From the IMG/VR virus record IMGVR_UViG_3300035501_000922: a stretch of 64,000 bases of DNA. One strand, written 5' to 3'. Shown one piece after another: positions 1 through 64,000 of the stretch. The stretch is from a virus. Its lineage: Duplodnaviria; Caudoviricetes. The position numbers were made by a program, and so were the translations under genes. The notes under the pieces were generated by a model. That model worked only from the letters and a program-made list of their open reading frames with translations, did no database searches and was not told the origin of the DNA. How positions within the stretch are numbered: the stretch's first letter is position 1; each line of letters starts with the position of its first letter.

Positions 1-334
1 ATATAAGTTTGTTATCACTTATACAGTTTTGTTATAAACTTCTTCATGTTTCCATGAATGATAAGACTATATCTTCATCTTTATTTCTGTTACCAAAATA
101 TAGATGCCTACCATTTCCACTCTACTTAGAGTGTACTCTACTCACTTCCAGTTACCGTATTTCTCAAATAACCGTGTTTTCGATAGTCGTTGAACGTTCT
201 TCCATTAGGAAGCTTCGCTGCTGATTGTCTCTATTCATTAGATTATTACACTTTGGTACTAATGACCTAACGAGAGTTCCCAGCAATTAGATAGGTTGCA
301 ATAATACATCGCTGTATTACGACGCCATTAATTA
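1..334 (-). ncRNA. Group I intron (ORF-less, IA-like) interrupting the sigma-like gene; 3' end just outside window
   Basis: Minus strand shows P (AATTGCTGGGAACTC), Q (AATCAGCAGC), R (GTTCAACGACTA), S (AAGATATAGTC); P1 ACGU/GCGU with U.G at exon end; 5' junction uncertain by 1 nt. Confidence 0.88.
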
Positions 335-1170
335 ACGTAGCAGTAAAGTTTGTTGTACATATTAATTTCTTGTAATGCATAATACGTACCAGATTCAGTA
401 TAATAGTATGTCAGCCTTCTATCTGAACTTTTTACAGGAGTTAATTCTTTATTTTTAACGCCTTCATCAATAAATGATTGGGGCACATTATTATCAAGGA
501 TATTACCGTTTTCATCTTTGAGTTCGTACGTTGTTCCATAACCAAAAATCTTAAAAAGATCCTGATAGAATCTGAAGATAATATCTGTATCTTTACCAGC
601 TTTAATAACATTTAAAGCTAGATAATGAAATAATACAGGAGACATAATTTTCATACCGAAAGATATTCTTAAAAGAATCTTAATATGCTGATTGGTGAAT
701 TCAAGACTCTCCAAGTGTTTCTTTTCGTTTTTCATATATTTTTTCTTCTCTTCGCTGTCTCCCTCTATGTCATCAAGATAATTATCTTCGACCATACGAA
801 CTATCTTATCAACCATAGTTGGTGTAAAAATGACCTCATAGATAAAATCTATGAAAGCATTCATGTTTTCTTCGGTAAATCTTTTCTCCTTGTCAAGAGA
901 AAATTTCAACTTCAAATAAGCTGTTGCAAGCTCATTATCAGTATCATAAAGATTCATAAAGAAGTTAGTGTACTTGGTAATAATACCTAACTGATTCTCA
1001 TATGAACCCTTGTTTATAATAAACTTATTATAAACTCTCAGATTTGAATAACCAAATATCTTATCGAAATGACAAACAAAGAGCTTGCCATCAGGTTCGA
1101 CAAATACCTGATTTTTCTTTGGTTTCCAAGTGTTAATCTTGGATGTTTTACGTTGTTTTTCTTCCGCCAT
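335..1170 (-). CDS. Exon 1 of AR9 gp226-like sigma/promoter-specificity subunit of non-virion RNAP
   Basis: Motifs FDKIFG, YDTDNEL, MVEDNY, ESLEFT, MKIMSPVLFHY, YNKL recalled from AR9 gp226; two genes from a chaperonin as gp226/gp228 in AR9; early motif upstream. Confidence 0.7.
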
Positions 1171-1217
1171 GATGTTTACCCCTCCTGATTTATTATGAAA
1201 AGTTGATGTACGAAGAT

Positions 1218-1228
1218 ATAATATATAA
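1218..1228 (-). promoter_or_regulatory. Early-type promoter motif TTATATATTAT
   Basis: Same motif recurs upstream of about 10 genes; resembles phiKZ-group early promoter motifs. Confidence 0.6.
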
Positions 1229-1250
1229 GCAAAAGATCAATTTAATAAAA

Positions 1251-2057
1251 TTACCCTTTCCTTTTTGTACTCTTCCTAGCAACTTTTTTAGTAATTCTAT
1301 GCCCACCAGTAATTTTTACAGTACGATGTACTGACCTATTACCATTCCGTGAAGTAGACGTACTTGCAGATATTCTATGAAGATCTGATAGTCTCTTTTG
1401 TGTTCTCTTTCTTTCAGCATTATTTTTGTTTTCAATATCTCTTTTAAGCTTTCTCTCAGTATTTAATAAATCATGGTCAAACTTAACAGATTTGAAATCG
1501 CTGATATCAGAGAAGAATTTTTCAGGTGTTTTCTTTTTTTGTAAAAGAATACCGAACTTACTTAAATACCTGAATCGACCATCAGATAGAAACTTGCATG
1601 CGAAGTAAATAGACTTATCGTATGAAAGAATCATATCCGAATTGGTCTTCTCAGGCATTACATCCTTGTAATCAGAGTCTAACTTATCATATAAATCTTT
1701 AATCAAGTAATCTTCTTTCTTATATAGGGCGGCATATTTATAAATAAATCCGGGGCTATTAGAAAAGAACTGCATATAATATGCACGTAAGCTATTGGTT
1801 AATTCGAGCTCAGGTTTATCAGTAAAGAGTCTAATTACTACATCATATTCATAACGTCCATCTTTTTGAGATTCGGACGGTACTTTAACATGAATATAGT
1901 AGGATTTTTCAATAACTGTATATCCTGCAATATAAATTTTATTCGATTTAACAAACTCATTATACAATTTTTCATACTTAGTATTTTTTTGCATAGAGTC
2001 CGTTCTACCGAAAGGAGCCCACATAAAATCACTTATAGTCTGGTATTTTTTAGACAT
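1251..2057 (-). CDS. Hypothetical jumbo-phage protein with basic C-terminal tail
   Basis: 268-aa ORF, GAAAGGAG RBS. Confidence 0.75.
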   Translation of the reverse strand: MSKKYQTISDFMWAPFGRTDSMQKNTKYEKLYNEFVKSNKIYIAGYTVIEKSYYIHVKVPSESQKDGRYEYDVVIRLFTDKPELELTNSLRAYYMQFFSNSPGFIYKYAALYKKEDYLIKDLYDKLDSDYKDVMPEKTNSDMILSYDKSIYFACKFLSDGRFRYLSKFGILLQKKKTPEKFFSDISDFKSVKFDHDLLNTERKLKRDIENKNNAERKRTQKRLSDLHRISASTSTSRNGNRSVHRTVKITGGHRITKKVARKSTKRKG

Positions 2058-2078
2058 GATAAATCAGACTCCTTTCAA

Positions 2079-4118
2079 TTAAAAATTATGCTTTTGTGTT
2101 ACAACCATCTGGTTTCCTGTAATAAGGAGAGAAATTAAATCAATTGTAGCTTTAAGAATCTCCTCATCCGTTTGTGCACTGTTAATAACGTTATTGGTAA
2201 ATGACTTAGTAGATACATCAAAAACACAACCATTTGCAACGGAATAATTAATAATAATATCGTGCAAAGATGTTGTAACTGTTTTATCTGTTGAATGAAT
2301 CTTTTCTATAGCATTATTGAATGATTCGTAATCTTTAAAAATCTGCTTAAACAAAGGAAGCTTATTAAAAAGATCTTCAGGAATAGTTCCATCAACTAAC
2401 TCAATTTCAATATCGTTAAATGCATTTGACAATACGGTACGATATACATCTTCAAATCCACCTTGAAGAATTTCGTATAAAGTTCTTGTCACATCATCAT
2501 AGTCACAACAAACTCTTTTATCAATAGCTCTTAAAAGGTCTACATTACAACCATTAACTACGCCATGATTGAATGCGGATGCAGCAGCCTTTATAGCATC
2601 ATCAACCGCATCTTTCAGTAACTTCTGGGAAAGTTCACTATCGGCTCCGACCTCGATAATACCCATTTTTAAGTTAAGTGAATAGAAGCGTTCTTGTGCC
2701 TGACTAACTTCAAGATTAAATGTACCAAGTTTCTGATATTTTGCTTCTGTCTCAGCAAGTGTATCTTTAGCATCTTTATATATAACATCAAATCTCTTTT
2801 CATCATATACAAAGCTGCCAAATACTGATGACTTCAGTCCAATCGAGCAATCCTTAACGTATCCAAGTCGAATCGGATTTTCTATAAGGTCAGGTAATCT
2901 ATAACCTTCAGGGAGCTCTTCTTGACCATAAGTAAAATTACTAGCAGTCAATGAACCAGCATTGTCATGAAGAATCATACACTTTGTACCCTGTATTTCT
3001 CGATTATGAATATTAAAGATTTCCCAAATATATCTACCATTATCGTACTCTTCAAAAATAGTCCTTTCAATAGGTCTATCAATAATAAGAGTATTAGTCA
3101 ATACTGCAAAATCTTCAATCAATCTTCTTGCATGAGCAGAAGTAGACTTATAGGTTGTTAAAACCATATTAATATCCTTATTCTTCTGGTACTCATTGTT
3201 TAAGTCACGAGCAATTACTTGTCTTAAAGCAACCTCATCATATAAAGGTGCTGCAACAATGAGATGACGTCCCATGTACTTACTCTGTTCATTCAGAGGT
3301 TTGAGAATCTTCTCATATGTATCTTTCGTAACTTTTGTAGAGAATATTACAATGTCAGCGTCGGAAAGCTTCATTGTATCATCATCTGAATTTATGTATA
3401 ACTTATCGGTGAGCGTTAAGTCAAACTTATAGCCATCAATAAGTCTTTTCTTTGTAATTCCATCAGGAGCAAGCATACAGCTGATAGCAGGACAACCAAG
3501 TTCCTTATATAAGTCAGATATATATTCTGTTATTTCTTCATCACCATTACTAGAGATATAAACAACATCGTAGATATTTTTATATAAAGTTTCAGGGTCA
3601 TCACTGCGAATTACTCTTACATATTCTTGTAAGTCTTTAACAAGGTCTTCCTTGATTTTATTATACTTCTTGATAATATCTCTAGGAAGGATGGAATGAT
3701 TATTTAACCAATCCCTTCTTTCAATGTAATTCTGATAAATGCTATTTGTTGCAATTACTGCAGATGTTGTTCCATCACCAACTGAATAATTCAAACGTCC
3801 GCATATATCAGCTGCCATGTCGGCAATTGCTTGGTCAACGAGTGTTTCAGACGCATCCATTGAAAGATTTTTCATGATTGTATATCCGTCTTTAGTCACA
3901 TGGCTCCACGGATAATTATAAATTAACGTGGGTGCACCATAAGGACCAAAAGATTTAGATAGAGTTTTCCAAAGAAGATGAAAAACCTTCTGGATTCTCT
4001 CTTCAAACTCTTCCTTGGAAATTACATTAACGGCAGGATCCTTCTTGAATCTTCTACCATCTTCAGAACTCATATCGGTACCGACGTTGAGTTCTTTAAC
4101 TTCACCATTGTTTGCCAT
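2079..4118 (-). CDS. groEL: Phage chaperonin (GroEL-like)
   Basis: SFGPYG, TKDGYT, GDGTTSA ATP-binding motif, DAVDDAIKAA, GVVNG; start moved to MANNG after RBS. Confidence 0.92.
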   Translation of the reverse strand: MANNGEVKELNVGTDMSSEDGRRFKKDPAVNVISKEEFEERIQKVFHLLWKTLSKSFGPYGAPTLIYNYPWSHVTKDGYTIMKNLSMDASETLVDQAIADMAADICGRLNYSVGDGTTSAVIATNSIYQNYIERRDWLNNHSILPRDIIKKYNKIKEDLVKDLQEYVRVIRSDDPETLYKNIYDVVYISSNGDEEITEYISDLYKELGCPAISCMLAPDGITKKRLIDGYKFDLTLTDKLYINSDDDTMKLSDADIVIFSTKVTKDTYEKILKPLNEQSKYMGRHLIVAAPLYDEVALRQVIARDLNNEYQKNKDINMVLTTYKSTSAHARRLIEDFAVLTNTLIIDRPIERTIFEEYDNGRYIWEIFNIHNREIQGTKCMILHDNAGSLTASNFTYGQEELPEGYRLPDLIENPIRLGYVKDCSIGLKSSVFGSFVYDEKRFDVIYKDAKDTLAETEAKYQKLGTFNLEVSQAQERFYSLNLKMGIIEVGADSELSQKLLKDAVDDAIKAAASAFNHGVVNGCNVDLLRAIDKRVCCDYDDVTRTLYEILQGGFEDVYRTVLSNAFNDIEIELVDGTIPEDLFNKLPLFKQIFKDYESFNNAIEKIHSTDKTVTTSLHDIIINYSVANGCVFDVSTKSFTNNVINSAQTDEEILKATIDLISLLITGNQMVVTQKHNF

Positions 4119-4143
4119 AAATAAATCTCCCTTCAAAAAATGT

Positions 4144-4155
4144 TAGAAAACTGTT
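4144..4155 (-). promoter_or_regulatory. Late-type promoter AACA-N6-TA
   Basis: AACAGTTTTCTA upstream of chaperonin; matches AR9 late consensus. Confidence 0.65.
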
Positions 4156-4172
4156 GTGAGCAATATGCTATT

Positions 4173-4883
4173 CTAGTTCAATCGTGTTATGTCGAAGAAA
4201 TCATATTTAAATACATACTCTTTACTAAGCTTTCCAAAATCAACTTTATAATTATCCTTGTCTATCATATTATACCTATAACCATTAGGTATTAATACGG
4301 ATGCACATTTAAGTTTTCCAGTTTCAGCTAAGATATTAATTTTATTAATATCCGAAAAAACAAATGTTGAATCATTCGGAATCTTAGCAATAACACTTCG
4401 AAAATCACCACATACAAATTCAGCTTTCTTTCCGTATAAACGAGTTATATCACTTCTAATAAATGGATTATCATCTTTATCATATATGACAACACGCTTT
4501 ATCAGTTTTTCTTGTGCTACAGCAAGTCTTATAACATCAGCAAAACTTAATTCTGAATTAATAGTAAAAAACTCATCAGTTGCATGTAAATAATTTCTCA
4601 ATAAATCATCATGAAAACCCTCAGGTATTTTTTCAACAGGGATACGAATTGGTAAATCTTTAAAGAAGTTTATATGTCTTCTATTGATGTACCATTCGAA
4701 TAATGATGGGGTATCTAACATTTTTATTTCGGTAGTATCAAAAATATTCTCAATATTATCATTGTCTTTAAGAGCTACGAGTAACACAAACATTGGCATT
4801 TTAATAACATCGTGGTACTCTACAAATAAACACTGAGAATTATAGAATATTGTGTCTTTGGTAACATACACATGCTTTTCCAT
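4173..4883 (-). CDS. Hypothetical protein
   Basis: 236-aa ORF with AAGGAG RBS. Confidence 0.75.
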   Translation of the reverse strand: MEKHVYVTKDTIFYNSQCLFVEYHDVIKMPMFVLLVALKDNDNIENIFDTTEIKMLDTPSLFEWYINRRHINFFKDLPIRIPVEKIPEGFHDDLLRNYLHATDEFFTINSELSFADVIRLAVAQEKLIKRVVIYDKDDNPFIRSDITRLYGKKAEFVCGDFRSVIAKIPNDSTFVFSDINKINILAETGKLKCASVLIPNGYRYNMIDKDNYKVDFGKLSKEYVFKYDFFDITRLN

Positions 4884-4908
4884 AAATATTTCTCCTTTTA
4901 TAAATATA

Positions 4909-4942
4909 AAACAGCGAATTAGATTTCTCTAATTCGCTGTTT
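4909..4942 (-). terminator. Intrinsic terminator
   Basis: 15-bp perfect stem AAACAGCGAATTAGA/TCTAATTCGCTGTTT. Confidence 0.7.
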
Positions 4943-4947
4943 AACCA

Positions 4948-5649
4948 TTATGACATTGGTAAGAAATCACTCATGTCTCCGCTATAAGTATTAGTCGGGG
5001 CAGAGTAGTTATTATTACCAGAGCCATATGATGTATTCTGGTTATTATTCCTATATAATGCTTTATTAGCATTGGAATAATTAATTGAATGTGCAGTCAT
5101 AGGTACAAGGGACTGACAACCTTCAATTTTTTTCATGAAATTGTACAGGTCAGCTTCAACAGGAACTTCAGTTCCAGCACCTGTAATATAGTTATACCCA
5201 GTCATAAAGCTCTTCTTATTAAACTTATGTCTGAGAACATTTTCTTCATTAGTGACACCATCTTCATTTAAAGCCGTTGCAATTTCGAGATAAGCATCTT
5301 TTCCATCATAATAAATAGAAAGAGCTTTACGATTCTCATTATTTCCGATAGAAATTGTAACCTTTGCTTCAGTTGAATTTTCGATGGCAGGTTTAATTTC
5401 CTTATTAAAACCTTCAAACAGTGCAATTGCATTTTCTTCTCGTATTGATGTATTAATCTGCTGTGAAATTTCAGTTGCATATTGTGTTACACCGGTAGAA
5501 TCCTTGCCAACTGCAGGCTGTAGTTTAATTGATAAATTCCTATTCCAACCACCAACACTTAAAAGTGATGTATCGGAATACGATGTGTAAAATGAAGTAT
5601 TAATATTAACCCCATTTCCATTGTTATTCTGTCTTCTCGCGAACATCAT
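4948..5649 (-). CDS. Putative single-stranded DNA-binding protein
   Basis: Beta-rich core, N/S/G-rich linker and acidic-hydrophobic tip (GDMSDFLPMS) like SSB tails. Confidence 0.45.
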   Translation of the reverse strand: MMFARRQNNNGNGVNINTSFYTSYSDTSLLSVGGWNRNLSIKLQPAVGKDSTGVTQYATEISQQINTSIREENAIALFEGFNKEIKPAIENSTEAKVTISIGNNENRKALSIYYDGKDAYLEIATALNEDGVTNEENVLRHKFNKKSFMTGYNYITGAGTEVPVEADLYNFMKKIEGCQSLVPMTAHSINYSNANKALYRNNNQNTSYGSGNNNYSAPTNTYSGDMSDFLPMS

Positions 5650-5696
5650 AGTCAAAAGACTCCTTTCAAAATATAATTGTTTTTTATTACTAAAGA

Positions 5697-6482
5697 TTAT
5701 TCATCTGTAGTTTCAATATTGTTTTCCTCATTATTCTTTTTCCTTTTGGGATAATTCTTTAATATTTTATTTCGTATCTTTGATTCTAATTCAACAAAGA
5801 AGTTTTCATCAATCATTTTAATATAGTCTTGAATAAAATTACCTGTTATTAAGAATTCATCAAATTTCTCTTCTACAAATTCTGTTTCAAGACAATTACT
5901 ATCTGATTTGATTAATTCAAAGAAATCATCAACTGTTAATTCTTGAGATAGAATATAACGAATTACTGAACCTAGATTAGAAAGAATGATTACATCATTT
6001 TCATCATTAATTTCAACTTTGAAATTAAGTGTAGTAACATCCCTTTTCTTAGGTGCAATCTCTTCGTCAACAAGTTCTTCTTTATGCTCATTAATATAAT
6101 TTATTATTAATGTGACAAAGTTCTTTTTTATATTCTTAATGAAGAATCTATATGTTAAAAGAATTAGTTCATGTTGGTCATCATCTTCTGCATCTTCAAT
6201 ATCAGGAAAACCTATAGAGAGATAGGTATCAAAAATATTAATAATAAACTTAATAAATTGGTCATGCATCTGCTCTAAGTTTTCTTGTTCTTCTTCATAT
6301 AAATTCTCTTTACTAAAATCATATTTGGTAATAAATGTTTGTATATAATCTTTTTTTCGATATTCTAGTGGATCTTGAAATTGTGATTCAATTGCTTTTT
6401 CTAATAAATTTAACGGAACCTCTGATAAAAAAAGTTCGTCCTCAATATCAGTAGGCTCGTATTCAAATTCTGTATTCCACAC
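5697..6482 (-). CDS. Hypothetical acidic protein
   Basis: 261-aa ORF, GTG start with GAAAGGAG RBS. Confidence 0.75.
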   Translation of the reverse strand: MWNTEFEYEPTDIEDELFLSEVPLNLLEKAIESQFQDPLEYRKKDYIQTFITKYDFSKENLYEEEQENLEQMHDQFIKFIINIFDTYLSIGFPDIEDAEDDDQHELILLTYRFFIKNIKKNFVTLIINYINEHKEELVDEEIAPKKRDVTTLNFKVEINDENDVIILSNLGSVIRYILSQELTVDDFFELIKSDSNCLETEFVEEKFDEFLITGNFIQDYIKMIDENFFVELESKIRNKILKNYPKRKKNNEENNIETTDE

Positions 6483-6516
6483 AACGTAAAACTCCTTTCA
6501 GATTAAAGTTTCCTCT

Positions 6517-6906
6517 TTATAAAAATTTCGGCTCATTTAAAGCTTTAACTTTAAGTTCACATTGATATTGAAAATCACATTCATTATCGCAACCACATGA
6601 ACTGGTTTCTGTTTTTTCAGGATTTTGTGGACATGTGTTATATAAACCACAGTTAGTATGAGGACAGTAAGACTCACGTATACATTTCTGTGATCCTGCA
6701 TGAAGTTTATGGTTTATATAATCTAGACTTGTAGTCTGGGTAAACTGTGGATATATAAATGTTACTGTTCTGCCACAATTACAACAACGTAATGTATGAC
6801 CTACTACGTTATTAAGATTATCAATAATATCAGTGTAAAGTTTATTTTTACAACCACAGTAATGACATTTCTCAAGCATCGTTTCCGAACGTGCAAATTC
6901 TCTCAT
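6517..6906 (-). CDS. Cys-rich zinc-ribbon protein
   Basis: CHYC...CCNC and further Cys clusters; RBS; GACA-N6-TA upstream. Confidence 0.65.
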   Translation of the reverse strand: MREFARSETMLEKCHYCGCKNKLYTDIIDNLNNVVGHTLRCCNCGRTVTFIYPQFTQTTSLDYINHKLHAGSQKCIRESYCPHTNCGLYNTCPQNPEKTETSSCGCDNECDFQYQCELKVKALNEPKFL

Positions 6907-6974
6907 TTAAAAGCACTCCTTTAAATAAAAATTTTTATTTAATTGTCGTTCTATCCGTAAAATGAGTCTTTTCA

Positions 6975-6986
6975 TTTATATATTAT
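6975..6986 (+). promoter_or_regulatory. Early-type promoter motif
   Basis: TTTATATATTAT heading the LRR region. Confidence 0.6.
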
Positions 6987-7093
6987 TTTCGTGTAATTGA
7001 ATAAGAAATAGAGAAATTCGATTATACATAAATAAAATAGGTCGCCTGAACCTAGTCAAAAGAAAGGCATTTAAAATACTGGGAGGTATTTTT

Positions 7094-7495
7094 ATGGCAA
7101 AATTTATTTGGAACACCTGGAACACCCGAAGAAAATTCAAGTCTGCGGTCAAAAGTGCACGAAAGACCGCACAAAAAAAGAATAAGCATGACGAGGCTAC
7201 AAGATGGCTTGTATTATTTAAACAAGCTGTGGCTGTCGAAGACAAATTTGATGCTGACGATGCATTGGAAAAAGTGTTCGACGATATACTCAAAACACAC
7301 TTTATTTGGTATGAGCTGTATGGATATGAGTTGAGAGAAATGTTTGAATTAATGGATTCATTTTATGAAGTTCTGTTAGAAGCCCACAATGAAGAGGGTT
7401 TCCTCAGTGACAGTGAAATGGAAGACGTACGACAGCTATGGATGGATGACGGAGGACTAAGAATAGCAGCATCCATATTATGCTGTAAGGCATAA
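7094..7495 (+). CDS. Hypothetical early protein
   Basis: 133-aa ORF, GGGAGG RBS. Confidence 0.75.
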   Translation: MAKFIWNTWNTRRKFKSAVKSARKTAQKKNKHDEATRWLVLFKQAVAVEDKFDADDALEKVFDDILKTHFIWYELYGYELREMFELMDSFYEVLLEAHNEEGFLSDSEMEDVRQLWMDDGGLRIAASILCCKA

Positions 7496-7514
7496 TATAA
7501 TGAAAGGAGTAATT

Positions 7515-8189
7515 ATGAAAATCGAAAATAACATTATTATTGACTGTCCCGACAAAACCATCACTGAGGCGGTCATTCCTGACACTATAAGAGCTATCAG
7601 ACCGTATGCATTTTGCAAGTGCGTGTCACTTAAGAAAATCGCGTTTTCAGATAGCGTAAAATTTATTAAAAGTGCCGCATTTATGGGTTGCACTTCACTG
7701 GAGAGTGTGGTGCTACCTAAAAATCTAAAAAGGATTGAATCATACACATTTCAGTACTGCTCATCGCTTGAGAAAGTTATAATATCAAATAGCGTAACAA
7801 GCATTGGTGATTCGGCATTCAATAACTGCTCCTCACTTGAGGAGATCATAATCCCGAATAGTGTAACAAGCATTGGGGAGTTTGCATTTTGCAAGTGTGG
7901 ATCACTTAAGGGAATCACGCTTTCAGATAGCCTTGCAGTAATCGGTGAACACACGTTCAGTGAATGTGTGTCTCTTAAGGGAATCACAATCCCTGATAGC
8001 GTCGAAGTAATAGGCTATGGCGCTTTTTACGAATGTTCATCACTGAAAAGTGTAATAATACCGAGCAGTGTAACAGTCATCAAAAGATTTGCGTTTCACA
8101 AATGCCCGATTGAAAGTGTCGTGGTTCCACGCGATACGATCATCGAATATGGTGCGTTTGATGAACGCACGAAAATAATCAGAGTATAA
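7515..8189 (+). CDS. BspA-type leucine-rich repeat protein 1
   Basis: 23-aa repeats LxxIxIPxSVxxIGxxAFxxCxx; no signal peptide. Confidence 0.92.
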   Translation: MKIENNIIIDCPDKTITEAVIPDTIRAIRPYAFCKCVSLKKIAFSDSVKFIKSAAFMGCTSLESVVLPKNLKRIESYTFQYCSSLEKVIISNSVTSIGDSAFNNCSSLEEIIIPNSVTSIGEFAFCKCGSLKGITLSDSLAVIGEHTFSECVSLKGITIPDSVEVIGYGAFYECSSLKSVIIPSSVTVIKRFAFHKCPIESVVVPRDTIIEYGAFDERTKIIRV

Positions 8190-8195
8190 AAATTA

Positions 8196-8229
8196 AGGTC
8201 GGCGGTTCATCTGCCGACCTTATTTTTTT
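8196..8229 (+). terminator. Intrinsic terminator
   Basis: AAGGTCGGCGG/CTGCCGACCTT stem plus T-run. Confidence 0.8.
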
Positions 8230-8304
8230 CATATATTTATACATTATTTTTTCATATCTCGATGACTACAAATTAAATAAACTAAATATGAAAGGAAGAT
8301 TAAT

Positions 8305-8736
8305 ATGAATGATATTCTAGAGATTAAGTCTGGGTTTCTCATTGCTTGTCATGATAAAGACATTAAGAGTATAGAAATACCCAGTACAGTAAAAGTAATT
8401 TGCAAAGGGGCATTTTTAAATTGTTCATCCCTCGAAAGTGTAACAATACCTCCCTCTGTAAATATTATTGGTGAGCTGGCGTTTTTATTTTGTACGTCCC
8501 TCTCAAGCATTGTAATACCTGGTTCAGTAAGAAGAATCAGTAACGGTGCATTTTCCAAATGTATATCCCTTAAATCTGTTGAAATCTGTAGTGGAGTAAC
8601 AAGTATCGGTATACGTGCATTTATTGGTTGTACATCATTATCATCAATTGTAATACCCGAAAGTGTTACAAGTATCGGCGAACACGCATTTGACAAGAAT
8701 ACTGTACAGTATAGATATTTTAGTACATTACGATAG
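8305..8736 (+). CDS. BspA-type LRR protein 2
   Basis: 23-aa LRR_5 repeats; own early motif at 8236-8247. Confidence 0.9.
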   Translation: MNDILEIKSGFLIACHDKDIKSIEIPSTVKVICKGAFLNCSSLESVTIPPSVNIIGELAFLFCTSLSSIVIPGSVRRISNGAFSKCISLKSVEICSGVTSIGIRAFIGCTSLSSIVIPESVTSIGEHAFDKNTVQYRYFSTLR

Positions 8737-8739
8737 ACA

Positions 8740-8774
8740 AAAAAGACTGTGATTTCGTATCACAGTCTTTTTTT
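8740..8774 (+). terminator. Intrinsic terminator
   Basis: AAAAAAGACTGTGAT/ATCACAGTCTTTTTT. Confidence 0.8.
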
Positions 8775-8820
8775 ATCCGTAAAATGGGTCTTTATATTTA
8801 TACATTATTTATGTGTAAAA

Positions 8821-8864
8821 CAATAACTGAGTCAGCTGTAAAGACCTTAAAACAGAGAAGGAGT
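8821..8864 (+). repeat. LRR-array leader repeat copy 1 (divergent)
   Basis: GTCAGCTG-TAAAGACCTTAAAACAGAGAAGGAGT. Confidence 0.8.
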
Positions 8865-8869
8865 ATATT

Positions 8870-9397
8870 ATGAATACAACAGTAGAAAATATGAAAATTG
8901 AAGAAGGCGTTCTTGTTGAATGCCTTGATAAAACCGTTACAGAGGTTTCAATACCTGAAAATGTAAAGGAAATTGGTGCCAATGCATTTTATGGCTGTGA
9001 CAGGTTAAAAACTGTCATAATACCCGAGGGTATAACAGTAATTGGTAGAGGGGCATTCTCGCGTTGCAGTTCTCTCTCAGAGGTTTCAATTCCTAGTAGC
9101 GTTGAATATATTGGTGTAAGTGCATTCATGCGTTGTGGTAACTTAAAATCTATTACAATACCTAAAGGAGTAATAAGTATCGGACCTGCTGCATTCTTAC
9201 ATTGTGACTCCCTTTCAGAGGTTTTAATACCTGAGGGGGTTGAGTATATTGGAACTAATGCATTCTTAAGTTGTCCGAACCTCAAGACAGTAAGAATACC
9301 CAAGACGGTAACGAAACTTGGTATGGCTGTATTTAATAATGGTACCAAAATCATTTGTTGCCATGAGTTTGATAGCTTTGGCCATCCTAAGATATAA
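8870..9397 (+). CDS. BspA-type LRR protein 3
   Basis: IEEGVLVEC N-cap plus LRR_5 repeats. Confidence 0.92.
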   Translation: MNTTVENMKIEEGVLVECLDKTVTEVSIPENVKEIGANAFYGCDRLKTVIIPEGITVIGRGAFSRCSSLSEVSIPSSVEYIGVSAFMRCGNLKSITIPKGVISIGPAAFLHCDSLSEVLIPEGVEYIGTNAFLSCPNLKTVRIPKTVTKLGMAVFNNGTKIICCHEFDSFGHPKI

Positions 9398-9440
9398 TAA
9401 TTAAGTCAGCTGGTTAAAGACTTTAAAACAGAGAAGGAGT
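9395..9440 (+). repeat. LRR-array leader repeat copy 2
   Basis: TAATAATTAAGTCAGCTGGTTAAAGACTTTAAAACAGAGAAGGAGT. Confidence 0.9.
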
Positions 9441-9446
9441 TACAAT

Positions 9447-10040
9447 ATGAGTGAAATTCTGTGCATTGAGAATGGTGTTCTCATCAAATGCCTAGACAAA
9501 ACCGTTACGGAAATAGTCATTCCTGAAGGGGTGACTAGAATTGGTATCGCGGCATTCGAGGACTGCGATAGGTTAACAAATGTCACAATGCCTAAGAGTA
9601 TGACAGTGATTGATGGATGGGCATTTAGGTATTGCAGTTCTCTCTCAGAGATTTCAATACCTAAAAAGGTGACAGAGATTCGTGATGCTGCCTTCTATGG
9701 CTGCGAATCTTTGACAAAGATATCAATACCTAAAGGGGTGGCAGTGATTTCTCGCAACACATTTTATGGGTGCATTAGGTTAAAAACTGTCGTAATACCT
9801 AAGAGTGTGAGATTAATTGGCGGAAGTGCATTCGAACATTGTAGTTCTCTTAGTTCCGTCAGAATACCTGAAGGGGTTGAGGGTATTGGGATTCGTGCAT
9901 TTTTAGATTGCCCAAATATCAAATCAATTAAAATACCTAATAGTGTAAAGACACTTGGAGGAGATGCATTTAATAGAGGCACGAAAGTCATTCGTGTGCA
10001 TGAATTTGATGGCATTGGATGGCAAAAAATGCTGGATTAA
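9447..10040 (+). CDS. BspA-type LRR protein 4
   Basis: IENGVLIKC N-cap plus LRR_5 repeats. Confidence 0.92.
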   Translation: MSEILCIENGVLIKCLDKTVTEIVIPEGVTRIGIAAFEDCDRLTNVTMPKSMTVIDGWAFRYCSSLSEISIPKKVTEIRDAAFYGCESLTKISIPKGVAVISRNTFYGCIRLKTVVIPKSVRLIGGSAFEHCSSLSSVRIPEGVEGIGIRAFLDCPNIKSIKIPNSVKTLGGDAFNRGTKVIRVHEFDGIGWQKMLD

Positions 10041-10044
10041 GATA

Positions 10045-10092
10045 TAATAATCAAGTCAGCTGGTTAAAGACTTTAAAACAGAGAAATGGAGT
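10045..10092 (+). repeat. LRR-array leader repeat copy 3
   Basis: TAATAATCAAGTCAGCTGGTTAAAGACTTTAAAACAGAGAAATGGAGT. Confidence 0.9.
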
Positions 10093-10098
10093 TTTATT

Positions 10099-10872
10099 AT
10101 GAATACATTAGAAATCTTGAAAATTGAAAACGGTGTTCTCACCAGATGCCTCGACAAAAACGTTACCGAAATCACAATACCCAAGGGGGTAACGGAAATC
10201 GGTACAAAAGCGTTCTATAACTGTGAACAGCTTGTATCAGTCGATATACCCGAAGGAGTGAAAAAGATCGGTTACAAAGCGTTTCGAAATTGCGATTCGC
10301 TAATAACGGTCGTATTACCCAAGGGGGTAACCGAGATAGGTAAAGATGCATTCATGGCTTGCACGAGCCTTGAATCTGTATCAATACCTGATACTGTTAC
10401 AAAAATCAACAGCTATGCTTTCTGCGCTTGTAAAGCGCTAAAGTCGATTAAAATCCCAAACGGGGTAAAAGAAATCGGCAATAAAGCATTCTGTGATTGC
10501 AATTCAATACTGTCGGTCGAAATACCCGACAGTGTGATTAAAATCGGAAACTATGCGTTCTGCTGGTGCTGTTCACTTGAAAAAGTGGACATTCCTAAAG
10601 GAATAACATCTATAAATTCCGGATTATTCGCAAAGTGTCACTCCCTTCAGTCTGTTACCATCCCCGAATGGATAAAAACGATTTCCATGGGTGCATTTTA
10701 CTATTGCACGTCGCTTACAGAAGTCAGAATTTCTGACGGTGTGAGAGGAATCGTCAGAAACGCTTTCATAGGTTGCGAGTCTCTAACGGAAGTCTCAATA
10801 CCTAAAAGTGTAACGAGACTTGATGAGTGGGCCTTCGACGAGGAGAAGGTCGTACTGCAAAGGGAAGTATGA
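10099..10872 (+). CDS. BspA-type LRR protein 5
   Basis: IENGVLTRC N-cap plus LRR_5 repeats. Confidence 0.92.
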   Translation: MNTLEILKIENGVLTRCLDKNVTEITIPKGVTEIGTKAFYNCEQLVSVDIPEGVKKIGYKAFRNCDSLITVVLPKGVTEIGKDAFMACTSLESVSIPDTVTKINSYAFCACKALKSIKIPNGVKEIGNKAFCDCNSILSVEIPDSVIKIGNYAFCWCCSLEKVDIPKGITSINSGLFAKCHSLQSVTIPEWIKTISMGAFYYCTSLTEVRISDGVRGIVRNAFIGCESLTEVSIPKSVTRLDEWAFDEEKVVLQREV

Positions 10873-10883
10873 AATCAGAGGAG

Positions 10884-10929
10884 TAATAATCAAGTCAGCT
10901 GGTTAAAGACTTTAAAACAGAGAAGGAGT
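10884..10929 (+). repeat. LRR-array leader repeat copy 4
   Basis: TAATAATCAAGTCAGCTGGTTAAAGACTTTAAAACAGAGAAGGAGT. Confidence 0.9.
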
Positions 10930-10933
10930 TATT

Positions 10934-12031
10934 ATGAGCACGAATCTAAAAATCAAAACTATCCTCTATGATTGTCCTAATAAAAAAATAGAGGCAGTAA
11001 CCGTACCGGACGGAGTAACAATAATTGGGGATAAAGCATTCGATGAGTGCTATTATCTTGAGAATGTAAAAATTCCCGACAGTGTAAAATATATCAAGGA
11101 ATATGCATTCAGAGGTTGCTCTGCACTTAGGTCGGTAGGTCTATCCAAAAATATAGAAAAAATCTACCAAGGTGCATTCGAAAACTGTGCAAAGCTTGAA
11201 GGAATCACAATTCCCGACAGTGTAAAACATATCGGGTACTATGCATTCTCAGGCTGCTCTGCACTTAGGTCAGTGGAACTGCCTAAAAATCTAGAAGTAA
11301 TCAACCACAATGTATTTGAAGACTGTACAAATCTTCAAAGAATCACAATTCCCGATAGCGTTACAGAAATCGGTAATTATGCATTCGCAAATTGCGAATT
11401 AGCTTATGGTGTAAGAATTCCCGACAACGTATCATCGATTGGTAATTATTCATTCAGAGGGTGTATTTCACTTGATGATATAAAAATTCCCGACAGTGTA
11501 AAATATATCGGGTGGTCTGCATTCTCAGGTTGCTCTGCACTAAGGTCAGTAGAGCTGCCCAAAAATCTAAAAATAATCCATAGTGCGTTGTTTTGTCGTT
11601 GTACCGCACTTAGGGATATAGAAATTCCGAATAGTGTTAGAGAAATTGAGGATCATGCATTTAATCTCTGTGTTTCACTTGAAGGAATAACAATCCCGAA
11701 TAGTGTTAGGGAAATAGACGATGGTGCATTTTCTTTTTGTCGTTCGTTAAAAAATATTGTACTTCCGAACAGTATTACGGAAATTAAATATGTTACATTC
11801 TGTAGTTGTATATCGCTTGAAGAAATCACAATTCCGGATAGTGTTACGGAAATAGGCCAGGGGGCATTTGTTCATTGTACAGCCTTAAAGTCTGTTACAA
11901 TTCCGAGCAGTGTAACAGCTATAAAAAAGCGTGCGTTTGCAGAATGTGCAATTGAACGAGTGGAAGTTCCACTCAATACGGATGTTGCAGACGACGCATT
12001 CGATGCTGACGTGGAGATAATCAGAGTGTGA
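10934..12031 (+). CDS. BspA-type LRR protein 6
   Basis: About 14 LRR_5 repeats with internal nucleotide-level duplications. Confidence 0.92.
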   Translation: MSTNLKIKTILYDCPNKKIEAVTVPDGVTIIGDKAFDECYYLENVKIPDSVKYIKEYAFRGCSALRSVGLSKNIEKIYQGAFENCAKLEGITIPDSVKHIGYYAFSGCSALRSVELPKNLEVINHNVFEDCTNLQRITIPDSVTEIGNYAFANCELAYGVRIPDNVSSIGNYSFRGCISLDDIKIPDSVKYIGWSAFSGCSALRSVELPKNLKIIHSALFCRCTALRDIEIPNSVREIEDHAFNLCVSLEGITIPNSVREIDDGAFSFCRSLKNIVLPNSITEIKYVTFCSCISLEEITIPDSVTEIGQGAFVHCTALKSVTIPSSVTAIKKRAFAECAIERVEVPLNTDVADDAFDADVEIIRV

Positions 12032-12038
12032 TAATCAA

Positions 12039-12078
12039 AGAAGACTGCGATATGAAAACGCAGTCTTCTTTTTTTTTT
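12039..12078. terminator. Bidirectional intrinsic terminator
   Basis: AGAAGACTGCG/CGCAGTCTTCT between convergent genes. Confidence 0.8.
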
Positions 12079-13951
12079 AGAATTTAATAATATTTGTTAT
12101 TGTGTCAGTTTTTCTATTGACACCATTTTTACTTTTACCTTCTTCAGTGAATCTTGAACCGAATATTTCAAGTACAGGTTTAAACGGTGCAATGATATTA
12201 TTAATCATTGTTGAATAGTCAATATACGGTTGTGTCCACTCAGGAATTGTAGCATTACTCGGTATTGCTAATACCTGTAATCCTCTTTTTTTATAAGTCC
12301 ATTGACCTTGTATTTGGTCTTTATACTTTTCACGGTCTTCACCAAGAGCAACATCCACAAAACTATTCCATGCTTCAGGCCCAAGTTTTTTATACTTAGA
12401 TTTATATTTTTTTGGTAAATCCTCATACCAATCTTTCTTTTTTGGATTTACATAATCTATACCGTTATCTTTAGTCTTAGTGACAAAGATTCCAGTAGTA
12501 TCATTAAAAATCTTCTCAATGATCGTATCATAAATATCAGGATGAGTTCTTTCTAAATCAGCCATATCTTCCTCAGTAAAAATATTCATCTTTACTAAAC
12601 TTACCTTTGACGGGAAATCAATAGCATTATCAGGATATAGAATATTCCATGCTAGAGCACCACGAACACTTTGCTCAGAAGCTGGGTCTTTATATGCACC
12701 AAGTTCTTTAGCACTTCCATTAGGTAAAAACGTTCTTTCACCTCTTTGTATTGATTTTCTGATTTCTTCTTTGAACTCTCTGATTCCTTTTATCATTTCT
12801 TTCAACTCAACAGTTTCTGAGTTAAGTATATGATTCTTAATTAACTTCATGAATACTTCTTCAGCATATTCTGAAGTTGTAGCTTTTTTAAAGTCAAATC
12901 CTTTAATATCAGCTTTTGGTGGAGAAAGTAAATTACCCTCTCTCAGTTTCTGTTTTGAAATATATCTTTTCTTTGCTTTACCTATAACCAATAGAGTATT
13001 AAAGAACTCATTTTTCATATTAAAACGAGGTCTATACTCTTCAGGAATATTTGAATACTTTCCATAATGAATAAGCATATCATAAATAGCATTAGTTATT
13101 GTATACGTAATAGTATTTACAACAACGAATCCATTATGCTCAAAGTCTCTTCCATATGTGTTATCTCCTACAACATCATCAAATATATAATTGATTAATG
13201 TATCAAGAGATAAGAAGTTTGAGTCAGTGTCTATAACTGTGACAACACGACGCTTAAAATTTTTTAATCTATATATTCTATCAACCGATAGATACTTTAC
13301 ATAACAATACTTCATCAAATAATCAGAGAGGACTCCTAATGTTCCTTCAATTTTTTTAGGTGGGTCATTAGGGTCCATGAAGTACTGCTTATTTACAAAC
13401 TTATTCCAGTCTTTTGCTGTTTTATTTGAAAAATCATACCTATATTCATTAGGAATTTTTTGTAACCACTTATCATCTTTAGTATCAGCATACTCAAGAT
13501 TCTCAACGTTTTCAAATATAGTTTCAAATAAAGATTTAATAAAATCGTGGTCATGAATAAATTCAATCATATTATTTTTATAATATAACCGAGTAATTTC
13601 TTCTTCACTTAATGAGAGCAAATAATTGTATAGTATTTCTTCATCATTATCTTGAGGTTGTAGTATTTTATTAATTAATCTATCAACCAAATCATTTATA
13701 GATTTCACTTGAACAAAATCGTCTATTATAATATCTTCTTTTAAAACGACATTAATCCATTCGATAAGTTCTGTTAAATCTAAGTATATATAGTTATCAG
13801 CAAGAAACGATTCAAACATTGTTTCTGCTGTAGAAATTACTGATTGAGCAGTAAGTGTTGTGGCAGGACCACTCCATTTAGAATAAAATGCTGAAGATGG
13901 TGCACCACTCGATCCATAATATGAATTCATATTTATCTTTTCGTTAGCTTG
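12077..13951 (-). CDS. Family B DNA polymerase, polymerase-domain subunit, exon 2
   Basis: QANEKINMNSYYG (motif B), IDTDS (motif C), KKRY, IKGFD. Confidence 0.88.
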   Translation of the reverse strand, partial: QANEKINMNSYYGSSGAPSSAFYSKWSGPATTLTAQSVISTAETMFESFLADNYIYLDLTELIEWINVVLKEDIIIDDFVQVKSINDLVDRLINKILQPQDNDEEILYNYLLSLSEEEITRLYYKNNMIEFIHDHDFIKSLFETIFENVENLEYADTKDDKWLQKIPNEYRYDFSNKTAKDWNKFVNKQYFMDPNDPPKKIEGTLGVLSDYLMKYCYVKYLSVDRIYRLKNFKRRVVTVIDTDSNFLSLDTLINYIFDDVVGDNTYGRDFEHNGFVVVNTITYTITNAIYDMLIHYGKYSNIPEEYRPRFNMKNEFFNTLLVIGKAKKRYISKQKLREGNLLSPPKADIKGFDFKKATTSEYAEEVFMKLIKNHILNSETVELKEMIKGIREFKEEIRKSIQRGERTFLPNGSAKELGAYKDPASEQSVRGALAWNILYPDNAIDFPSKVSLVKMNIFTEEDMADLERTHPDIYDTIIEKIFNDTTGIFVTKTKDNGIDYVNPKKKDWYEDLPKKYKSKYKKLGPEAWNSFVDVALGEDREKYKDQIQGQWTYKKRGLQVLAIPSNATIPEWTQPYIDYSTMINNIIAPFKPVLEIFGSRFTEEGKSKNGVNRKTDTITNIIKF

Positions 13952-15176
13952 CAAAATTAAAAATTATACTTTTTAGAAATTTCTACCCATGATGCTTTAT
14001 ATTTTATATTATATATTTTTGATGCTGGTATGTCCAGTTGTTTGGATATAACTGATACTTTAATGCCTTTCTCTAGCATAGTACATATATCTTCTGCTAA
14101 TTTAGAATCTATATGCCTTATTATATGAAAGTCATATTCACATGATATATCTGTCCAGTTTAATCCACTTCGAATATTACGAACCGTTGGTTTAGGTACA
14201 CTGAGTAATTCAGAAACTTCACTAATATTATATCCAAGCTCTAAATATTCACATATGTTTCGAGCCATCTCAATATCAATATTTTTTTTTGTTGAAAATG
14301 TATAATTACATGAAATAGATTTCCAACACGTTCGATTTTTTATATTCTGGACTGTTGTTACAGGTATATCAAGTTTACTGGCTATATCTTTAACTCGTTC
14401 ACCATCCTCAAGCATTTGACATATTCTCTCAACGGTTTCATTGGTATTTTTAGCTACAGGGCATTCCTCACCAACTCTTCGTAAACCTGTTTTTATAGCA
14501 TGAGAATTATTATGATAAGCAGTACACCATTCCAAATTTGTAACACTGGGATTTAATTTGTTGCCATCAATATGATTAACCATAGGAAAGTTGTGTTTGT
14601 TATCAAGAAACGTACTTGCAACTATTCGATGAAGACTAAAAGTTCTGGTTTTTTTAATACCATTTCGTTCACCATATAAACCAACTGAATAATACCCCGT
14701 ACTATTAATCCAACAAGGAACATTTTTCTTTAATTTATGGTCATAAATAATTCCATTTTCGAAGACTTCATAACGTTTTTTCTGTATACATGGGTAGTTT
14801 ACATATTTACTTTTCATTTCATATTTTTCCTTTCATTTTTTAATGAAAAGTTAAAGTATAATTTTTTAATTTAGACTATATCTTCGATGCATATTCTGTC
14901 ACCAAATATACATCGCCTTCCGTTTCGGATTTAGAAAAATCCTACTCTACTCACTTCTTCACTTAAGTATTTCTCTTAAGCTATGCTTTCGATAGTCGTT
15001 GAACTCACATCCATAAAGGATGCTTCGTTGCGTCGATTACTACATTAATAACCTTTTTACTATACCTTTGGAGTTACCCATTGCCACTATTATATTACTA
15101 TAATAATTTAGTAGTTATTAATTACGTAGTGTTCCCGCAATTAGAAAGGTTACGTAGCCAAGCTTTAACTAAGTTA
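13952..15176 (-). mobile_element. Group I intron in DNA polymerase carrying an HNH endonuclease in P9
   Basis: P1 CGUAGU/GCUACG; AATTGCGGGAAC, GTTCAACGACTA, AAGATATAGTC; terminal G; splicing restores DRS|QANEKINMNSYYG. Confidence 0.9.
13957..14817 (-). CDS. Intron-encoded HNH homing endonuclease with C-terminal HTH repeats
   Basis: LHRIVA...VNHIDGNKLNPSVTNLEWCT...NNSHA; three HTH-like repeats. Confidence 0.9.
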   Translation of the reverse strand: MKSKYVNYPCIQKKRYEVFENGIIYDHKLKKNVPCWINSTGYYSVGLYGERNGIKKTRTFSLHRIVASTFLDNKHNFPMVNHIDGNKLNPSVTNLEWCTAYHNNSHAIKTGLRRVGEECPVAKNTNETVERICQMLEDGERVKDIASKLDIPVTTVQNIKNRTCWKSISCNYTFSTKKNIDIEMARNICEYLELGYNISEVSELLSVPKPTVRNIRSGLNWTDISCEYDFHIIRHIDSKLAEDICTMLEKGIKVSVISKQLDIPASKIYNIKYKASWVEISKKYNF

Positions 15177-15593
15177 ACTACGGTCTAGGTCTTGGTATTC
15201 GTAACTATCAAAACCTAATGTTTCTCCTACACTAAACATTTGTTTTTTATATGCTTTACGACTAGCAGCCCATTTATCAAGCATTAACGAAATTGGGTTT
15301 AATGCTTCATCTTGAGTTTTATAAAATGTGCCATTACCTGCAATAAGAGGCTTTCTTTCAAGAGCCCAGTCAAAAACACTTATTAGTGTAGTTTCTCTAT
15401 TTTCACCAGTGTAGTTATTATCTAATTCTACACGTGGATTCATTGTTTGTTCTTTTATCATTTTAAGAACTATTTTTTCCACTTTATCTTTGTCCCAATC
15501 GGGATTTAACCGACACATTATGTTTACCATCCGTTTTTTATACTTATTGATAAACTTACTATCGGCATTAATATGAGTATTCATAAAACTCAT
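15177..15593 (-). CDS. Family B DNA polymerase subunit, exon 1
   Basis: IAGNGTFY...RKAYKK...DLDRS joins exon 2 in frame. Confidence 0.85.
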
Positions 15594-15695
15594 TCCTTTC
15601 TTAAAAAGTTTAAGGTTATGTCATTTCATTAATCATTTTTAATATTTCTACGAAATACATTTATATAATGGAATTTCTATTTAATTTATTTAAAA

Positions 15696-15707
15696 AACAA
15701 GATAATA
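15696..15707 (+). promoter_or_regulatory. Late-type promoter AACA-N6-TA
   Basis: AACAAGATAATA. Confidence 0.65.
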
Positions 15708-15738
15708 AAATATTTTATATGAAAGGAATGAATTCAAT

Positions 15739-16668
15739 ATGAGTAAATTTAGTGATCTCATGAATAAGCCCCTGCCTTCTGCTTTAGACAGAGCTTTTCA
15801 GGAATTTCTTGAAGCTGGGGAAGAAGATGAGGAAGATAAGGATGTAGATGCTCAGGAAGAACCCGATACTGAGGAATGTGGCGATTCTGGTGTTTGTGAT
15901 GAACACTATGATGAAGACGACCCTGAGCACAGGGCATACCATTCTATTCACGATGACAATGGTGATGGTATTGAAGATGACGATGAACATCTCAAGTACC
16001 ATCATTCAGATGATGATATTGACGATATCGACAGCGACCTGAATTCGATTGCAAGTGATGTTGACGACGATGAGGATGATATTGATGACTTATCGGACGC
16101 TGAACTGAGTGCACTTGATGCTGAATTATCTGGTTCACAGGTTGATAATGTTGCACTTGATGGAAGTGAGCATCAGGTTAGCTTAAGCCCTGACGAGCAG
16201 CAGGAAGCTGATGACATGATGGGCGTTGCTGCAACAACGATTCTTATTAACGATGAAATGAACGGTGCTGAAAAGACCAAGTTTATTGAGTCTGTATCAG
16301 ATGTTCAGGCTGCAGTAAACGAAGGGCTTCTTTTAGAGTCTGATGTTAACGAGCTTGCTACAACCCTTGGTCTTATTACAGAAGCTAATAACTATAACAA
16401 GAAGATGATTATCAGACTTGATAAGGAAGCAAAGAAGAAGCAGCTTTATGCAGTTGCTATTAATGTTTCCGCTGCAGCGCATCATGACCCTGATTATGTT
16501 AAGCTGAAGAAGATTAACAGAATGAGAAAGGTTCTTAGAGCTAAGCTCAGAAAGAAGTATCATGCTGAAGCAGTTAAGAGAATGAAGGTTTACTTCAAGA
16601 GACTTACATCTTCTAAGTCATCTCCTCTTGCAGCAATTGGAAAGAAACTTGAAAAAGATACAAAGTAA
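15739..16668 (+). CDS. Putative virion core protein (acidic pro-region, basic C-domain)
   Basis: Late promoter; D/E-rich N-terminus, LITE|A site, K/R-rich C-terminus. Confidence 0.6.
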   Translation: MSKFSDLMNKPLPSALDRAFQEFLEAGEEDEEDKDVDAQEEPDTEECGDSGVCDEHYDEDDPEHRAYHSIHDDNGDGIEDDDEHLKYHHSDDDIDDIDSDLNSIASDVDDDEDDIDDLSDAELSALDAELSGSQVDNVALDGSEHQVSLSPDEQQEADDMMGVAATTILINDEMNGAEKTKFIESVSDVQAAVNEGLLLESDVNELATTLGLITEANNYNKKMIIRLDKEAKKKQLYAVAINVSAAAHHDPDYVKLKKINRMRKVLRAKLRKKYHAEAVKRMKVYFKRLTSSKSSPLAAIGKKLEKDTK

Positions 16669-16775
16669 AAATAAAGTAGAGATAAGCAATAAGCTTATCT
16701 CTACTTTTTATGTATTATAAAAAATAATAATTATACATCATCTTAGTGTAATAAAATTGAAAGGAGGTTGATTTG

Positions 16776-16958
16776 ATGAGAAACAACCAAGAAATCATCG
16801 ACCAAATTAAGATGATGTTTGACGCTGGGATAACGTCAGGAAATAGCCGTATGGCTACTTCCCAACGCCCAGTTAGTAGTAATGATGCTCTTGAGAGACT
16901 GCTCAAAGAATTTCAAGAGCTCATGAAAGAACCTAACATCACAAATATGACAATATGA
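16776..16958 (+). CDS. Small hypothetical early protein
   Basis: AAGGAGG RBS, early-like motif at about 16730. Confidence 0.6.
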   Translation: MRNNQEIIDQIKMMFDAGITSGNSRMATSQRPVSSNDALERLLKEFQELMKEPNITNMTI

Positions 16959-16998
16959 TGTTATATTAGTGTTGGGTATAATAAAAATTTAGAAAGAG

Positions 16999-17322
16999 AT
17001 GATTAAAATATTTAAAAGCAACGAATACATACTGGAATTCTGCGAATTAAATCGCAGACTTTTGAATCTGTTCATACAGGAAATGGAATCTGACCCTACA
17101 GCACTTGCAGAATCCGGTTTTAAAGAAATTCCGTTAATATACTCAGATTCAAATACATTCATAAACACATTTGATATTTTTCATTGCCATGGTATTATCA
17201 TTGATAATATGGAAATTGGTTATCGTTTTTGTGTTGATGAACTGGGTAACGAAAGCAGATTGTACGGAGAACTAATTAAAGAGAAAAAGAATCTTGATAT
17301 GATTCTTTCTCATTGTATTTAA
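16999..17322 (+). CDS. Hypothetical protein
   Basis: 107-aa ORF followed by terminator. Confidence 0.65.
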   Translation: MIKIFKSNEYILEFCELNRRLLNLFIQEMESDPTALAESGFKEIPLIYSDSNTFINTFDIFHCHGIIIDNMEIGYRFCVDELGNESRLYGELIKEKKNLDMILSHCI

Positions 17323-17360
17323 GAAAAGAGAACGGCGAAATAAACCGTTCTCTTTTTTTT
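17323..17360. terminator. Bidirectional intrinsic terminator
   Basis: AAAAGAGAACGG/CCGTTCTCTTTT between convergent genes. Confidence 0.8.
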
Positions 17361-17361
17361 A

Positions 17362-18567
17362 TTATTTTTTTATATTTATTGCATCATTCACAACTGTTTG
17401 AATTATATACATAATGATTGGAGTAATAAAGAATACCTCAAGACTATTATTTAAGTCAAGTAATTCTTCGTTTAAATCTAATGGTATATCATTAATACTC
17501 ATGTTTTTATCTCTTACAAACTTTTGGATTAACTCAGCATGTTTAGATTGTGTAAACCCGTTAGTTTTAATTGACATTACAAACTCATCAGAGAATATAT
17601 CAAATGTTTCAGATGGTATAACTGATGGTATGTCTAATACCTGTACAGTTGTATCTGCCCATCTGTAGAATGATGTTTCATGATATGCTGAACCCTGAAA
17701 ATATGTGAATTTAAAATTATGCACACGGCTATAGTCACGTCTTTCAATGAACCTATATACCGATTTCTCATACTTTAATCTATGAGTCTTATCTTCAAGT
17801 TGATTTGTGAATAACACTGTTTTTAGATTATTTTTTCTGTTAAACAACGAGTGCTTATTTGCAAACTCATTCATGTACGGATCATACAAACGAGTACCAG
17901 CACCAAGGTCACCAATTAAGCAATTATGTCTTTCATCATAGAATAATGTCATATATGTATTAGCCATATCACTATACATTTCTTCTATGACTTTAATTTT
18001 TGTCATTGTATCAGTTTCAATGATACACTTATTTTCGGTTCCTATATTATCAAGAATACATGTATATGATTCATTAGCCTGTTTTTCAATAGCGTCAACT
18101 TTCTCTTGCTCTAAGTATTCAAGCTGGAAATTTACCTTATAAAAATTATCAGGCATTATGTTATCATATGAGATTTCTGTAATTCTGAATAAATATACAT
18201 CATGAAGATATGGAATCATAAAGAAATCATTTTCAAGAGGCTTGATAGTATTAGGCAGTATTATTGCATCATTAGAATACTCAGTGTCAAGTCCTTGGTC
18301 TTGGTCTTGAAGCTGTAATACAATCTGCTCAATTCCATACATGGGGAAATTCTCAATTTTTTTAAACTTAATAGGAGAACGAAAACCTACAATAGATGCT
18401 ACATCCTTATATCCAGCATCAGTTGTAGTCTCATCAGCATTTATATGATAATATGTTACAAACGTTGGTGTTGTATCTAAAAATCTTGCCATTGGTGATT
18501 TTAGTTTTTCTTCATATTGAAAGATATTACTTTCAACCATTTTCTTTTCATTTACAAAAATCGCCAT
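17362..18567 (-). CDS. Putative virion structural protein
   Basis: 401 aa; AACA-N6-TA at 18599-18610. Confidence 0.6.
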   Translation of the reverse strand: MAIFVNEKKMVESNIFQYEEKLKSPMARFLDTTPTFVTYYHINADETTTDAGYKDVASIVGFRSPIKFKKIENFPMYGIEQIVLQLQDQDQGLDTEYSNDAIILPNTIKPLENDFFMIPYLHDVYLFRITEISYDNIMPDNFYKVNFQLEYLEQEKVDAIEKQANESYTCILDNIGTENKCIIETDTMTKIKVIEEMYSDMANTYMTLFYDERHNCLIGDLGAGTRLYDPYMNEFANKHSLFNRKNNLKTVLFTNQLEDKTHRLKYEKSVYRFIERRDYSRVHNFKFTYFQGSAYHETSFYRWADTTVQVLDIPSVIPSETFDIFSDEFVMSIKTNGFTQSKHAELIQKFVRDKNMSINDIPLDLNEELLDLNNSLEVFFITPIIMYIIQTVVNDAINIKK

Positions 18568-18686
18568 TAAAAATCACATCCTTTAGTGGTATTTCTATTA
18601 AAACTATGTTTTTTCATATATTTATACATTATTTTTTCGTATCTTGATGCTTACAATTTAAATAAACTAGAAAGGGTGTGATAACC

Positions 18687-18977
18687 ATGGGCAAGAAAAA
18701 AAAGAAGAAAAACGATAATAAGCATTATGTTCAAGGATATGACCAAAAGGTACTTGACCGTATTGCTGATTCATTGGAAGAGTATATAAACCTTTTTGAC
18801 CAATTCATTATTCGTGATGGAACTGATGAGAAGGAATATAAAAAAGCCATGAAAATTATTCGTAAAGCAATTAAGAATTTACGAGAAGGAAACGGTGACG
18901 AAGTCTTTGATTCTGAAAGATATCAAGAGATGATGGAACGGATGGAAAATAACGTGGGGTATAGAGATGAATGTTGA
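18687..18977 (+). CDS. Hypothetical early protein with poly-Lys N-terminus
   Basis: RBS; early motif 18621-18632. Confidence 0.7.
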   Translation: MGKKKKKKNDNKHYVQGYDQKVLDRIADSLEEYINLFDQFIIRDGTDEKEYKKAMKIIRKAIKNLREGNGDEVFDSERYQEMMERMENNVGYRDEC

Positions 18978-19458
18978 TTTGTATTATTTAAAATCTAACA
19001 ATCAGCTTTATGCCTTTACAACCGATAAAACATACAGTCTCCAATTTCGTTCACAGCGAAACAAAGCACTCTTTATTCATAAGAGAGTCAAAATACCAAA
19101 ATGTGAGTATCATAATTTTGAATCAGATAATTACCATAGTAAATTGGATAGAATCCTTTTATATGATGGAAAACATGATTTTGAAATTATTGGTACAATC
19201 GAAGAAGACAGTAAACTTGATTCAGTTTGTACAAAAATACATGACAAATTGGATTACTATCATCATTACTTTTCAAGTAAACTTAATAATGAATACTTGA
19301 ATGTAATTAATGATGCTACAAAACTAATAAAAGAAAGCGATAAAGCTTGTAACTCATATCTTGAAATAAATACGTTTGATTTATTCTGTTACTTATTCAG
19401 ATTCACTTTTATTTCTAATGATTATGAAATTGCAAATGCTTATATCGATTCTTTATAA
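18967..19458 (+). CDS. Hypothetical protein
   Basis: 163-aa ORF in operon. Confidence 0.7.
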   Translation: MNVDLYYLKSNNQLYAFTTDKTYSLQFRSQRNKALFIHKRVKIPKCEYHNFESDNYHSKLDRILLYDGKHDFEIIGTIEEDSKLDSVCTKIHDKLDYYHHYFSSKLNNEYLNVINDATKLIKESDKACNSYLEINTFDLFCYLFRFTFISNDYEIANAYIDSL

Positions 19459-19481
19459 ATTATTGAAAGGAAGAATTAAAA

Positions 19482-20189
19482 ATGAGTAAAAAAGAAGAAA
19501 CCAGTGCACAGGAAACATCAATGGTTCTTAAGGCTGCTGAAGAACGGAAACCATTCAGGCTGAATGCCTATCGGATTCCTGATGTGGAGTTTGTATCTGT
19601 TCCTACTAAGGAAGATGTTGAAAAATTATTTAAAATGACTGATGCTGATTTTATAGTAATCAATGAGCTTCTCAGCACAAAATGTTCTGATGAAGATGTA
19701 AACAATTTCCTTGGTGATATGGAACTTGAAAGTAGAGAAATAGATGGTACTACTTTCATCCATGTATCATCAATTGTTAAGAATGATGAATGGGATGTAC
19801 CATCTCTTCCCATATTCGAGTTTGTAATGAAGCAGTTTTTCAAGAGTTATGTGAAATGCATTAAGGAACTTCAATCACCATCAGCTGATTATCAGCCGAA
19901 AACCCATATGATTTATTTTGATTGCAGTGACTTGGGTGTTATACACAATGACCGTCACAGAATTCATGAAAACATGCTCGACGATGTACAAGGTGTTCTC
20001 ATGAAAGTTATGGAAGATACATGGTATTCCGAACCTGAACTTGAGTATGAGAATATTTTTATTTGTATGGCGATAACTAATAACTGCAGTAACGACCCAA
20101 TCTTTACCCTTGAATCTGATAATCCGTATAAGACAAAGGATAAGAAGAACAAGAAGAAAGATAAAAAGAAGAAAAAGAAGAAGAAGTAA
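19482..20189 (+). CDS. Hypothetical protein with poly-Lys C-terminus
   Basis: 235-aa ORF, RBS, terminator after. Confidence 0.75.
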   Translation: MSKKEETSAQETSMVLKAAEERKPFRLNAYRIPDVEFVSVPTKEDVEKLFKMTDADFIVINELLSTKCSDEDVNNFLGDMELESREIDGTTFIHVSSIVKNDEWDVPSLPIFEFVMKQFFKSYVKCIKELQSPSADYQPKTHMIYFDCSDLGVIHNDRHRIHENMLDDVQGVLMKVMEDTWYSEPELEYENIFICMAITNNCSNDPIFTLESDNPYKTKDKKNKKKDKKKKKKKK

Positions 20190-20293
20190 ATTTGTGAATT
20201 AATGACAGTGAGAAATTTTCTCACTGTCATTAAATTTTTTAAGTTTATTTTATTATTTTTCTTACGACTTTAAAAATAAAGGAAGGTGAAATT

Positions 20294-21553
20294 ATGATAG
20301 ATTTAAAAGGTAAAGGTGATGAGATATTTCAATATATCTTTGATGATTATATTTTTAATAGAGACCTTAGTCCTGCAAATTCTGTGTTACAGCAATTAGA
20401 TTTATTGATAGAAAATAAACTTGCTGTAAAGATTACAGGACATGCTTATTTATATTCATCATCATTAAATATTCAATATAATGTCGCATCACAACTTATG
20501 GTAAAACATAATAAAGATTTAAAGAAATGCTTTAGGCGACTAAGTCATAATACACGTAGTGGTGGTATAAAAATATTCGCTGATGATAACCCGGAGCTTA
20601 TTAAAATAAGTTCTTATGTTTTAGACTGTGGAACTTATTCAGTGGTATTAAAAGATTCTGATTATGCAATTTTAATTGTAAATGAAGACCCTGATGACAG
20701 AAACTACAGTATTGAGTACGAATTATATTTTGTAGGAAAGCATTGTAACAAGTGGAAAAACAAGTATTTCGACAAAGTTAACAAGTACGAACAAATCAGA
20801 GATTCTAGTAGGGATGAAATCATATCATATAGCGAAAGGCATAAGCAACAAAAAATCGTAAAATTCAAATCATTCGATGATATGGTTTTTAAGGATAAAG
20901 AAAAGTATATTAAATATATTGATAACTGGGTTTCAAATATACCGACTTATTACAAACGAGGTGTACCTGCTAAGTTATCAATATTAATGTATGGAAAACC
21001 CGGTACAGGAAAGAGTAGTTTTTATAAAGCTCTTGCTAAGTATTTAGATATTCAAGATGTGTGCTGTATATCAGCATCATATTTTACAGACCCCGGAAAT
21101 AATAATCTAAGGTTTGGTTCTAAATATGCATATCCGGTTGTTTATGCATTAGATGATATTGATTGTGTTTGTAACTCAAGAAAGAATGATAAGAGTTTAA
21201 AGAACTCACAAATTGTATCATCACTTCTTGAATTTTTAGATAATCCACCGGGTTGTTATTACAAAGCCAGTGATGGTGTTTTCTATCCAGTATCAATAAT
21301 CGTTGCAACTACAAATTACTATGATGATTTGGATGAAGCTGTTAAACGATATGGTCGTTTTGATTTACAAATTGAAATGACTGATTTTGATGCTAATGAA
21401 GCAGAAGAAATGTGTCATTTATATGATTTGGCACTTTCGGATATAATTCATGAAAAAATTAAAGATGATTTTACTATTTCTCCTGCAAAGCTTCAGGCTT
21501 TATGTGTGGAGAATATCGATAGTCATCTTAAAGAAATGAAAACGGAGGTATAA
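20294..21553 (+). CDS. AAA+ ATPase (BCS1-like)
   Basis: Walker A GKPGTGKS, Walker B YALDDID, ATTN sensor, RYGRFD arginine finger. Confidence 0.9.
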   Translation: MIDLKGKGDEIFQYIFDDYIFNRDLSPANSVLQQLDLLIENKLAVKITGHAYLYSSSLNIQYNVASQLMVKHNKDLKKCFRRLSHNTRSGGIKIFADDNPELIKISSYVLDCGTYSVVLKDSDYAILIVNEDPDDRNYSIEYELYFVGKHCNKWKNKYFDKVNKYEQIRDSSRDEIISYSERHKQQKIVKFKSFDDMVFKDKEKYIKYIDNWVSNIPTYYKRGVPAKLSILMYGKPGTGKSSFYKALAKYLDIQDVCCISASYFTDPGNNNLRFGSKYAYPVVYALDDIDCVCNSRKNDKSLKNSQIVSSLLEFLDNPPGCYYKASDGVFYPVSIIVATTNYYDDLDEAVKRYGRFDLQIEMTDFDANEAEEMCHLYDLALSDIIHEKIKDDFTISPAKLQALCVENIDSHLKEMKTEV

Positions 21554-21555
21554 AA

Positions 21556-22410
21556 ATGAAACACAAGAAAAAGAACGCATATTCTGTTGCAGAGCAGAAT
21601 ATCAAAATTCTCAAGTCTGGGAAGATTAAGATTCAAAAGGGACAGAAAATTTCTCTGGTTCCTTATATCACAGACTCAGTAGCAAACACAGTTTGCTCAA
21701 GAATTGATGCAATCATCAGTAAGGAAGAAGTTGTTGTCGATACAACTAACTGCAGACTTGATACAACATCAACACTCTCAACTATGAGAAAAACTGTTGA
21801 GATGTTGTCTCGTATCGAAGGCTCTGGTACGCAGACAGTTATTCATATTATCAATAAGAAGAATGCAATTGAGATATTCGATTTTATGGATGACTCAATT
21901 GTTGGTACACTGCTTCGTTCTTCAACACTTGCAGCAATCTATAAGAAGATTAAAGATGATTGGTTTGATTTGAATGAATCTGATAAAACTCAGTTCACTA
22001 ATATTCTCTTCATTCCTGATATTCTTGTATTCCTTGATGAGGATACAGGAAAGGTAAAGAAAATACCTCACAAGGTTAATCTTCTTTTAGTAGCAGAACC
22101 TAGTCTTAAGGCAATGGCAACTGGTGTTGAAAGAGTTACTAGCGAACAGGCTGTTGAACGTACAATCAATGATGTATTCGCATCTGCAATTAAATGCGGT
22201 GCTAAGAACTTGGTAATTGCACCGTATTGTCATAAGATATTCCTTGAAGACCCTTATACAACTGCAGGAGTATGGCATGATTATACGACAATACAGAAGT
22301 CCATCGAAAACCTCAATAATGTAAATTTTGCTGTTAATAACGATGACTTATATATTATATTCATGAAGAATAACTCTTATAACAAGATGAATTCTGATTT
22401 AACCAAGTGA
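21556..22410 (+). CDS. Degenerate bacterial-PARG-like (TIGR02452-type) macrodomain protein
   Basis: LLRSSTL, FIPDILVFLDEDTG, VAEP, KCGAKNLVIAPYC..IFLEDP, VNFAV track the family; GGG..QEE missing. Confidence 0.5.
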   Translation: MKHKKKNAYSVAEQNIKILKSGKIKIQKGQKISLVPYITDSVANTVCSRIDAIISKEEVVVDTTNCRLDTTSTLSTMRKTVEMLSRIEGSGTQTVIHIINKKNAIEIFDFMDDSIVGTLLRSSTLAAIYKKIKDDWFDLNESDKTQFTNILFIPDILVFLDEDTGKVKKIPHKVNLLLVAEPSLKAMATGVERVTSEQAVERTINDVFASAIKCGAKNLVIAPYCHKIFLEDPYTTAGVWHDYTTIQKSIENLNNVNFAVNNDDLYIIFMKNNSYNKMNSDLTK

Positions 22411-22497
22411 TGTAAATTATGATTCTAACAGTTGAAATACACTGTTAGAATCTATTTTATTAATCACAATTGTTTAATTTGAAAGGAGTCGTTTATT

Positions 22498-23338
22498 ATG
22501 GCTATTGATTTATCAGTCGATGTTCCTGTTATTAATAATAGGAGCGAATTAAAACAATGGTTGAAACCAATGTATATCATATCAGATTATATGTCTGATT
22601 ATGATACCTACAAGAAGTTTCAACAAAAGATGTATAATCTTATTAAAGGGTGCTTTGTTATTAAAGAATGCAGAGAATACCCCGTAAGATTTAAGTTCAA
22701 CAAAAGAGATTCTGAAACATACGAACTTCAGTTAAGACATTTTGTAGTTAATCTTATTGTATGGTATCCTTTCATTGAACTTAACGACATTGATGTTCTC
22801 AATAAGTCTTTTATTCTCGATTGTTTCAATGACATTCCTGCTATTGAAACTTATATCAACGAGAAGCTTATCAGTACTTTGAGAGAATACCATGTTAAAT
22901 CAACTAAAGTTAACTACGCAATTTCAGAAGTCCTGTATAATTTAAGAAAAATCTCAGAGGATTTTTCCATTATATTGGGACTTAATTTTTCAGCACCCAC
23001 TTTCATTGATATGTACAATAATAATCCTGAAATTAAAGAACTCATGGAATGCACGTTTGAAGAGAACATGCAACCACATGAGATTGAACAAAAGTTACAG
23101 GAGTATGAAGATAAAGAAATAGGTATATTTAAGAATACTAAGGATAATCCTATTGGTACCATCCTTCGAGCTCAGACTGGTATTAAGCTTAAACAGCTTA
23201 GAGAATTTACCATCTCAGAAGGATTAAAACCTACTCTTACAGGAGAAACAATTCCTATACCTATTCAAAATAGTACAATGTTACGTGGTCTTGATAGACC
23301 CTCATACTTGTTCATAGACGCTATGGGTGCTCGTAAGT
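22498..23338 (+). CDS. rpoC: Multisubunit RNA polymerase beta-prime C-terminal subunit, exon 1
   Basis: Ends at bridge helix ...GL..PSYLFIDAMGARK. Confidence 0.85.
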
Positions 23339-24695
23339 AAAAAATTATTAATGGCTTACGTTAAACTCCCTTAACTGCTGGAAACTCCTTGGTGAGAGGA
23401 CAATCAGCAGCCAAGACATTTAAAGTATTACATTATGTAAGATTCCAATATGACTAACATTATTTTAAAAATTTTATGAAAAAGGTGATAATAATGATTT
23501 ATATTGGATTCGAAGAAGAATGGAAAAAAATTATAATTGATAATCAAGAAACGATTTATAGTATATCAAATTTTGCTAGAGTCCGTAATGATGAAACTGG
23601 TTTGATTAAAAAACATACAGTTGCCGAAAATAAACGTCATTTCGTGACATTGAATATAGACGGTGAATCTGTAAAAAAACTGGTATACAGATTAGTAGCA
23701 GAAGCATTCATACCTATACCTGAAAAATATCTTAAATTAGGTTATAATGCAAAATCCTTAGAAGTTGACCATATCAGAGATGGCGACCCTGAAAATCACG
23801 ATGATAATTCTGTATTTAATCTTCAATGGTTGACTAAGCGTGAGAATATAATCAAAGCTAGTCAAGCAGGTTTATATAAATCTGAAAATAAAAAATACAA
23901 GGATAAAAATCGAGAGAAAAAAGAAAGTGGATGGGGTCGACCCGGTGAAAAAAATCCTTCATCGGTTTATACTGAAAAACAGATTCGAGAAATATGTGAA
24001 CTACTTGTCGAAAATAAACTTAATGCACAAGAAATCGCTGATAAAGTTGGCGTTAAAAAAGGACTTGTACATGATGTTAGAATCGGTAGAGCATGGAAGC
24101 ATGTATCAAAAGAATATGACTTCAGTCATTATGACAGAAAGATTGGTTTACAGTATGAGCCAGAGTTGCTAAAAAATTTAGATATACTGATTAATATGGA
24201 TGCTACTAATAAACAGATACGTGAAATACTAAAACTTGATAATGACAAAACCGTCAGAGCACTGATTTCCAGTCATAGAAAAAAACTTGGTAAGAACATA
24301 ACTGTTCGAACGGTATATGATCCACAGATTCTTCAAAAAATAGATGAGTATATAATTGCAGGGAAAACTAATAATGAAATTAAATCTCAACTTAATCTAG
24401 TACATGAAGGTAGAACAGATGTTTTACTTTCTGCACATAGAAGAAGACTAAGTGTTCCTGCACCATCTAGAAATTAATACTTTTAAATGTAAGGTTCAAC
24501 GACTATCGAAAACATAACCTAGAAGAAACATCTAGGTGAAGAAGTGAGTAGAGTACACTCTAAGTAGAGTGGAAATGGGGAGCAGTGTATATTTGGTAAT
24601 AGAATATATATTGAAGATATAGTCTACTCTGCATGGTAACATGCAGCCGTTTACGGATATAAGTGTAACGGACTTATATGAATACAATACTAACG
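23339..24695 (+). mobile_element. Group I intron 1 of beta-prime subunit, HNH gene in P6a
   Basis: P1 CGUAAGU/GCUUACG; AACTGCTGGAAAC, AATCAGCAGCC, GTTCAACGACTA, AAGATATAGTC; stem ACATTTAAAGTATTA/TAATACTTTTAAATGT encloses ORF. Confidence 0.9.
23494..24477 (+). CDS. Intron-encoded NUMOD4/HNH homing endonuclease
   Basis: EEWKKI...YSISNFARVRN; YRLVAEAFIP; VDH...DDNSVFNLQWLTKREN; HTH. Confidence 0.9.
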   Translation: MIYIGFEEEWKKIIIDNQETIYSISNFARVRNDETGLIKKHTVAENKRHFVTLNIDGESVKKLVYRLVAEAFIPIPEKYLKLGYNAKSLEVDHIRDGDPENHDDNSVFNLQWLTKRENIIKASQAGLYKSENKKYKDKNREKKESGWGRPGEKNPSSVYTEKQIREICELLVENKLNAQEIADKVGVKKGLVHDVRIGRAWKHVSKEYDFSHYDRKIGLQYEPELLKNLDILINMDATNKQIREILKLDNDKTVRALISSHRKKLGKNITVRTVYDPQILQKIDEYIIAGKTNNEIKSQLNLVHEGRTDVLLSAHRRRLSVPAPSRN

Positions 24696-24742
24696 CATTA
24701 GTAATGAATAAGAAGGTCATGGGAAGAGCTGGTTACTTCGGT
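24696..24742 (+). CDS. rpoC: Beta-prime subunit 47-nt micro-exon 2 (bridge helix)
   Basis: Encodes (S)LVMNKKVMGRAGYFG, aligning to GARKGLADTALKTANSGYL. Confidence 0.85.
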
Positions 24743-25091
24743 GTGTAATATTCGCCGGGAATATATAGTAATATATATTCATGTACTCTCTTAATTGCTG
24801 GGAACTCTTGCTAGGTCATTAGTACTACGTGTAATAATCTAATGAATAGAGACAATCAGCAGCCAAGACTCTTTATAAGAGTAAGGTTCAACGACTATCG
24901 AAAAGGTATCTATAATAGAAATATCATAGAGAGTAACTGAGTAGAGTAGGATTTAAGTAAATCCGAAATGGAGAGCTTCCTATATTTGGTAATAGAATAT
25001 AGGAATGAAGATATAGTCTAGTATCCTATGGAGACATAGGGAAGTTCATAAGAGAACTGTATAGAATTAACACTTCTATATGAATAAAACG
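24743..25091 (+). ncRNA. Group I intron 2 of beta-prime subunit (ORF-less)
   Basis: P1 UUCGGU/GCCGGG; P, Q, R, S elements; terminal G; in-frame junction YFG|KIVLLLAR. Confidence 0.9.
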
Positions 25092-26297
25092 AAAATAGTT
25101 CTTTTACTAGCAAGAACACTTAGCTTATCAACAGAGACATCTGATTGTAATACTAAGCATCTTGTTACGTATGACATAACCAGTAAAAAAGTACTCAATA
25201 AACTAAACGGAAAATATTATAAAGAGAGCGAAGATGATGATATTAAGCTTCTTAATGCTAAAACAGATATTCACCTTATAGGTAAGAGTATTCTTGTTCG
25301 CTCTCCTGCAACATGTGCTTGTGGAGATAGTGTATGTGCTAGATGCATTGGTACTACTGCTGTAATTAATCAGGATATTGGTGATGGATTCTCAGCGTTT
25401 GAATCTGAAGAAATTACCAAGATAATTAATCAGTCTATTCTATCGACAAAGCATCTTTTAACAACTAATTCGGAGGTTATTGAATTTAACCCAGAATTTC
25501 ATAAGTTCTTTACCATTCTTGGTGGAGAGATTAATCCAATCGTTAATGAAAACAAATACGTTGACGATATATCGGATTATGCAATTTATATAGACCCAGA
25601 TGATATATCTAAGGTTGAAGAGATGGATGATGATTCACTGTATAATACTATGATTTACAATGGTAGATTTTACGTAAGAAACATCAATGACCCTGAAGAA
25701 CCTGATATATTAATACAGGCTGTAGGAGAAAAGGAGATATATATAACAGAAGAAGCAACTACACTTCTTAAGAAGGGTAAAGGTTTAATTAAATTCCAAG
25801 ATTTGGATGATGACATTAAGTTATTTGAGATGACAATTCTTAATAATGAACTTACTAAACCTTTGTATGATTTGATGGACCTGCTCAATAAAAATAAGAA
25901 AGACGATATTGATATGACAATAGACTCTATGTGTCAGAAGTTCATGGAACTGATGATTGATTCTAAGATTTCCGCTAATATCGTAGCAGCAGAAATAATC
26001 ATTAATAGATTAATAAGGTCTGTAGAGAATCCTTATGATAGACCCGATTTTACACAAGATGAGATGCCCTTGTATACAATCTTCACAGTCAGAAAAGCCC
26101 TTGAAAAGAATCGTTCACCATTAATTGGATTATCATTCCAAGATATCAAACGACAGTTTTTAAGTGATGACCTTTATGATGAGCGAGATGGAACATCTTA
26201 TATTGACGCATTCTTCCGTACTGAAATACCTACTGACAATCTTAAGACTTATGCTGAGATGGTTAGTAAAGATAATTTAAATAAGAGAGGTAAATAA
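25092..26297 (+). CDS. rpoC: Beta-prime subunit exon 3
   Basis: DCNT, RSPATC..VCARCIG zinc site, trigger loop QSILSTKH. Confidence 0.88.
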   Translation, partial: KIVLLLARTLSLSTETSDCNTKHLVTYDITSKKVLNKLNGKYYKESEDDDIKLLNAKTDIHLIGKSILVRSPATCACGDSVCARCIGTTAVINQDIGDGFSAFESEEITKIINQSILSTKHLLTTNSEVIEFNPEFHKFFTILGGEINPIVNENKYVDDISDYAIYIDPDDISKVEEMDDDSLYNTMIYNGRFYVRNINDPEEPDILIQAVGEKEIYITEEATTLLKKGKGLIKFQDLDDDIKLFEMTILNNELTKPLYDLMDLLNKNKKDDIDMTIDSMCQKFMELMIDSKISANIVAAEIIINRLIRSVENPYDRPDFTQDEMPLYTIFTVRKALEKNRSPLIGLSFQDIKRQFLSDDLYDERDGTSYIDAFFRTEIPTDNLKTYAEMVSKDNLNKRGK

Positions 26298-26407
26298 TAC
26301 GGAACGTTTTTATGTGTAGGAGATTATCGATCTCCTACACATTTTTTTATAGTTTTTATAGGGTTTTTATTTATATATTATTATATTGAAGAAAGGAGTT
26401 GGTTATA

Positions 26408-26800
26408 ATGCCAGTACAAGTAATAATCCATCGTCAACTTATTTACAAGGAGGTTAATAGAATCTTTGAGTCGAATTTACCTGCTGAACTCAAAGGTAAA
26501 TTATTACCTCCTAATTCTAAGTATGCAAAATTGTTCATGAGCATAGCAACGAGTATTTCGCTTAACAAAGGTGACTGTTTGTTAAAGGAGAATACATACT
26601 GCTGGACTATTAGTATGGACGATTTTAACAGTATACTTGAGGATTTGGAAGACGGCTTTGGTACAAAATTTACAGAAACGAGCGGTCAAAGAGTGTGCAA
26701 TGATATGGTTTTCCGTGATGGAGATTATATCATATTTGATAACCATGATAAATTTATATTCTCAGGTGGTTATTGGTTACATGAAAAAGATAGAGGTTAA
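26408..26800 (+). CDS. Hypothetical early protein
   Basis: RBS; early motif 26370-26381. Confidence 0.65.
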   Translation: MPVQVIIHRQLIYKEVNRIFESNLPAELKGKLLPPNSKYAKLFMSIATSISLNKGDCLLKENTYCWTISMDDFNSILEDLEDGFGTKFTETSGQRVCNDMVFRDGDYIIFDNHDKFIFSGGYWLHEKDRG

Positions 26801-26920
26801 CCTCTATCTTTTTTTATTTTTTTATTTTTGAACTAGCCAATTAATTACTTGAATAAACCTATTTTTCATTTTAATAAAGACATTTTCTTAATCTATTTGA
26901 AGAAAGGACTGATTTATCCA

Positions 26921-27793
26921 ATGATGAAAATCATTAAACGAGATAGTACGGAAGTTGATTTCATTCGTACTAAAATCGAAATTGCTATTTCAAAAGCTAA
27001 TAAAGAGGTGAAGCCTGAACAACAGATTTCATATGAAACTATATGTAATATAGCTAACGATATTGAAAAGACGTGTGCTAAATCTCAGCATGCTCTTAAT
27101 GTTGAAGATATTCAGGATATGGTTGAAACAAAGTTAATGGAAGTTGGAGCTTTTGAAATCTCTAAGAAGTATATCAAATATAGATATGACCATGAGTTAA
27201 GAAGAAAAGCAAATACCACAGATGATAAAATCATGTCTCTTATCGAATGTAATAATGAAGAAATCAAACAAGAAAATTCAAATAAAAATCCAACCATAGT
27301 TTCTGTTCAGAGAGACTATGTTGCTGGTGAGGTAAGTAAAGATTTAACAAGAAGATTTCTACTTGATGAAGATATAATCGCTGCTCATGATGAAGGTATT
27401 ATTCATTTCCATGATATGGATTATTTTCTTGAGAAAATGTCGAATTGCTCTCTTGTTAATCTTTTTGACATGCTATGGAATGGTACTGTAATAAGCGGCA
27501 CAATGATAGATAGACCTCATACATTCTCAACTGCTTGTAATATAGCAACGCAAATCATTGCCCAAGTGGCATCTTCGCAGTTTGGGGGTCAGTCTATAAA
27601 TATGGCTGACTTAGTCAAATTCGTTGATATATCAAGACAGAAAATAAAAGCAGATGTTGAGGACGAACTCCAGATTTCTGGTGGAGACATTTCTCGTTTA
27701 GATGAAATTGTCGAAAAGAGACTTAAAAAAGAAATTGAAAAAGGTGTACAGACAATCCAGTATCAGGTAGTGACCCTGATGACCACTAACGGT
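26921..27793 (+). CDS. nrdD: Anaerobic ribonucleoside-triphosphate reductase, exon 1
   Basis: ATP cone, ENSNK, IHFHDMDY, NCSLVN, FGGQS, MTTNG. Confidence 0.95.
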
Positions 27794-28105
27794 TTAATTA
27801 ATAAATTTGGCTGTTATAAAACTGCGTGAACTGTTTTATTCAACAGGTGTGAGTTATAAAACTCGCTAACGGTAGAAGTGATATACATAAATAAGCTTCG
27901 TAAGAGAACCTACGGTCCAGCAATGGATAGCAGGTAATACCGTGCTAAGTTTATCTAAATAATAAATAGATAAAAAAGTGTAGAGACTAAGGCTGATGAA
28001 TGTAAGCCTGTAGGGTGGAGATGAATACCACTCAAAGTGCGTGGCAAATGTTTTTAACATTTGAAGAGATAGTCCATTTGTAATTGAAAAATTACTGGAG
28101 CAATG
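27794..28105 (+). ncRNA. Group I intron A of nrdD
   Basis: P1 UAACGGU/GCUGUUA; GCTAACGG..AATACCGTGC, GTAGAGACTA, AAGAGATAGTCC; junction TNG|QAPF. Confidence 0.9.
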
Positions 28106-28988
28106 CAAGCTCCATTTGTAACATTATTTTTATACTTAGGTGCTGTACCTGAAGGACCTGAAAAAGAAGACCTTGCTATGGTTATCGAAGAAGTACTTAA
28201 ACAACGTTACATTGGTACAAAGAATGAAAAAGGTGAGTATGTTACACCAGCATTTCCAAAGCTTATATTTGTTTTGGATGAAGATAACGTATATGATGAT
28301 AGTAAATATCATTATTTATTCGAATTAGCTGCTAAATGTACAGCTAAGCGTATGGTTCCCGATTATATATCTGCTAAGATTATGAAGCAGTTAAAACAGG
28401 GTAACGTATATACGTGTATGGGATGTGTAGATGGAGATTCCATTATTAAATATAAATATAAAGATGAAACGTACTTTGAGTCTTTCTTTAAAGCATGGAA
28501 TAGACTCTCAAAAGATTTTGAAGTAAAACATCAGTATACAGAAGATAATCCTAATGTATATATGGATTTAACTGGTGTTGAAATATATGACACATTAAAA
28601 GGATTCGTTAATACAAAACGAATTATTCGTAATATAAGTAAAGAATGGTTAGAAGTTACATTCAGTAATGGTCAAAAGATAATTTGTACAAAAGACCATC
28701 CATTTGATGTTATTGATAAAGGAAGAACTTTAGCATCTGAATTAACTGTAGATAATTGCTGGGTATATAGTTCATTTCCTACTGATTCGTCATTAAATTG
28801 CCAAGAGGTATGCACAGTATTCGTAACTAATATCAAAGAAGTAGTTAAGTCTGCTTACAGTTATGATGTAACAACTGATTCTGATCATTTTGAAGTAAAT
28901 AGTATTTATAGTCACAACTGTCGTTCATTCTTGACGGTTGAAGACAAGATAAGAAACGAAGATGGGACTCATAAGTTCTACGGACGTT
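28106..28988 (+). CDS. nrdD: NrdD exon 2 (contains intein)
   Basis: QAPFVT, FPKL, RMVPD, MG[intein]CRSFL, FYGR. Confidence 0.93.
28424..28918 (+). mobile_element. Mini-intein (165 aa) at the MG|CR active-site cysteine
   Basis: Starts CVDGDS, block B CTKDHPF, block F YDVT, ends SHN followed by C; no endonuclease. Confidence 0.93.
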
Positions 28989-29260
28989 TGACCCTTAAGT
29001 TAAGACGTCCTTAAACCCTGTGAACGCATGAAAAAGCGGTGTGGAGATTTTCTCTGCTAACGGCGAAACCTCTATGAGGTAATACCGTGCCAATTATTGA
29101 ATTCAATAAAGGTGTAACGACTATCGAAAACATAACCTAATTACATAGGTGAAGAAGTGAGTAGAGTAGAATTGATTTTATCACAGTTCGAAGCGCAGGG
29201 CATGTATTAATGAATACATGATGAGATAGTCTATGCATATAGCGATATATGTTTAACATG
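28989..29260 (+). ncRNA. Group I intron B of nrdD
   Basis: P1 GGACGUU/GACGUCC; GTAACGACTA, ATGAGATAGTC; junction restores YGRFNQGVVTINL. Confidence 0.9.
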
Positions 29261-30103
29261 TTAACCAAGGTGTTGTTACTATTAATTTAGTTGACGTTGC
29301 TTTATCATCTGGAAAAGATGAAAACAAATTCTGGAAAATATTTGAAGAGAGACTTGAATTATGTCATAGAGCATTAAGAGCAAGACATGAAAGACTTCTT
29401 GGAACTCCTTCAGATGTTGCTCCTATTTTCTGGCAGCATGGTGCAATTGCCAGATTGAAGAAAGGTGAAACTATTGATAAACTCTTATATGATGGATATT
29501 CCACATTATCTCTTGGATATGCTGGTTTATATGAGTGTGTATATTATATGACTGGTGTATCTCATACAGAAAAAGATGTTGGTATGCCGTTTGGTTTATC
29601 AGTAATGCAGAAATTAAATGATAAGTGTGCTGAATGGAGAGCTGCTGAAAATATTGCATATTCAGTTTATGGTACTCCCCTTGAAAGTACTACATATAAA
29701 TTTGCTAAATGTCTGCAGAAGAGATTTGGTATTATTGAAAATGTAACTGACCATAATTACATTACGAATTCATATCATTGCTCAGTTAGAGAAGAAATCA
29801 ATGCATTTGATAAGCTTACATTTGAGTCTGAATTCCAGAAGTTATCACCAGGTGGAGCTATTAGTTATGTAGAAGCTCCTAATCTTGAAGATAACTTAGA
29901 TGCAGTTATGGAGATTCTTAAGCATATATATGATACCATTATGTATGCTGAAATTAATATAAAGAGTGACTATTGTCACGTTTGTGGTTCTACTCAAGAA
30001 ATTAAAATAGTCGAAGATGAATCCGGTAAACTCATTTGGGAATGTCCTAATTGTGGAAACAGAGACCAGAATAAAATGAATGTCGCTAGACGTACATGTG
30101 GGT
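29261..30103 (+). CDS. nrdD: NrdD exon 3
   Basis: NQGVVTINL, LGYAGLYE, YGTPLES, TNSYH, CHVC/CPNC, RRTCG. Confidence 0.93.
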
Positions 30104-30409
30104 TAATTTAATATAGCTCACGTTAAATTGCTTAAATTGCGGGAAAGTCCCCATAATACTAATTGGCTACAACGTAATCTGAAAAGATAAGCGTGAATGC
30201 GGTATAAGTTTAAAACTTTAGAAACCTTAAAAACAAATTAGCGTAGGGATAACCGAGGGTGCAAGTCCCTCAGACGCAGCAAAACTCCTTAACAGGTTAT
30301 GCTGATGGAGGATGTTCAACGACTATAATAGCAATTAATTATTTATAAATAATTAAAATGTATAGTCTACTCCCCTAAGTAAATATCGGGAAACCGAGGG
30401 TATTAAAGG
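30104..30409 (+). ncRNA. Group I intron C of nrdD at the glycyl-radical loop
   Basis: P1 GUGGGU/GCUCAC; AATTGCGGGAA, GTTCAACGACTA, TATAGTCTA; junction restores RTCGYIG. Confidence 0.88.
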
Positions 30410-30507
30410 ATATTGGAAGTAATTTCTGGAATCAGGGAAGAACTGAAGAAATTAAAGACAGGTACGTTCATTGCGATAATCATGACTTTGACCTTGAGTC
30501 TATTTGA
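30410..30507 (+). CDS. nrdD: NrdD exon 4
   Basis: (Y)IGSNFWNQGRTEEIKDRYVH C-terminus. Confidence 0.9.
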
Positions 30508-30521
30508 AAGGATTGTTTTAA

Positions 30522-31076
30522 ATGATAAAATATGCGAAGGTACGTGACCAAGATATATCTAATGGTCCTGGAATAAGAGTTTCCATTTTTTTACAAGGAT
30601 GTAATCATCAGTGTCAAAATTGCTTTAATCCAGAGACGTGGAATCCTAACGGAGGATATTGGTGGTCTATTGAAAAAATGGAGAAAGTTTTAGAGCTTTG
30701 CGGTAATGATAAAATATCCGGTTTATCACTATTAGGAGGAGACCCTTTATTTTATTTTGACAAATCTAATTTACATAATACATTTAACAGAACCATATTA
30801 ATAGATTTAGTCAGAGAGTTTAAACAACAGTATCCGGATAAATCCATATGGCTCTGGACAGGATATACGTGGGAACAGTGTGTTGGTAATGATGGACCAT
30901 TGATTACATCCATGGTATCTTATTTTTTAGAATATATAGATGTTATAGTAGATGGTCTGTTTATTGAAGACTTAAAAGTTCCTAATTTAAAATGGAGAGG
31001 ATCAACAAATCAACGATTTATTGATGTTCAAAATAGCCTACATTATAATAAAATGATTCCTTTCAATGTACAATAA
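30522..31076 (+). CDS. nrdG: Anaerobic RNR activating protein
   Basis: NGPGIRVSIFLQGCNHQCQNCFN, LGGDP, WRGSTNQR. Confidence 0.95.
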   Translation: MIKYAKVRDQDISNGPGIRVSIFLQGCNHQCQNCFNPETWNPNGGYWWSIEKMEKVLELCGNDKISGLSLLGGDPLFYFDKSNLHNTFNRTILIDLVREFKQQYPDKSIWLWTGYTWEQCVGNDGPLITSMVSYFLEYIDVIVDGLFIEDLKVPNLKWRGSTNQRFIDVQNSLHYNKMIPFNVQ

Positions 31077-31193
31077 ATACACAGCTATAAATATATGGTT
31101 ATGACTATTTTTGTCATAACCATATATTTTTCACTCTGGTTTGATTCAAAAAACAATCAGATAACCAAATCATATAGAAAGGAATTGATAATC

Positions 31194-34157
31194 ATGAGTA
31201 CTGCATATACGGGTAATAATATCTATATAACAAATAGTTCTCAGTTAACAACTGATATTGGTCATAATGGCGATATTGCATATGTAATAAATACAGTAAC
31301 CAGTAAAGTAATTGGTCAATATCATAAATTAAATGGTGGTTGGGTAAAATCAATTACTTCTAATTTAAATGCAAATGATATATTAGATTTAATAGAGCAA
31401 GTATCCAATAATACTGAAAATATAGAAGATCTAAAAGATAGATTAACCGAAATGGGTTATGATATCGATACCATAAATAATGAAATACTCGAATTAAAAA
31501 ATGCAAGTAATGATAATACAAATGATAGAAGTGCCGGATTAAAAGTTGATGGTGATTCATTTACAATAGGGGAAACAACAACAACAGCTTCGGATGGTGC
31601 TGAAATATTTAATAATTATGAAAAAAATATAGCCACTGGTATGTATTCTCATGCTGAAGGAAGTATCACAACAGCAAGTGGTTATTCATCACATGCTGAG
31701 GGTGCAAGTACTACTGCAAGTGGAGCAAACTCTCATGCAGAAGGTGCAAGTACTACTGCAAGTGAATCAAATGCTCATGCGGAGGGTGCAGGTACTACAG
31801 CAAGTGGTATGAATTCACATGCAGAAGGTGCAGGCTCTACTGCAAGCGGAGTGAATTCCCATGCGGAAGGTTCAGGTACCACTGCTAGTGCGTCGAATTC
31901 ACATGCAGAGGGATATAGTGCTAAAGCATATGGCATGCTTTCTCATGCGGAATGTAATGGTGCTATCACTGGTATTCTAGGTAATACTAATTGGGGTAAC
32001 GCTGCTCATGCTGAAGGAGCTGATACTCAGGCTGTGGGAAACCAGTCTCATGCTGAGGGTAATGGATGCACTACTGGAGATCCTGAGTTAAAAAAAGGTG
32101 TTGGTAATAACGCACATGCTGAAGGACTACTTACACATGCATATGGTGAAAATTCTCACACAGAAGGAAACGCAACAACAACATATGGACAAACATCTCA
32201 TGCTGAGGGTTATAGTACTACAGCGTATGCTGTATATTCTCATGCTGAAGGAGAATATACTAATGCATACGGGGAATGTTCACACGTTGAAGGTGCATCA
32301 GGTAGTTCATCCGGAAAATATTCTCATTCTGAGGGTTATTCCAATTCATCTAATGGCGAAGCTTCGCATGCAGAAGGTGGTTCAACTACAGCCAATGCAA
32401 CTTATGCTCACAGTGAAGGTAGTAGTACAACTGCCAGTTCAACAGCATCTCATGCTGAAGGTGGTTATACAACTGCAAGTGGCATACAATCTCATGCTGA
32501 GGGTGGTGGTACGACTGCGAGTGGTAATCAATCTCATGCTGAAGGTGCCGCTACTCAGGCTATAGGAAACCAGTCTCATGCTGAAGGTGCTAGTACTACA
32601 GCGAATGGAGACTACTCACATGCCGAAGGTGTTAATACTAAAGCAAACGGAGCTTATTCGCACGCTGAAGGTCTTTCTACTACATCAGGTGGAAATTATT
32701 CCCATACTGAAGGAACACAAACTTATACATATGGACAGGATTGTCATGCTGAAGGTTATAGTACTAAATCAGGTGTTGATGGAAATAGCAATATTCAGCA
32801 TTGTCATGCTGAAGGCATCTATAGTGTCGCATCTGGATATGCTTCACATGCTGAAAATGACAGTGTATCAAGTGGACAATATGCACATTCTGAGGGAACC
32901 AGTACTGCAAGTGGCGATTGGTCACATGCCGAAGGTCAGGGATCTACTGCAAGTGGTTCTATATCTCATTCTGAAGGCTGTGCAACTGTAGCAAGTGGTC
33001 AATTCTCACACGCTGAAGGAAGCAATACAAAAGCGATTAGTTATTGTTCTCATGCAGAAGGATATAATTGTGTCGCTGGATTAAAAGATGATGAAAACAA
33101 CATTGAAAAGAAGTATTGTCACGCTGAAGGCCATGAAACCACAGCAACAGGAGATTATTCACACGCCGAGGGAGAAAGTACAACAGCCAGTGGTGACCAA
33201 TCGCATGCAGAAGGTGAATCAACCACGGCTAGCGGATCTTATGCTCATGTAGAGGGCTGCGGTGCTAAAGCAACAGGCATGAATTCACATGCAGAAGGTA
33301 ATTACACAACAGCAAGTGGAGTTTACTCCCATACTGAAGGTCGAAGCACAACTGCATCAGGTTATGTTTCTCATGCTGAGGGATCCGACACAACAGCCTC
33401 GGCTTCATATTCGCATACAGAAGGAAATAGCACACGTACATATGGAGATTACTCGCACGCTGAAGGTTGTGGAACTGTAGCTGGAAATAAGGATAACAGC
33501 AGTATGGCAAACAGTTGCCATTCTGAAGGAAATGCCACTACTGCAAGTGGTAATATGTCTCATGCTGAAGGAAGTAATACAATAGCCAGTGCTGATCAAT
33601 CCCATGCTGAGGGTTTAAATACTACGTCAAGCGGCGGAGGTGCACATTCAGAAGGGCAATATACTACTGCATCGGGTCAAGCTTCGCATGCAGAAGGTAT
33701 GTATAGTACAGCAAGTAATAGTATGGCCCATGCTGAAGGTGACGGAACGACTGCTAGTGGAGTTTATTCTCATTCTGAGGGACTTAGAACCACAGCAGTC
33801 GGATCAATGTCACATGCTGAAGGTTATGAAACTACTGCAAGTGGTTCTTCTTCGCATGCTTCTGGTTCTAATACCATTGCTTCAAGTGATAACCAAACAG
33901 TAATAGGAATATATAATGAGGAAAAAGAAAATCATTTATTTATAATCGGTAATGGTTCATACGATTCTGATAACAAAGAAGAAAGGCGATCCAATGCTTT
34001 TTCTGTTGACAATACCGGTAAAATTTATATTAATAATTCTGAAACAGGAATTGATTTAAATGATGTACTCGCAAGACTTGTTAAGTTAGAAGAAATTGTT
34101 AGTACTTTAGCTTCAAATTCTGATTCCGCAAATACCCTAGATGAAGAGGAGTTTTAA
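31194..34157 (+). CDS. Fibre/adhesin with YadA-like 14-aa SHAEG beta-roll repeats
   Basis: About 50 repeats TTASGxxSHAEGxx, IGNG...RSNAF neck, coiled coils; late promoter 31152-31163. Confidence 0.8.
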   Translation: MSTAYTGNNIYITNSSQLTTDIGHNGDIAYVINTVTSKVIGQYHKLNGGWVKSITSNLNANDILDLIEQVSNNTENIEDLKDRLTEMGYDIDTINNEILELKNASNDNTNDRSAGLKVDGDSFTIGETTTTASDGAEIFNNYEKNIATGMYSHAEGSITTASGYSSHAEGASTTASGANSHAEGASTTASESNAHAEGAGTTASGMNSHAEGAGSTASGVNSHAEGSGTTASASNSHAEGYSAKAYGMLSHAECNGAITGILGNTNWGNAAHAEGADTQAVGNQSHAEGNGCTTGDPELKKGVGNNAHAEGLLTHAYGENSHTEGNATTTYGQTSHAEGYSTTAYAVYSHAEGEYTNAYGECSHVEGASGSSSGKYSHSEGYSNSSNGEASHAEGGSTTANATYAHSEGSSTTASSTASHAEGGYTTASGIQSHAEGGGTTASGNQSHAEGAATQAIGNQSHAEGASTTANGDYSHAEGVNTKANGAYSHAEGLSTTSGGNYSHTEGTQTYTYGQDCHAEGYSTKSGVDGNSNIQHCHAEGIYSVASGYASHAENDSVSSGQYAHSEGTSTASGDWSHAEGQGSTASGSISHSEGCATVASGQFSHAEGSNTKAISYCSHAEGYNCVAGLKDDENNIEKKYCHAEGHETTATGDYSHAEGESTTASGDQSHAEGESTTASGSYAHVEGCGAKATGMNSHAEGNYTTASGVYSHTEGRSTTASGYVSHAEGSDTTASASYSHTEGNSTRTYGDYSHAEGCGTVAGNKDNSSMANSCHSEGNATTASGNMSHAEGSNTIASADQSHAEGLNTTSSGGGAHSEGQYTTASGQASHAEGMYSTASNSMAHAEGDGTTASGVYSHSEGLRTTAVGSMSHAEGYETTASGSSSHASGSNTIASSDNQTVIGIYNEEKENHLFIIGNGSYDSDNKEERRSNAFSVDNTGKIYINNSETGIDLNDVLARLVKLEEIVSTLASNSDSANTLDEEEF

Positions 34158-34159
34158 AT

Positions 34160-34894
34160 ATGAGTAATACAAGTGAATATGGAATAATTTCTAAAAAAAT
34201 TCTTACTAATATTGCTGATGCTATTAGAGATAAGAGCAACAGTAGTTCTACTATGAAACCCAGTCAGATGGCTTCGAATATTAAAGATATACCATCATCC
34301 AGTTCACCTAGTTATACACAAATATCATGTATTAGAGCAACAGGTGTACAACATATCAACACAGGTTTTACACCGTCATCAACTAATCTAAAATATATAG
34401 TAACTATGGCTAACACAAGTCTAGCATCAGGCACATCACGTGGTTCATTATTCGGTGGTGTTAATGAAAGTACAAATAAACGTTCCGGAGGAATCTGGCT
34501 TCAATCAGGTTATGACATGTTTGTTACTGTTGGTAGTGACCCTAAGTTTTGGTATACTCCGGTTATAACAGAAAAGTCTACCGCAACAATTATTGTTGAT
34601 GATAGTAATGTAACATTGACAGTTACTAATGACAGTACAGATGAATCAAATACATATGGACCAACATCATATTCAGGTAGTGTTGATACCAGATGTTACA
34701 TCTTCTCAGGAACATATTCTGATTTTCACACTTGTGGTGAATTATATGCCGCAAAAATATATCAAGATGATATCTTAGTACGTGACTTTATTCCCGTATT
34801 AGATAAGTTTAATAACGTAGCTTTATACGATAAAGTATATGAAAGATTTTACTACAATGAAGCAACTGATGTTGACTTCGAATACGAGTTATAA
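34160..34894 (+). CDS. Fibre-associated protein (lectin/LamG-like)
   Basis: LTNIADAIRDK N-terminal motif; TGVQHINTG...LVRDFIPV..LYDKV domain typical of Firmicute phage fibres. Confidence 0.6.
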   Translation: MSNTSEYGIISKKILTNIADAIRDKSNSSSTMKPSQMASNIKDIPSSSSPSYTQISCIRATGVQHINTGFTPSSTNLKYIVTMANTSLASGTSRGSLFGGVNESTNKRSGGIWLQSGYDMFVTVGSDPKFWYTPVITEKSTATIIVDDSNVTLTVTNDSTDESNTYGPTSYSGSVDTRCYIFSGTYSDFHTCGELYAAKIYQDDILVRDFIPVLDKFNNVALYDKVYERFYYNEATDVDFEYEL

Positions 34895-35021
34895 ATCGTA
34901 ATTTTTTATTCTTAGTACATTATTCTAACCCTAATAATTGGATAAGGGCTATATGTGTATAAATAGTTCTTATTGAACTATGGATAAATACACATATAGC
35001 TACTTCCGATTTTAGGGTATT

Positions 35022-35112
35022 GCAGAAATACCCAAGAGGCTGAAGGGAGCGGTCTTGAAAACCGCCAGCATGAGTAATCATGGCGTGGGTTCGACTCCCA
35101 CTTTCTGCGCCA
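35022..35112 (+). tRNA. tRNA-Ser(TGA)
   Basis: Cloverleaf, loop CTTGAAA, long variable arm, G73-CCA. Confidence 0.92.
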
Positions 35113-35215
35113 TTTATTATTATAATGATGAGTAGTATTTATGCTACTCATCATTTTTACTTAAAACATATACATAAAAATGATATAAAATATATCAAGA
35201 AAGGTTGTGTTTTAT

Positions 35216-35446
35216 ATGGCAAATAATTACATTGGTTCCACAAAGTACGTTGACTCAGCAGACAAGCTTACATCTGATTTTGGTTTTAATGGTGATATTG
35301 CATTTGTTGTTGAAACTTCCGAAGATGATGAAAAGTCTATTACTGGTCAGTACACCAAGTATGATGGAGAGTGGATTTCTGTTTCTGGAGCATCTGCTTC
35401 ATCTAGTACAACTCCACTTGACAATGTTGATGATGAAGACGTTTAA
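35216..35446 (+). CDS. Small protein paralogous to fibre N-terminus
   Basis: GFNGDIAFVV...GQYTKYDGEW matches GHNGDIAYVI...GQYHKLNGGW; late promoter 35165-35176. Confidence 0.75.
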   Translation: MANNYIGSTKYVDSADKLTSDFGFNGDIAFVVETSEDDEKSITGQYTKYDGEWISVSGASASSSTTPLDNVDDEDV

Positions 35447-35529
35447 AATTAATAAAGAAGAAGAATAGATGTACTATTCTTCTTCTTTTTATATAATAAA
35501 ATATTATTATAGTAACTTTATTCTAATGA

Positions 35530-35601
35530 GCGTCACTGATGTAACGGCTAACATAGGAAACTTTTAATTTTCATATCCGAGTTCGATTCTCGGGTGACGC
35601 A
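35530..35601 (+). tRNA. tRNA-Lys(TTT)
   Basis: GCGTCAC/GTGACGC acceptor, loop CTTTTAA, TTCGA; no encoded CCA. Confidence 0.8.
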
Positions 35602-35616
35602 TTCTTTTAATAATTA

Positions 35617-35706
35617 GCAGAAATACCCAAGTGGTTAAGGGAGCGGTCTACTAAACCGCCAGCATGAGTAATCATGGCGTGGGTTCGACTCCCACTTTCT
35701 GCGCCA
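35617..35706 (+). tRNA. tRNA-Ser(ACT)
   Basis: Near-identical body to tRNA-Ser(TGA); anticodon loop CTACTAA. Confidence 0.85.
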
Positions 35707-35753
35707 TTTATTTTTAATTTAACAATAAACTTAATTATAAAAAAGATAAATAT

Positions 35754-35842
35754 GCTCCTATGGCGAAATTGGCATACGCAAAGGACTTAAAATCCTTCGA
35801 TTGAAATATATCGTACCGGTTCAAGTCCGGTTGGGAGCACCA
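35754..35842 (+). tRNA. tRNA-Leu(TAA)
   Basis: Loop CTTAAAA, variable arm, A73-CCA. Confidence 0.92.
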
Positions 35843-35845
35843 TAA

Positions 35846-36027
35846 GCTAGATGACATAGAGTAGGATTGGATGTTCGGAAGGCGCACCAAAGATCCTTAC
35901 AAACATCTAGCAAGTCTTCCTGTTAGAGCCGATGGGCACTGACCCGAGCGTAGAGAAGCCGGTAGTTCAGTTATGTTTCATCGGCATTATGTCTCAGTGA
36001 CTGGTTCAAGTCCAGTCTGAGAAGCCA
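35846..36027 (+). ncRNA. Unknown structured RNA ending in T-arm/acceptor minihelix plus GCCA
   Basis: GC-rich island, stems GCTAGATG/CATCTAGC and GCCGATG/CATCGGC, ACTGG-TTCAAGT-CCAGT, 3' GCCA then terminator. Confidence 0.6.
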
Positions 36028-36039
36028 TTCATTTTTTAA

Positions 36040-36080
36040 ATGGGGGCTTGTTGATATATTGCATATCAACAAGCCCCCAA
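36040..36080 (+). terminator. Hairpin/terminator after RNA cluster
   Basis: TGGGGGCTTGTTGATAT/ATATCAACAAGCCCCCA. Confidence 0.7.
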
Positions 36081-36114
36081 CTTATTTATTTTATTATATA
36101 CAATATGTTAATTT

Positions 36115-36190
36115 TGGGTTATAGCCAAGAGGTAAGGCAACGGACTTTGACTCCGTCATTCCGCAGGTTCGAATCCCGCTAACCCAACCA
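36115..36190 (+). tRNA. tRNA-Gln(TTG)
   Basis: TGGGTTA/TAACCCA acceptor, loop CTTTGAC, CCA. Confidence 0.9.
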
Positions 36191-36272
36191 AAGGAAGGAT
36201 ACTTTACGGTATCCTTCCTTTTTTATTCATAGAGCATCTAAAAACAATTCTTTAAAGAAAGAAGGTGTTCAT

Positions 36273-36974
36273 ATGGCTACTATTACATATGATAAATTTG
36301 TAAAAAATCACTTAGGCAAAGGTGTTGATTATGACTCGGTAGCAGGTGTACAGTGTGTCGACCTAGCTAAAGCATACCTTGATGAAGTATTTGGCATTAA
36401 ACCTGGTGCATGGGGTGATGCTTATTGTTATTATGATAATTTTAATAATCATAAGGAATTAGTTGCTAACTTTACAAGAATTGCTAATACCTCATCACTT
36501 GTCCCTAAAAAAGGTGATATTTGTGTGTGGAAATCAACTCTTAGTTCTGCAGGTCATGGTCACATTGCTATTGCAACAGGTGAAGGTGATACTACATATT
36601 TTTATAGTTATGACCAAAACTGGACGGGTAAGCATGACCCATGTACCAAAATTAAGCACAATTATAATCAATTTGCAGGTGTTCTTAGACCAAAAGACCA
36701 GACTAAGATTACAGGCGTTAAAACAACTGAAACAAAATCATTAGACACTACCGGTTTTAAAAAAGGCGATAAATCAGTTGGTGTATTAGCTCTTAAAAGA
36801 TTACTTCTTATTGCTAAAGCTAAAAAACTGATTTCCGTAACAGTTGATGATACTACTTCATTTGGTAGTGGAACTGAAAAAGCAGTAAATGCTCTCCTCT
36901 CAAAATGGGGATATAAAGAAACTGGTATTGCCGGTGAGAAGTTTATTAATAAACTCTATGAAAAGATTAAATAA
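36273..36974 (+). CDS. CHAP-domain endolysin with C-terminal peptidoglycan-binding domain
   Basis: QCVDL, GHIAI, DQNW; late promoter 36243-36254. Confidence 0.88.
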   Translation: MATITYDKFVKNHLGKGVDYDSVAGVQCVDLAKAYLDEVFGIKPGAWGDAYCYYDNFNNHKELVANFTRIANTSSLVPKKGDICVWKSTLSSAGHGHIAIATGEGDTTYFYSYDQNWTGKHDPCTKIKHNYNQFAGVLRPKDQTKITGVKTTETKSLDTTGFKKGDKSVGVLALKRLLLIAKAKKLISVTVDDTTSFGSGTEKAVNALLSKWGYKETGIAGEKFINKLYEKIK

Positions 36975-37106
36975 AATTATAATTTAATTGTATATAAACA
37001 AATTGATAATGCTAAAATAATATTGACCCACCAATGTTATTGATATCTTCTCTATTGTTACTTGAGATAGTTTGAATACCCCTAAACTATCTCAAGTCTA
37101 CTTTTA

Positions 37107-37183
37107 GGGACATTAGCTCAGTTGGTTAGAGCTTCCGGCTCATAACCGGATGGCCCTGGGTTCGAGTCCCCGATGTCCCACCA
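37107..37183 (+). tRNA. tRNA with CAT anticodon (probably Ile2, possibly Met)
   Basis: Anticodon arm CCGG-CTCATAA-CCGG similar to Firmicute tRNA-Ile2; CCA. Confidence 0.88.
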
Positions 37184-37302
37184 TTTATTTATTTTTAAAG
37201 ATTGATATAGACAAAATTAGTCTATATCAATCAATTTATTTTTATTCGTATTGAAAAACATTACTATAAAATTTATATTTCTAAGAAAGGAATGATTATA
37301 AT

Positions 37303-37584
37303 ATGCTTACAGGAATTATTGATTCTATCAGAAAAGAAAGAGCAACATTCTTACATGAAGTTAATTTTATCCGTGAAATGGCAAATGAAGATGTTATCGC
37401 TAATCAAGTTGATAAAGCAGAATCTCAGTATGTAAGAGAGACCACAGATGAACTCATTGAAGCTAAAGAAATGGTTGATGAGATGCCGTCTGATACTACA
37501 CAGGATGATGCTGAAATAAATAAAATCATGGAAGCGACTGAAGATATGTCTTTCGATGAAATGATAGGTCTTATTAATGATTAA
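37303..37584 (+). CDS. Small acidic late protein
   Basis: RBS; AACA-N6-TA at 37257-37268. Confidence 0.7.
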   Translation: MLTGIIDSIRKERATFLHEVNFIREMANEDVIANQVDKAESQYVRETTDELIEAKEMVDEMPSDTTQDDAEINKIMEATEDMSFDEMIGLIND

Positions 37585-37655
37585 ATATAATATAGATATG
37601 TGATAACTCTTTATATCACATATCTATATTTTTATTTTAAGGGGTGTGTATTAAC

Positions 37656-37865
37656 ATGACTGAAAAATTATGTATTGTAAAATCATCTGGTATATTACCA
37701 ATAAAAAGTCAAATAGCAGGTCCAATATTAATCCCTACGATATTTTCAATTGAAGATATAATAGTCCTTGTTAATTGTAAAAATGATGTTTATGAAGTTA
37801 ATCCGAACGTTTATTCACAAACCATAAAATTAACTAAAACCAATATGACACAAACTAATTTCTAA
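37656..37865 (+). CDS. Small hypothetical protein
   Basis: AAGGGG RBS. Confidence 0.55.
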   Translation: MTEKLCIVKSSGILPIKSQIAGPILIPTIFSIEDIIVLVNCKNDVYEVNPNVYSQTIKLTKTNMTQTNF

Positions 37866-37913
37866 TATTCAGAAAGACACATCCTTAATCTAAAAATGAA
37901 AGGATGATTTTTA

Positions 37914-38636
37914 ATGGAAAAAACAATAAAAATCAAAGCTGACGAATCATCAAAATATTATATTTATAAAAAAGACTATGATGATTCAAAAACTTTAACA
38001 CGTGAAAATATGTTAAGAGCTACTTGTCCAACATTTGAAAAAGTCCCGTTTGAGCAATTCCTTAAAGACTGGAAGAACCTTTACGGAGATGATAAATCTG
38101 ACTTTGAAGATGTTGATGAAAACGTTGTTAAAGATATTTATGATAAAATTCAAATTCCTAAACGTAGTACAAAGGGTTCAGCAGGATATGATTTTACATT
38201 TCCAGTAGGATTTACATTACCTTGTGCACATAGTATTGTAATCCCAACTGGTATTAGATGTAGAATGCCTGTAAATTGTGTATTGCTTATTGTACCTAGA
38301 AGTGGCTTAGGTTTCAAATATAGAATATCCGTAATGAACACTGTAGGTGTAATTGATTCTGATTATTACAATGCAAAAAACTATGGTCACATCATGATTA
38401 AAATTGTTTACGACGGTGATGATTTTAATACTCTCTTGGAAACAGAATATGATCATGGACTTATGTTGAAATGTAATAATAGGGAAAAACAAACTGATAC
38501 ACAGCTTAGTTTTGAGCCTGATAAAGGTTTTGCTCAAGGTATATTTACAGAGTACATGATAACATCTAATGAGTTATTGTCTGAAGAAACATTAGATGAA
38601 AGAACTGGTGGATTTGGTTCTACTGATAATAAATAA
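37914..38636 (+). CDS. dut: Trimeric dUTPase
   Basis: SAGYD, PRSGLG, GVIDSDYY, AQGIF, RTGGFGST. Confidence 0.93.
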   Translation: MEKTIKIKADESSKYYIYKKDYDDSKTLTRENMLRATCPTFEKVPFEQFLKDWKNLYGDDKSDFEDVDENVVKDIYDKIQIPKRSTKGSAGYDFTFPVGFTLPCAHSIVIPTGIRCRMPVNCVLLIVPRSGLGFKYRISVMNTVGVIDSDYYNAKNYGHIMIKIVYDGDDFNTLLETEYDHGLMLKCNNREKQTDTQLSFEPDKGFAQGIFTEYMITSNELLSEETLDERTGGFGSTDNK

Positions 38637-38729
38637 AACTTAAATAATGGTATAGTGATTATTTTCACTATACCATTATTTATTTTAATAAAAAACAATT
38701 TACTAATCATTAAAAGGGGTGACTACATA

Positions 38730-39500
38730 ATGGAGAACTTATTTTATGAAGAAGCTTTTGTTTTTGAAACTTCGGAGTCTATCTACAGTAGTAGGCTGGA
38801 TAGTTATATATTAGAATATACAGAAGCTTATAATAAAAAACACTATATAACTGAAAGCGAACACAAGTCATTACTTGTTAAAATAAAAGAATTCTTTACA
38901 AATATCATTACATCATTAAAAACTTTTCATACGAGTATAATAACTAAATTACGTAGTTTTGCAAGAGAGAATACTATTGAAATAAAATTACGTAGTTTAA
39001 GAAAAGAACTTAATGAAAAGAAAGATAATGGGCAAAAATATATCAAAACAATTGATTTAGTGAAGTATGAAAAAACATATATAAAAATGGTTGATAGTTT
39101 GTGGGAATATGCACAGAAATTTGAAAAGGTTGACTATAGAACAGTAGACCAAATTGATAGAGACCTTGCTAAGTTTAATTCATTATATGAAAAATATAAT
39201 ACTGAACTTGATGAAATAGCAAAAAAAGAATATACTATGAAAATTACAGATGCAATAAACTTTGTTTCTAAAGAGATAGATGGTAGGTCTAAAGTAATTG
39301 AGACTATAAATCAATCTATTAATAAAGTTAAAGAAATGAAAACAAGTGCTGAGAACTTAGAGTTGAAAAGAAATACATTAGGAAGTGATGTCATTCCTAA
39401 ACATGTATTCTTTTTAAAAAGAATGTGTAACTCAATAACTGCATTTATCAGAAAAGCAGTTAGTAAGTTCATTACAGTAGTAGTATTTCTATTTGCATAA
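38730..39500 (+). CDS. Putative internal head protein
   Basis: YITE|S followed by amphipathic helix; late promoter 38694-38705. Confidence 0.6.
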   Translation: MENLFYEEAFVFETSESIYSSRLDSYILEYTEAYNKKHYITESEHKSLLVKIKEFFTNIITSLKTFHTSIITKLRSFARENTIEIKLRSLRKELNEKKDNGQKYIKTIDLVKYEKTYIKMVDSLWEYAQKFEKVDYRTVDQIDRDLAKFNSLYEKYNTELDEIAKKEYTMKITDAINFVSKEIDGRSKVIETINQSINKVKEMKTSAENLELKRNTLGSDVIPKHVFFLKRMCNSITAFIRKAVSKFITVVVFLFA

Positions 39501-39657
39501 AAATGATATGTGATGTATGAAAAGCATACATCACATATTTATTTATAATTATATATTATTTACATGAAGAAGCAAAATAATGTGAGTGTAGAAGGCGTCT
39601 CTTCTACACTCACGATGTTCATGTTTCTTCTAATTTTATTTTACGAGGTGAAAAAAC

Positions 39658-39918
39658 ATGAGATTTTGGATTGTACGTACACGAACAATCGACATGAAAG
39701 CTTTGTACTTCCCATTTATTAGCGAGAAGAAAGCTAAGAACTTTGCTAAGCGTCAAGGCACACATGCAATAGAAATGTGTACAACAGACAAAGATTGGTA
39801 TACCAATCTCGGTAAGTGGATTCTGACGCTCGATAATGTAAATGTGTTGAGCTTCCATGATACCCTTTCTGTTTATGCATTGACAAAAACAGAATATACA
39901 AACAATTTAACAGCTTAA
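39658..39918 (+). CDS. Small hypothetical early protein
   Basis: GAGGTG RBS; early motif 39548-39559. Confidence 0.65.
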   Translation: MRFWIVRTRTIDMKALYFPFISEKKAKNFAKRQGTHAIEMCTTDKDWYTNLGKWILTLDNVNVLSFHDTLSVYALTKTEYTNNLTA

Positions 39919-39973
39919 AGCTGCATACATAGAAACCCAATATAAGGAGGATTTTATTCCTTCTTTTTTTATC

Positions 39974-41161
39974 TTATTGTACATCATTTAAAATTTCATT
40001 TAGCGGTTTGTACAAATATGATGAAATTCTTTCAGGTGGAATTTCTCTATTATATTCAATACCAATAAAGTGAGAAGTCTTATCTTCCAGACTCATATTT
40101 CTATCAAATATGAATGAATACTTATCTGTTTCTTTTTTTACTTCTTCTTTTTGTTGTCTCCTTTTGACATCAATATAACCATTCATAATTTCTACTTTAA
40201 TACAATCGTTGAACTTATACTTTTCTTTTAAATATAGTATCAGTGATTCAGGGTCATCATGAGATTCAGGAATATTAAAAATAAACCTAACGTGGTCAAA
40301 AGCCTTAGATTTAATAAGTTTATCAATAGCATTAAGTTTGTCTTCCATTTCACTCATAGAATTAAACACTTTATCTTTATATCCAAAAGATATAGTTTTA
40401 TAAATTGGTGCCATTGTATTTTCAATAAATTCATGGCTATACTTTTCTTTCTTAGTATCATACTCTAATCTATAAAATCCCTTAGGTTCTTCTTCACCAA
40501 ATTGCCATCTAGTAAAAGAACCAACATAGAATACATCATCCATATCAGTATTCACATGATAATGTCCAAAGTATGTTTCCCCCTTACAGATTCTCCTAAA
40601 TTCAGCAGTAGAAAAAACTGGCACTTTTTTACGTTTTCCAGATTTATTTTCAATCTGTGATGCAGCTTCTTTCATAGCTTCTCTGATTACACCATGACCA
40701 AATACATAATTGTATTTTTTATTAGTACTAATAAAGTCATTATAATAATCAGATTTATCATATACATGCTCTTCTGGAAGATACAAAATATTCAAATCTG
40801 GAAATAGTTCTTCTTCTGATGCATATTTAACCAATTTGATATCAATATTCTTTATTGATGATAACTTAGTTAATATATTATATTGATTACATTCATGTGA
40901 TTCAGTACCATATATTAATCTTATTTTAGTATCACTACTACAAGAATTAATTATATCTAACATCATCATATATGCATATGAACTTTCTTTATCGTTTAAA
41001 AATAATTTGTGGTCGAAATAATCGCCACAAATTATAATATAATCTATATGTTTTTCTTCTTTCAGTTTTCTTATAAATATATTTTTATATTCTTCATATA
41101 GTTTTTCTATTTCTTTTATTCCTATATGTATGTCACTTATCACATATCCTGTGTATTTCAT
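39974..41161 (-). CDS. sbcD: SbcD/Mre11-like metallophosphoesterase nuclease
   Basis: SDIHIG, CGDYFD, GTESHE, GHG, GHYH, YVGSF. Confidence 0.88.
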   Translation of the reverse strand: MKYTGYVISDIHIGIKEIEKLYEEYKNIFIRKLKEEKHIDYIIICGDYFDHKLFLNDKESSYAYMMMLDIINSCSSDTKIRLIYGTESHECNQYNILTKLSSIKNIDIKLVKYASEEELFPDLNILYLPEEHVYDKSDYYNDFISTNKKYNYVFGHGVIREAMKEAASQIENKSGKRKKVPVFSTAEFRRICKGETYFGHYHVNTDMDDVFYVGSFTRWQFGEEEPKGFYRLEYDTKKEKYSHEFIENTMAPIYKTISFGYKDKVFNSMSEMEDKLNAIDKLIKSKAFDHVRFIFNIPESHDDPESLILYLKEKYKFNDCIKVEIMNGYIDVKRRQQKEEVKKETDKYSFIFDRNMSLEDKTSHFIGIEYNREIPPERISSYLYKPLNEILNDVQ

Positions 41162-41339
41162 GGATTGGACCTCCCTTTCCCCCGGATATTACCAAAATGT
41201 CAGTACTAAAATAAAATTCTATTTTTTTTTGTTATTAGTAAAGCTAATGATTATATTTATATATTATTTATATGCAAATAACTCGATTAAAAAAGAAGAA
41301 AATCGAGTACAAGTATATAATTTTGGAGGTTTAAAAAAA

Positions 41340-42227
41340 ATGAGTAAGAAAAACAGAAAGAAAATCATGAACAGAAGACTTGCTGCAATTTTGGCTTGCA
41401 CAGCCATCATAGCAACATGTAGTAGTGTCGCATCTTTAAAAGATGCTGACATGAATAACAACACCATCAACAACGATGTTGCGTATGGAGAAAACACATC
41501 ATCAGCAACAGGAGTATATGAAACTGCTGCATATACAAGTCCTGCTGTAGATACATATGTAGAAATACCAGCAGAAATACCACAGGTGTCATCATCTGAA
41601 TCCTCTGATTCAGATAGCTCAGTAGACAGTTCGTCTGCTGATACATACGGGTTACCTGAGGAAATCATTCCCGAGTCCGAATCAAATGCTACTAAAGCGG
41701 TTGATGAAGTTAATGATGATACATCCGAAGAATCTGAAGAATCCGAAGAATCCGTTTCGGTGTTGGATGGTACCGTCACGTATACACCTTCATGGTGGTC
41801 TGATACACGTATGTCCTACATGGACTATACATGTATAACCGACCAGAGCAGCGACCAGTGGAAGTTACAACATTGGTATGCTTATACTGACTTCACTACA
41901 GGTATAAGAATGGTAAATGGTCGATACTGTGTAGCAGTTGGTTCACAGTATACCACTACCAAAGGACAGTATCTTGATGTCGTTCTTGAGAACGGCACTA
42001 GGATACCATGTATTCTCGCTGACTGTAAAGCTGACCAAGACACTCTTGATGGTCTTGGAAGAATCGGAGCAGATGGGGGGATTGTGGAGTTCGTAGTAGA
42101 TACCCCATATCTTCCTTATATGGTCAGACAGATGGGCTCTAATGAATACCAGTTCGACTCGGACTGGCAGAGCCCTGTGGATTACATTGTTGTTTATGAC
42201 AACGGTGTGAATATCGGAGGAAATTAA
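41340..42227 (+). CDS. Exported protein with S/E-rich linker and 3D/double-psi-barrel-like cell-wall domain
   Basis: Basic n-region plus hydrophobic segment; YCVAVG..G.YLDV.L.NG..IPCILADCK; early motif 41256-41267. Confidence 0.55.
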   Translation: MSKKNRKKIMNRRLAAILACTAIIATCSSVASLKDADMNNNTINNDVAYGENTSSATGVYETAAYTSPAVDTYVEIPAEIPQVSSSESSDSDSSVDSSSADTYGLPEEIIPESESNATKAVDEVNDDTSEESEESEESVSVLDGTVTYTPSWWSDTRMSYMDYTCITDQSSDQWKLQHWYAYTDFTTGIRMVNGRYCVAVGSQYTTTKGQYLDVVLENGTRIPCILADCKADQDTLDGLGRIGADGGIVEFVVDTPYLPYMVRQMGSNEYQFDSDWQSPVDYIVVYDNGVNIGGN

Positions 42228-42421
42228 TTAAAATTAAAAAATACGGCGTTTCATTAGCGTCGTATTTTTTTTTATTTTTTTTAGTATATTTTTTTACTGT
42301 GGGTATAACGTTTAATTAATCTCGTAATAAATATGATTTTTGTTACGAAGTTATATATTATTCAAACGGTAATACTTTATTGTATTATACATTTTATTAT
42401 TTTGAAAGGAGCCGGTGTCAA

Positions 42422-43126
42422 ATGGCTAATGAAATTATTACAAGGAGTGGAATTACTCCTAACGAGAATGGATTGCCTTTCACGGTGACAACCGCCGATG
42501 TCGAAAATTATCTTCAGGGAAAGATTGACGTCATCACTAACGAGATTGCACGTGCGACAGGCGAGAATTTACCTCACGTAGACATTAAGGTCTACACAAC
42601 AGAAGCGGGAAGAAACTTCCTGCCGTTTATGATTGTTCTTCCGTTATCAGTTTTGGAGGATAATCATAAAAAGAAGAAGAATAACGATGAGCTTCCGATG
42701 TTTAATCCTGAGACAGAATGCGGAGCAGCGAAACTTCAGCGTCCGTATTTCAATATGATTAAGGCTTATGGATACAGTGATGACGATATCAAAGCTTTTT
42801 CATCTGGAGATTGGAAACGTGCAAGAGGTGTAGCAAGCAGCACGATACCTATTCTTAAGAGTGTTAGCAGACCGAAGATTAATACAATTAATGGAAATCT
42901 TCAGATGGTAACTGTTATGCTTGATCCTCTGAGAGTCTTTCACGATATGCTCGTAATGCAGGGAGATAATAATCGTGATTTCCGCATTGAAATTAGCGGA
43001 TGGCAGAAGATTAGAACGGGCGAGTTCCGTTTTGACATTAAGCGTATGACTTACAGAAAGAAGAATAATAAGAAGTATCAGGAAACTTTCGTTGATGAAC
43101 TCAACAGAAAGATGAGAGGCCGCTAA
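42422..43126 (+). CDS. Hypothetical early protein
   Basis: GAAAGGAG RBS; early motif 42350-42361. Confidence 0.75.
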   Translation: MANEIITRSGITPNENGLPFTVTTADVENYLQGKIDVITNEIARATGENLPHVDIKVYTTEAGRNFLPFMIVLPLSVLEDNHKKKKNNDELPMFNPETECGAAKLQRPYFNMIKAYGYSDDDIKAFSSGDWKRARGVASSTIPILKSVSRPKINTINGNLQMVTVMLDPLRVFHDMLVMQGDNNRDFRIEISGWQKIRTGEFRFDIKRMTYRKKNNKKYQETFVDELNRKMRGR

Positions 43127-43247
43127 TTATTAACTTCTTTGCTTTATAAATTGAATGAGTTGGAGATTTTTCTCCAACTCATTTTTTTATTGTAAAATAA
43201 GTCATTTAACTTTTTATTAACAATCTTATTTTAAGGGGGTCAAGAAG

Positions 43248-44345
43248 GTGTCAGATTATAATTCCTTTGATCCTTTCTCAGTGTGCTTTAATATCTTAAA
43301 AATGAGATATAAAGACTATGATGAAAGCTTAAGCTCAAAAGAGTTTCTTGAACCATATGACAAAATTAATGTATTTATTAACTTAGAGACAGTGTTTAAG
43401 CATCTGTCAATGATACCAGATTTAGAAAAGAAATTAGTACTTCAAAGAGATTTCGATATAATACTGGTATCAAATATTTTAAACCTAGCTGCACATTATA
43501 AACGTTTTTTCATAATAAATGGGCTAGATACAAAAGTTTATTTATACCATACTGATTTTGATAGTGACAATTTTAATCAGTATAAATATAATGAGGATTA
43601 TCGCACATATTATTTAGTAAAATATAATGATAATCCTAAATTTGTTTACCTTACAGAGGCTTTAAAAGCATCTATTCTACCTGAGATTCGGACATACTGT
43701 GAGTTTATACCAAATCTATATTATATATCAGCTAAGAATATAGAAGGTTCACTAGTACCTTTAGTTATAGCAAATGAAAATAAAGTAAGAAAAAACTTAA
43801 TTATTGGTGGAGAGTATTATGATACTCAATATAGTTTTATTCCGAAATTTGTTAATCATTTTATTCATAAAGGCCCAGGATATAACTCAGTCACAAGTAG
43901 TCCAAAAGAATACCTAAAAGAAATAACCAAGAAATCTGACGATGATATTAAAGCTATGACAAATATTTATAATTCACATAGCACATACTGTTCATTAATA
44001 TCAGTACTTGGTGACAGGAGCAGGTCTATAGATGGTCTTAGTGGAATAGGACCAAAAATCTTACAAAAATATATAGAATCAGGATTACAGAGAAATGAAA
44101 TACAACTCACAACAACAAATCCTGAAATGATTGGTTCTATCTTTCATGATGAAGATATGAAAGAAGAATTTATTAATAACTACTACTGTACAAGTTTATT
44201 GGATATGTATGATGAACTAACTTCATCAGAAAAACTATCTATAACTAATCAACGACGTGATAGATATGACATGAATTCATTGATATCACTAAATAATACA
44301 AGATTTTATAATCATCCGCTGATTTTGGAATCGTTATCGCTATAA
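43248..44345 (+). CDS. 5'-3' exonuclease/FEN-fold protein
   Basis: NEDYR, LGDRSRSIDGLSGIGPK helix-hairpin motif; several acidic residues diverged. Confidence 0.6.
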   Translation: MSDYNSFDPFSVCFNILKMRYKDYDESLSSKEFLEPYDKINVFINLETVFKHLSMIPDLEKKLVLQRDFDIILVSNILNLAAHYKRFFIINGLDTKVYLYHTDFDSDNFNQYKYNEDYRTYYLVKYNDNPKFVYLTEALKASILPEIRTYCEFIPNLYYISAKNIEGSLVPLVIANENKVRKNLIIGGEYYDTQYSFIPKFVNHFIHKGPGYNSVTSSPKEYLKEITKKSDDDIKAMTNIYNSHSTYCSLISVLGDRSRSIDGLSGIGPKILQKYIESGLQRNEIQLTTTNPEMIGSIFHDEDMKEEFINNYYCTSLLDMYDELTSSEKLSITNQRRDRYDMNSLISLNNTRFYNHPLILESLSL

Positions 44346-44374
44346 GACATTAATATAAAAGGTTGGTGATAACA

Positions 44375-45649
44375 ATGTCTTTATATAAAAGCGGAGATAG
44401 AATACTAAAATGGAGATACTGTACTACTGATTTACAAATATTAATACCGGGAGAAGAAGCTTATCAACTTCCGAGTGAACGATTATCTTCATTAGCTATT
44501 CTTAATGATTACGAAAATAACGCATATCCAGTTTTTAGAATTGAGTTGGTTTTAGAACCATCACTATATTATAAAATATTAGACAACAAGAATGATGTTC
44601 AATTTCATCTGCGAATTCAGAAGTATTATCATCTAAATGATAGTAGTACAAGCTCTTTAAAACGAGATTGTATAAATGATACATTTAATCTTATTTTAGA
44701 TGATGAAGCTTCTGATTTATCAGATGTTACCAAACGTAAAAAATACAAATATAACTTTAAGTACGTAAGAGAAGATGATACAAATGACCTTGAAAATGCT
44801 AATAACAAACTTGAATTTTTTTTATTTAAGTCGAGCACTATTCGAGGAATGAGTAACAAAAACGTTAATGCAGTTCTTAAAGATTGCACCGTAACTGATG
44901 CAATATCATATGTTCTATCTACGGCTGATGTACGTAATGTACTAATGAGTCCACCACATAATACTACAGTATATGATAACATAGTAATTCCACCTATGAG
45001 TTGTATAAGAGCAATGAGATTTCTTGATTCATATTATGGAATCTATAGAACTGGTAGTTTAATGTTTTTTGGGTTAGACTATTCGTATATTTTACAATAT
45101 GATGGAGCATGTACTGCATACAGAACTAATGAAATACAAAATACACAGATTATTATTCCAGCATCAATAGAGGACCATACAACTGAATGCTGCACATTAT
45201 CAAAAGATGTGGATGCAACAACTAACTATATAGTTGCTGATTATCGTTCATTACAGATTATTGACGCATCTATTACGAATGATATAGTATCTGCAAATAA
45301 TGTAGAATTTATTGATGATTACAGTGGGCAAATAACAAAAAATACCAGTAGTACTGATAATGACACACCTGCTGTTAAAATACAGGAAAACACAACTGAA
45401 AATGATTGGTTGGGTCAAACTTATGTTGCCCAAGCATCAGCAATGAATACTGTAGTTAATGTATTATTAATGGATTATGATATTGATATGGTAACACCTA
45501 ATAAAAAATTTAACTTAGTATTTGAAGATACTGGATTGACCAGTAAGTACAACGGAGTATATATGCTCACATCTATAAATCATAAATTTATAAAAGATGG
45601 TAGTGATTTTTCTATTACTAGCATGATACAATTAAAGAAAACAAAATAA
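44375..45649 (+). CDS. Putative virion structural (baseplate hub-like) protein
   Basis: GACA-N6-TA upstream; C-terminal YNGVYMLTSINHKF pattern. Confidence 0.5.
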   Translation: MSLYKSGDRILKWRYCTTDLQILIPGEEAYQLPSERLSSLAILNDYENNAYPVFRIELVLEPSLYYKILDNKNDVQFHLRIQKYYHLNDSSTSSLKRDCINDTFNLILDDEASDLSDVTKRKKYKYNFKYVREDDTNDLENANNKLEFFLFKSSTIRGMSNKNVNAVLKDCTVTDAISYVLSTADVRNVLMSPPHNTTVYDNIVIPPMSCIRAMRFLDSYYGIYRTGSLMFFGLDYSYILQYDGACTAYRTNEIQNTQIIIPASIEDHTTECCTLSKDVDATTNYIVADYRSLQIIDASITNDIVSANNVEFIDDYSGQITKNTSSTDNDTPAVKIQENTTENDWLGQTYVAQASAMNTVVNVLLMDYDIDMVTPNKKFNLVFEDTGLTSKYNGVYMLTSINHKFIKDGSDFSITSMIQLKKTK

Positions 45650-45688
45650 AATATGGTGAATGGCAATATTGCCATTCACCATATTTTT
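45649..45688. terminator. Bidirectional intrinsic terminator
   Basis: AAATATGGTGAATGGC/GCCATTCACCATATTT. Confidence 0.8.
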
Positions 45689-48420
45689 TATTGGTTGTCA
45701 TTATTGTTATTATTTGAAGTATTAGAACTTTCAGATACTAACGACCTTAAAAGATTCATATAATCTTTCTGTCTATCAAATATTGCTGTAAGAACTGCAT
45801 TGCAATACATTGTAACATAGTTCTTTGCAGCACTGCCTTTATCAGACATATTATTTACACTAGTAGAATTATTGTTGTTATTATTCTGGTTAGTGTTATT
45901 ATTTGTATTGGTGTTGTTATTTGTGTTACCATTGTTATTGTTGTTATTATTTGTATTATTGGAAGTGTTATTATTAGCTTCTGTGAAAAGTAAACCAAAG
46001 TCTACATCACATGCACTTTCTTTAATAACACTACTAATTGAAGTATTAAGATTATCCTTAATATTCTCAATGTTCTGTCTTATTCCGGGTAAGAAGTTTG
46101 TATAGAAAACTTCACAATACGAAACTGCATTACCTATGATAGCCTTTAACATATCACCACTAACATTTGATGCTTGTGATGAAGTATTATTTCCAACCTT
46201 ATAATACTGAGTTATTGCATCTGCAGGCTTATCAGAATTCCATACATTTGCAGGAGGTGCTGACGGGAAAAGAATCTTTAAGATATCATCTTTCGTATTA
46301 GTACCATTCAGCTTCTGCATTGTTGATGTATTGATACGGTTTTTAAGTCCAACCATGTCATTTGTTATATTATTATACGGCATTAATGACTCATAATTAA
46401 GTATAGGCTGTGCGCTGGTTACTCCACCGCAATCTTTATTTAACAATTCATTTTTGAACTTATTAATATATTCTTGGTCTCGTTTTGCCTGTTGTGATTC
46501 AACAATATTGTTGAGTTTTGACATTACCTGCTCAAACCATTTATTTATCTGCTCAACTAATGTCTTACCAAAGTTATTCTTTGTATTGTTAGTATTATTC
46601 TGAGGCGTGTTGTTATTTGTGCTTGTATTGTTATTCGTTGTATTGGTATCAGCTTCAAAAATAATTCTAACACCACGGTCTCTCATTTCACGAGCCTTAT
46701 AATATTCTTTTGTCATAGACTCAAAAATAGCATTTGTAAGCTCTTCATAATCAAGAATGATTGATTCATAAATTGAGTCATTGAAGTTTGTACTTTCAGT
46801 AAGCGGTTCATGTAAAGCAATGGATGTTTCTCTCTTATCTCTCATAACATCAAGATTGAGATTGATATTCTTTAATCTTAACATGAACTTTCCAGCAGTC
46901 ATATTTGTAAGCTTAATGTACTGCTCTTCTAAATCTTTCATAAAGATTTTTAACTCATTAATAGCTTCTGCATTTGCAAATTCACCGTTGATATTATGCT
47001 CAAATCTCTCAGTAAGTGCGTTCATCTTAAGCTTGCAATCATATATATTATTTGCAAGTGTCTCCATGTTCTTAGGATAATCCTTAATTTCATGAAGCAT
47101 TTTAAAGAATACAGTATTGAAATTCTCAACAGGAATACCAGCTGCTGAAGTATACTCTGTAATATCATCAAAACCTTCTACAGTTGATTTGAATCTATCA
47201 TCTAAACGAACACTGAAACCTGCCTTTTCAATGATATTATCAAATACCAATAAGTAGTCATCACTATAGCTTGATATAATATCTAAGCCTTGCGAAATAA
47301 TGATATACATCTTGTTAGCTTCTTGATATTGCTTATTGTCATAGTCTGTGTCATCTATTGCTAAAGATACGGAACCCTCTGAATTTCCCAGTACATTTAA
47401 AGGAGCTACTGGGTTATTCATAAGTAATCCAGTATAGTAATCAAAGATATTACTTGCTATTGTACTATATGCATCAGATTGACCTGCTATTAATGCTTCA
47501 CTTAAACTGTTAGTGTCTGACGGAATTACTATATTAGCATCCATTGCACTTTCAATCATATTCGTTATGTTCTTATTCTTAGAGAGTGCATTATAAAGGT
47601 CAATACACGCATTGATATTATTTGCATATGAATTTATCTTACGAATAACCATATAAGCTAAGAATGAAGTAACATCCATTAAAGCACGGAATGTGTTATA
47701 TGTAATATAATTAAGTCTCTTAACTATATCAGAGGATAATCCCTCTCTTTGTTTAATAGTTTCAATAGTCTTAACATATGCATTTATTTCGTCATCACAT
47801 TTATTTATTGTACTAATGGTTTCCATAGCATCATGTTGTAATGATGCAGTGGCTTCATCCATAGATTTCAGAAAAGGAATAATTGTATCTTTTACGTAAC
47901 CATTATCAGCTTTTCTAAAACCAGAGTTATCAATTTTGATAAGCTGCTTAGGAGAATTCAAATAAGGAAGAGATGTCTTTACCATCTGTTTCTTTACTTT
48001 TTCAGTCATATCCAGAGATACCAACTTATCAATATCAAATTTGTTATCTTCACCTTTAATAGTACGGTCGATAATTAAACCAATATTTGTTACAAACTGT
48101 GTAAGATACTGAGGTTTAATTGTAGTAACATCCGATGTTGTAATATCTCGTACATCATCTGTAATAGAATTAATAACATCTTTACTACAAGTCGAGAAGA
48201 AACTAATCATTTCTTCTTTATGAATTTGCATACTATTAAAGTTCTGAAGAACAGAAGTAATCATTGTAGAATAATGACTAAGCTCCACATTAGTCTTAAC
48301 AAGCCCAACTTTATTTGCTACTGAGTATTTTGCATTCGAAATGAAATTTGACATATCAAATTCACGATAGAGTTGAAGGTCGTTAAGCACATAGTCGTAT
48401 TCGTTAAAAATAGAGGACAT
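45688..48420 (-). CDS. Large putative internal head protein with Asn-rich linkers
   Basis: IFE|A, FTE|A, LTE|S sites; in late operon. Confidence 0.6.
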   Translation of the reverse strand: MSSIFNEYDYVLNDLQLYREFDMSNFISNAKYSVANKVGLVKTNVELSHYSTMITSVLQNFNSMQIHKEEMISFFSTCSKDVINSITDDVRDITTSDVTTIKPQYLTQFVTNIGLIIDRTIKGEDNKFDIDKLVSLDMTEKVKKQMVKTSLPYLNSPKQLIKIDNSGFRKADNGYVKDTIIPFLKSMDEATASLQHDAMETISTINKCDDEINAYVKTIETIKQREGLSSDIVKRLNYITYNTFRALMDVTSFLAYMVIRKINSYANNINACIDLYNALSKNKNITNMIESAMDANIVIPSDTNSLSEALIAGQSDAYSTIASNIFDYYTGLLMNNPVAPLNVLGNSEGSVSLAIDDTDYDNKQYQEANKMYIIISQGLDIISSYSDDYLLVFDNIIEKAGFSVRLDDRFKSTVEGFDDITEYTSAAGIPVENFNTVFFKMLHEIKDYPKNMETLANNIYDCKLKMNALTERFEHNINGEFANAEAINELKIFMKDLEEQYIKLTNMTAGKFMLRLKNINLNLDVMRDKRETSIALHEPLTESTNFNDSIYESIILDYEELTNAIFESMTKEYYKAREMRDRGVRIIFEADTNTTNNNTSTNNNTPQNNTNNTKNNFGKTLVEQINKWFEQVMSKLNNIVESQQAKRDQEYINKFKNELLNKDCGGVTSAQPILNYESLMPYNNITNDMVGLKNRINTSTMQKLNGTNTKDDILKILFPSAPPANVWNSDKPADAITQYYKVGNNTSSQASNVSGDMLKAIIGNAVSYCEVFYTNFLPGIRQNIENIKDNLNTSISSVIKESACDVDFGLLFTEANNNTSNNTNNNNNNNGNTNNNTNTNNNTNQNNNNNNSTSVNNMSDKGSAAKNYVTMYCNAVLTAIFDRQKDYMNLLRSLVSESSNTSNNNNNDNQ

Positions 48421-49922
48421 TATGATTTACCTCCTGACTTATTAGAATTTGATGATCCATTAACGATGGCGTCATATTCTCGTTTTATTGCTCTTAAATA
48501 ATCATTTGATTTATGATACCTTTCGGCAACTTCAGGATTTTGTTCAAGATACCCTATAAATTCCGCTCGAGCCAATTCAGTATTCCTAAATTTTTCGATT
48601 GCATCTTCTTTGTTTCTTCTTTTTTTACTCTCTCGATCTTTTATTGATGCATTGATTTTTCCTCTCTCAGAAGCTTCTGATCTGTCTTCCTCAAGTTGAT
48701 TAAGTACTTTTTGATTTTCGTAATCAGAATCAAATTCAAGATCAGCCTGACGAGCAGCTGTTTTATTTTTCTTAGTAATAGTATCAAAGTCATCCTGATG
48801 TTTCTTATCAAATTCAAGATCAGCCTGACGAGCAGCTGTTTTATTTTTCTTAGTAATAGTATCAAAGTCATCCTGATGTTTCTTATCAAATTCAAGATCA
48901 GCCTTGCGAGTTGCCTTTCTCCTACGATATTCTTCATCATGTGTTTTTTTCTTTTCCATTTTTGATGCCTGTTTCATATCATCAATATAACTTGATTTAG
49001 CGTCACCAAACACAACCTTGCCTGGCTTACTTCCGATAACTTTATCTATACCATCAGCTATACTATTTATCATTCTATCAAATATAGATTGATGTTTTTG
49101 GATAGCTTTTGAATACAGTCCATTTCTTTCTCTATTCATAGCAAGCTTCCATGCAATAACACCTTTATCCGCCATTTCAGGATTTTCTTCAGTTATGTGT
49201 TTATAAAATTTATAGTTTTCACTTTTTTGATGCATTTTTGCTTCACTTAATTTATTTTTCCATGTTGTAATTTCTGGCTTAAATTTATGAATGGCAACTC
49301 CAAGTGTTATAACCGCTGTTGCAGCTGCCGCAACTTTCTTAACGTTTGTTGCTTTATCACTGTCAGTTCCAACCCATTTCTTTTTAGCCTTTTCCCATTT
49401 ACCCTTTAGTGTATTAGGGTCAATATCTTTTTCTTTACTCATTTTAAGGATAGCTTCAAATTCCTTATCTAATTCAGATAGAGATTTCATATCTGAAAAA
49501 TCTAATCCACCCTCATCACAAAGAACTTGTATTTTTTCCTTAGCTAATTCTGGGTGTTGCTTTAAAAGTAAATCCATTTTCTTTTCATTAGACTTAAATT
49601 TAAAACCAATACTTTTTACTTTATCAATAAGTCGGTCAATCATTTCCATGAACTTCTTACTCATTTCAATGATTTTTTCACCAATTTTTTCAATAAAATT
49701 TTTATTTTCAGATTCTAAAACAAGTTGCTTGTCTTCATCAATTTCACCAATGACTGATGATTCAAAAATAATAAGATCTGTTTTTGATTTTAAATCGGCA
49801 TAAGCCTCATAAATATCATCCAATGATGTTTCGAGATATCTTTGAAATAAGCTACAAGGATCGTTAAATACTGATCCTTCACATCCATTGTTTATATAAT
49901 TAACACTAATCAATGAGGTCAA
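48420..49922 (-). CDS. Putative internal head protein
   Basis: VLE|S plus amphipathic helix; AAAATAVITLGVAI segment; late promoter 49948-49959. Confidence 0.6.
   Translation of the reverse strand: MTSLISVNYINNGCEGSVFNDPCSLFQRYLETSLDDIYEAYADLKSKTDLIIFESSVIGEIDEDKQLVLESENKNFIEKIGEKIIEMSKKFMEMIDRLIDKVKSIGFKFKSNEKKMDLLLKQHPELAKEKIQVLCDEGGLDFSDMKSLSELDKEFEAILKMSKEKDIDPNTLKGKWEKAKKKWVGTDSDKATNVKKVAAAATAVITLGVAIHKFKPEITTWKNKLSEAKMHQKSENYKFYKHITEENPEMADKGVIAWKLAMNRERNGLYSKAIQKHQSIFDRMINSIADGIDKVIGSKPGKVVFGDAKSSYIDDMKQASKMEKKKTHDEEYRRRKATRKADLEFDKKHQDDFDTITKKNKTAARQADLEFDKKHQDDFDTITKKNKTAARQADLEFDSDYENQKVLNQLEEDRSEASERGKINASIKDRESKKRRNKEDAIEKFRNTELARAEFIGYLEQNPEVAERYHKSNDYLRAIKREYDAIVNGSSNSNKSGGKS
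48729..48904. repeat. 78-bp coding tandem repeat (about 2.3 copies)
   Basis: ADLEFDKKHQDDFDTITKKNKTAARQ unit at 48729, 48807, 48885. Confidence 0.9.
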
Positions 49923-50043
49923 CCCCTTTCATATCATTAAAATATTTTAATAAATTGTTTTTTGCCCAAAATAGGACATATCCTTTCGTTAAGGATATGT
50001 CCTATTATTTGAATTTATAGTGTAAATTTATTTTTTAATAATA

Positions 50044-51183
50044 TTAAAATTTACCCGCAAGAAAAGAGCCTGCAGATTTATTAACAGAATTAAAATGCTT
50101 TGATTGTCTCTCCATGGACTTAGCTTCAGATTTTTCGTATTTATTATTTTTCATTTTCCATTTTTCAACTCGTTGTTGATACTGCTCTGTCGTTTCTCCA
50201 TCATTGTGCACGGGATAGTTTTTTTGGTGCTTAACGTATTTATCGTTACGTGAAAAGATATTACGTACACCATGTTTAGCACTTCCCTTTACAGCACTAC
50301 CTACAGCATCCTTAGCAATATCTTTTGCACTATCAATTACTGTATCACGAAGTGCTTGATTATGTAATGCTTGCTTTGTAAGGCCCCTCGCATTTTTAGA
50401 AAATAATTTGCCTTTAGTGATGTCATTTATAGCATCAATTTCAGCTTTAAGACACTGTGAAAAAGAATTAAATTTTTCTTTTCTCAAGCGAATAAGCCAA
50501 CCGTAAAGTTTCGATTCACTTGAATAACGTTTAATGTCTTTTTGAAAATGTTTTGCTTGTGCTTCACCCATAGCATCTTGAAGTGCATCTAAAGCAGCAT
50601 TGTCTTTTTGAAGTTCACCATGAAGTATCTGTGCAAATTCTCTATTTGATACTGCACCTTTCAACAGTAAATCTGCTGAAACTGCTGATGCAACGCCCAT
50701 GGCTCCTTTTTTAAAAAATGATGAAATTTTATTTATTAAATCTTCGACAGGTGTATTTTCATTAGCTTTTACTTCACGAATTCTTGCTTCCGTTTCGTTA
50801 ATTAATTTATCATATTGTGCATTAATAGCTCTAAAATCCCTGATAGTAACTTTTTTATTTTTTAAAGATGGGTCTTGTTTGCAAGCAGCTTTAAATCTTT
50901 CAAAGGCTTCTCTTTCTTTTTCATCCATCCTTAACTCAGTAATAAAATTCTTGATGGTCTCAATTACATTATGGATCATTGCTTTTAATGATTTGATTAC
51001 TTTCATAAAAGCGTTGTCACCTTTTTTAACAGCCTTAGTATTATCATTTGCTTGCTGCTGAACTTTAGGATTCCCATCTTCAAATATCATTTGATACTCT
51101 GAGATGGGAACATATTGATTATATGCTTCTTCCATTTCTTTCAATCCATCTACAAATTCTCTATAAAGAATAGCATCGGTCAT
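50044..51183 (-). CDS. Putative internal head protein
   Basis: IFE|D plus amphipathic helix; paralogous to neighbours. Confidence 0.6.
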   Translation of the reverse strand: MTDAILYREFVDGLKEMEEAYNQYVPISEYQMIFEDGNPKVQQQANDNTKAVKKGDNAFMKVIKSLKAMIHNVIETIKNFITELRMDEKEREAFERFKAACKQDPSLKNKKVTIRDFRAINAQYDKLINETEARIREVKANENTPVEDLINKISSFFKKGAMGVASAVSADLLLKGAVSNREFAQILHGELQKDNAALDALQDAMGEAQAKHFQKDIKRYSSESKLYGWLIRLRKEKFNSFSQCLKAEIDAINDITKGKLFSKNARGLTKQALHNQALRDTVIDSAKDIAKDAVGSAVKGSAKHGVRNIFSRNDKYVKHQKNYPVHNDGETTEQYQQRVEKWKMKNNKYEKSEAKSMERQSKHFNSVNKSAGSFLAGKF

Positions 51184-51260
51184 ATTTTTCATTCCTTTCA
51201 TAAAAAATAATAGGGGTGGGATTTTGTTTACCCCACCCCTAAGAGGAGAATCATTATGAA

Positions 51261-52889
51261 TTACTCAGAAAAAATTGATCTTTCAAGATTTTCCAAATAC
51301 TCATCAACTGACTCTGTTGTGTATGATGACGAATCTTCATCAATAATTTCATTCATTGATTCGAGCAATTCATCAATATCATCATATTCATCATATGAAT
51401 TTGAATCTGACTCGCTTAAAACTTCTGACTCAAGATCAGCAAGAATGTCGTCTACAGATTCAGTAGTCGTTTCATCAAGAGAAGCTTCCATTTTATCGAG
51501 CGTCTTGTTCATTACACTGATGGCTGTAATAGTTCTGTTGCGAATCATATTAAATGTAGATGCTGATATATTATCTTCTTTAATATCTTTAATAATACCA
51601 GTTAAAAATTCTACAATTCGTTTAATTTCAAGAGCAAAACCTGCAATACCAAATGTTGCTGCTATAGGTATAAACCAAACAATAGAATCTCGTATGCCTA
51701 AAACAATATATGCTAACACTGCAGAACCAATAGAGGGTTCAACTAAATCAATTGTGTCTGAAGCTTTATCAAGGGCTTTACGTGCGTTGTTAATCTCTTT
51801 TTTAGCTTCATTTTTTTTTCCTTCATTTTTATATACTTTAGCTTTTTTTACTGATTCTTTAAATTCTTTTCTCGCTTCTTTAAACGCTGATTTAAACTCC
51901 TTATTTGCACCTTCAGTAAGCACATCTCCTTCAATGTCAGTAAACATTGCATCAAGTAATGCATCAGATTCAATCATTACATCTGCATCATCATAGTCTT
52001 CAGTTGACTCACCGAATACTTCTGTTGATAATGCAGTGTTATACACATCACTTAAATCATCAGGAGACTCCTTAACCTCAAGATTTTCTGATACAACTTG
52101 TCCTTTAATTTTTCCAAAAAGAGTTTTTGTACCATCTACAATTGTCGCAACTTTTTCCTTTGTAAGGGTGAGTTTTGATAACTTGATTTGTTGAATGTTT
52201 CTTAAAACTTCATCATCAACATGATCAGGAATCTCAACATCTTTAGCTTCTTTTTTTGCATCACTAATTGATTTACCATTATCAAGTTCAGATACATATT
52301 TTTTAAATAAAGCAATTGCCGCTCCAACCGTAAGTGTTACCGCTGCTGTTGCAGCAATAATCTTTGTTCTTTTCTTTTGTGTTTCTTCTGTGATATTATT
52401 AATATCTTCAGAATCAGATTCTGATGTATGACCGGCTTTGATCTTAGCTTGCTTAGCATCAAGCTTATCCATACCTTCCTGTATGCATTTGCAATCTTTT
52501 TCAATATCATACATTGTAATCTTAGAACTCTTTAATTTGGGATTTGTTTCACACATTTTCTCCATCTTATCAATGGTATCTTTTGTTTTTTTACTAGCAA
52601 AAGTACTCTTAACTTTAGTTACTACATTATCGAGGAATTCCATTAAAGCATTAATAGCCTTTTGAATAGTTTTCTTAATTCTCTGAATGAGACCCTCCGT
52701 GGCAGCTTCTACTAATACATCGTAATCGGACTGAGTACCTGATTCCTTAATAACCTTAAGTTCAGCTTCTTTACAATTTATACCAAATTCTCTATAACTG
52801 GATTCGGAAAAAATGAGACACTTCTGCATTATCATATCACAGTCAATACTATCTTGTATAAGAGAATTTATTGTTTCTGTAAAAGTCAT
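51261..52889 (-). CDS. Putative internal head protein
   Basis: ELKVIKESGT..D motif shared with next gene; many xTE/xES sites. Confidence 0.62.
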   Translation of the reverse strand: MTFTETINSLIQDSIDCDMIMQKCLIFSESSYREFGINCKEAELKVIKESGTQSDYDVLVEAATEGLIQRIKKTIQKAINALMEFLDNVVTKVKSTFASKKTKDTIDKMEKMCETNPKLKSSKITMYDIEKDCKCIQEGMDKLDAKQAKIKAGHTSESDSEDINNITEETQKKRTKIIAATAAVTLTVGAAIALFKKYVSELDNGKSISDAKKEAKDVEIPDHVDDEVLRNIQQIKLSKLTLTKEKVATIVDGTKTLFGKIKGQVVSENLEVKESPDDLSDVYNTALSTEVFGESTEDYDDADVMIESDALLDAMFTDIEGDVLTEGANKEFKSAFKEARKEFKESVKKAKVYKNEGKKNEAKKEINNARKALDKASDTIDLVEPSIGSAVLAYIVLGIRDSIVWFIPIAATFGIAGFALEIKRIVEFLTGIIKDIKEDNISASTFNMIRNRTITAISVMNKTLDKMEASLDETTTESVDDILADLESEVLSESDSNSYDEYDDIDELLESMNEIIDEDSSSYTTESVDEYLENLERSIFSE

Positions 52890-52920
52890 AATTATTCACT
52901 CCTTTATTTTTATGTGTATA

Positions 52921-54138
52921 TTACAGACTATTAAACATGTCTGCTAATACAGATAATTCATAATCTTCATCTTTATTATTATATGACTCAATGAATGCAG
53001 ACATATCTGTACCAAATATAATATCGCTACCCATTGATTCATTAACATTAAAGGTTGTTCCATAAGTTTTTTGATATTCTTTTTGTAGACTGTCTAACTG
53101 TTTCTTCAGATTTTTTTGTTTTTTACCTGAGGATGACTTTATTCGTTGTGCAATTGCTTTCATTTGAGCTTCCATTGCAGATTTCTCATTATCAGCATTG
53201 CCGTTATTATTATTATTGGTATTATTATCAGCATTGCCGTTATTATTATTATTGGTATTATTATCAGCATTGCCGTTATTATTATTATTGGTATTATTAT
53301 CAGCATTGCCGTTATTATTATCGTCTTGCTGTTTTTTACCCTTTATTTTTAATTTTTTCTTTGCATTATCGACTTTTTCACCAAGTACAGTGCCCATATT
53401 TGATACCCATTTGTTAATGGGATTTAAAAATTTATTCTTAAAATCTGTCATAAAACCATTGGATTCACCTTCATCACTATCCTTTTTCTGGTGATTTTCA
53501 GGTTTAAGCCAATTAAGAAATTTGTCACTTATTTCCTTGAATCTAGCCTGTGCTTCGTCTCTAACTCGTTTAACATTCTCTATCATTTTATTTGCATCTA
53601 AACGCTTTATCTTTTGTGTAGCCACAACAGCAGTAGCTCCCCCCACTGCTACAAAAGTGGGCCATTTAATACCATCAAAAAGTTGCTTTATACCATTGGC
53701 AAAATTTCCACTCGCAATACTACTAATTCCGCTTTTAACATTATCCCAACCATTAACTATGGCATTATGATTTTCAACTATATTTTTATCAATTTCAATT
53801 TCATCTTCAGGGTTTCCTTGTATATTAAAAAGCTTCTTAATACCTTCTCCAATGGAATTAAAAATTCTAAGAATAACACCGATGATTTTTTGAAAAATAT
53901 TTTGTTTTTGTTCAGCAGCCTGATTTTCAGCCTCTTCACATAAATATTGTAAATCGTCGTATGTTCCAGATTCTCTGAATACCTTAAGTTCAGCATCCTT
54001 TATGTTCTGTTCGAGACGCATATTAACCATTTCAAGCATTAAGTTTAATTTGCTGAATTGATTTTCAATTTCAGCTTCCTCTATAGCTTCTGTTCGTTCG
54101 TTACCTGTTAAGTATGAATTATAAATTGTAGTAGACAC
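52921..54138 (-). CDS. Putative internal head protein
   Basis: ELKVFRESGT..D motif, amphipathic helix. Confidence 0.62.
   Translation of the reverse strand: MSTTIYNSYLTGNERTEAIEEAEIENQFSKLNLMLEMVNMRLEQNIKDAELKVFRESGTYDDLQYLCEEAENQAAEQKQNIFQKIIGVILRIFNSIGEGIKKLFNIQGNPEDEIEIDKNIVENHNAIVNGWDNVKSGISSIASGNFANGIKQLFDGIKWPTFVAVGGATAVVATQKIKRLDANKMIENVKRVRDEAQARFKEISDKFLNWLKPENHQKKDSDEGESNGFMTDFKNKFLNPINKWVSNMGTVLGEKVDNAKKKLKIKGKKQQDDNNNGNADNNTNNNNNGNADNNTNNNNNGNADNNTNNNNNGNADNEKSAMEAQMKAIAQRIKSSSGKKQKNLKKQLDSLQKEYQKTYGTTFNVNESMGSDIIFGTDMSAFIESYNNKDEDYELSVLADMFNSL
53188..53321. repeat. 36-bp coding tandem repeat (NNNNNGNADNNT)
   Basis: ATTATCAGCATTGCCGTTATTATTATTATTGGTATT, about 3.7 copies. Confidence 0.9.
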
Positions 54139-54155
54139 TTTACAGTTCCTCCTTT

Positions 54156-54962
54156 TTACTTTTTTTGAAATTTAGACATTTTTGAAAAAAATTTAGTTCC
54201 ACTGTTTGCTGATTTTGATACCAATTTTTGCATTGTTCCAAGAATTTGAGATATCTGCCTTTCCGCATCGGCGGCTAAATTGGATAATGCAAGTTTTTTA
54301 GGACTATCCGCATATTTTTTTTCTCTTTCATGTAATTTTTTTTTATATCTTTCTTCTTTATTATCCTTAATGACTTTTTTTCTTAGCTCATTGCCAGTTG
54401 TTTCAACGATATTAAAATTATCTTCTATGCTTTTTTGTATCTCCTTACCAATAACAAGCGATGCACCTGCCTTGATTACAGCCCCACCATATTTATTTAC
54501 TATTTTAGCACACCTATCTACAAATGCAGCAATTAAGTGATCATCTATATGTGTGCCTTTGGATACTAGTTGTATCATTTTTCTTCCTTTGAGAAGTTCC
54601 TCATGTATTTCAGCATTAATTTTCCTTGTATCTTCGTCAAATCTAATAATTGCATTAGAACTTTGAAAATACTCTTCCGCTGTAATATTTTCACGAAAGC
54701 CGAAAGTATCTCTAACTGCTGTAATGAAATTTGTAACCACTCTTTTTGTGGCTTGTACAATTCTATTAATTAAATCGAGGAATTTATTTCCAGATGTTTT
54801 TTCTGCACCTTTAACTACCTCTTCGTCAGCTTCAGTAAAAATAGATAAAGATAATATTGCAGATTCATTACAAAAATCATGTACTGCTCTGTCTATATCT
54901 AAATCCGTTTCTGCATACATTATATATGCCTCTCTTTCAAATGGTGTAGCAAAACTCTGCAT
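54156..54962 (-). CDS. Putative internal head protein
   Basis: FTE|A plus amphipathic helix; late promoter 55003-55014. Confidence 0.6.
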   Translation of the reverse strand: MQSFATPFEREAYIMYAETDLDIDRAVHDFCNESAILSLSIFTEADEEVVKGAEKTSGNKFLDLINRIVQATKRVVTNFITAVRDTFGFRENITAEEYFQSSNAIIRFDEDTRKINAEIHEELLKGRKMIQLVSKGTHIDDHLIAAFVDRCAKIVNKYGGAVIKAGASLVIGKEIQKSIEDNFNIVETTGNELRKKVIKDNKEERYKKKLHEREKKYADSPKKLALSNLAADAERQISQILGTMQKLVSKSANSGTKFFSKMSKFQKK

Positions 54963-55068
54963 AAATTCTCAGCTCCTTTCATTATAGTATAAATGATTCA
55001 TTTATAGTTATGTTTTTCAAAAATATTGATACACACAGTAAGAAAAACTGTGTGTATCAAATTATTTT

Positions 55069-55752
55069 TCATGTTTTTTCATTTGGTATTACCTGTATGT
55101 TAGATACACAAATATATGAAATAACCATACATTTAATCATATCGTTCATCACAACTGCAGAACTATATGAAGATGTGCAGTTTTCAATTAATGAAATTAA
55201 TTTATTTAACGATAATAAAAATGTGTGATAGCATTCATCAATAATTTCTATTAATTCATCACCAGTTACTTCCATATTTGAAGCATCGTTAACTTTTGAA
55301 TAGTACTTATTTTCATATTTATCAAATATATTTTTAAAGTTAAATACACTATAACTACTATCATCTTTTTTAGCAGTATAGTTACTTTGACTTATTTTTT
55401 CATAATCCATGTTTTGATACTTATCATTAAAATAAGTGTATAAACTAACTGGTATACAATAAGTAAGACCATCGTTTTTGTGTATTTTTACTATGAGGTT
55501 ATCGTATTTCTGCACCAGTATATTCCTAATATCAAGTGCAATACGTAACATTTTATTCCTCATAATTTCATCAGATTCACAAATTAAAAATCCCATAATC
55601 TTATCATTAAAATGAAAATTTTGTTTAGGATTAGCATTATCATTGAGACTTACCAAAAGTGTATCAGTATATTTCTGAAGTTTAAATATAATATTTTTGA
55701 TACTATCAAAATAATTACCAGTTATTTCTTTAAGAAATTTATCATTACTCAT
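55069..55752 (-). CDS. Hypothetical protein
   Basis: 227-aa ORF in late operon. Confidence 0.7.
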   Translation of the reverse strand: MSNDKFLKEITGNYFDSIKNIIFKLQKYTDTLLVSLNDNANPKQNFHFNDKIMGFLICESDEIMRNKMLRIALDIRNILVQKYDNLIVKIHKNDGLTYCIPVSLYTYFNDKYQNMDYEKISQSNYTAKKDDSSYSVFNFKNIFDKYENKYYSKVNDASNMEVTGDELIEIIDECYHTFLLSLNKLISLIENCTSSYSSAVVMNDMIKCMVISYICVSNIQVIPNEKT

Positions 55753-55763
55753 AAATATACACC

Positions 55764-56480
55764 TTACAGTAACTGGAACTTAACAGGTGCACTTGTATTA
55801 CTTTCGTTTTTAACTGCATCGTCAATCATTCCATATATATTTATAATTGTACTAATCATCTTATATGTATAGTATACAATTGACCTATAAAGTAAATGAA
55901 TACTTTGATTTATCAATTCGCTACTATTAGGATTCTCCACACCATTAACAACATCAGTTGCTCTCTTAATCGTATCATCAATACGATGAATAAAATCAAT
56001 CAATACTTCGATATTAAGGAGTGCATCTGATAGACTTTTTTCTTCAGCCTTATTATGTTCTCCACCAAAAATAGAATCAATAAACTCTTTGTCACGAGTA
56101 TTCGCTCGCTCTAAAGAATCTCTAAACTTACCATGCTTATCAATATTATCACAGTTATAATTTGCATCAGCAATAACTTCTGTAACAAAATCAACCATTC
56201 CTCTATTATATTCATTATAAATATCAGAGGCTCTGATTGTATCAATACACGTTATTGTAGCATCAGGGTTTTCATTCTTTCCTACTATCGCATATATATA
56301 CTTGATGTTATTTGCAGCACCATTATGCGAAAAGAAATCAGGAATAAACTTTTTATAATTAGTTAACTCATCAGCAAGTAAAGCTAATGTTTCTTTAGGT
56401 GTTCTATCACTGTTAACGTGATCCCCCTCATGAGATTTATAAATCTCATCTAATCTACTTGTAAATACATCAATGTTCAT
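55764..56480 (-). CDS. Hypothetical protein (probable virion)
   Basis: Start MNIDVF after AAAGGAG RBS. Confidence 0.7.
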   Translation of the reverse strand: MNIDVFTSRLDEIYKSHEGDHVNSDRTPKETLALLADELTNYKKFIPDFFSHNGAANNIKYIYAIVGKNENPDATITCIDTIRASDIYNEYNRGMVDFVTEVIADANYNCDNIDKHGKFRDSLERANTRDKEFIDSIFGGEHNKAEEKSLSDALLNIEVLIDFIHRIDDTIKRATDVVNGVENPNSSELINQSIHLLYRSIVYYTYKMISTIINIYGMIDDAVKNESNTSAPVKFQLL

Positions 56481-56493
56481 CTTTCTTCTCCTT

Positions 56494-57510
56494 TCACACC
56501 AGCTCAAAAGGAGAATTTGATACATCATCCTGAAGACTATTGATGGAAAGCAATTTATTACTTTCATTGAGTTCCTTTTTAGAACTGTGTATTGATTTAG
56601 CATTTTTAACTTTTAAAAAGTCGGCAAGTTTAAGTAACCGATTCTTAATCTTAGTTTGCTTCTCTAAAACTTTCTTCTTTTTATCGGCAGTTAACGAATC
56701 GTTTGCATTAACACAAGCTGCATTCATTTCTAGGAATCCTGCTTGCATTTCTAATGACTTAGATAAGTCTCCCCTTAAATGATAAAAACGATAAATAAGT
56801 TCTCTTGTTATAGGTACAATAGCCATAGCTGCAATCGAAATTGCTGCCACGCCAACGACCATTTCTGCACCCATAAAATTATTTCTGCCTTTACTACATA
56901 AGCTTTCAAGCATCTTTCGATAATCTATACCCATTTTATCGTTGACGTTGTTAAACTTATTCAGTTGCTCAAAGTAGAATAAATCAGCTCTCATAACTGT
57001 ATTCTTTAAAGCAATTGTAAACGTAGCTTGGTCAGGTCTCTTAATGTACTCAATATACTCATATAACAGAGTGGTGGTTGCTTCAATACATGTATAAACG
57101 TATGTATTATATTCAAGCATTACATAATCATTGCGAGCCGTAAATCCTTTGCTGTATGTAGCTGAAAGATTCTCAATATTAGAAATTGCTTTCTGTATCG
57201 TATTAACATAACCAAGAACAGTTTTATTCTTCTGGTCAGTAGCCATATTAGCCATAACGGTTAATATTTCCTGCATGTTATTATATCCTTCATATGCTTT
57301 GATATTACCTGCAGATTTAGGAATACTGCCAAAGTCGATATGTTTTTTATCTATTACAGATTGAAATAATTTTTCTTGATATTTTTTAGTTACAGGTGAA
57401 TTAGCATCTTCAAGAACTGCTTGTATTTCATTGAATTCTTGACCATAATGCATCTTATCACGGTTTTGAACTAAAATATCAACTGATTCAAAAAGCGGAT
57501 TAAAACCCAT
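56494..57510 (-). CDS. Putative virion structural protein
   Basis: 338 aa, one hydrophobic segment, late operon. Confidence 0.6.
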   Translation of the reverse strand: MGFNPLFESVDILVQNRDKMHYGQEFNEIQAVLEDANSPVTKKYQEKLFQSVIDKKHIDFGSIPKSAGNIKAYEGYNNMQEILTVMANMATDQKNKTVLGYVNTIQKAISNIENLSATYSKGFTARNDYVMLEYNTYVYTCIEATTTLLYEYIEYIKRPDQATFTIALKNTVMRADLFYFEQLNKFNNVNDKMGIDYRKMLESLCSKGRNNFMGAEMVVGVAAISIAAMAIVPITRELIYRFYHLRGDLSKSLEMQAGFLEMNAACVNANDSLTADKKKKVLEKQTKIKNRLLKLADFLKVKNAKSIHSSKKELNESNKLLSINSLQDDVSNSPFELV

Positions 57511-57543
57511 TTCTTATTCCTCCTTTACAAAAAATTTTTATAT

Positions 57544-58833
57544 TTAATGACTAATCATACGACCGATTTCTCTTCCAAGCTTGTTAGATGTAAGAGAGTT
57601 CTCTCTTTCAAGCGTTTCAAGAGAATATGTCTGATAAGCACTGTCACCATCATAAAGAATACTTATTGTACCCGTTGCCTCATCAATAATAACAAATGCT
57701 ACTAAGAAAAGATTACTCATTACTCTCTTAGCAATTGATGCATCTCTCACATTGATAGCCATATTATTTTCTAAATAATCGGCTTCATATGACGAAATAG
57801 CAATTGTTGCATTCGGAATAACCGCATGAGGTGTGGTTAAATCATGAAGACCAACTTTCTTCTTTTTTAATCTTCTTAATGTTGGGAACCATCTATTTCC
57901 CTTAACGTTGGCATCGAGCTTAATTTCATCAATATTTAAAATGATATTTTTAAATAAGGAAATTTCTCCAGATGTCCATCTTAATAATTTAAAAGCAAGA
58001 CTCTTATTTTGTAAAGCTCTCTGAATATTATTAATCATATCATCAGATTTAACTGGATGCATTATTGCTTTAACACCAATAACAAAATCAATATACTGGA
58101 AGAACTCATTCTTTTCATTTTTAGCAATAAGACGTACTTGAATGCCGAATGGTGTCATATCATTTGACTTCTTAACTTCACGGTCTAAGAGCTTTGGCGA
58201 CTCTCTCTTCTGAGTTTGGTTCATCATATCTTTTCGTTTATCATTTTCAACCTGATTAATCTTGCTATCAAGAAGGGAATTTGCTAAGTCATATGCGGTT
58301 GTAGCATCTGTGTCAGCTTCTGTAAATGGACGCATATCATAATCCGACATGTATGTATTAAGGTACTCTCTGTGACTTTCAAGCATTTCTCTAGAGCCTC
58401 TGTTTGCACCACTGATAAGCATGCCATAGGTTTTATTACGATTCATATATAACAGTGATTCACCGTTATATGCTTCTTCCACGCACTTTTCAAATGTTTC
58501 TCCATCATCTTCTGAAATATTTACAGACTCCAACTTCATATTCTGATGAAGTCGCTTAAGATATGACATAGGTGTAGGGTCTAATGACATATCCATGATT
58601 GGATGCATTGAAATCCATGTTTGAGTAAAATCTGCATAAACTCTATCTAATGTACGCACGAGCGTATTAGCTAAGTCTATGGGAATTGTGTCTGATATTA
58701 AACATGGAAATTGAAATGTTGCATCATTAGCACCTTTAATAATGGATTTAGTATTCATTTTAATAGAGTTTAACTGTGAAGAAACCTGTGGTCCTTTACG
58801 CAATAAACTCGTGATATCTTCTATCCATCCCAT
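57544..58833 (-). CDS. Putative virion structural protein
   Basis: 429 aa; AACA-N6-TA at 58882-58893; internal FTE|A site. Confidence 0.6.
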   Translation of the reverse strand: MGWIEDITSLLRKGPQVSSQLNSIKMNTKSIIKGANDATFQFPCLISDTIPIDLANTLVRTLDRVYADFTQTWISMHPIMDMSLDPTPMSYLKRLHQNMKLESVNISEDDGETFEKCVEEAYNGESLLYMNRNKTYGMLISGANRGSREMLESHREYLNTYMSDYDMRPFTEADTDATTAYDLANSLLDSKINQVENDKRKDMMNQTQKRESPKLLDREVKKSNDMTPFGIQVRLIAKNEKNEFFQYIDFVIGVKAIMHPVKSDDMINNIQRALQNKSLAFKLLRWTSGEISLFKNIILNIDEIKLDANVKGNRWFPTLRRLKKKKVGLHDLTTPHAVIPNATIAISSYEADYLENNMAINVRDASIAKRVMSNLFLVAFVIIDEATGTISILYDGDSAYQTYSLETLERENSLTSNKLGREIGRMISH

Positions 58834-58953
58834 GTTCTAAACCTCCTTTATAAAATAAAATATTAATTAATGTCTGTTAATTAATAATATGTTTTTCATA
58901 GGTTTTTATAGTGTGAAGCACATAAAAATAATAAATTTTAGGGGGTAATTAAT

Positions 58954-59331
58954 ATGCCAACAGTAATAGTTGTTTTAGTATGTATTTTAGTTTTATCTTG
59001 TATTGCTTTATTTTGGGTAGTATTTTTCCAAGGTGCTAACGAAAGAGAAATTATAAAAACTGAGAGAATAACAGACTTAGTTTATGTTGCTAATGTAAGA
59101 CGTGAAAAAATTGCAAATAGTGACAAGTATATGCATTACACCAGAGTTGAATATAAAAATGCCATGTATACACTAAAAGGTATTGTTAATTATAATATTG
59201 CGTATAGACGCCAGTTAAGGAATGTGCATGCATTAATTGATAAAACCGTGTATAGTGATGGAATTGTTGAGTATCAAGTAGTTAAATTACTTCTTATTGA
59301 AGTTACGAAATCACAGGAGGTTAAAAAATGA
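58954..59331 (+). CDS. Membrane-anchored hypothetical protein
   Basis: N-terminal hydrophobic helix. Confidence 0.7.
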   Translation: MPTVIVVLVCILVLSCIALFWVVFFQGANEREIIKTERITDLVYVANVRREKIANSDKYMHYTRVEYKNAMYTLKGIVNYNIAYRRQLRNVHALIDKTVYSDGIVEYQVVKLLLIEVTKSQEVKK

Positions 59332-60185
59332 GCTATGCAGACAAATTATTTGTTAATATGTGTAATGATATATTAACAAATGGTACAACGACAGAAGGTC
59401 AAGCTATACGTCCACATTGGGAAGATGGAACACCTGCTTATACAATAAAGAAGTTTGGTGTTGTGAATCGTTATGATTTACGAAAAGAATTTCCTGCAAT
59501 TACATTAAGACGTACTGCTATTAAAAGTGCCGTTGATGAAATCCTTTGGATTTATCAGAGAAAATCTAATAACGTCCATGATTTAAGATCTCATATATGG
59601 GATGAATGGGCTGATGAAAATGGTTCAATTGGTAAAGCATATGGTTATCAAGTTGGCTTAAAAAACATATACAGAAAAATTGATAACGAATTTACATATG
59701 TTGACCAGATGGAATCTGTATTGTATGATTTACAAAATGCTCCATTTGGAAGAAGAATCATGACGAATCTTATGAATTTTAATGATTTACATGAAATGAA
59801 TCTTCAACCGTGTGCATGGTCATGTACATTCAATGTTACAAGTGAAGATGGTAACTTAGTTTTAAACATGATTCTCAATCAAAGGTCGCAAGATGTTCTT
59901 GCGGCTAACAACTGGAATGTTGTACAGTATGCAGCATTATTAATGATGGTAGCACAAGTTTCTAAGATGATTCCCGGAGAACTTGTACATGTTATTGCTG
60001 ATGCGCATATATACGACAGACATGTACCATTAATAAAAGAACTAATTGGTAGACCTCAGTATAAAGCACCAACTGTTTTAATTGATACTGGGGTACAAAA
60101 CTTTAATGACTTCACCCCGGAGTCATTTTTAGTTACTAATTATGAATATGGTGAGCAACTTGAAAATATTCCAATTGCAATTTGA
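59328..60185 (+). CDS. thyA: Thymidylate synthase
   Basis: EILW, IWDEWAD, GKAYG, LQPC, NQRSQD, NWNVVQY, DAHIYDRH. Confidence 0.96.
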   Translation: MSYADKLFVNMCNDILTNGTTTEGQAIRPHWEDGTPAYTIKKFGVVNRYDLRKEFPAITLRRTAIKSAVDEILWIYQRKSNNVHDLRSHIWDEWADENGSIGKAYGYQVGLKNIYRKIDNEFTYVDQMESVLYDLQNAPFGRRIMTNLMNFNDLHEMNLQPCAWSCTFNVTSEDGNLVLNMILNQRSQDVLAANNWNVVQYAALLMMVAQVSKMIPGELVHVIADAHIYDRHVPLIKELIGRPQYKAPTVLIDTGVQNFNDFTPESFLVTNYEYGEQLENIPIAI

Positions 60186-60200
60186 ATGGAGGAGTTTAAA

Positions 60201-60797
60201 ATGAAATTAATTGCTTGTGTAGATTTAGACTTTAATATAGGTTATCAGAATCAGTTACTGTTTCATATACCAGAAGATATGAAACGATTTCGTGATTATA
60301 CAAATGGAAATATAGTTGTTATGGGTGGTAAGACATTTGAAAGTATTGGTCATCCTTTAAAGAATAGAACCAATATAATCATTTCTCATGAACCATCCAA
60401 ATATCAATTAGATGTAATTAATGATGTAATGCCCATGACAATGGAAACTTTCATTAATGAATATTATTTTTCTCGCTCTTCATTTACAAAAGAAAAAATA
60501 TATGTAATTGGTGGTGCTGAGATTTATAATTCATTATTACCAATGTGTGATACTCTTATATTAACTAGGGTAAATACAGTTGCAGAAAACACAGATAGTT
60601 ATATTAAGAATCTGGTTTACGACTATGGTACTGATATATCTAGCTCTAATATGAAGTTAACATACCATGATTCTGATAAAACCATTGCGTATGAATTAAT
60701 AGAATCAGAACTAGGTAGATACTCTATTGATGCTAATGAATATTATGATTTTCTTACGTATAAACTAATGGATTATAACATAAAAGATGCAAATTAA
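60201..60797 (+). CDS. folA: Dihydrofolate reductase
   Basis: LIAC, IG..NQL, EDMKRF, VMGGKTFESIGHPLKNR, VIGGAEIY. Confidence 0.94.
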   Translation: MKLIACVDLDFNIGYQNQLLFHIPEDMKRFRDYTNGNIVVMGGKTFESIGHPLKNRTNIIISHEPSKYQLDVINDVMPMTMETFINEYYFSRSSFTKEKIYVIGGAEIYNSLLPMCDTLILTRVNTVAENTDSYIKNLVYDYGTDISSSNMKLTYHDSDKTIAYELIESELGRYSIDANEYYDFLTYKLMDYNIKDAN

Positions 60798-60802
60798 AAA
60801 AA

Positions 60803-60837
60803 AAATGAGTATATGGAAAATTCCATATACTCATTTT
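60803..60837. terminator. Bidirectional intrinsic terminator
   Basis: AAAATGAGTATATGGAA/TTCCATATACTCATTTT. Confidence 0.8.
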
Positions 60838-60841
60838 AAAT

Positions 60842-61774
60842 TTACTTAATAGCATTATAAAGTTTAGCAATAAACTTTTCACCAGCAATGCCATTTTCTT
60901 TATATCCCCATTTAGCAAGAAGAGCATTTACTGCTTTCTCTGTTGCACTACCAAATGTAGCAGTGTCATCAACAGTTACAGAAATCAGTTTCTTAGCCTT
61001 AGCTATAAGAAGTAACTTCTTAAGAGCTAATACACCATTATCTTTGCTACCTTTTTTAAATCCAGTAGTATCCAATGTTGTCTTAGCAGTCGCTGTAGTA
61101 GTTTTTGTTGTAGTGGTTGCTGTTGTGGTTTTTGTCGTTGTAGTAGTCGTAGTAGTTTTTGTATAACCATTTAATCCGGCATTCTTAATAATCGTAGGAT
61201 AATCTGTAGTTGTTTTATCAAGATCAACACTACCTGTACATCCACTAACTTTACCTGTAAATGAATACTGGTGAATACCATAATCAATGCTAGGTGTTTT
61301 AGTTGTATTAGCACACCAAACATTATATTTCTTACGAACAGTAGAAGATATCTTACTATTTAAGAATGATTCATAGCTATATAATGCAATATAGTAACCA
61401 GCAGACTCAACGGTTGACATAAATGTCGTAACAATTGAATCTATTGTGGTCTTATTGAGTGAATTCTGTGTTGAATCCTCAATATCAAATGCTAAAGGCA
61501 TATCAAACTTCTTGCCCTTGATTACACTAAGGAACGCCTGAGCTTCAAGCTTTGCTTCAGCAGAAGTCTTTGCATAACTATACCAATATGCACCAACATG
61601 CAAACCAGCAGCTACAGCATTTTTATAGTTTGTTTCAAACTTAGAATCTTTCTGGGATGTGGACTTACCATAACCAGCACGTATCATAACGAAAGATTTC
61701 TCTTTCTTAACACTGGTCATATTTACGGTACCATTATGTACTGAAACATCAATACCAAAATATGTTGTTGCCAT
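60842..61774 (-). CDS. GH25 lysozyme (endolysin) with Thr-rich linker and PG-binding domain
   Basis: GIDVS, IRAGYG, GAYWYSYA, FDIED, HQYS, VDLD. Confidence 0.93.
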   Translation of the reverse strand: MATTYFGIDVSVHNGTVNMTSVKKEKSFVMIRAGYGKSTSQKDSKFETNYKNAVAAGLHVGAYWYSYAKTSAEAKLEAQAFLSVIKGKKFDMPLAFDIEDSTQNSLNKTTIDSIVTTFMSTVESAGYYIALYSYESFLNSKISSTVRKKYNVWCANTTKTPSIDYGIHQYSFTGKVSGCTGSVDLDKTTTDYPTIIKNAGLNGYTKTTTTTTTTKTTTATTTTKTTTATAKTTLDTTGFKKGSKDNGVLALKKLLLIAKAKKLISVTVDDTATFGSATEKAVNALLAKWGYKENGIAGEKFIAKLYNAIK

Positions 61775-61777
61775 AAA

Positions 61778-61957
61778 TTAACCCTCCATTTCCTTGTAAT
61801 AACTTACAACCCTCTTAATTTCATCAGCATTAGATTTCTGAATCTCAGATGCTTCCGAAACAGGAATGGTATAAACGGTACTAACTTCTTCAGAAGTTGC
61901 ACCATGAGCGAATGATTTGATGATTTCTCTCAGTGTTTCATTACCAATAGAACTCAT
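61778..61957 (-). CDS. Small protein upstream of lysozyme
   Basis: AAAGGAG RBS; late promoter 61983-61994. Confidence 0.65.
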   Translation of the reverse strand: MSSIGNETLREIIKSFAHGATSEEVSTVYTIPVSEASEIQKSNADEIKRVVSYYKEMEG

Positions 61958-62041
61958 TGTATACACTCCTTTCATAGTTGATTATTTCTATGTTTTAATA
62001 TAAAAATATAGGATGTAACTTTTTAGTTACATCCTATATCG

Positions 62042-62311
62042 TCATCTGAATTTAATTCTGATGTAAATCCCTCTACATGTCTGATATGTATCAATCAATA
62101 CATCCTTAACATTGTCTGGTACATCAAGTTCATTGGCAATTATATTATTAATCTGTGATAGATTATTAGTCTTTACTAGTAGTTCACCGTTGTTTTCGCT
62201 CTGTCGAATCTCATAGCCGTTATCGGTTAATAAAGAAATTATCATATCCATGATATTATCTTTATACTTTTTACATTCAACAAGTGCTGATATTATTTTA
62301 CCGTCGCTCAT
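62042..62311 (-). CDS. Hypothetical protein
   Basis: GAGGGG RBS; early-like motif at about 62332-62342. Confidence 0.65.
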   Translation of the reverse strand: MSDGKIISALVECKKYKDNIMDMIISLLTDNGYEIRQSENNGELLVKTNNLSQINNIIANELDVPDNVKDVLIDTYQTCRGIYIRIKFR

Positions 62312-62428
62312 AATTTCCCCTCACTTTCTGTAATAATATATTTAAAATAGAGTTATAAATAATATAGAAATAAAGTCTGGTAATTATTCATAAAAAACAA
62401 GTTTATAATACGATAAAGAGGTGATATA

Positions 62429-63712
62429 ATGGAAGAATTAACCTTCGAACAATTTGAAATGGATTTATTTGAATCTGAATCTATATTCAATAAAAGTATA
62501 TGTGATACAGAGTTATATGCATATACTGAGTCAGTAAAAGATATTACTGCTAAAATAAAATCAGTTATTTCAAAATTTGTAAATGCATTACATGCATATA
62601 CGGAAAATGTAAAAAGAATAATTGAATTATATAAAACAAAACGAGGTGTAGAGAGAAATCTTAAGGTTATCGAACGTGCTATTAAAAAATGCCCAGAAAT
62701 TTCAAAAGAAAAAATACATTATAGAATATTTTATGGATCTAAAGATGATGTTGATTACTATTCTAAAATCACTAATAACTTAGCATATAGAATAGAGAAT
62801 CTTGACAGTGAATGGATAACAACTATAATAGATAATTACTATAAAAATATAGATTGTACTGATGAGAATCTTAAGGATATATCTATTCAAGCTGCTCTTA
62901 AAAACACAGAAGCAGTAATAGAAGGTATTGAAGAAGAAATTAATGAAACTTATAAATGTATTAGGCATGTTTCTAGTGCTATTGAAAAAAGTAAGAATCT
63001 TAATAATAAACATGCAAGTTTATTTAAGAAAGCAGTACAATCGATACAAAAAGGTATTCAAAGAAAAGTTTATATGATATTCTTGAATATAGAATATCTG
63101 TTTAGTTGTATTCATTCAAGAGTAGTAGACCTTGTTAAAAAGGATTCTAAAGAGTATGTTATTAAACGGATAAGTAGAGAAAACACTGCAATTAAACATT
63201 CTAAAAAAATAGATACCGTGGAGATTTTGGGATATAAAATAGAACTGTATGAAACTGACAGGTATATTCAGTCCGAGTTTGTAACGGGGTCTAACAATAA
63301 CCCGAAAATATATTTAGGTAAAAGATTTAAAGAGCTACCCAGACCTCATCAACTTGCAACATTGTATCATGAATTTGGTCATGTTATAAATGGACACCTC
63401 GGTGCTAATCTATATAGGAATGAGTACAAACTCAGTAAAACTATTAAACGTCGAGCACGAAAATACTTGAATGTAATGAATGCTCCAATGACTGATGAGA
63501 ATAAAAAGATATTATCAGATGATGATGTGTTAGTATACTTATTGATAGAATTAGAAGCTGATGAATTTGCATCTAAAGTTGTCGGAAAACGTGTTATGAA
63601 AAAAACACTTGAAAAGGACTATAAACAATTGGTACGAGATGCAAAACGTGTAAGTGACGAAGCAAAAGCTGGTACATTACTTGCGGGTAAAGCAAGAACG
63701 AAAATGTTATAA
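62429..63712 (+). CDS. Putative internal head protein with C-terminal zinc metallopeptidase domain
   Basis: YTE|S plus amphipathic helix; TLYHEFGH...ELEADEFA; late promoter 62396-62407. Confidence 0.7.
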   Translation: MEELTFEQFEMDLFESESIFNKSICDTELYAYTESVKDITAKIKSVISKFVNALHAYTENVKRIIELYKTKRGVERNLKVIERAIKKCPEISKEKIHYRIFYGSKDDVDYYSKITNNLAYRIENLDSEWITTIIDNYYKNIDCTDENLKDISIQAALKNTEAVIEGIEEEINETYKCIRHVSSAIEKSKNLNNKHASLFKKAVQSIQKGIQRKVYMIFLNIEYLFSCIHSRVVDLVKKDSKEYVIKRISRENTAIKHSKKIDTVEILGYKIELYETDRYIQSEFVTGSNNNPKIYLGKRFKELPRPHQLATLYHEFGHVINGHLGANLYRNEYKLSKTIKRRARKYLNVMNAPMTDENKKILSDDDVLVYLLIELEADEFASKVVGKRVMKKTLEKDYKQLVRDAKRVSDEAKAGTLLAGKARTKML

Positions 63713-63770
63713 AAAAAGATGGTACAGTAATCTGTACCATCTTTTATTGTTTATCTGCGCAAATAAACAA

Positions 63771-64000
63771 TCAAAGTTTAAGCTTAGCTCTTTCCTTGTT
63801 CTTCTTTTTCTTCTTCTTGAATTTCTGCTTAGCTTTCTCTGCTTTTCGTTTTTCATTCGGTGACATTGTTTCACCACTGATTGCATCAGGTAAACTTCTT
63901 GCAGTTCCATCATTATAGGTGCCGAGTGTGAATGACTTAAATTCCTCAGAACCACATAATTTAGTAGCAACTGCAACTGCGGTCTCAATTATAACTTCCT
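63771..64000 (-). CDS. 3' part of a hypothetical protein with basic tail (starts beyond window)
   Basis: Frame EVIIETAVAVATKLCG...KKKKKKNKERAKLKL* followed by hairpins. Confidence 0.55.
   Translation of the reverse strand, partial: EVIIETAVAVATKLCGSEEFKSFTLGTYNDGTARSLPDAISGETMSPNEKRKAEKAKQKFKKKKKKNKERAKLKL

Follow-up and report, generated by a model that had tools for sequence, protein, structure and literature searches.

The 64,000-nucleotide stretch of DNA analysed here (the window), from a virus of the class Caudoviricetes, raises the question of which base its late transcription machinery reads. The non-virion RNA polymerase of phages AR9 and PBS1, together with the specificity subunit gp226, uses the late promoter 5'-AACA-N6-TW (PMC5449584, PMC9209446). 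The window carries the same promoter core and a gp226-type gene and, unlike AR9, encodes enzymes of thymidylate synthesis. We consider it probable, at roughly 0.7 as judged from sequence, that the phage has thymine DNA and has retained the AR9-type two-polymerase programme; thymine probably serves its polymerase where that of AR9 accepts uracil only. The sequence-only reading had proposed such a thymine-DNA member of the AR9 lineage. All of the sequence-level tests agree with the proposal, and we infer the chemistry and base composition of the DNA, the late start site, and the pairing of the polymerases with the motifs.

The source of the window is a jumbo phage of approximately 250 kb belonging to a large uncultured clade from gut and rumen, the closest cultured kin of which, as indicated by homology, are AR9/PBS1-type phages. 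More than 300 gp226 homologues were found in this metagenomic clade, the longest of the contigs measuring about 290 kb. Homologues of AR9 gp226, gp227, gp228, DNA polymerase gp152, gp153, gp154, gp165, gp002, gp214, gp215, gp218, and gp220 are present with local synteny, and the matches of the gp214-like protein in the phage collection are to AR9-type phages only. What the analysis establishes is the homology, the enrichment and conservation of the motifs, and the gene content. The genes related to transcription are located as follows:

1–334, minus strand: intron 1 of the sigma gene, a group I intron (42–344 matches Rfam RF00028 with 97 bits)
335–1170, minus strand: exon 1 of the gp226-type promoter-specificity subunit (sigma), encoding the N-terminal domain (30% identity to AR9 gp226 residues 21–156, E 8e-10)
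1251–2057, minus strand: gp227 homologue (28% identity, full length, E 1e-14)
2079–4118, minus strand: GroEL-like chaperonin, gp228 homologue (E 1e-33; Pfam Cpn60_TCP1)
22498–26297, plus strand: C-terminal subunit of non-virion RNA polymerase beta-prime, gp154 homologue (exons 22498–23340 and 25080–26297)

The open reading frame at 335–1170 had been read as a gp226 homologue, which is borne out by sequence, synteny, profile, and fold, except that it is only the first of three exons. The splice site after the GT at 335 was set by comparison with an uninterrupted relative, P0001, which is 79% identical. Intron 1 extends 9 nt beyond the start of the window, and exon 2, intron 2 with an HNH reading frame, and exon 3 are located on the overlapping contig L004 (10106–12541). 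The spliced gene is a single reading frame of 587 amino acids. The only PDB match of the clade's sigma profile is AR9 gp226 (7s01_A, E 9.2e-20), and it covers both domains (residues 17–178 and 176–462). The AlphaFold2 model of P0001 (pLDDT 78) has 7s01_A (E 3.7e-14) and 7um0_A as its top PDB matches, with E values of 1e-13 to 4e-14 and a probability of 1.0; the next fold match is gp68 of phage phiKZ (9rjs_B, E 7e-3). The gene adjoins the gp227 and GroEL homologues, has an early promoter upstream, and shares the genome with split beta and beta-prime genes. By homology, fold, and context, its product is assigned to the AR9 gp226-type specificity subunits. It exceeds AR9 gp226 by approximately 120 residues, with extra sequence inserted ahead of the NKLY helix. 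Of the four-subunit polymerase core, the window encodes only the beta-prime C-terminal homologue, and binding of sigma to the core and promoter-specific initiation are predicted. The polymerase genes are intron-rich, as in AR9 and PBS1; the beta-prime intron contains an HNH reading frame (23476–24477) and a group I core (24733–25041).

All 15 exact AACA-N6-TA sites that had been reported upstream of genes are present, and four variants accompany them:

4144–4155, minus strand: site before the chaperonin gene, weaker, no A-tract
15696–15707, plus strand: late promoter before the gp153-like virion protein gene
18599–18610, minus strand: late promoter before the gp165-like virion/head–tail joining protein gene
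23456–23467, plus strand: late-type site before the HNH endonuclease gene in the beta-prime intron, no A-tract
31152–31163, plus strand: late promoter before the fibre-like gene 31194–34157
35165–35176, plus strand: late promoter directly 3' of terminator 35124–35155
36243–36254, plus strand: late promoter before the CHAP-domain lysin gene, directly 3' of terminator 36190–36221
36997–37008, plus strand: doubtful late-type site 99 nt before tRNA-Met, without ribosome-binding site or A-tract
37257–37268, plus strand: late promoter before 37303–37584, directly 3' of terminator 37200–37232
38694–38705, plus strand: late promoter before 38730–39500, directly 3' of terminator 38641–38682
49948–49959, minus strand: late promoter before operon 45688–49922
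55003–55014, minus strand: late promoter before 54156–54962 and downstream genes
58882–58893, minus strand: late promoter before the gp214-like minor virion protein gene; the orthologue in relative G001 has the same motif at 58445 (minus strand)
61983–61994, minus strand: late promoter before a 65-residue reading frame and the GH25 lysin gene
62396–62407, plus strand: late promoter before 62429–63712
15611–15622, minus strand: GACA-N6-TA variant before DNA polymerase exon 1
22465–22476, plus strand: CACA-N6-TA variant 22 nt before the beta-prime start codon
37876–37887, plus strand: GACA-N6-TA variant 27 nt before the dUTPase start codon
58919–58930, plus strand: CACA-N6-TA variant before the operon of 58954, thyA, and DHFR

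Counted over both strands of the whole window, the loose 12-mer AACA-N6-TA is under-represented (52 copies versus 84.5 ± 8.8 in dinucleotide shuffles). Twenty-one of the 52 copies are in the noncoding 11.9% of the window, and 15 of those are at most 80 nt upstream of a gene on the same strand. On the sense strand upstream of genes, 15 sites compare with 2.85 ± 1.69 expected; a second upstream count gave 13 versus 2.44, a number reached in none of 400 shuffles, and the longer AAAACA-N6-TA occurs there 12 times (0.41 ± 0.61 expected). The consensus, AAAAACA-N6-TAA, is longer than that of AR9, being extended by A at positions −14 to −12 and +2; the sites at 4155, 23456, and 36997 are the three weaker ones that lack the A-tract. 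Position −11, which had been described as relaxed, is so: C or G is accepted in the clade and not in AR9, and the CACA and GACA variants are enriched upstream of genes in the window (10 versus 1.5; 0 of 400 shuffles), with sites before the beta-prime, dUTPase, and DNA polymerase genes. The TACA variants that had also been reported show no enrichment upstream of genes in the window (3 versus 2.2).

The motif could instead be a signal for the host polymerase or a post-transcriptional signal, a reading open to an AT-rich motif in an AT-rich genome with late start sites that are predicted rather than mapped. We hold it to be highly improbable. The spacer of six and the tail TA are specific, and no excess in noncoding DNA is seen with spacers of 4, 5, 7, or 8 or with other tails. 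The sites lie on the sense strand, often directly 3' of a terminator in terminator–promoter modules, and the predicted 5' untranslated regions, from TA to the start codon, are 19–49 nt long with a GAAAGGAG-type ribosome-binding site. The motif is kept in two distant relatives, in genomes of 26–35% GC at 40–60% protein identity: AAAACA-N6-TA occurs 22 times in the noncoding 10% of G001, nearly always followed by a ribosome-binding site and ATG, and the late motif occurs 27 times (1.4 expected) in the complete 258-kb relative G003:C1. Its core is the same as that of the late promoter defined by experiment in AR9, the phage encodes the cognate sigma and beta-prime, and sigma-70-like sites in the window are at chance level (45 versus 43.7). 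A role of the motif as an AR9-type late promoter before virion and lysis genes is supported by this evidence.

AR9-type early promoters (TTATAyATTAT) are conserved as well. In AR9, from which 35 annotated early promoters were extracted as a reference set, the consensus upstream of early genes is AAATATATATTAT-N4-5-TG. Eleven sites in the window fit TTATAyATyAT followed by TG or GT at an AR9-like distance, and the motif is enriched in the window (6 versus 0.34) and in G003:C1 (13 versus 0.8). The sites are:

1218–1228, minus strand: TTATATATTAT before the sigma gene; an early promoter is annotated at the corresponding position before AR9 g226
6976–6986, plus strand: before 7094 and the LRR gene array
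8237–8247, plus strand: early promoter
8798–8808, plus strand: early promoter
18622–18632, plus strand: before 18678
22348–22358, plus strand: before the beta-prime gene; AR9 g154 has one too
26371–26381, plus strand: before 26399 and the nrdD operon
42351–42361, plus strand: before 42380; further copies are at 16731, 39549, and 41257

Variant late motifs had been reported before early genes such as nrdD and beta-prime; the sigma and beta-prime genes and the nrdD operon carry AR9-type early promoters instead.

The genes that set the window apart from AR9 are those of nucleotide metabolism:

26849–31076, plus strand: anaerobic ribonucleotide reductase NrdD (three pieces) and activase NrdG
37914–38636, plus strand: trimeric dUTPase with all five motifs (Pfam 1.4e-14)
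59328–60185, plus strand: thymidylate synthase ThyA (Pfam 6e-78)
60186–60797, plus strand: dihydrofolate reductase, DHFR (Pfam 1.3e-34)

The dUTPase, ThyA, and DHFR had been called intact, and Pfam, motif, and structure-alignment checks confirm this. The alignment of the dUTPase to PDB entries contains AGYD, PRSG, GVIDSDYY, and, in the C-terminal arm, GGFGST; its scores are under the NCBIfam equivalog cut-offs because of a 70-residue N-terminal extension and an insertion. The nearest relatives of ThyA, at 65–67% identity, are in other gut phage contigs, and it is therefore regarded as a mobile gene. ThyA-family enzymes include dUMP and dCMP hydroxymethylases, and DNA modification is frequent in jumbo phages, so that the phage might carry a hypermodified base derived from thymidine or 5-hydroxymethyl-dU in place of plain thymine, with the ThyA homologue acting as, or beside, a hydroxymethylase. 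This is improbable. Without exception, the best structural relatives of the protein are genuine thymidylate synthases, with B. subtilis ThyA at the top (1b02, E 2e-55), the catalytic Cys, RSxD, N, and DxHxY are retained, and the score against TIGR03284 is 136 bits, above the equivalog cut-off of 108. Furthermore, DHFR, which is needed by thymidylate synthase chemistry and not by hydroxymethylases, is encoded directly downstream, and the Pfam hits in the window include no kinase, glycosyl transferase, or aminoacyl transferase modules.

A phage with plain thymine DNA would obtain its dTMP by a complete route of NrdD/NrdG, dUTPase, ThyA, and DHFR. The set resembles the T4-type supply (nrdD/nrdG, dUTPase/dCTPase, td, frd) in its enzymes and in making dTMP anaerobically; unlike the T4 set, it belongs to an AR9-lineage genome, and the cultured AR9 relatives have none of it.

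The alternative that uracil DNA is still made, as in AR9, and that the non-virion polymerase reads template uracils would require ThyA, DHFR, and dUTPase to be auxiliary, early-only, or inhibited during replication. Every gp226 homologue known before comes from a phage for which uracil DNA has been demonstrated or is presumed. A phage-encoded dUTPase would, however, destroy the dUTP pool; PBS2 inhibits the host dUTPase. The five genomes of cultured phages with gp226 that were searched (AR9, BpSp, LPJP1, S6, and phiR1-37) contain no ThyA, dUTPase, or DHFR, yet these genes are conserved in the new clade, with ThyA on phage contigs G001, G003:C1, and G004:C100, and ThyA–DHFR together with dUTPase on G003:C1. 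In uracil-DNA phages, for which the PBS1/phiR1-37-type dU pathway has been defined, thymidine nucleotides are removed by a dTMP phosphatase (Dtm) or a dTTP pyrophosphatase (Dtt) (PMC12697855). The sequence-only reading had named a dTMP phosphatase and Ugi as genes to look for, and within the 64 kb + 3 kb of the phage's own genome and its relatives neither was detected: no homologue of AR9 Dtm (gp151) at E ≤ 0.1 is present in the window, L004, G001, or G003:C1, the syntenic Dtm slot next to the DNA polymerase gene is empty, and no AR9 Ugi homologue was found in the window, G001, or G003:C1, although small, fast-evolving inhibitors could be missed. There is no dCTP deaminase (Dcd) among the reading frames of the window or in G001. 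G003:C1 encodes a 139-residue CDA-fold deaminase weakly similar to AR9 gp221, the PBS1/AR9 dCTP deaminase (E 1e-4), which could be taken in favour of uracil; it decides nothing, as with dUTPase and ThyA present it fits the dTMP route too.

The uracil-pocket helix of sigma bears on the same alternative. It is encoded by exon 2, just beyond the window, and its residues were taken from the overlapping contig, which is 100% identical. Residues V206, I207, and Y210 of helix 2.1bis have been described as strictly invariant among phages with uracil DNA, and the signature D-x-V-I-W-x-Y/F, with valine at position 206, is invariant in six of six cultured AR9-type phages. The alignment to gp226 shows that the thymine-excluding valine is replaced in the window's phage, the pocket of which is N-x-P-I-F-x-Q (V206 to P, W208 to F, Y210 to Q). 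Among 121 clade members, the signature is N-x-P/L/T-I-F/Y-x-Q, and the residue equivalent to V206 is P in 65, L in 23, T in 19, I in 5, S in 3, V in 2, M in 2, G in 1, and K in 1, with accompanying changes of D204 to N, W208 to F/Y, Y210 to Q, and S245 to G. Thus, neither the phage nor the clade matches the uracil-pocket signature, save for I207. The retained I207, the conserved beta-N R363, and the core consensus identical to that of AR9 are in line with continued use of uracil; the lost valine is not, and taken with the gene content it leaves uracil DNA an unlikely alternative to thymine.

Engineered AR9 gp226 V206G takes T at −10; the exclusion of thymine at −11 operates through packing of the DNA backbone and is not relieved by V206G (PMC9209446). 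The natural clade differs from AR9 at this position too, and the expected phenotype is the same, reading of a thymine template. In place of the glycine of the mutant, however, the clade has P, L, T, or I, and the residues around it in the pocket vary along with it. Since the difference from valine is not simply one of smaller size, the pocket sequence does not reveal whether thymine is tolerated, the simple rule of the V206G mutant does not apply, and the mechanism cannot be simple cavity enlargement. The AlphaFold2 model is weak exactly at the pocket (pLDDT 52–70).

On thymine DNA, the early genes (sigma-like subunit, beta-prime, nrdD, and LRR array) would be expressed from TTATAyATTAT-N4-5-TG, the type read by the virion polymerase. 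The non-virion polymerase with the gp226-type subunit would read AAAAACA-N6-TAA before virion and lysis genes and is predicted to start at the A of TA. No PBS1-type enzyme would remove dTMP, and the gp226 homologue would therefore have to tolerate thymine in the template strand at −10 and, in most cases, at −11. The thymidylate genes and the changed pocket argue that the requirement for deoxyuridine at these template positions has been lost. The pocket helix has been rebuilt to N-x-P-I-F-x-Q, position −11 has become tolerant of C and G, and, more speculatively, the gained A-tract and the A at +2 may give the specificity that uracil supplies in AR9. The non-virion polymerase of phiKZ, which works on thymine DNA, likewise has a fifth subunit of related fold, gp68, but this has no sequence similarity to the clade subunit and uses another promoter, and in phiKZ-type phages a proteinaceous nucleus protects the DNA; the clade is far closer to AR9 in sequence.

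We regard as evenly balanced the broader proposal that a large natural clade of the AR9 lineage reads template-strand AACA-N6-TA on thymine DNA, having exchanged discrimination by base chemistry (uracil) for a longer signal that comprises the A-tract, the A at +2, and a more marked depletion of the motif away from promoters, and doing so with a rebuilt pocket. If this is true, the uracil-specific AR9 enzyme would have its natural counterpart in this clade, which might even represent its ancestral state.

The window represents a phage of the AR9 lineage that has retained a programme of two polymerases and two promoter types and most likely has thymine DNA (probability about 70%); the DNA chemistry and the transcription start sites are the parts that we infer. 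The window has a GC content of 32%, Firmicute-type ribosome-binding sites, six tRNAs, two group I introns scored by Rfam, and an encoded anaerobic ribonucleotide reductase. It is absent from the cultured-phage collection, in which a megablast search with its first 20 kb retrieved only a 63-nt, intronic match to phiR1-37. The first 48 nt of the window gave no exact match in IMG/VR. L004, a contig from a JGI metagenome, matches window positions 1–10095 with 100% identity and reaches 2,951 nt past the window start; the coverage of the phage's own genome is thus 67 kb (window and L004). Searches by tblastn against the whole AR9 genome identified homologues of gp226, gp227, and gp228 (GroEL), of the DNA polymerase gp152, gp153, and the C-terminal beta-prime subunit of the non-virion polymerase gp154, and of gp165, SbcD gp002, gp214, gp215, gp218, gp220, and a lysin, with local synteny. 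The gp214-like virion protein has matches in AR9-type phages only within the phage collection.

Two metagenomic relatives, at 40–60% protein identity to the window, contain the late promoter element: G001, an IMG/VR contig of 158 kb with 26% GC, and G003:C1, a 258-kb contig that is syntenic with the window and was binned in a metagenome-assembled genome (MAG) labelled as an uncultured Lachnospiraceae bacterium. The last 60 nt of G003:C1 are repeated elsewhere in the same contig, which looks like an entire jumbo-phage genome. Another relative was binned in a Treponemataceae MAG. Lachnospiraceae are weakly suggested as the host by the MAG binning. We found no description of a clade of such AR9-type phages in the literature searched.

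The ORF at 335–1170, which the sequence-only reading linked to the AR9-type sigma, encodes a gp226 homologue according to both a clade profile and a fold match, but it is only the first of three exons:

Window 1170–335: sigma exon 1
Window 334 to 9 nt past the window start: sigma intron 1
L004 10106–10300: sigma exon 2
L004 10301–11811: sigma intron 2, with an HNH ORF
L004 11812–12541: sigma exon 3

The splice sites were set by comparison with P0001, an uninterrupted homologue with 79% identity, and fit group I rules, in that a U precedes the 5' splice site and a G the 3' one. The spliced gene is a single ORF of 587 residues. A profile of 30 clade members searched against all PDB sequences matched only AR9 gp226, over both domains (E 9.2e-20), and the AlphaFold2 model of P0001 is most similar to the AR9 gp226 structure (7s01_A, E 3.7e-14), followed by phiKZ gp68. 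Exons 1 and 3 had no tblastn match in the phage collection (thresholds 1e-5 and 1e-3), and the homology therefore needs pairwise or profile methods to be detected. More than 300 sigma homologues were found, on contigs of up to ~290 kb.

Besides its complete group I core, sigma intron 2 contains a second, partial copy of the core's 3' half (L004 11432–11493). The cores of both sigma introns and of the beta-prime intron are mutually 78–88% identical. The gp226 homologue of Listeria phage LPJP1 (L014) is annotated as adjacent ORFs 13–1161 and 1240–1635, which hints at an unannotated intron or at a frameshift. Other genes of the window are also interrupted. The nrdD gene (26849–30521) is in three pieces, the middle one with an intein-splicing domain; its gaps at 27830–28102, 29015–29454, and 30112–30521 look structured, and only two introns window-wide pass Rfam's threshold for group I. 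An HNH/HTH endonuclease ORF (13957–14817) and a 356-nt spacer interrupt the gene of the family B DNA polymerase (gp152 homologue, 12077–15593). Positions 14942–15004 match an unannotated stretch of Yersinia phage phiR1-37 at 87.7%, probably as a shared intron core. Directly upstream of the beta-prime gene, 21556–22410 encodes a 284-residue protein with weak matches to microbial PARG/macro-domains (TIGR02452, E 2e-9; Pfam PARG_cat_microb, E 6e-3). Between tRNA-Leu and tRNA-Gln lies a GC-rich, hairpin-rich stretch of 272 nt without an ORF (35843–36114), which terminates in a strong terminator (36041–36079).

All 15 AACA-N6-TA late-promoter sites that had been noted from the sequence are present in the window at their reported positions; those at 4155(-), 23456, and 36997 are the weaker ones. 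The 12-mer is depleted window-wide (52 copies versus 84.5 ± 8.8 in dinucleotide shuffles). Noncoding DNA makes up 11.9% of the window, yet it holds 21 of the 52 copies, 15 of which are positioned at most 80 nt upstream of a gene on the same strand. Sense-strand copies in upstream regions number 15 versus 2.85 ± 1.69 expected, and those of the extended AAAACA-N6-TA 12 versus 0.41 ± 0.61 expected. The noncoding excess is limited to a spacer of 6 and the tail TA, and is lost upon a single-base change at positions -13 to -8. The TA is located 19–49 nt from the start codon, and the genes behind the sites mostly encode proteins of the virion (similar to gp153, gp165, and gp214, or fibre-like) or of lysis (one CHAP and one GH25 lysin). 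Four late sites in the 31–40 kb region directly follow intrinsic terminators, which are enriched there (20 versus 4.3). Promoters of host sigma-70 type were considered and rejected, as sigma-70-like sites show no excess (45 versus 43.7). Copies inside a terminator stem, at 4910(+) and 4941(-), and inside an intron, at 13(-) and 33(-), were attributed to chance.

The late element recurs in the relatives. G001 has 42 copies of AAAACA-N6-TA, 22 of them in its noncoding DNA (10%); almost all of these 22 have a ribosome-binding site and a start codon downstream, and one copy precedes the gp214 orthologue of G001. G003:C1 has 27 upstream copies of the late element versus 1.36 expected. One identical pipeline was applied to AR9, the window, G001, and G003:C1.

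Late promoters of AR9 and three clade sequences (A at -14, -13, and -12; A at +2; [CG]ACA-N6-TA upstream)
Window: 10, 12, and 12 of 14; 12/14; 10 versus 1.5 (0/400 shuffles as high)
G001: 18, 22, and 20 of 27; 26/27; 8 versus 2.9 (0/400 shuffles as high)
G003:C1: 23, 29, and 32 of 40; 34/40; 13 versus 6.9 (7/300 shuffles)
AR9: -14 to -12 near background; +2 near background; 1 versus 4.25

The clade consensus thus has A at four positions that are near background in AR9. Among the variant late motifs proposed in the sequence-only reading, GACA and CACA hold in the window, whereas TACA lacks upstream enrichment there (3 versus 2.2) and in G001 (7 versus 4.5); it is enriched in G003:C1 (15 versus 8.3; 7/300 shuffles). 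Over whole sequences, the observed-to-expected ratio of AACA-N6-TA is 0.60–0.64 in the clade (window, G001, and G003:C1) and 0.84 in AR9, to which codon usage may contribute; the depletion would fit an avoidance of spurious promoters.

Several early genes had also been assigned variant late motifs, and AR9-type early promoters account for these genes better. The 35 annotated early promoters of AR9 share AAATATATATTAT-N4-5-TG. The window has 11 matches to TTATAyATyAT, with TG or GT downstream as in AR9:

1228 (-): before the sigma gene, as in AR9
22348: before the beta-prime gene, as in AR9
26371: before the nrdD operon
6976, 8237, and 8798: before the leucine-rich repeat (LRR) array
Remaining sites: before other genes

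Some genes, such as those of beta-prime and DNA polymerase, are preceded by both early and late sites. The LRR array (7500–12031) consists of six tandem genes of BspA-type LRR_5 repeats (Pfam E 1e-33 to 1e-131) behind AR9-type early promoters, and a near-identical leader (..AAGTCAGCTGGTTAAAGACTTTAAAACAGAGAAGGAG..) precedes four of the six. The array is missing beside the DNA polymerase gene in G001 and G003:C1.

The dUTPase, ThyA, and DHFR genes are intact, as had been claimed. The dUTPase has all five motifs, and its reading as a dCTP deaminase was rejected because its PDB matches are all dUTPases and it has the fifth motif, which is specific to dUTPases. ThyA scores above the TIGR03284 cut-off, keeps the catalytic residues, has B. 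subtilis ThyA as its nearest structural relative, and is directly followed by the DHFR gene, which together make a hydroxymethylase function unlikely. By analogy with the pathways of T4 and E. coli, these enzymes and NrdD/NrdG would form a full dTMP route. Within the clade, ThyA is encoded in the window and in phage contigs of G001, G003:C1, and G004:C100 (a further relative), dUTPase in the window and G003:C1, and DHFR in the window and, adjoining ThyA, in G003:C1. Each of the three enzymes is missing from all five genomes of AR9, BpSp, LPJP1, S6, and phiR1-37; uracil DNA has been reported for AR9, BpSp, phiR1-37, and S6 (PMC7598289). Human-faecal phage contigs carry ThyA with 65–67% identity to that of the window, but none of them matched the gp214-like virion protein, and they were therefore not counted as clade conservation of ThyA.

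No homologue of the AR9 dTMP phosphatase Dtm or of the uracil-DNA glycosylase inhibitor Ugi was found in the window, L004, G001, or the apparently complete G003:C1, and the two positions expected from synteny, one beside gp220 and one beside the DNA polymerase, are empty. A CDA-fold deaminase is present in AR9, S6, and phiR1-37 (3/3 tested), and none was found in the window or G001. The PBS1 deaminase is a dCTP deaminase of the dU pathway, paired with a dTMP phosphatase (PMC12697855). G003:C1 has one CDA-fold deaminase of 139 residues, weakly similar to AR9 gp221, which, given the dUTPase and ThyA, may fit dTMP synthesis as well.

In AR9, the uracil at -10 contacts two residues of helix 2.1bis, V206 and I207, as well as beta-N R363, and the G at -9 forms a stack with Y210. 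The V206G substitution in gp226 admits thymine, and at -11 thymine is excluded in place of uracil by packing against the DNA backbone (PMC9209446). Six cultured homologues (AR9, BpSp, S6, SA1, phiR1-37, and LPJP1) were compared with 121 clade members; MAFFT and HMM alignments of the pocket agree and are gapless between the NKLY and TD anchors.

Residues at uracil-pocket positions (AR9 numbering; cultured homologues, then clade)
D204: D 6/6; N 120/121
V206: V 6/6; P 65, L 23, T 19, I 5, S 3, V 2, M 2, G 1, K 1
I207: I 6/6; I 103, M 9, L 9
W208: W 6/6; F 103, Y 18
Y210: Y or F; Q 120/121
S245: S or A; G 121/121
Y263: Y or F; Y 120/121

Beta-N R363 is retained in G003:C1. With these residue counts, the pocket is rebuilt, beyond mere widening. 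Thymine tolerance of the clade sigma cannot be read from sequence alone, and the AlphaFold2 model was dropped as a guide to it because the pocket has a pLDDT of 52–70 and the model contains no DNA. We speculate that the A-tract compensates for lost uracil discrimination.

To our knowledge, the AR9 non-virion polymerase is the only multisubunit RNA polymerase with template-strand promoter recognition that requires uracil. This requirement has been proposed as the means by which AR9 tells its own from host DNA (PMC7598289). In reviews, jumbo phages that encode RNA polymerases fall into two groups, nucleus-forming phages with thymine DNA and AR9-like phages with uracil DNA; this division is broken by the occurrence of AR9 machinery and promoter together with thymidylate synthesis in one clade. 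The clade provides natural sequence variants for tracing the gain or loss of uracil specificity, and it allows a test of whether self is marked by an extended consensus in place of uracil. The clade also shows that AR9-like phages occur widely in anaerobic communities of the gut and rumen.

Follow-up and report, generated by a model that had tools for sequence, protein, structure and literature searches.

An accessory block of six tandem, signal-less LRR_5 genes in a candidate AR9/PBS1-like jumbo phage, with a possible role as early cytoplasmic binders

LRR solenoids are a classic recognition scaffold in eukaryotic immunity, and the bacterial ones are mostly surface proteins. The named members of the BspA/TpLRR group (6mlx, 4h09, 4fs7, 4gt6 and PcpA, 4cp6) come from bacteria or protists and are secreted, lipid-anchored or exposed at the surface. 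Phages carry the same domain family: PHROG 35892 and 18805, both of unknown function, entries for uncultured Caudoviricetes labelled 'BspA family LRR' in BFVD, the tail-module LRR proteins of NatCom_23091 and the DUF7941-LRR proteins of Goslar. These database phage proteins are mostly single and large (280-1600 aa), with extra domains and a place in tail or structural modules. Multiple diverged paralogues on binder scaffolds, accessory and lineage-specific within a very large viral genome, are described for the repeat families of giant viruses (FNIP/FGxxFN LRR, ankyrin, F-box; CroV, PMC9525666). For early transcription, the reference is Bacillus phage AR9, in which the promoter consensus of the virion RNA polymerase, AAATATATATTAT-(6N)-G, was defined experimentally (PMC5312081). 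Our literature search found no study on phage LRR proteins that are made early and retained inside the host.

The window analysed here is a stretch of 64,000 nucleotides. Judged from its sequence, it comes from an uncultivated jumbo phage that resembles AR9 and PBS1 and infects an anaerobe: it encodes a homologue of phage RNAP beta and an anaerobic NrdD, and its polymerase is ~30% identical to the polymerases of AR9 and PBS1. Six tandem ORFs on the plus strand (g1-g6) encode proteins of 143-365 aa that consist of LRR_5 repeats between an N-cap and a C-cap only, preceded by a small ORFan:

orf7094, 7094-7495, plus strand: ORFan of 133 aa, co-transcribed with g1, GC3 0.38, belonging to the inserted block described below
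g1, 7515-8189, plus strand: LRR_5 gene, 224 aa, 8 repeats
g2, 8305-8736, plus strand: LRR_5 gene, 143 aa, 5 repeats, deviant C-cap
g3, 8870-9397, plus strand: LRR_5 gene, 175 aa, 6 repeats
g4, 9447-10040, plus strand: LRR_5 gene, 197 aa, 7 repeats, solenoid in the AF2 model
g5, 10099-10872, plus strand: LRR_5 gene, 257 aa, 10 repeats, GC3 of 0.43, the highest
g6, 10934-12031, plus strand: LRR_5 gene, 365 aa, 14 repeats

The 50 repeat units of the array are spaced at exactly 23 aa in all six genes. In a profile search, all six proteins scored 116-433 bits against LRR_5 (PF13306; E 1e-33 to 1e-131), for which the curated Pfam gathering cut-off is 27.7 bits, and no other real Pfam domain was found in any of them. 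The start of g1 at 7515 was favoured over an alternative ATG at 7500 because of its Shine-Dalgarno sequence, AAAGGAG. Pairwise identity among the six is 35-53%, dS between the coding regions is at least 0.8, as expected of old paralogues, and dN/dS for g3/g4 is 0.46. A common C-cap links g1 and g6 (53% identity over 204 aa), and two-repeat (138-nt) blocks are duplicated internally in g6. Each gene is complete, from its start through both caps to its stop, and partial cassettes are absent from the array.

The one protein modelled, g4, came out in AF2 as a plain solenoid (pLDDT 91.7) that is capped at the N-terminus by a beta-hairpin. Among solved structures it lies closest to TpLRR (6mlx) and to three gut-bacterial proteins, 4h09, 4fs7 and 4gt6, with TM 0.75-0.81 and rmsd 2.2-2.3 against 6mlx and 4h09. 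A simple Kyte-Doolittle scan detected no hydrophobic N-terminal segment or TM-like stretch in the six proteins, and the absence of signal peptides is judged from this hydropathy together with the model. The initial annotation had described six signal-less BspA/LRR_5 genes, which the ORFs, profile scores, 23-aa spacing, hydropathy and model all bear out. In its 23-residue V.IP..V..I...AF..C..L scaffold, its HMM scores and a solenoid fold that begins with a beta-hairpin N-cap, the array agrees with the BspA/TpLRR group; it differs from the named members in having no signal, anchor or extra domain and in consisting of phage genes behind early-type promoters. Assignment to the BspA-like surface adhesins (Tannerella BspA, Trichomonas BspA-like proteins, PcpA, HupY/LrrG) was rejected, the proteins having neither a hydrophobic N-terminus nor an extra Pfam domain; matches to the NCBIfam HupY model were confined to the LRR part and reached 49-147 bits against a cut-off of 1250. 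Signal-less LRR_5 proteins sharing the array's N-cap are common in gut bacteria, so the cap-only signal-less architecture is not phage-specific.

These features bear on the idea that lysis releases the proteins to work extracellularly, with bacterial surfaces, mucus or the animal host as their target, in the style of 'Ankyphages'. Bacterial and protist BspA-type LRRs are mostly extracellular adhesins (PMC2843621), partial HupY/LrrG matches exist, lysis would set signal-less proteins free, phage ankyrin proteins offer a precedent (bioRxiv 10.1101/608950) and the anaerobic NrdD suits a host-associated anaerobic habitat. However, early-only promoters would be odd for a post-lysis product, no link to eukaryotic targets was seen and signal-less LRR_5 proteins occur commonly in bacteria too, and we consider an extracellular role quite improbable.

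Early-type motifs had been claimed at 6975, 8236 and 8797, and they are real: the window holds 10 sites of the form TATAYATTAT-(6N)-G against 0.39 expected, and the motif fits the AR9 early consensus. Together with three intrinsic terminators they delimit three units, orf7094-g1, g2 and g3-g4-g5-g6, each of which starts at an early-type motif:

Promoter module P1, 6949-7004, plus strand: core TATATATTAT at 6977-6986, predicted +1 G at 6993
Intrinsic terminator T1, 8194-8222, plus strand: -21 kcal/mol, z -8.4, followed by a T-run
Promoter and 5'UTR module P2, 8222-8288, plus strand: core TATACATTAT at 8238-8247
Intrinsic terminator T2, 8739-8773, plus strand: -18.5 kcal/mol, z -7.7
Promoter module P3, 8771-8826, plus strand: core TATACATTAT at 8799-8808, predicted +1 G at 8815
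Intrinsic terminator T3, 12037-12071, plus strand: -18.7 kcal/mol, z -5.6

P1 and P3 have ~45 nt in common, and P2, at whose site (8238) the +1 position is A, not G, is ~92% identical to a module upstream of an ORF at ~18688. No terminator was found between g3 and g6, and the DNA polymerase gene, which runs convergently, has its 3' end directly after T3. As in AR9 early units, the promoter core has a G six bases downstream, promoters stand directly after terminators and the motif precedes nucleotide-metabolism genes, here the NrdD operon elsewhere in the window. AR9 differs in being a distant relative: the motif used to predict early timing was defined in a phage whose polymerase is only ~30% identical. 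In addition, tblastn searches gave no LRR_5 match in AR9 or PBS1. A late motif, AACA-N6-TA, precedes the head-tail joining gene and other minus-strand genes, and within the array no convincing copy was found; the one candidate there, which is doubtful, arises from the variant leader of g5. On this motif evidence, g1-g6 would be expressed early in infection.

The array and orf7094 form a 5.1-kb inserted block, flanked by the DNA polymerase gene on one side and by a conserved block of the replication module on the other. In 10 of 12 related phage contigs (eight of the twelve relatives being complete genomes), the window's conserved gene block comes next after the polymerase gene; in the nearest of these, L002, 105 bp separate that gene from the homologue of window positions 6517-6906. 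Because relatives lack the entire inserted block at the syntenic position, comparison of these sequences supports an accessory, lineage-specific nature. GC3 in the block is 0.24-0.43 versus 0.17-0.27 in core genes. Database searches returned no close relatives for g1-g6 and none for orf7094, and a partial or reordered array was found in no relative examined. LRR_5 genes were detected in none of the ten more distant relatives, with the closest complete relative (G001) as positive control. G001 carries four LRR_5 genes at other positions, one of them directly behind a terminator and an early motif; its small signal-less ones adjoin a DnaB-like helicase and an acetyltransferase, and among phage proteins g5 and g6 match best to its 578-aa LRR_5 protein (41-44% identity), which has a 210-aa N-terminal domain and whose gene adjoins a fibre-like one. 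Such clean presence and absence among related 250-kb phages provides a natural comparison for the block's effect on host range.

Raised GC3, the lack of close database relatives with an ORFan at the block's head and the relatives without the block would all fit passenger DNA, acquired from the host or another phage and amplified without benefit to the phage. Against this, none of the six frames is broken and their scaffold residues are conserved, the g3/g4 dN/dS is 0.46, the genes come with early promoters, terminators and strong Shine-Dalgarno sites of their own, and the leader (below) is kept identical; we regard passenger status as very unlikely.

The neighbourhood also bears on whether the products are virion-associated host-recognition parts, such as separately made binding tips or fibre accessories, or are packaged and injected with the DNA. 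Gut-phage LRR_5 proteins do occur in tail modules, where the copies of Ruminococcus phage NatCom_23091 follow tape-measure and minor tail genes; the 578-aa protein of G001 has its fibre-like neighbour; and the Goslar DUF7941-LRR proteins have been proposed as host-recognition factors. These and the other database phage proteins differ from the array, whose six tandem genes stand in the replication region behind early motifs and encode small, cap-only products. Neither an N-terminal attachment domain nor a targeting peptide is present, the N-terminus in the g4 model being a solenoid cap; the genes lie on an inserted island within the replication module; and three early-type motifs stand upstream, with at most one doubtful late motif. 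The receptor-binding or fibre LRR class was rejected on the cap-only proteins, the location and the motifs, and a virion role appears unlikely.

A phage-directed function, for instance as adaptors, chaperones or regulators in early processes such as replication-factory organisation or the early-to-late switch, would suit the polymerase, helicase and chaperonin-like genes that adjoin in the window and in G001, the early-type promoters and a leader whose conservation across cistrons suggests coordinated regulation. Six diverged paralogues are nevertheless easier to reconcile with a range of external targets than with a single phage partner, and no core phage process can depend on the array, because L002 is without the block and ten further relatives are without LRR_5. 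This function, too, is not what we expect, though it retains some small probability.

We favour, at an even balance of confidence, a duplicated, accessory gene family whose products would bind host or phage macromolecules early and in the cytoplasm, in the service of host takeover or counter-defence. The injected virion RNA polymerase would read the AR9-type early promoters, and the products would accumulate in the host cytoplasm within the first minutes of infection, since they are solenoids without export signals. There they may bind host (possibly phage) macromolecules stoichiometrically, with specificity differing between paralogues, most likely as accessory host-takeover or counter-defence factors. 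The family, its architecture, the promoter and terminator motifs, the insertion and the paralogy are established from the sequence; we infer the early timing, the cytoplasmic location and the binder role of g1-g6. PADLOC gave no match for the array, a weak test in that its models describe defence, not anti-defence; no other functional match and no similarity to known anti-defence or takeover proteins was found. The giant-virus repeat families resemble such a family in multiplicity and accessory status, whereas the array has a bacterial host, another LRR class, far lower copy number and an operon organisation with a shared leader. If the products are host-directed binders, they would be phage effectors of takeover or counter-defence that form a class not seen before, and would also supply natural binder scaffolds that are compact and contain Cys.

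Four leader copies accompany the last unit:

Leader copy 1, about 8826-8864, plus strand: degenerate, 5'UTR of the g3-g6 operon
Leader copy 2, 9388-9435, plus strand: core 9403-9435, then a GGAG Shine-Dalgarno, before g4
Leader copy 3, 10038-10085, plus strand: core 10053-10085, before g5, with a 2-nt change that alters the Shine-Dalgarno (GAGAAATGGAG)
Leader copy 4, 10877-10924, plus strand: core 10892-10924, before g6

The 33-nt core is identical at 9403, 10053 and 10892 (0 expected), and it remains 100% identical ahead of coding sequences that are 51-68% identical. Of the four near-identical ~46-bp leaders reported in the initial annotation, three answer the description and the one before g3 has diverged. 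No stable leader structure was found relative to shuffles (z -0.07 to +1.6 for the four copies, +0.5 to +1.6 for the three near-identical ones).

Direct repeats of this kind raise the prospect of a programmed cassette system, in which leaders act as recombination sites for integron-like reshuffling or VLR-like receptor assembly. The four repeats flank g3-g6, three of them being near-identical over 33-48 nt, and could support unequal recombination; the leader core stands before a different gene in another metagenome contig, L005; and the genome contains duplicated promoter and 5'UTR modules. Yet the neighbouring genes that were scanned include neither an integrase nor a recombinase, and the leader has no stable structure as RNA or DNA, on which grounds integron-like cassettes were rejected. 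Every gene is complete, and the coding regions are old paralogues, so gene turnover is not recent. The earlier suggestion that leader-plus-gene units are gained, lost and shuffled finds no support in relatives, none of which has a partial array, and the leader is not LRR-specific. A programmed cassette system is accordingly highly improbable.

Nor did the functional likeness to variable LRR receptors drawn in the initial annotation extend to the mechanism of lamprey variable lymphocyte receptors (VLRs). Constant caps, variable repeat number and a binder-repertoire design are shared, by analogy only. The array differs in having no incomplete germline gene, donor cassettes or Cys-knot LRRNT/LRRCT caps, and its variation is not focused on the concave face: entropy is 3.06 and 2.93 bits at concave positions 2 and 23, below the 3.41-3.87 bits at positions 12, 13, 16, 17 and 19, and repeat variation is distributed across all exposed positions. 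It is likewise doubtful that a sub-lineage of AR9-like jumbo phages maintains a private, expandable repertoire of cytoplasmic LRR binders, fired from virion-RNAP promoters at the onset of infection, in which every paralogue would disable its own immunity or housekeeping protein of the host and the leader would supply both shared translational control and recombination homology for expansion, contraction and gene capture.

For the accessory family of early binders that we favour, growth may have occurred in place by tandem duplication of gene-plus-leader units, with internal duplication of two-repeat blocks as a second route, and the leader may be an unstructured, selectively maintained expression element reused before another gene elsewhere. 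New here are the inserted-block status, the distribution of LRR_5 genes among the relatives, the variation beyond the concave face and the leader before a non-LRR gene. In L005 that gene is a small ORF unrelated to the array, and its sharing of the leader may indicate an undescribed regulatory element of this phage group.

The plus strand carries seven ORFs between 7094 and 12071, namely orf7094 and six leucine-rich repeat (LRR) genes of 143-365 aa, g1-g6. On sequence grounds, the best-supported reading of this array is an accessory, in-place-expanded family of predicted cytoplasmic binders served by early promoters. The ORFs are as follows.

7094-7495, plus strand: orf7094, a 133-aa ORFan
7515-8189, plus strand: g1, LRR_5 gene, 8 repeats
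8305-8736, plus strand: g2, LRR_5 gene, 5 repeats
8870-9397, plus strand: g3, LRR_5 gene, 6 repeats
9447-10040, plus strand: g4, LRR_5 gene, 7 repeats
10099-10872, plus strand: g5, LRR_5 gene, 10 repeats
10934-12031, plus strand: g6, LRR_5 gene, 14 repeats

All six LRR genes matched Pfam LRR_5 (PF13306, BspA type; E 1e-33 to 1e-131), and the Pfam profile search detected no other credible domain in them. Within PHROGs, they fall in phrog_35892 and phrog_18805, both annotated as function unknown. Repeats were counted by cutting on the scaffold V.IP..V..I...AF..C..L, and the 23-residue spacing was exact in 50 of 50. The N-termini pass directly into a conserved cap (e.g., I-E-N-G-V-L-x-x-C-L-D-K in g3-g5), an AF(D/N)xxTK(I/V)I-type cap is common to the C-termini, and a hydropathy scan of g1-g6 detected no signal-like or membrane segment. 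The initial annotation had described six proteins without signal peptide, anchor or catalytic domain, a description confirmed by the LRR_5-only content and the empty hydropathy scan. In the AlphaFold2 model (pLDDT 91.7, pTM 0.86), g4 is a plain solenoid, capped at the N-terminus by a beta-hairpin and ending in a disordered tail of ~15 residues; the nearest solved folds were TpLRR (6mlx) and the gut-bacterial LRR_5 proteins 4h09, 4fs7 and 4gt6. PADLOC returned no anti-defence or takeover homology for the array. A rival to the cytoplasmic reading is that the LRR proteins act extracellularly after lysis. The second repeat-rich protein of the window (31095-34157, plus strand; 1020 aa) has 12 matched phrog_25468 stretches, a weak YadA_head match and an unusual composition (GC2 0.53, GC3 0.18).

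The leading ORF, orf7094, matched no Pfam, PHROG, PADLOC or NCBIfam family and no homologue; its Atlas model is of low confidence, and an exact copy is recorded on a 256-kb contig. By exact-sequence look-up in the collection, both flanking ORFs were present and the six LRR proteins absent.

LRR_5 proteins of uncultured phages have already been annotated, mostly large and of unknown function, and in the literature searched jumbo-phage LRRs were found solely in host-recognition contexts. Signal-less LRR_5 proteins with the same N-cap are also present in bacteria (Oscillospiraceae, Treponema), which means that the architecture itself is no invention of phages. For g4 and g5, the top database proteins reached 44-55% identity across only part of the length and were taxonomically mixed (Treponema, Oscillospiraceae, Ruminococcus and others); because these are generic LRR_5 matches of at most 55% identity from mixed taxa, no donor can be named. 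In the virome records MT836667 and MT836206, the numerous LRR matches proved to fall in single giant ORFs (1113-1645 aa) instead of small-gene arrays.

The flanking polymerase fragment is ~30% identical to the divergent family-B polymerases of Bacillus phage AR9, PBS1 and other phiKZ-related jumbo phages, and the window also encodes a homologue of the phage multisubunit-RNAP beta subunit together with an anaerobic ribonucleotide reductase. Jointly, these genes indicate an AR9-like jumbo phage of an anaerobe as the source.

The motif TATAYATTAT-(6N)-G occurs at 10 sites in the window versus 0.39 expected from shuffles; the site at 8238, the eleventh, carries A in place of G at the final position. 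This motif is the core of the AR9 early promoter, experimentally mapped as AAATATATATTAT-(6N)-G+1 and used by the virion RNA polymerase that is injected at infection (PMC5312081); the consensus is that of AR9 at a polymerase identity of only ~30%. Three of the 11 sites (6977, 8238 and 8799) lie in the array, and the early-type motifs previously assigned to it are real; others are found ahead of the NrdD operon (early-type motif at 26372) and further plus-strand genes. AACA-N6-TA, the late motif of AR9, stands in front of a head-tail joining gene and a number of minus-strand genes and is absent from the array, save for one doubtful match that arises from the leader variant of g5. The genes g1, g2 and g6 are each followed by a strong intrinsic terminator (-18.5 to -21 kcal/mol, z -5.6 to -8.4), and the terminator scan detected none between g3 and g6; the three promoters and three terminators therefore define the units [orf7094-g1], [g2] and [g3-g6]. 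The first and third promoter modules (6949-7004 and 8771-8826) have ~45 nt in common. The g2 promoter and 5'UTR (8222-8288, plus strand; ~65 nt) is ~92% identical to 18608-18672 (plus strand), at an unrelated ORF 10 kb away, with similarity ending at the ribosome-binding site. A sigma-70-like TTGATA-N18-TATAAT (9369-9398, plus strand; 11/12 match) overlaps both the g3 end and the first part of the g4 leader and is a possible host-type internal promoter; sigma-70-type promoters in the region are not enriched overall (25 vs 19.8 +/- 4.9).

The leaders of g4, g5 and g6 have an identical 33-nt core, AAGTCAGCTGGTTAAAGACTTTAAAACAGAGAA (0 expected by chance); it ends in a strong GGAG Shine-Dalgarno, and a degenerate copy makes up the g3 5'UTR. 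The leader carries an AAGTC-N11-GACTT dyad. Among leader copies the -50 to -1 regions are 76-88% identical, and the coding starts 51-68%. Since the core is identical while coding starts and synonymous sites have diverged, its conservation is owed to selection or gene conversion rather than to a recent origin. An RNA-structure explanation was rejected, as the three near-identical copies fold no better than shuffles (z +0.5 to +1.6; -0.07 to +1.6 across all four copies). The core has one occurrence in the metagenome collection, on a 1.9-kb contig with no other similarity to the window (MTKZ01125866.1, 1500-1560, minus strand; AAAGTCAGCTG-CAT-AAAGACTTTAAAACAGAGAA, 28/28 specified bases), where it precedes an unrelated 92-aa ORF. 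The leader would thus be a portable expression element rather than an LRR-specific cassette boundary. The full leader pattern had no match in IMG/VR, and three IMG/VR matches to a 20-nt part, all intra-coding and without the upstream half, were judged chance; no leader copy was found in the relatives G001 or G002.

Through the polymerase, 12 related phage contigs were recovered (41-75% identity), eight of them complete genomes of ~250 kb. Ten of the 12 carry, after the polymerase gene, the conserved block of the window, which runs, in window coordinates, 5697-6482, 4948-5655, 4173-4883, 2079-4136 (chaperonin-like), 1251-2057 and 328-1170. A homologue of 6517-6906 ahead of this block was detected in only three (L002, L019 and L020); in L002, the nearest relative with this order, the gap behind the polymerase gene is 105 bp. 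The 5.1-kb block of orf7094 and g1-g6 lies on the strand opposite to the conserved block and, as 10 of 12 relatives keep the conserved order without it, is thus an insertion found in this phage alone. At 0.24-0.43, its GC3 exceeds the 0.17-0.27 of core genes, which would fit a foreign origin. At 6907-7093 (minus strand), the minus-strand block 6906 to 328 is parted from the polymerase gene by the insertion, and the 150 nt upstream of 6906 contain neither an early nor a late motif.

Combined profile and protein searches found no LRR_5 genes in ten more distant relatives and four in G001, the closest complete relative:

169 aa and 187 aa: tandem pair beside an acetyltransferase
161 aa: next to a DnaB-like helicase, with a terminator and early motif immediately upstream
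578 aa with a 210-aa N-terminal domain: L010 772-3112, minus strand, ~182-184 kb, directly after a 200-aa fibre-like ORF

A direct search of G006 for an LRR gene returned nothing. The small G001 genes show that small early LRR genes recur in the sub-lineage, with differing numbers and positions. The initial annotation had proposed units that can be gained, lost or shuffled. LRR gene number and order are not invariant across relatives, with none in the ten distant ones and four elsewhere in G001. A phage-internal role for the LRR proteins is disfavoured by the lack of LRR_5 from most relatives. Among phage proteins, the 578-aa protein, likely a structural LRR protein, matches g5 and g6 best, and other phages carry LRR_5 in tail modules; even so, the early motifs, genomic position and lack of an attachment domain disfavour virion or fibre parts as the identity of the array proteins.

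Pairwise identity among g1-g6 is 35-53%. The genes g1 and g6 group together and have a C-cap in common, and g3, g4 and g5 form a second group. Within g6, blocks of 138 nt (two repeats) have been duplicated. The sole usable pair, g3/g4, gave a dN/dS of 0.46 (dS 0.80); the other pairs were saturated (dS 1.6-4.0), so that per-site selection tests are not meaningful. That the array is mere passenger DNA is disfavoured by its intact frames, this dN/dS and its dedicated signals. Variability across the 50 repeats is distributed over all exposed positions, with ~3.0 bits at concave positions 2 and 23 versus 3.4-3.9 bits at positions 12, 13, 16, 17 and 19. The suggested likeness to lamprey variable lymphocyte receptors did not hold, since variation in the array is lower on the concave strand positions rather than focused there. 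A programmed cassette or receptor-like system is a rival to in-place expansion, against which stand the absence of a recombinase among scanned neighbours and of partial cassettes; no partial LRR array was found among the relatives examined.

The DNA polymerase (12077-15593, minus strand) is itself in two ORFs, an N-part (15174-15593) and a C-part (12077-13954), with an HNH+HTH endonuclease ORF (13957-14817) between them; in the relatives L001 and L002 it is a single uninterrupted ORF of 762-771 aa. Rfam at gathering score detected no intron in the split region 12077-15593, and group I introns (RF00028) were found at 42-344 (minus strand, 97 bits) and 24733-25041 (plus strand, 78 bits), the latter between an HNH ORF (23476-24477) and an RNAP beta fragment (25080-26297). 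NrdD (26849-29014, plus strand) is split into two ORFs that are separated by 270 nt and cover profile positions 3-293 and 294-394. Six clustered tRNA genes lie at 35022-37183 (plus strand): Ser-TGA, Lys-TTT, Ser-ACT, Leu-TAA, Gln-TTG and Met-CAT.

Follow-up and report, generated by a model that had tools for sequence, protein, structure and literature searches.

The four LRR genes g3–g6 of an uncultured AR9-like jumbo phage are each directly preceded by a copy of one untranslated block of about 45 bases, which we refer to as the leader. Because the same leader precedes four diverged LRR genes in this phage and unrelated small early genes elsewhere, we conclude from the sequences that the module is real and portable and that it goes with the ribosome-binding site. 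As to how it works, we tentatively favour the reading that it is a portable early-mRNA leader of AR9-like gut jumbo phages, which would act in the RNA at the ribosome-binding site. The DNA analysed, hereafter the window, is a single stretch of 64,000 nucleotides (64 kb).

Little is known about post-transcriptional gene control in jumbo phages with their own RNA polymerases, and the motifs in the early leaders of AR9 remain unexplained. A leader that recurs at every LRR cistron and, in unrelated gut phages, at different accessory early genes offers a concrete and testable handle. Its uses could include reporter fusions, the capture of a binding factor, and the search for early accessory genes, possibly with counter-defence roles, in metagenomic jumbo phages. 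The array further illustrates how phages of this kind can build up and rearrange series of variable binder genes.

The leader is more conserved than the genes behind it

Reading from the TAATAAT run as far as the SD, the block begins at 9395, 10045 and 10884, and a diverged copy lies at about 8821; an earlier note had reported copies at these four positions, and all of them are there. The 32-mer core has three exact copies in the window versus none in 100 shuffles, and a 16-mer from the 3′ part of the leader has three copies where 0.06 would be expected. A profile made from the leader copies found no further copy in the 64-kb window. In copy 2, the first TAA is the stop codon of g3. Two extra nucleotides lie between core and GGAG in copy 3, before g5.

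The leader copies are pairwise 88–100% identical, whereas the LRR genes behind them share 50–66% nucleotide identity over the whole gene, 58–72% over the first 150 nt of g3–g6 and 30–55% at conserved four-fold codons. The claim that the leader is more conserved than the flanking coding DNA is therefore borne out. Since 88–100% stands against 30–55% at four-fold codons, the identity of the leader is far above that of the adjacent synonymous sites, and simple recent duplication does not account for it.

The genes g3–g6 form one predicted operon, laid out from its motifs with one early promoter and one terminator at the ends. In AR9, an early promoter consists of a box, six nucleotides and then the G(+1) start (PMC5312081). 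The box before g3 fits the AR9 consensus AAATATATATTAT-N6-G(+1) (PMC5312081); it is exact at 8794 to about 8810 and recurs at 8233 and 18618, and AR9-type early promoter sites number 11 in the window. The hairpin after g6 was missed by a simple scanner because its loop is 9 nt, and no intrinsic terminator (G+C-rich hairpin plus T run) was found between g3 and g6. With a single promoter ahead of the four genes and a single terminator after them, copy 1 would belong to the 5′UTR and copies 2–4 would be intercistronic. The 10 other predicted early leaders of the window phage all lack the element. Among 5.8 billion proteins, g4 has no homologue above about 50% identity in which a diverged leader could be sought. 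The window phage also has other repeated promoter-plus-leader cassettes before unrelated genes (at 8233 and 18618).

Table 1. Features of the g3–g6 region, with positions numbered along the window
Feature	Coordinates	Strand	Details
Predicted AR9-type early (virion RNA polymerase) promoter of the g3–g6 operon: box, N6 and start	8794..8815	+	predicted start G8815; consensus match
Leader copy 1 (diverged), predicted 5′UTR of g3	8821..8869	+	stem arms 8829–8833 and 8843–8847; SD 8860–8863; nhmmer E 1.5e-14
g3, BspA-type LRR protein, 175 aa	8870..9397	+	PF13306, E 8e-63
Leader copy 2, predicted intercistronic	9395..9446	+	stem arms 9403–9407 and 9419–9423; SD 9436–9439
g4, BspA-type LRR protein, 197 aa	9447..10040	+	PF13306, E 6e-55
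Leader copy 3, predicted intercistronic	10045..10098	+	2-nt insertion before GGAG
g5, BspA-type LRR protein, 257 aa	10099..10872	+	PF13306, E 9e-74
Leader copy 4, predicted intercistronic	10884..10933	+	
g6, BspA-type LRR protein, 365 aa	10934..12031	+	PF13306, E 1e-131
Likely terminator of the g3–g6 unit	12040..12078	+	G+C-rich hairpin then T run; read from sequence

The leader occurs in other phages

Contigs of pig-gut phages also contain the core, where it precedes a DUF1874 gene and a 50-aa ORF, and one further metagenome contig has it too; the metagenome scan covered exact patterns only. Eight copies from three lineages are available, namely the window, the pig-gut phage (L009, L033 and L020) and L006. 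All eight have the same orientation, with the core ending 9–13 nt before the ATG. Outside the window, the leader occurs singly behind promoters and the genes that follow it are the DUF1874 gene, the 50-aa ORF and a 92-aa ORF; the pig-gut copies start 12–14 nt past AR9-type start sites. The earlier description of the leader as an element before LRR genes 3–6 is thus right for the window, but the leader is not LRR-specific. Among the proteins sampled, none from the window showed detectable similarity to those of the pig-phage loci.

Exact and degenerate leader patterns gave only chance matches within coding DNA in IMG/VR (L001–L003 and L023), and 185,000 prokaryote genomes gave only coding coincidences (L010–L013). 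Two hits from the metagenome scan (L007 and L008) were likewise rejected as leader copies, their matches falling in coding DNA. GenBank phages searched with blastn held no match to the region or the leader, and Rfam covariance models run over 8000–12200 at E values up to 1 had no match on the leaders. The leader profile found no copy in the relatives L004 and L005 or in the complete 250-kb relative G001, and none in 33 kb of the pig-gut phage besides its two. The LRR genes of G001 have no such leader, and the small LRR genes P0091 and P0109 lie in tight operons without it.

A nearly invariant core runs into the SD

From 5′ to 3′, the module consists of an A/U-rich run, a weak predicted 5-bp hairpin AAGUC/GACUU, the tract UUAAAACAGAGAA and the SD (GGAG). 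The loop of the hairpin is 9–11 nt and always holds CAGCUG, while UUAAAACAGAGAA is an invariant tract, predicted to be single-stranded, running into the SD, 9–13 nt before the AUG. The parts that vary between copies are the 5′ flank, a 1–3-nt spacer within the loop and the spacers around the SD. Blocks of 10 nt and 21 nt are almost invariant across the eight copies: variable columns make up 5 of 31 in the core versus 24 of 29 elsewhere, a comparison that is descriptive, the core having been defined from conservation.

The alternative stem AAGUC/GACUU proposed in the earlier note is real but weak, at about −2 kcal/mol (+0.7 in copy 1, where it is broken at one pair), and whole-leader folds are no more stable than those of shuffles (z +0.4 to +0.6). 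In the stem alignment 95% of cells are paired, with one compensatory pair and one broken pair, and 52 of 500 shuffles score equal. The diverged copy at L020:3520-3574 has both partners of one stem pair changed, from U-A to A-U. We also considered a fold that would sequester the SD by pairing GACUUU with GGAGU, which is part of the minimum-energy structures of copies 3 and 4. As a conserved switch it was rejected, being no stabler than shuffles and absent from copy 1 and from the diverged pig-phage copy.

A putative RNA-level leader at the ribosome-binding site

Among the functions suggested earlier, that of an RNA-processing or translational element is favoured by this anatomy, because the leader keeps the same orientation and lies 9–13 nt from the ATG in three lineages, with a copy before each cistron. 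From one early promoter, starting at about 8815, a single g3–g6 message would be made in which each LRR cistron has its own leader copy. With one copy per cistron on one message, a single kind of site would govern initiation at all four cistrons and probably also their stabilisation or repression. The core is conserved in sequence as well as in shape, from which we infer a sequence-specific reader, which could be a protein or an RNA. The repeated copies may also provide stretches of homology at which genes are added, removed or exchanged.

Other leaders are consistent with this reading. At the pig-phage locus, two further leader types (B and C) likewise have a small hairpin a short way upstream of the same extended SD, and the early 5′UTRs of AR9 hold predicted, uncharacterised motifs (PMC5312081). 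In Bacillus, mRNA is stabilised when ribosomes bind a strong SD or a polypurine tract, an early RNA of phage SP82 among them, according to the account of Hue et al. 1995 given in PMC7509114. Against it, the hairpin is marginal and the covariation amounts to one pair. The neighbouring ORFs scanned contain no RNA-binding or recombinase domain (those at 7094–7495 and 5697–6482 are without any Pfam match), and the window has no antisense partner of at least 12 nt besides the leaders' own opposite strand.

Gene exchange at the leader

Comparison of the pig-gut contigs L009 and L033 reveals a sharp change in similarity at the leader. The flanks and the leader are 97–98% identical, and just behind the leader the identity falls to 78% in the gene that follows (50% at four-fold sites). 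Leaders of types A, B and C alternate at the DUF1874 locus, as do diverged alleles, between flanks that are 97% identical. Because these three unrelated types are interchangeable there, the exact sequence of the leader appears not to be needed for expression of the DUF1874 gene. The earlier suggestion of a recombination site receives only weak support, in the form of a homology junction: mosaic breakpoints are located at the leader in related pig-gut phages, but among the neighbouring ORFs scanned there was no recombinase gene, nor were site-specific features found.

Such exchange is what would be seen if the leader were a mobile regulatory cassette without a specific reader, that is, a good ribosome-binding context recently copied within phages and from one to another through recombination or gene conversion, with an identity that reflects youth and use as a homology junction instead of constraint. 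The L009/L033 comparison, the presence of type A, B or C at the DUF1874 locus and the repeated cassettes at 8233 and 18618 all point this way. So does g6, which is nearer to g1 (53% aa identity) than to g3–g5 by pairwise identities, yet has a leader of the g5 type. In addition, ORF order and length, the only criteria used, suggest that relative L005 lacks the LRR island, the complete relative G001 has no copy of the element, and the PeSLs of T4-type phages behave as mobile cassettes (PMC2839356). If the leader were only a good ribosome-binding context spread by recombination, it would be an ordinary, lineage-restricted feature. However, the differences between copies are uneven: the middle 1–3-nt spacer and the flanks vary freely, and the 31 core positions hardly at all, across lineages without detectable protein similarity. 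A purely young copy would be expected to be uniformly identical and a purely neutral old copy uniformly diverged. We regard this explanation as somewhat unlikely.

The reading of the leader as an RNA-level element can also be taken further. It might be the operator of an unseen trans-acting factor, an RNA-binding protein or a small RNA, that ties early accessory genes into a post-transcriptional regulon, whose members AR9-like gut jumbo phages would pass among themselves as finished units of leader plus gene. The members would include the signal-less LRR binders here and, in the pig-gut phages, the DUF1874 gene, DUF1874 being the family of the AcrIII-1 viral ring nucleases. We consider so specific a proposal unlikely as it stands.

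Less likely readings: processing site, DNA operator or promoter

In a variant of RNA-level action, the leader would be a site for RNA processing or stability. An RNase Y-like endoribonuclease of the host, or an endoribonuclease of the phage, would cut the A/U run before the hairpin to give monocistronic pieces, the new 5′ ends of which would be shielded by the hairpin together with ribosomes bound at the purine-rich SD tract. The intercistronic position of copies 2–4, with an A/U-rich run directly before the hairpin, would suit this, as would the resemblance of the purine tract and strong SD to known Bacillus 5′ stabilisers. Early 5′ ends of AR9 also behaved partly like processed ends in dRNA-seq (PMC5312081). 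However, the hairpin is weak, and in the promoter-proximal copies it lies 12–14 nt from the predicted 5′ end and so is not terminal, which makes a processing site quite unlikely.

The earlier note had also described a perfect dyad, TTAAAG-A-CTTTAA. It is present as 6+1+6 in copies 2–4, but the others keep only 4–5 bp around AAAGnCTTT, with a spacer of 1 to 3 nt between CAGCTG and AAAG in these copies, those of other phages included; no copy outside this window has the 6+6 perfect dyad. A DNA operator would consist of the CAGCTG and AAAGnCTTT palindromes, bound by a dimeric repressor of phage or host that blocks transcription of the LRR operon. Both short palindromes are kept in nearly all copies, the diverged pig-phage copy has a change at the central base of the dyad, where it is neutral for the dyad, and promoter-proximal copies sit at +12 to +50. 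Yet the spacing between the palindromes varies by 1–3 bp, and every copy keeps the same orientation and a fixed distance to the ATG, with no such distance to a promoter in copies 2–4. No HTH gene adjoins the array, the nearest being a homing-endonuclease-like ORF inside a polymerase gene. The operator option put forward earlier is weakened because the dyad is not conserved outside the window and three further operators inside one operon are not needed; we consider it very unlikely.

The statement of the earlier note that the leader matches neither promoter class holds for both AR9 classes, except that copy 3 fits the late motif by accident. The AR9-type early box (TATATATTAT-like, TATAyATTAT-N6-G) does not occur within the leader; there is a box upstream of copy 1. 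For the late motif, AACA-N6-TA/G, seven of the eight copies have GA or AG six bases past the core AACA. Copy 3 fits the motif because of its 2-nt insertion, and transcription from it would begin inside the SD. Each LRR gene would have a transcript of its own if the leader were an internal promoter, either one of a third, unknown class or a host sigma-A promoter using the TATAAT of the 5′ flank. A TTGATA-18-TATAAT match (11 of 12) does end at 9398 and a weaker one at 10048, and a start from those sites would fall at the base of the hairpin. However, TATAAT is missing from copy 4 and from every copy outside the window, promoter-like matches in the region are not enriched over shuffles (26 versus 19.8 ± 4.1), the conserved core lies downstream of any such sigma-A start, and the leader stands before no other gene in the 64 kb. 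Together with the lack of fit to either AR9 class, these findings make an internal promoter highly improbable.

The least credible alternative is a site-specific site of an integron-like array from which a dedicated recombinase excises leader-plus-gene units as circles: the layout of four direct repeats alternating with genes resembles one, but no recombinase gene lies nearby among the ORFs scanned, the element has no attC-like long imperfect inverted repeat (its only dyads are of 6 bp and 4–6 bp), and it is joined to the SD and start codon, while outside the window it occurs singly behind promoters.

Relationship to known systems

An integron attC array is likewise built of gene and repeat units. 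In the leader array, by contrast, the repeat is 5′ of each gene and includes the ribosome-binding site, with no integrase and no folded bottom-strand structure of the attC type.

A closer parallel is found in the PeSLs (promoter-early stem-loops) of T4-type phages, described as 'mobile regulatory cassettes' (Arbiol et al. 2010; PMC2839356). Like a PeSL, the leader is a short non-coding module whose conserved copies alternate with small accessory early genes. Both have copies that mark the borders of inserted, deleted or replaced genes (for the leader, in the pig-gut phage and not the window phage), and in both the direct repeats could loop out single genes. A PeSL, however, comprises a sigma-70-type promoter and a terminator stem-loop, and copies 2–4 of the leader are without both: they contain no early box, which is present upstream as a separate unit only for copy 1 and the pig-phage copies, and the 5-bp A/U-rich stem of about −2 kcal/mol, with no T run, is not a terminating stem-loop. 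The leader is moreover fused to the SD and start codon inside one operon.

Like the window phage, AR9 (2017; PMC5312081) has two multisubunit RNA polymerases; the grammar of the early promoter is the same too, and conserved motifs of unknown function occur in the early leaders of both. The leader query nevertheless finds nothing in AR9 or in any deposited phage. Nine AR9 early leaders were rejected as homologues, being short and having no 30-nt invariant block and no resemblance to the leader.

Phage translational operators include the MS2 coat-protein hairpin and the sites of T4 gp43 and RegA, the last of which represses many early messages. The likeness lies in a small hairpin or single-stranded motif by or over the SD or AUG, read sequence-specifically by a phage protein. 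In the leader the hairpin is weaker, the sequence is unrelated and no candidate binding protein turned up among the neighbouring ORFs scanned.

The Bacillus 5′ stabilisers (the SP82 polypurine tract and the strong SD at aprE and gsiB), as presented in PMC7509114 citing Hue et al. 1995, resemble the leader in combining a purine-rich tract with a strong SD, in SP82 within a phage early leader. As far as that account goes, they differ in needing no 30-nt invariant sequence upstream of the SD. By analogy with it, a stabiliser of this type in the leader would protect the downstream RNA from 5′-to-3′ decay, the host probably being a Firmicute.

Early promoters and the predicted LRR operon

The window carries genes for a GroEL-like chaperonin, a divergent family-B DNA polymerase, a piece of a phage multisubunit RNA polymerase beta subunit and virion proteins. 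A box ending in TATAyATTAT and followed by N6 and G occurs 11 times upstream of genes, and agrees with the promoter that the virion RNA polymerase uses early in Bacillus phage AR9, AAATATATATTAT-N6-G(+1) (PMC5312081). The window is therefore from an uncultured AR9-like jumbo phage. At some early promoters a further element, CCGTAAAAT, lies ∼20 nt 5′ of the box; it resembles CCGTATTAAAA, found 5′ of many AR9 early promoters (Table S2, PMC5312081).

Six BspA-type LRR genes (g1–g6; PF13306, E 1e-33 to 1e-131) lie together, and inspection of their N-termini by eye revealed no obvious signal peptide. The listed g1 start, 7500, is probably wrong, a strong Shine-Dalgarno (SD) sequence coming after it; the ATG at 7515 would give g1 the same N-terminal cap as the others. 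The LRR island seems inserted relative to positions 3338–3443 of L005, a relative via the polymerase, where the ORFs coming straight after the polymerase gene match the window from 6906 back to 2079 in order and length (ORF order and size being the only features compared).

Both g1 and g2 have promoter and terminator units of their own and lack a leader copy. The g3–g6 genes have one early box, no hairpin plus T run resembling a terminator in the interval and a terminator-like hairpin after g6; judged from these promoter and terminator motifs only, they are therefore most simply a single predicted early operon, in which copies 2–4 of the leader would be intercistronic. Copy 1 sits within a 55-nt 5′UTR, given the predicted start, and g3 ends in the first TAA of copy 2, its stop codon.

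Features of the window, in order of position
Feature	Position	Remark
Early promoters with upstream element	6949–7004, 8771–8826
LRR island	7094–12031
Six LRR genes	7515–12031
Second promoter-plus-leader cassette	8195–8305, 18580–18690	∼60 nt, ∼90% identical
Early box	8794–8808	predicted start G8815
Leader copy 1	∼8821	before g3; diverged
Leader copy 2	9395	before g4
Leader copy 3	10045	before g5
Leader copy 4	10884	before g6
Strong terminator-like hairpin	∼12040–12078	3′ of g6
Split polymerase gene	12077–15593	minus strand
Polymerase, remainder	12077–13954
ORF with HNH and HTH domains	13957–14817
Polymerase, residues 1–139	15174–15593	65% identity to intact relative
1020-aa repeat protein	31095–34157
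Perfect 78-bp tandem duplication	48729–48884	within 500-aa ORF on minus strand

Conservation and anatomy of the leader

All four copies were found where the earlier note had placed them, and its claim that the leader is more conserved than neighbouring coding DNA held. The copies are 88–100% identical pairwise, against 58–72% for the first 150 nt of the LRR genes, 50–66% for entire genes and 30–55% for third positions in conserved four-fold codons, so that leader identity clearly exceeds synonymous-site identity. The leader sub-motifs do not recur elsewhere in the 64 kb, and shuffles yield 0–0.2 copies. The repeat is genuine, and broader than a reader of the sequence alone could tell.

Alignment of eight copies (A2) revealed two near-invariant parts, a 10-nt block ending CAGCTG and a 21-nt block from TAAAG to GAGAA, separated by a free-sequence spacer of 1–3 nt and preceded by an A/T-rich flank with no other conservation. 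The gap from this core to the GGAG of the SD is 0–2 bases, and the ATG follows 9–13 nt after the core end. Variable columns number 5 of 31 in the core and 24 of 29 in the rest of the leader, a descriptive contrast as the core was defined by conservation; the mid-core spacer is the one part independent of that definition. The perfect 6+1+6 dyad described previously is confined to copies 2–4; elsewhere 4–5 bp are left around AAAGnCTTT, whose distance from CAGCTG differs among copies.

Distribution outside the window

Metagenome contigs, scanned once for an exact pattern, gave two true copies. The first, in L009 (part of a 44-kb pig-gut contig), stands before a 104-aa STIV-B116-like (DUF1874) gene; the second, in the 1.9-kb contig L006, stands before a 92-aa ORF with no assigned family. 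A profile of copies added a third, more diverged one in the pig-gut phage (L020:3520–3574), which is identical across several samples and precedes a 50-aa ORF having its own terminator. Contigs L033 and L034 have an orthologous copy. The pig-gut phage encodes large RNA polymerase beta-like proteins, and its copies lie 12–14 nt 3′ of AR9-type early start sites; its sampled proteins gave no tblastn similarity to the window.

The element was not found in IMG/VR, GenBank phages or 185,000 prokaryote genomes, in the closest relatives via the polymerase (L004 and L005), in a complete 250-kb relative, or in ten other predicted early leaders of the window. By these searches it is thus a rare, patchy module rather than a general signal of AR9-like phages.

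Possible roles of the element

The best-supported reading, which we hold tentatively, would make the element a portable leader that works at the RNA level and is tied to the ribosome-binding site: each LRR cistron would receive an identical entry and control site, and a putative sequence-specific factor would read the core. Action as RNA is favoured because orientation is constant in all copies, the link to SD and start codon is fixed, each cistron has one copy and a stem change is paired. This last concerns the stem AAGUC/GACUU, proposed in the earlier note, whose loop contains the free spacer: the two core changes in the L020 copy are both partners of one pair (U-A to A-U). The stem itself is weak (∼−2 kcal/mol) and loses one pair in copy 1. 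Whole-leader folds are no more stable than shuffles, the covariation score of the eight sequences was equalled in 52 of 500 shuffles, and the A-to-T change in L020 also falls on the central base of the DNA dyad, where it is neutral; a strong RNA claim is weakened accordingly. An SD-hiding fold is present in two copies without being conserved.

The main rival, appreciably less probable, is that the element is no more than an RBS cassette that has spread recently and serves as a recombination junction. The g6 gene is nearer to g1 than to g3–g5, yet its leader is of the g5 type. L009 and L033 are 97–98% identical in upstream gene, promoter and leader, and likewise downstream, whereas their DUF1874 genes are 78% identical (50% at four-fold sites), divergence starting ∼45 nt inside the gene. 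L027 and L030 share this upstream gene and promoter but have a type C leader next, whose 7-bp hairpin lies directly against the SD; L025 has a type B leader with a 5-bp hairpin, also found before another gene in L014. This locus thus shows shuffling of both leaders and alleles. The three leader types have a common plan (start site, ∼12–17 A/U-rich bases, small hairpin, same extended SD).

A processing site is improbable. A DNA operator is a slightly poorer candidate still: the perfect dyad is confined to three window copies, and the constant orientation and start-codon link favour RNA. An extra promoter has very little to recommend it, the leader not being a late promoter, as noted earlier (the AR9 motif AACA-N6-TA/G fits copy 3 alone, accidentally), and an integron-like site is the least probable of all.

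Other features

The DUF1874 gene, whose family is that of the AcrIII-1 viral ring nucleases, is a recombination hotspot in L009, L014, L025, L027 and L033, with alleles of 74–86% protein identity, three alternative leaders and ∼97% identical flanks. A second promoter-plus-leader cassette in the window stands upstream of both g2 and an unrelated gene at 18.7 kb for a basic protein of ∼95–99 aa (start codon uncertain). Such shuffling and cassettes recall the promoter-early stem-loops of T4-type phages, which are mobile regulatory cassettes (PMC2839356); those, however, have promoter and terminator, and the present element has neither.

The family-B DNA polymerase, a single 762–771-aa gene in L004 and L005, is separated into two parts by the HNH and HTH ORF, an arrangement suggestive of an insertion by an intron or homing endonuclease. 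The 1020-aa protein consists mostly of 42-nt (14-aa) tandem repeats and matches phrog_25468 (no assigned function) in 12 stretches.

Follow-up and report, generated by a model that had tools for sequence, protein, structure and literature searches.

A tRNA-like orphan element in the operon trailer of a jumbo phage, possibly a processed relic of tRNA and group I intron parts

Two small RNAs that are not tRNAs, RNA C and RNA D (rnaC, rnaD), are encoded at the distal end of the bacteriophage T4 tRNA cluster; they are the stable RNAs of species 1 and 2. Both occur as discrete RNAs late in infection and have no known role (PMC3014915, PMC9697503). The rnaD gene starts 1 nt after tRNA-Arg and rnaC starts 6 nt after rnaD; rnaC ends in a true T arm beside an acceptor-like 3' strand, before the end of the cluster, and in its predicted fold only three pairs join its ends, so that it would be an expanded tRNA-like molecule of 139 nt. 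Maturation punctuated by tRNA-like structures has further parallels in MALAT1/mascRNA and in sponges derived from tRNA spacers (e.g., 3'ETS-leuZ), where a tRNA-like module beside an RNA could steer RNase P and define the ends of that RNA. These systems comprise cloverleaf-like modules or unstructured spacers, never a bare acceptor/T minihelix. In the laboratory, minihelices have long served as substrates of RNase P, of the CCA-adding enzyme and of several synthetases; to our knowledge, no earlier case exists of a natural bare acceptor/T-arm minihelix that is encoded as such. Finally, theta ribozymes are minimal HDV-like ribozymes that gut phages carry at tRNA 3' ends, frequently that of tRNA-Leu, with a proposed role in tRNA 3' maturation, and CCA is encoded in only 4.5% of the associated tRNAs (PMC10879173).

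The element described here lies behind a tRNA-Leu gene in IMG/VR record IMGVR_UViG_3300035501_000922, of which a stretch of 64,000 nucleotides was analysed as a whole (the window). The window derives from an AT-rich jumbo phage of gut or rumen Clostridia. It contains split multisubunit RNA polymerase genes with distant likeness to those of AR9, PBS1 and LPJP1, as well as a CHAP endolysin whose nearest relatives are found in Ruminococcus and Oscillospiraceae metagenome bins, and group I introns are numerous in this phage. Six tRNAs were called in the window by ARAGORN and Rfam (Table 1). From tRNA-Lys onward, the first terminator is the one at 36041, with none before the element; given that tRNA-Lys, tRNA-Ser, tRNA-Leu and the element lie together between terminators, the element forms the last part of the Lys-Ser-Leu unit, and it would be co-transcribed with the three tRNAs as an operon trailer. 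The initial annotation had placed its start 3 nt after the tRNA-Leu CCA, and this is correct.

Table 1. Features of the tRNA region and of the element, in positions of the window.
Feature	Position	Strand	Remarks
tRNA-Ser(tga)	35022-35112		own terminator
Small ORF	35205-35468
Terminator-like hairpin	35454-35488		ends the unit preceding tRNA-Lys
tRNA-Lys(ttt) and tRNA-Ser(act)	35530-35706	+	first two genes of the element's unit; tRNA-Lys starts at 35530, tRNA-Ser(act) is 35617-35706; ARAGORN, Rfam
tRNA-Leu(taa)	35754-35842	+	CCA encoded; directly 5' of the element; ARAGORN, Rfam
Spacer	35843-35845		3 nt, between the tRNA-Leu CCA and the element
Element	35846-36027	+	182 nt; begins 3 nt past the tRNA-Leu CCA
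Module 1	35846-35911	+	hairpin domain; 8-bp closing stem (35846-35853 with 35904-35911), then an unpaired A; fold z -3.45
Group I core motif	35857-35884	+	junction plus P7.2 5' strand (12-mer); P3 3'-strand-like 9-mer
Linker	35914-35920	+	candidate pseudoknot with apical loop 35877-35883; 7 pairs, one G-U
Module 2	35928-35990	+	7-bp closing stem (35928-35934 with 35979-35985), then a 5-nt trailer; fold z -3.11 (folded as 35924-35990)
Module 3	35991-36027	+	tRNA minihelix, 37 nt; fold z -2.85
Acceptor-like stem	35992-35997 with 36017-36022		6 bp
T stem	36000-36004 with 36012-36016		5 bp; preceded by a 2-nt UG bulge
Module 3 loop and end			canonical 7-nt T loop; then A, G73 and CCA
Intrinsic terminator	36041-36079	+	17-bp stem, T-rich tail; 13 nt past the element
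tRNA-Gln	36115		own terminator
Endolysin	36273
tRNA-Met	37107

The tRNA region is dynamic, with a duplicated tRNA-Ser and an assembly variant that does not have 35123-35616. The two tRNA-Ser copies are 93% alike and differ in their anticodons (tga and act); the second has A34 within a split codon box, which is unusual. In the Logan assembly SRR11793812 (L011 4607-4707), both tRNA-Ser genes (window 35022-35122 and 35617-35716) are fused, so that the small ORF, tRNA-Lys and one tRNA-Ser are missing while the element is kept. This arrangement reflects natural recombination or else a collapse in the assembly.

Reading of the sequence recovered every stem that the initial annotation had named, at the place it had given. 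These are the closing stem of the first domain, the candidate pairing of its apical GGAAGG (35877-35882) with the linker downstream, the closing stem GCCGATG/CATCGGC of the second domain, and a 3' module that consists of an acceptor-like stem, a canonical T arm and CCA, without D or anticodon arms. The closing stems of the three modules are all perfect (8, 7 and 6 bp). The probability of a chance match is estimated at ~0.01-0.02 for the pairing between apical loop and linker, and a second possible long-range pairing, of 6 bp, can be read between 35854-35859 and 35987-35992. Modules 2 and 3 meet within a direct repeat of 10 nt (35971-35980 and 35987-35996, one mismatch), which may be a rearrangement scar. 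At 0.49-0.50, the G+C content of the element is tRNA-like; nearby spacers have 0.18-0.29, and the introns of this phage 0.34. Each module folded alone reaches a lower z (Table 1) than the adjoining true tRNAs (-1.8 for tRNA-Leu and -0.8 for tRNA-Gln), and the entire 182-nt stretch has a fold z of -2.1. The element is thus a real structured feature for which composition does not account.

The 3' module forms a true acceptor/T-arm minihelix. Its G+1 faces an A as a mismatch and is followed by six pairs and then by the five T-stem pairs, so that 35991-36027 presents a 7+5 acceptor/T stack with a canonical T loop, discriminator and CCA. It corresponds to a tRNA gene from which positions 9-48 have been taken: G+1 after a U, the 5' strand of the acceptor, the position-8 U, the T arm, the 3' strand of the acceptor, G73 and CCA are all retained. 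Its T arm and the one in the adjacent tRNA-Leu differ in a single pair, changed on both sides. Module 3 therefore looks like a tRNA of which the acceptor stem, the T arm and CCA are left. The stems of module 1 or module 3 occur in none of the 212 tRNAs of the fetched loci.

Compared with the described systems, the element is closest to the T4 RNAs. Like rnaC and rnaD, it is a non-tRNA segment of a phage tRNA cluster which abuts the last tRNA of its unit and has a tRNA-like 3' part. In rnaC, however, the two ends of the molecule are joined, whereas the acceptor stem of the element is local and belongs to a free-standing minihelix of 37 nt that is preceded by two unrelated hairpin domains; moreover, CCA is encoded in the element and not in rnaC. 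A covariance model built from the element (R1) revealed no homology to rnaC or rnaD, as it matched only the T arms of T4 tRNAs (E 0.8-3). The element is an unclassified orphan, best grouped with the tRNA-like RNAs associated with the T4 tRNA cluster. It shares with 3'ETS-leuZ its place in a tRNA-Leu trailer before a terminator.

Known RNA families were searched in and around the element. Rfam 15 gave no match on the element even at E<=10, and the matches listed at that threshold lie on tRNA-Leu or on the terminator hairpin. No tRNA cloverleaf with D and anticodon arms was found within 35846-36027 (ARAGORN; Rfam RF00005, E<=10). A tmRNA, including the permuted form, was rejected by the absence of any ARAGORN call and of any match on the element to the tmRNA clan at E<=10; a tmRNA pairs its 5' and 3' ends into a tRNA-like domain and has a tag reading frame and pseudoknots, and the acceptor stem of the element is local instead. 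Likewise rejected was a split or intron-bearing tRNA with a distant 5' exon, as the 7-mer that would pair with the 3' strand of the acceptor occurs nowhere suitable. Bacterial Y RNA-like molecules (YrlA) combine a Ro-binding stem with a tRNA-like domain and lie beside an rsr (Ro) gene. There was no match to them on the element in Rfam at E<=10, and the neighbouring genes that were scanned encode a tail-fibre-like protein, an endolysin, dUTPase and SbcD, none of which is Ro. Rfam, ARAGORN and the fold z scores thus agree with the initial description of a structured, non-coding and tRNA-adjacent segment that matches no known RNA family.

Searches for homologues returned nothing beyond the element itself. 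Other copies are present on contigs from three other samples, all of them 100% identical; samples with the phage are JGI 3300036769 and 3300043080 and SRR11793810-12. No match was obtained in 50,697 phage records searched by blastn or by exact and degenerate patterns in IMG/VR, among them an exact 25-mer from the minihelix. A first scan of JGI/ENA metagenome contigs and two scans of GTDB genomes gave no homologue, and a second scan of JGI/ENA metagenome contigs gave host-type tRNA-Leu genes alone. R1 produced T-arm noise only when run on ~70 fetched loci and on five whole IMG/VR records that share the tRNA-Leu motif of the element, two of which are jumbo-sized and likely the nearest relatives. 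Three neighbouring genes were used as leads to relatives: the 244-aa ORF gave identical copies and distant matches of ~30% identity only, the endolysin gave unrelated prophages, and the 87-aa ORF gave nothing. As no homologue was found in the searched collections, there is no covariation to draw on.

The two jumbo-sized records, G001 (250 kb) and G003 (219 kb), are likely the closest relatives of the window phage in IMG/VR. A piece of the RNA polymerase beta-prime subunit in G001 is 71% identical in amino acids to that of the window phage, and we infer the kinship of G003 solely from its near-identical tRNA-Leu. The position after tRNA-Leu is variable between them: it is occupied by nothing but terminators in G003 and, in G001, by an unrelated segment of ~300 nt, rich in G+C, in place of the element. 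Homology between this segment and the element was considered and rejected, since the two share only four short colinear words, which are insignificant. The segment itself (L009 1700-2010) is non-coding, lies between tRNA-Leu and a strong terminator, and contains nested long-range pairings with a fold z of -2.2; it has no match in Rfam and no homologue in the fetched loci, and is a candidate second orphan RNA.

Module 1 resembles the group I introns (RF00028) of the window phage, which are IA2-like and share with it a 12-mer and the P3 3'-strand-like segment that follows. The 12-mer (35857-35868) is common to the phage's own introns at 14938(-), 24942(+) and 29162(+), the last of these copies having a single G-to-A change permitted by the search pattern, and the 9-mer at 35876-35884 is common to module 1 and the intron at 14914(-). 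For both words, the number of matches expected by chance is far below 1. The 12-mer, followed by GAAA and a purine-rich strand, is also seen in group I introns of other, unrelated phages in IMG/VR, and it is invariant except at one position in an alignment of seven sequences (the element, three introns from the window phage and three from other phages). When the intron at 24733-25041 is aligned to RF00028, the motif falls in an insertion between P7 and the 3' strand of P3 (P7.2, then P3'). The shared motif and its placement by Rfam lead to the conclusion that module 1 holds ~30 nt of a group I core inside a new 8-bp stem. Compared with a group I intron, these ~30 nt are all that is present, as P1, P4-P6, P7, P8 and P9 are absent, and the element is not inserted in any gene. 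A complete catalytic core (P3-P8, P4-P6 and P7 with the G-binding site) was not detected, there being no RF00028 match on the element at E<=10.

Module 2 resembles a tRNA-Leu gene of the relative G001. This phage carries the same Lys-Ser-Leu module, in which a group I intron of ~640 nt, carrying an HNH endonuclease ORF, interrupts the anticodon loop of tRNA-Leu(UAA); the acceptor of this tRNA is of a common gut-Clostridia tRNA-Leu(UAA) type that often bears an intron. The split gene (L009 916-1640, which is IMGVR_UViG_3300032038_000001 at ~49.7-50.4 kb) has no encoded CCA and was overlooked by ARAGORN and Rfam alike. The closing stem of module 2 is identical to the acceptor of this gene (L009 916-922, 1630-1644) in 6 of 7 pairs, and the seventh pair differs on both strands and is thus compensated. 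The discriminator A and the four nucleotides after it are also the same (5/5 nt), so that 11 of 12 positions match along the 3' side of stem, discriminator and trailer. The estimated chance of this stem-plus-trailer match is ~3 in 10,000, with the comparisons made allowed for, and the two stems and trailers are probably homologous. In the interior of module 2, a 9-mer (35948-35956) is common to the G001 intron and a 6-mer to the variable arm of the G001 tRNA; they stand in the right order, although each is insignificant alone. Module 2 therefore looks like a collapsed tRNA-Leu gene that has kept only its acceptor stem, its trailer and remnants of its interior.

Altogether, the element seems to be a mosaic of recycled tRNA and group I intron parts. 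Decayed tRNAs had been named at the outset as the finding that would undo the proposal of a new RNA, and they account for it in part: modules 2 and 3 look tRNA-derived, while module 1 holds a fragment of an intron core. The best explanation, to which we give a probability of about one half, is that the element is a processed relic, a trailer derived from tRNA and intron sequences that would be cut into small tRNA-like RNAs. This estimate is based on its absence from both relatives, its scrap-like make-up and the dynamic tRNA region. The source of module 1 would be a P7.2-P3' core fragment of the phage's own IA2-like introns, and that of module 2 a Clostridia-type tRNA-Leu(UAA), the type which bears a group I intron and HNH ORF in G001. 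Speculatively, a host-type tRNA-Leu gene, the target of an HNH intron as in G001, may have collapsed through imprecise repair, and the divergent tRNA-Leu now upstream may have taken its place. RNase P recognises a coaxial acceptor/T stack with a 3' RCCA and prefers U-1 and G+1. Combined with the features of module 3, these preferences predict a cut at 35990/35991 and trimming to the CCA. In the proposed pathway, the element would be co-transcribed with the three tRNAs, RNase P would read the 12-layer acceptor/T stack of module 3 and cut between U35990 and G35991, and the 3' end would be trimmed to the encoded CCA, which would release a 37-nt minihelix RNA and a piece of ~145 nt with modules 1 and 2. 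Rather than dedicated RNAs, these products are more likely side products of decaying genes and of repair around the target of a homing endonuclease.

Several observations stand against a relic. Decay amid AT-rich spacers should lower the G+C content and break pairs, and the stems are perfect instead; two of the differences from the presumed tRNA sources are compensated. Intact stems would fit either selection for structure or a very recent origin. In addition, what the element shares with tRNA-Leu and with the introns are short words (9-12 nt), spotted post hoc. A dedicated function, taken overall as a decoy or chargeable minihelix or as a small RNA punctuated by RNase P, is a tentative reading held below even odds.

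The form of dedicated function that survives best is a tRNA mimic, in which the CCA-ended minihelix, alone or with modules 1 and 2, would act as a decoy or sponge or be aminoacylated, with host toxins that modify or cleave CCA ends, the CCA-adding enzyme, RNase P and EF-Tu as candidate targets. The T loop, G53-C61, the position-8 U, U-1/G+1, G73 and the encoded CCA are all intact; the perfect stems, the high G+C content and fold z scores that beat those of real tRNAs point the same way, as does the T-stem pair compensated relative to the neighbouring tRNA-Leu. Lys, Leu, Gln and Met tRNAs, the types that neighbour the element, are frequent targets of host anticodon nucleases, which also counts for a mimic. 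However, no homologue is present in the two nearest relatives or the other sets searched, the acceptor stem is mismatched at 1:72 (G-A), and none of the known minihelix identity sets is recognised in it (no G3-U70 and no G-1). Furthermore, if a tRNA gene suffered a recent internal deletion, the intact features would be inherited automatically, and a mimic is on balance unlikely. The fuller version, in which a free minihelix with CCA is a toxin decoy or a chargeable anticodon-less RNA and the pseudoknotted domains upstream are its scaffold or sensor, is very unlikely, and the decoy and chargeable-RNA roles are pure speculation.

Alternatively, the minihelix may be no more than a handle for RNase P, fixing the 3' end of a functional small RNA of ~145 nt, whose 5' end would be set by 3' maturation of tRNA-Leu. 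The layout of tRNA, 3 nt, modules 1 and 2, minihelix and terminator fits such a processing cassette, modules 1 and 2 are individually stable, and the 145-nt piece has a candidate 7-bp pseudoknot between loop and linker and would be compacted by the pairing of 35854-35859 with 35987-35992. Against this, both long-range pairings are only marginally above chance (estimates of ~0.02 and ~0.07), there is no conservation and no identified target, and the modules resemble scraps of other genes; a cassette of this kind is unlikely.

The initial annotation had also suggested a tRNA-trailer ribozyme. Such a ribozyme might be HDV-like/theta or a mini-ribozyme derived from a group I intron, and would free the 3' end of tRNA-Leu by self-cleavage. 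An HDV-like fold was tested for in view of where gut phages carry theta ribozymes, namely at tRNA 3' ends, often behind tRNA-Leu, with the cleavage site within ~5 nt of the tRNA. The element resembles them as a structured RNA starting a few nucleotides (here 3 nt) from the 3' end of a phage tRNA (PMC10879173), and its pseudoknot-rich topology partly echoes theirs, with stem 1, the loop-linker pairing, module 2 at the place of P4 and the possible 6-bp pairing as a P2-like helix; it also contains group I core sequence. On the other hand, a brute-force descriptor search of 35830-36045 (P1 of 6-8 bp, a short P3/L3 abutting the 3' strand of P1, a 2-bp P1.1, P2, and a catalytic C at the start of J4/2) gave no solution that cleaves near the tRNA end or 35846, and there is no match to an HDV family, another ribozyme or group I introns in Rfam at E<=10. 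The element is three times longer than theta ribozymes, its helix lengths and junctions are far from those of the HDV-like family, and the nested double pseudoknot of the descriptor was not recovered. CCA is encoded in this tRNA-Leu, whereas it is encoded in only 4.5% of theta tRNAs (PMC10879173). For a mini-ribozyme of intron origin, the ~30 nt of core come without P4-P6, P7, P8 and the G-binding site. The theta/HDV-like idea did not survive these searches, and self-cleavage of either type is highly improbable. Last, the reading that there is no real feature and that the stems are chance pairings in a spacer would agree with a whole-stretch z of only -2.1 and with the lack of homologues, but it has negligible probability given that the three modules separately outfold nearly all of their shuffles (0, 0 and 2 of 200 as good for modules 1, 2 and 3), that a canonical T arm and an encoded CCA are present, and that the G+C content is double that of the neighbouring spacers.

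Should the minihelix RNA accumulate, it would be the first natural case of such a minihelix, as far as we know, and would provide, in a phage very far from T4, a structural cousin of the long-unexplained RNA C and RNA D. If the element is a relic, it would record the collapse of a phage tRNA gene targeted by an intron homing endonuclease and its replacement by a divergent paralogue, with the addition of pieces of an intron core. Either way, it is a caution for annotators that not every G+C-rich and well-folding trailer of a phage tRNA operon is a new ribozyme.

Further unusual tRNA loci were encountered among the fetched sequences. A metagenomic phage contig (L061 3790-4200) carries a Clostridia-type tRNA-Leu(UAA) gene without CCA, with a long non-coding stretch 3' of it and a trailer that starts with the same four nucleotides as that of G001. 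Two 41-kb viral contigs (L019 at ~9130-9240(-), and L020) have a tRNA-like gene beside tRNA-Leu with an insertion of ~35 nt in the anticodon region, which received no ARAGORN call in L019. In L054 (1204-1556), two tRNA-Leu(UAA) genes stand in tandem ~350 nt apart, and the spacer between them, not called by ARAGORN, contains a T arm and the 3' strand of an acceptor with the matching 5' strand downstream, in the order of a permuted tRNA-like or two-piece tmRNA-like gene. Finally, a block of 36 nt in tRNA-Gln(UUG) is identical between the window (36122-36157) and a locus of a relative (L008 9592-9627) and is also present in 16 IMG/VR contigs; this block is probably host-like and may aid host assignment.
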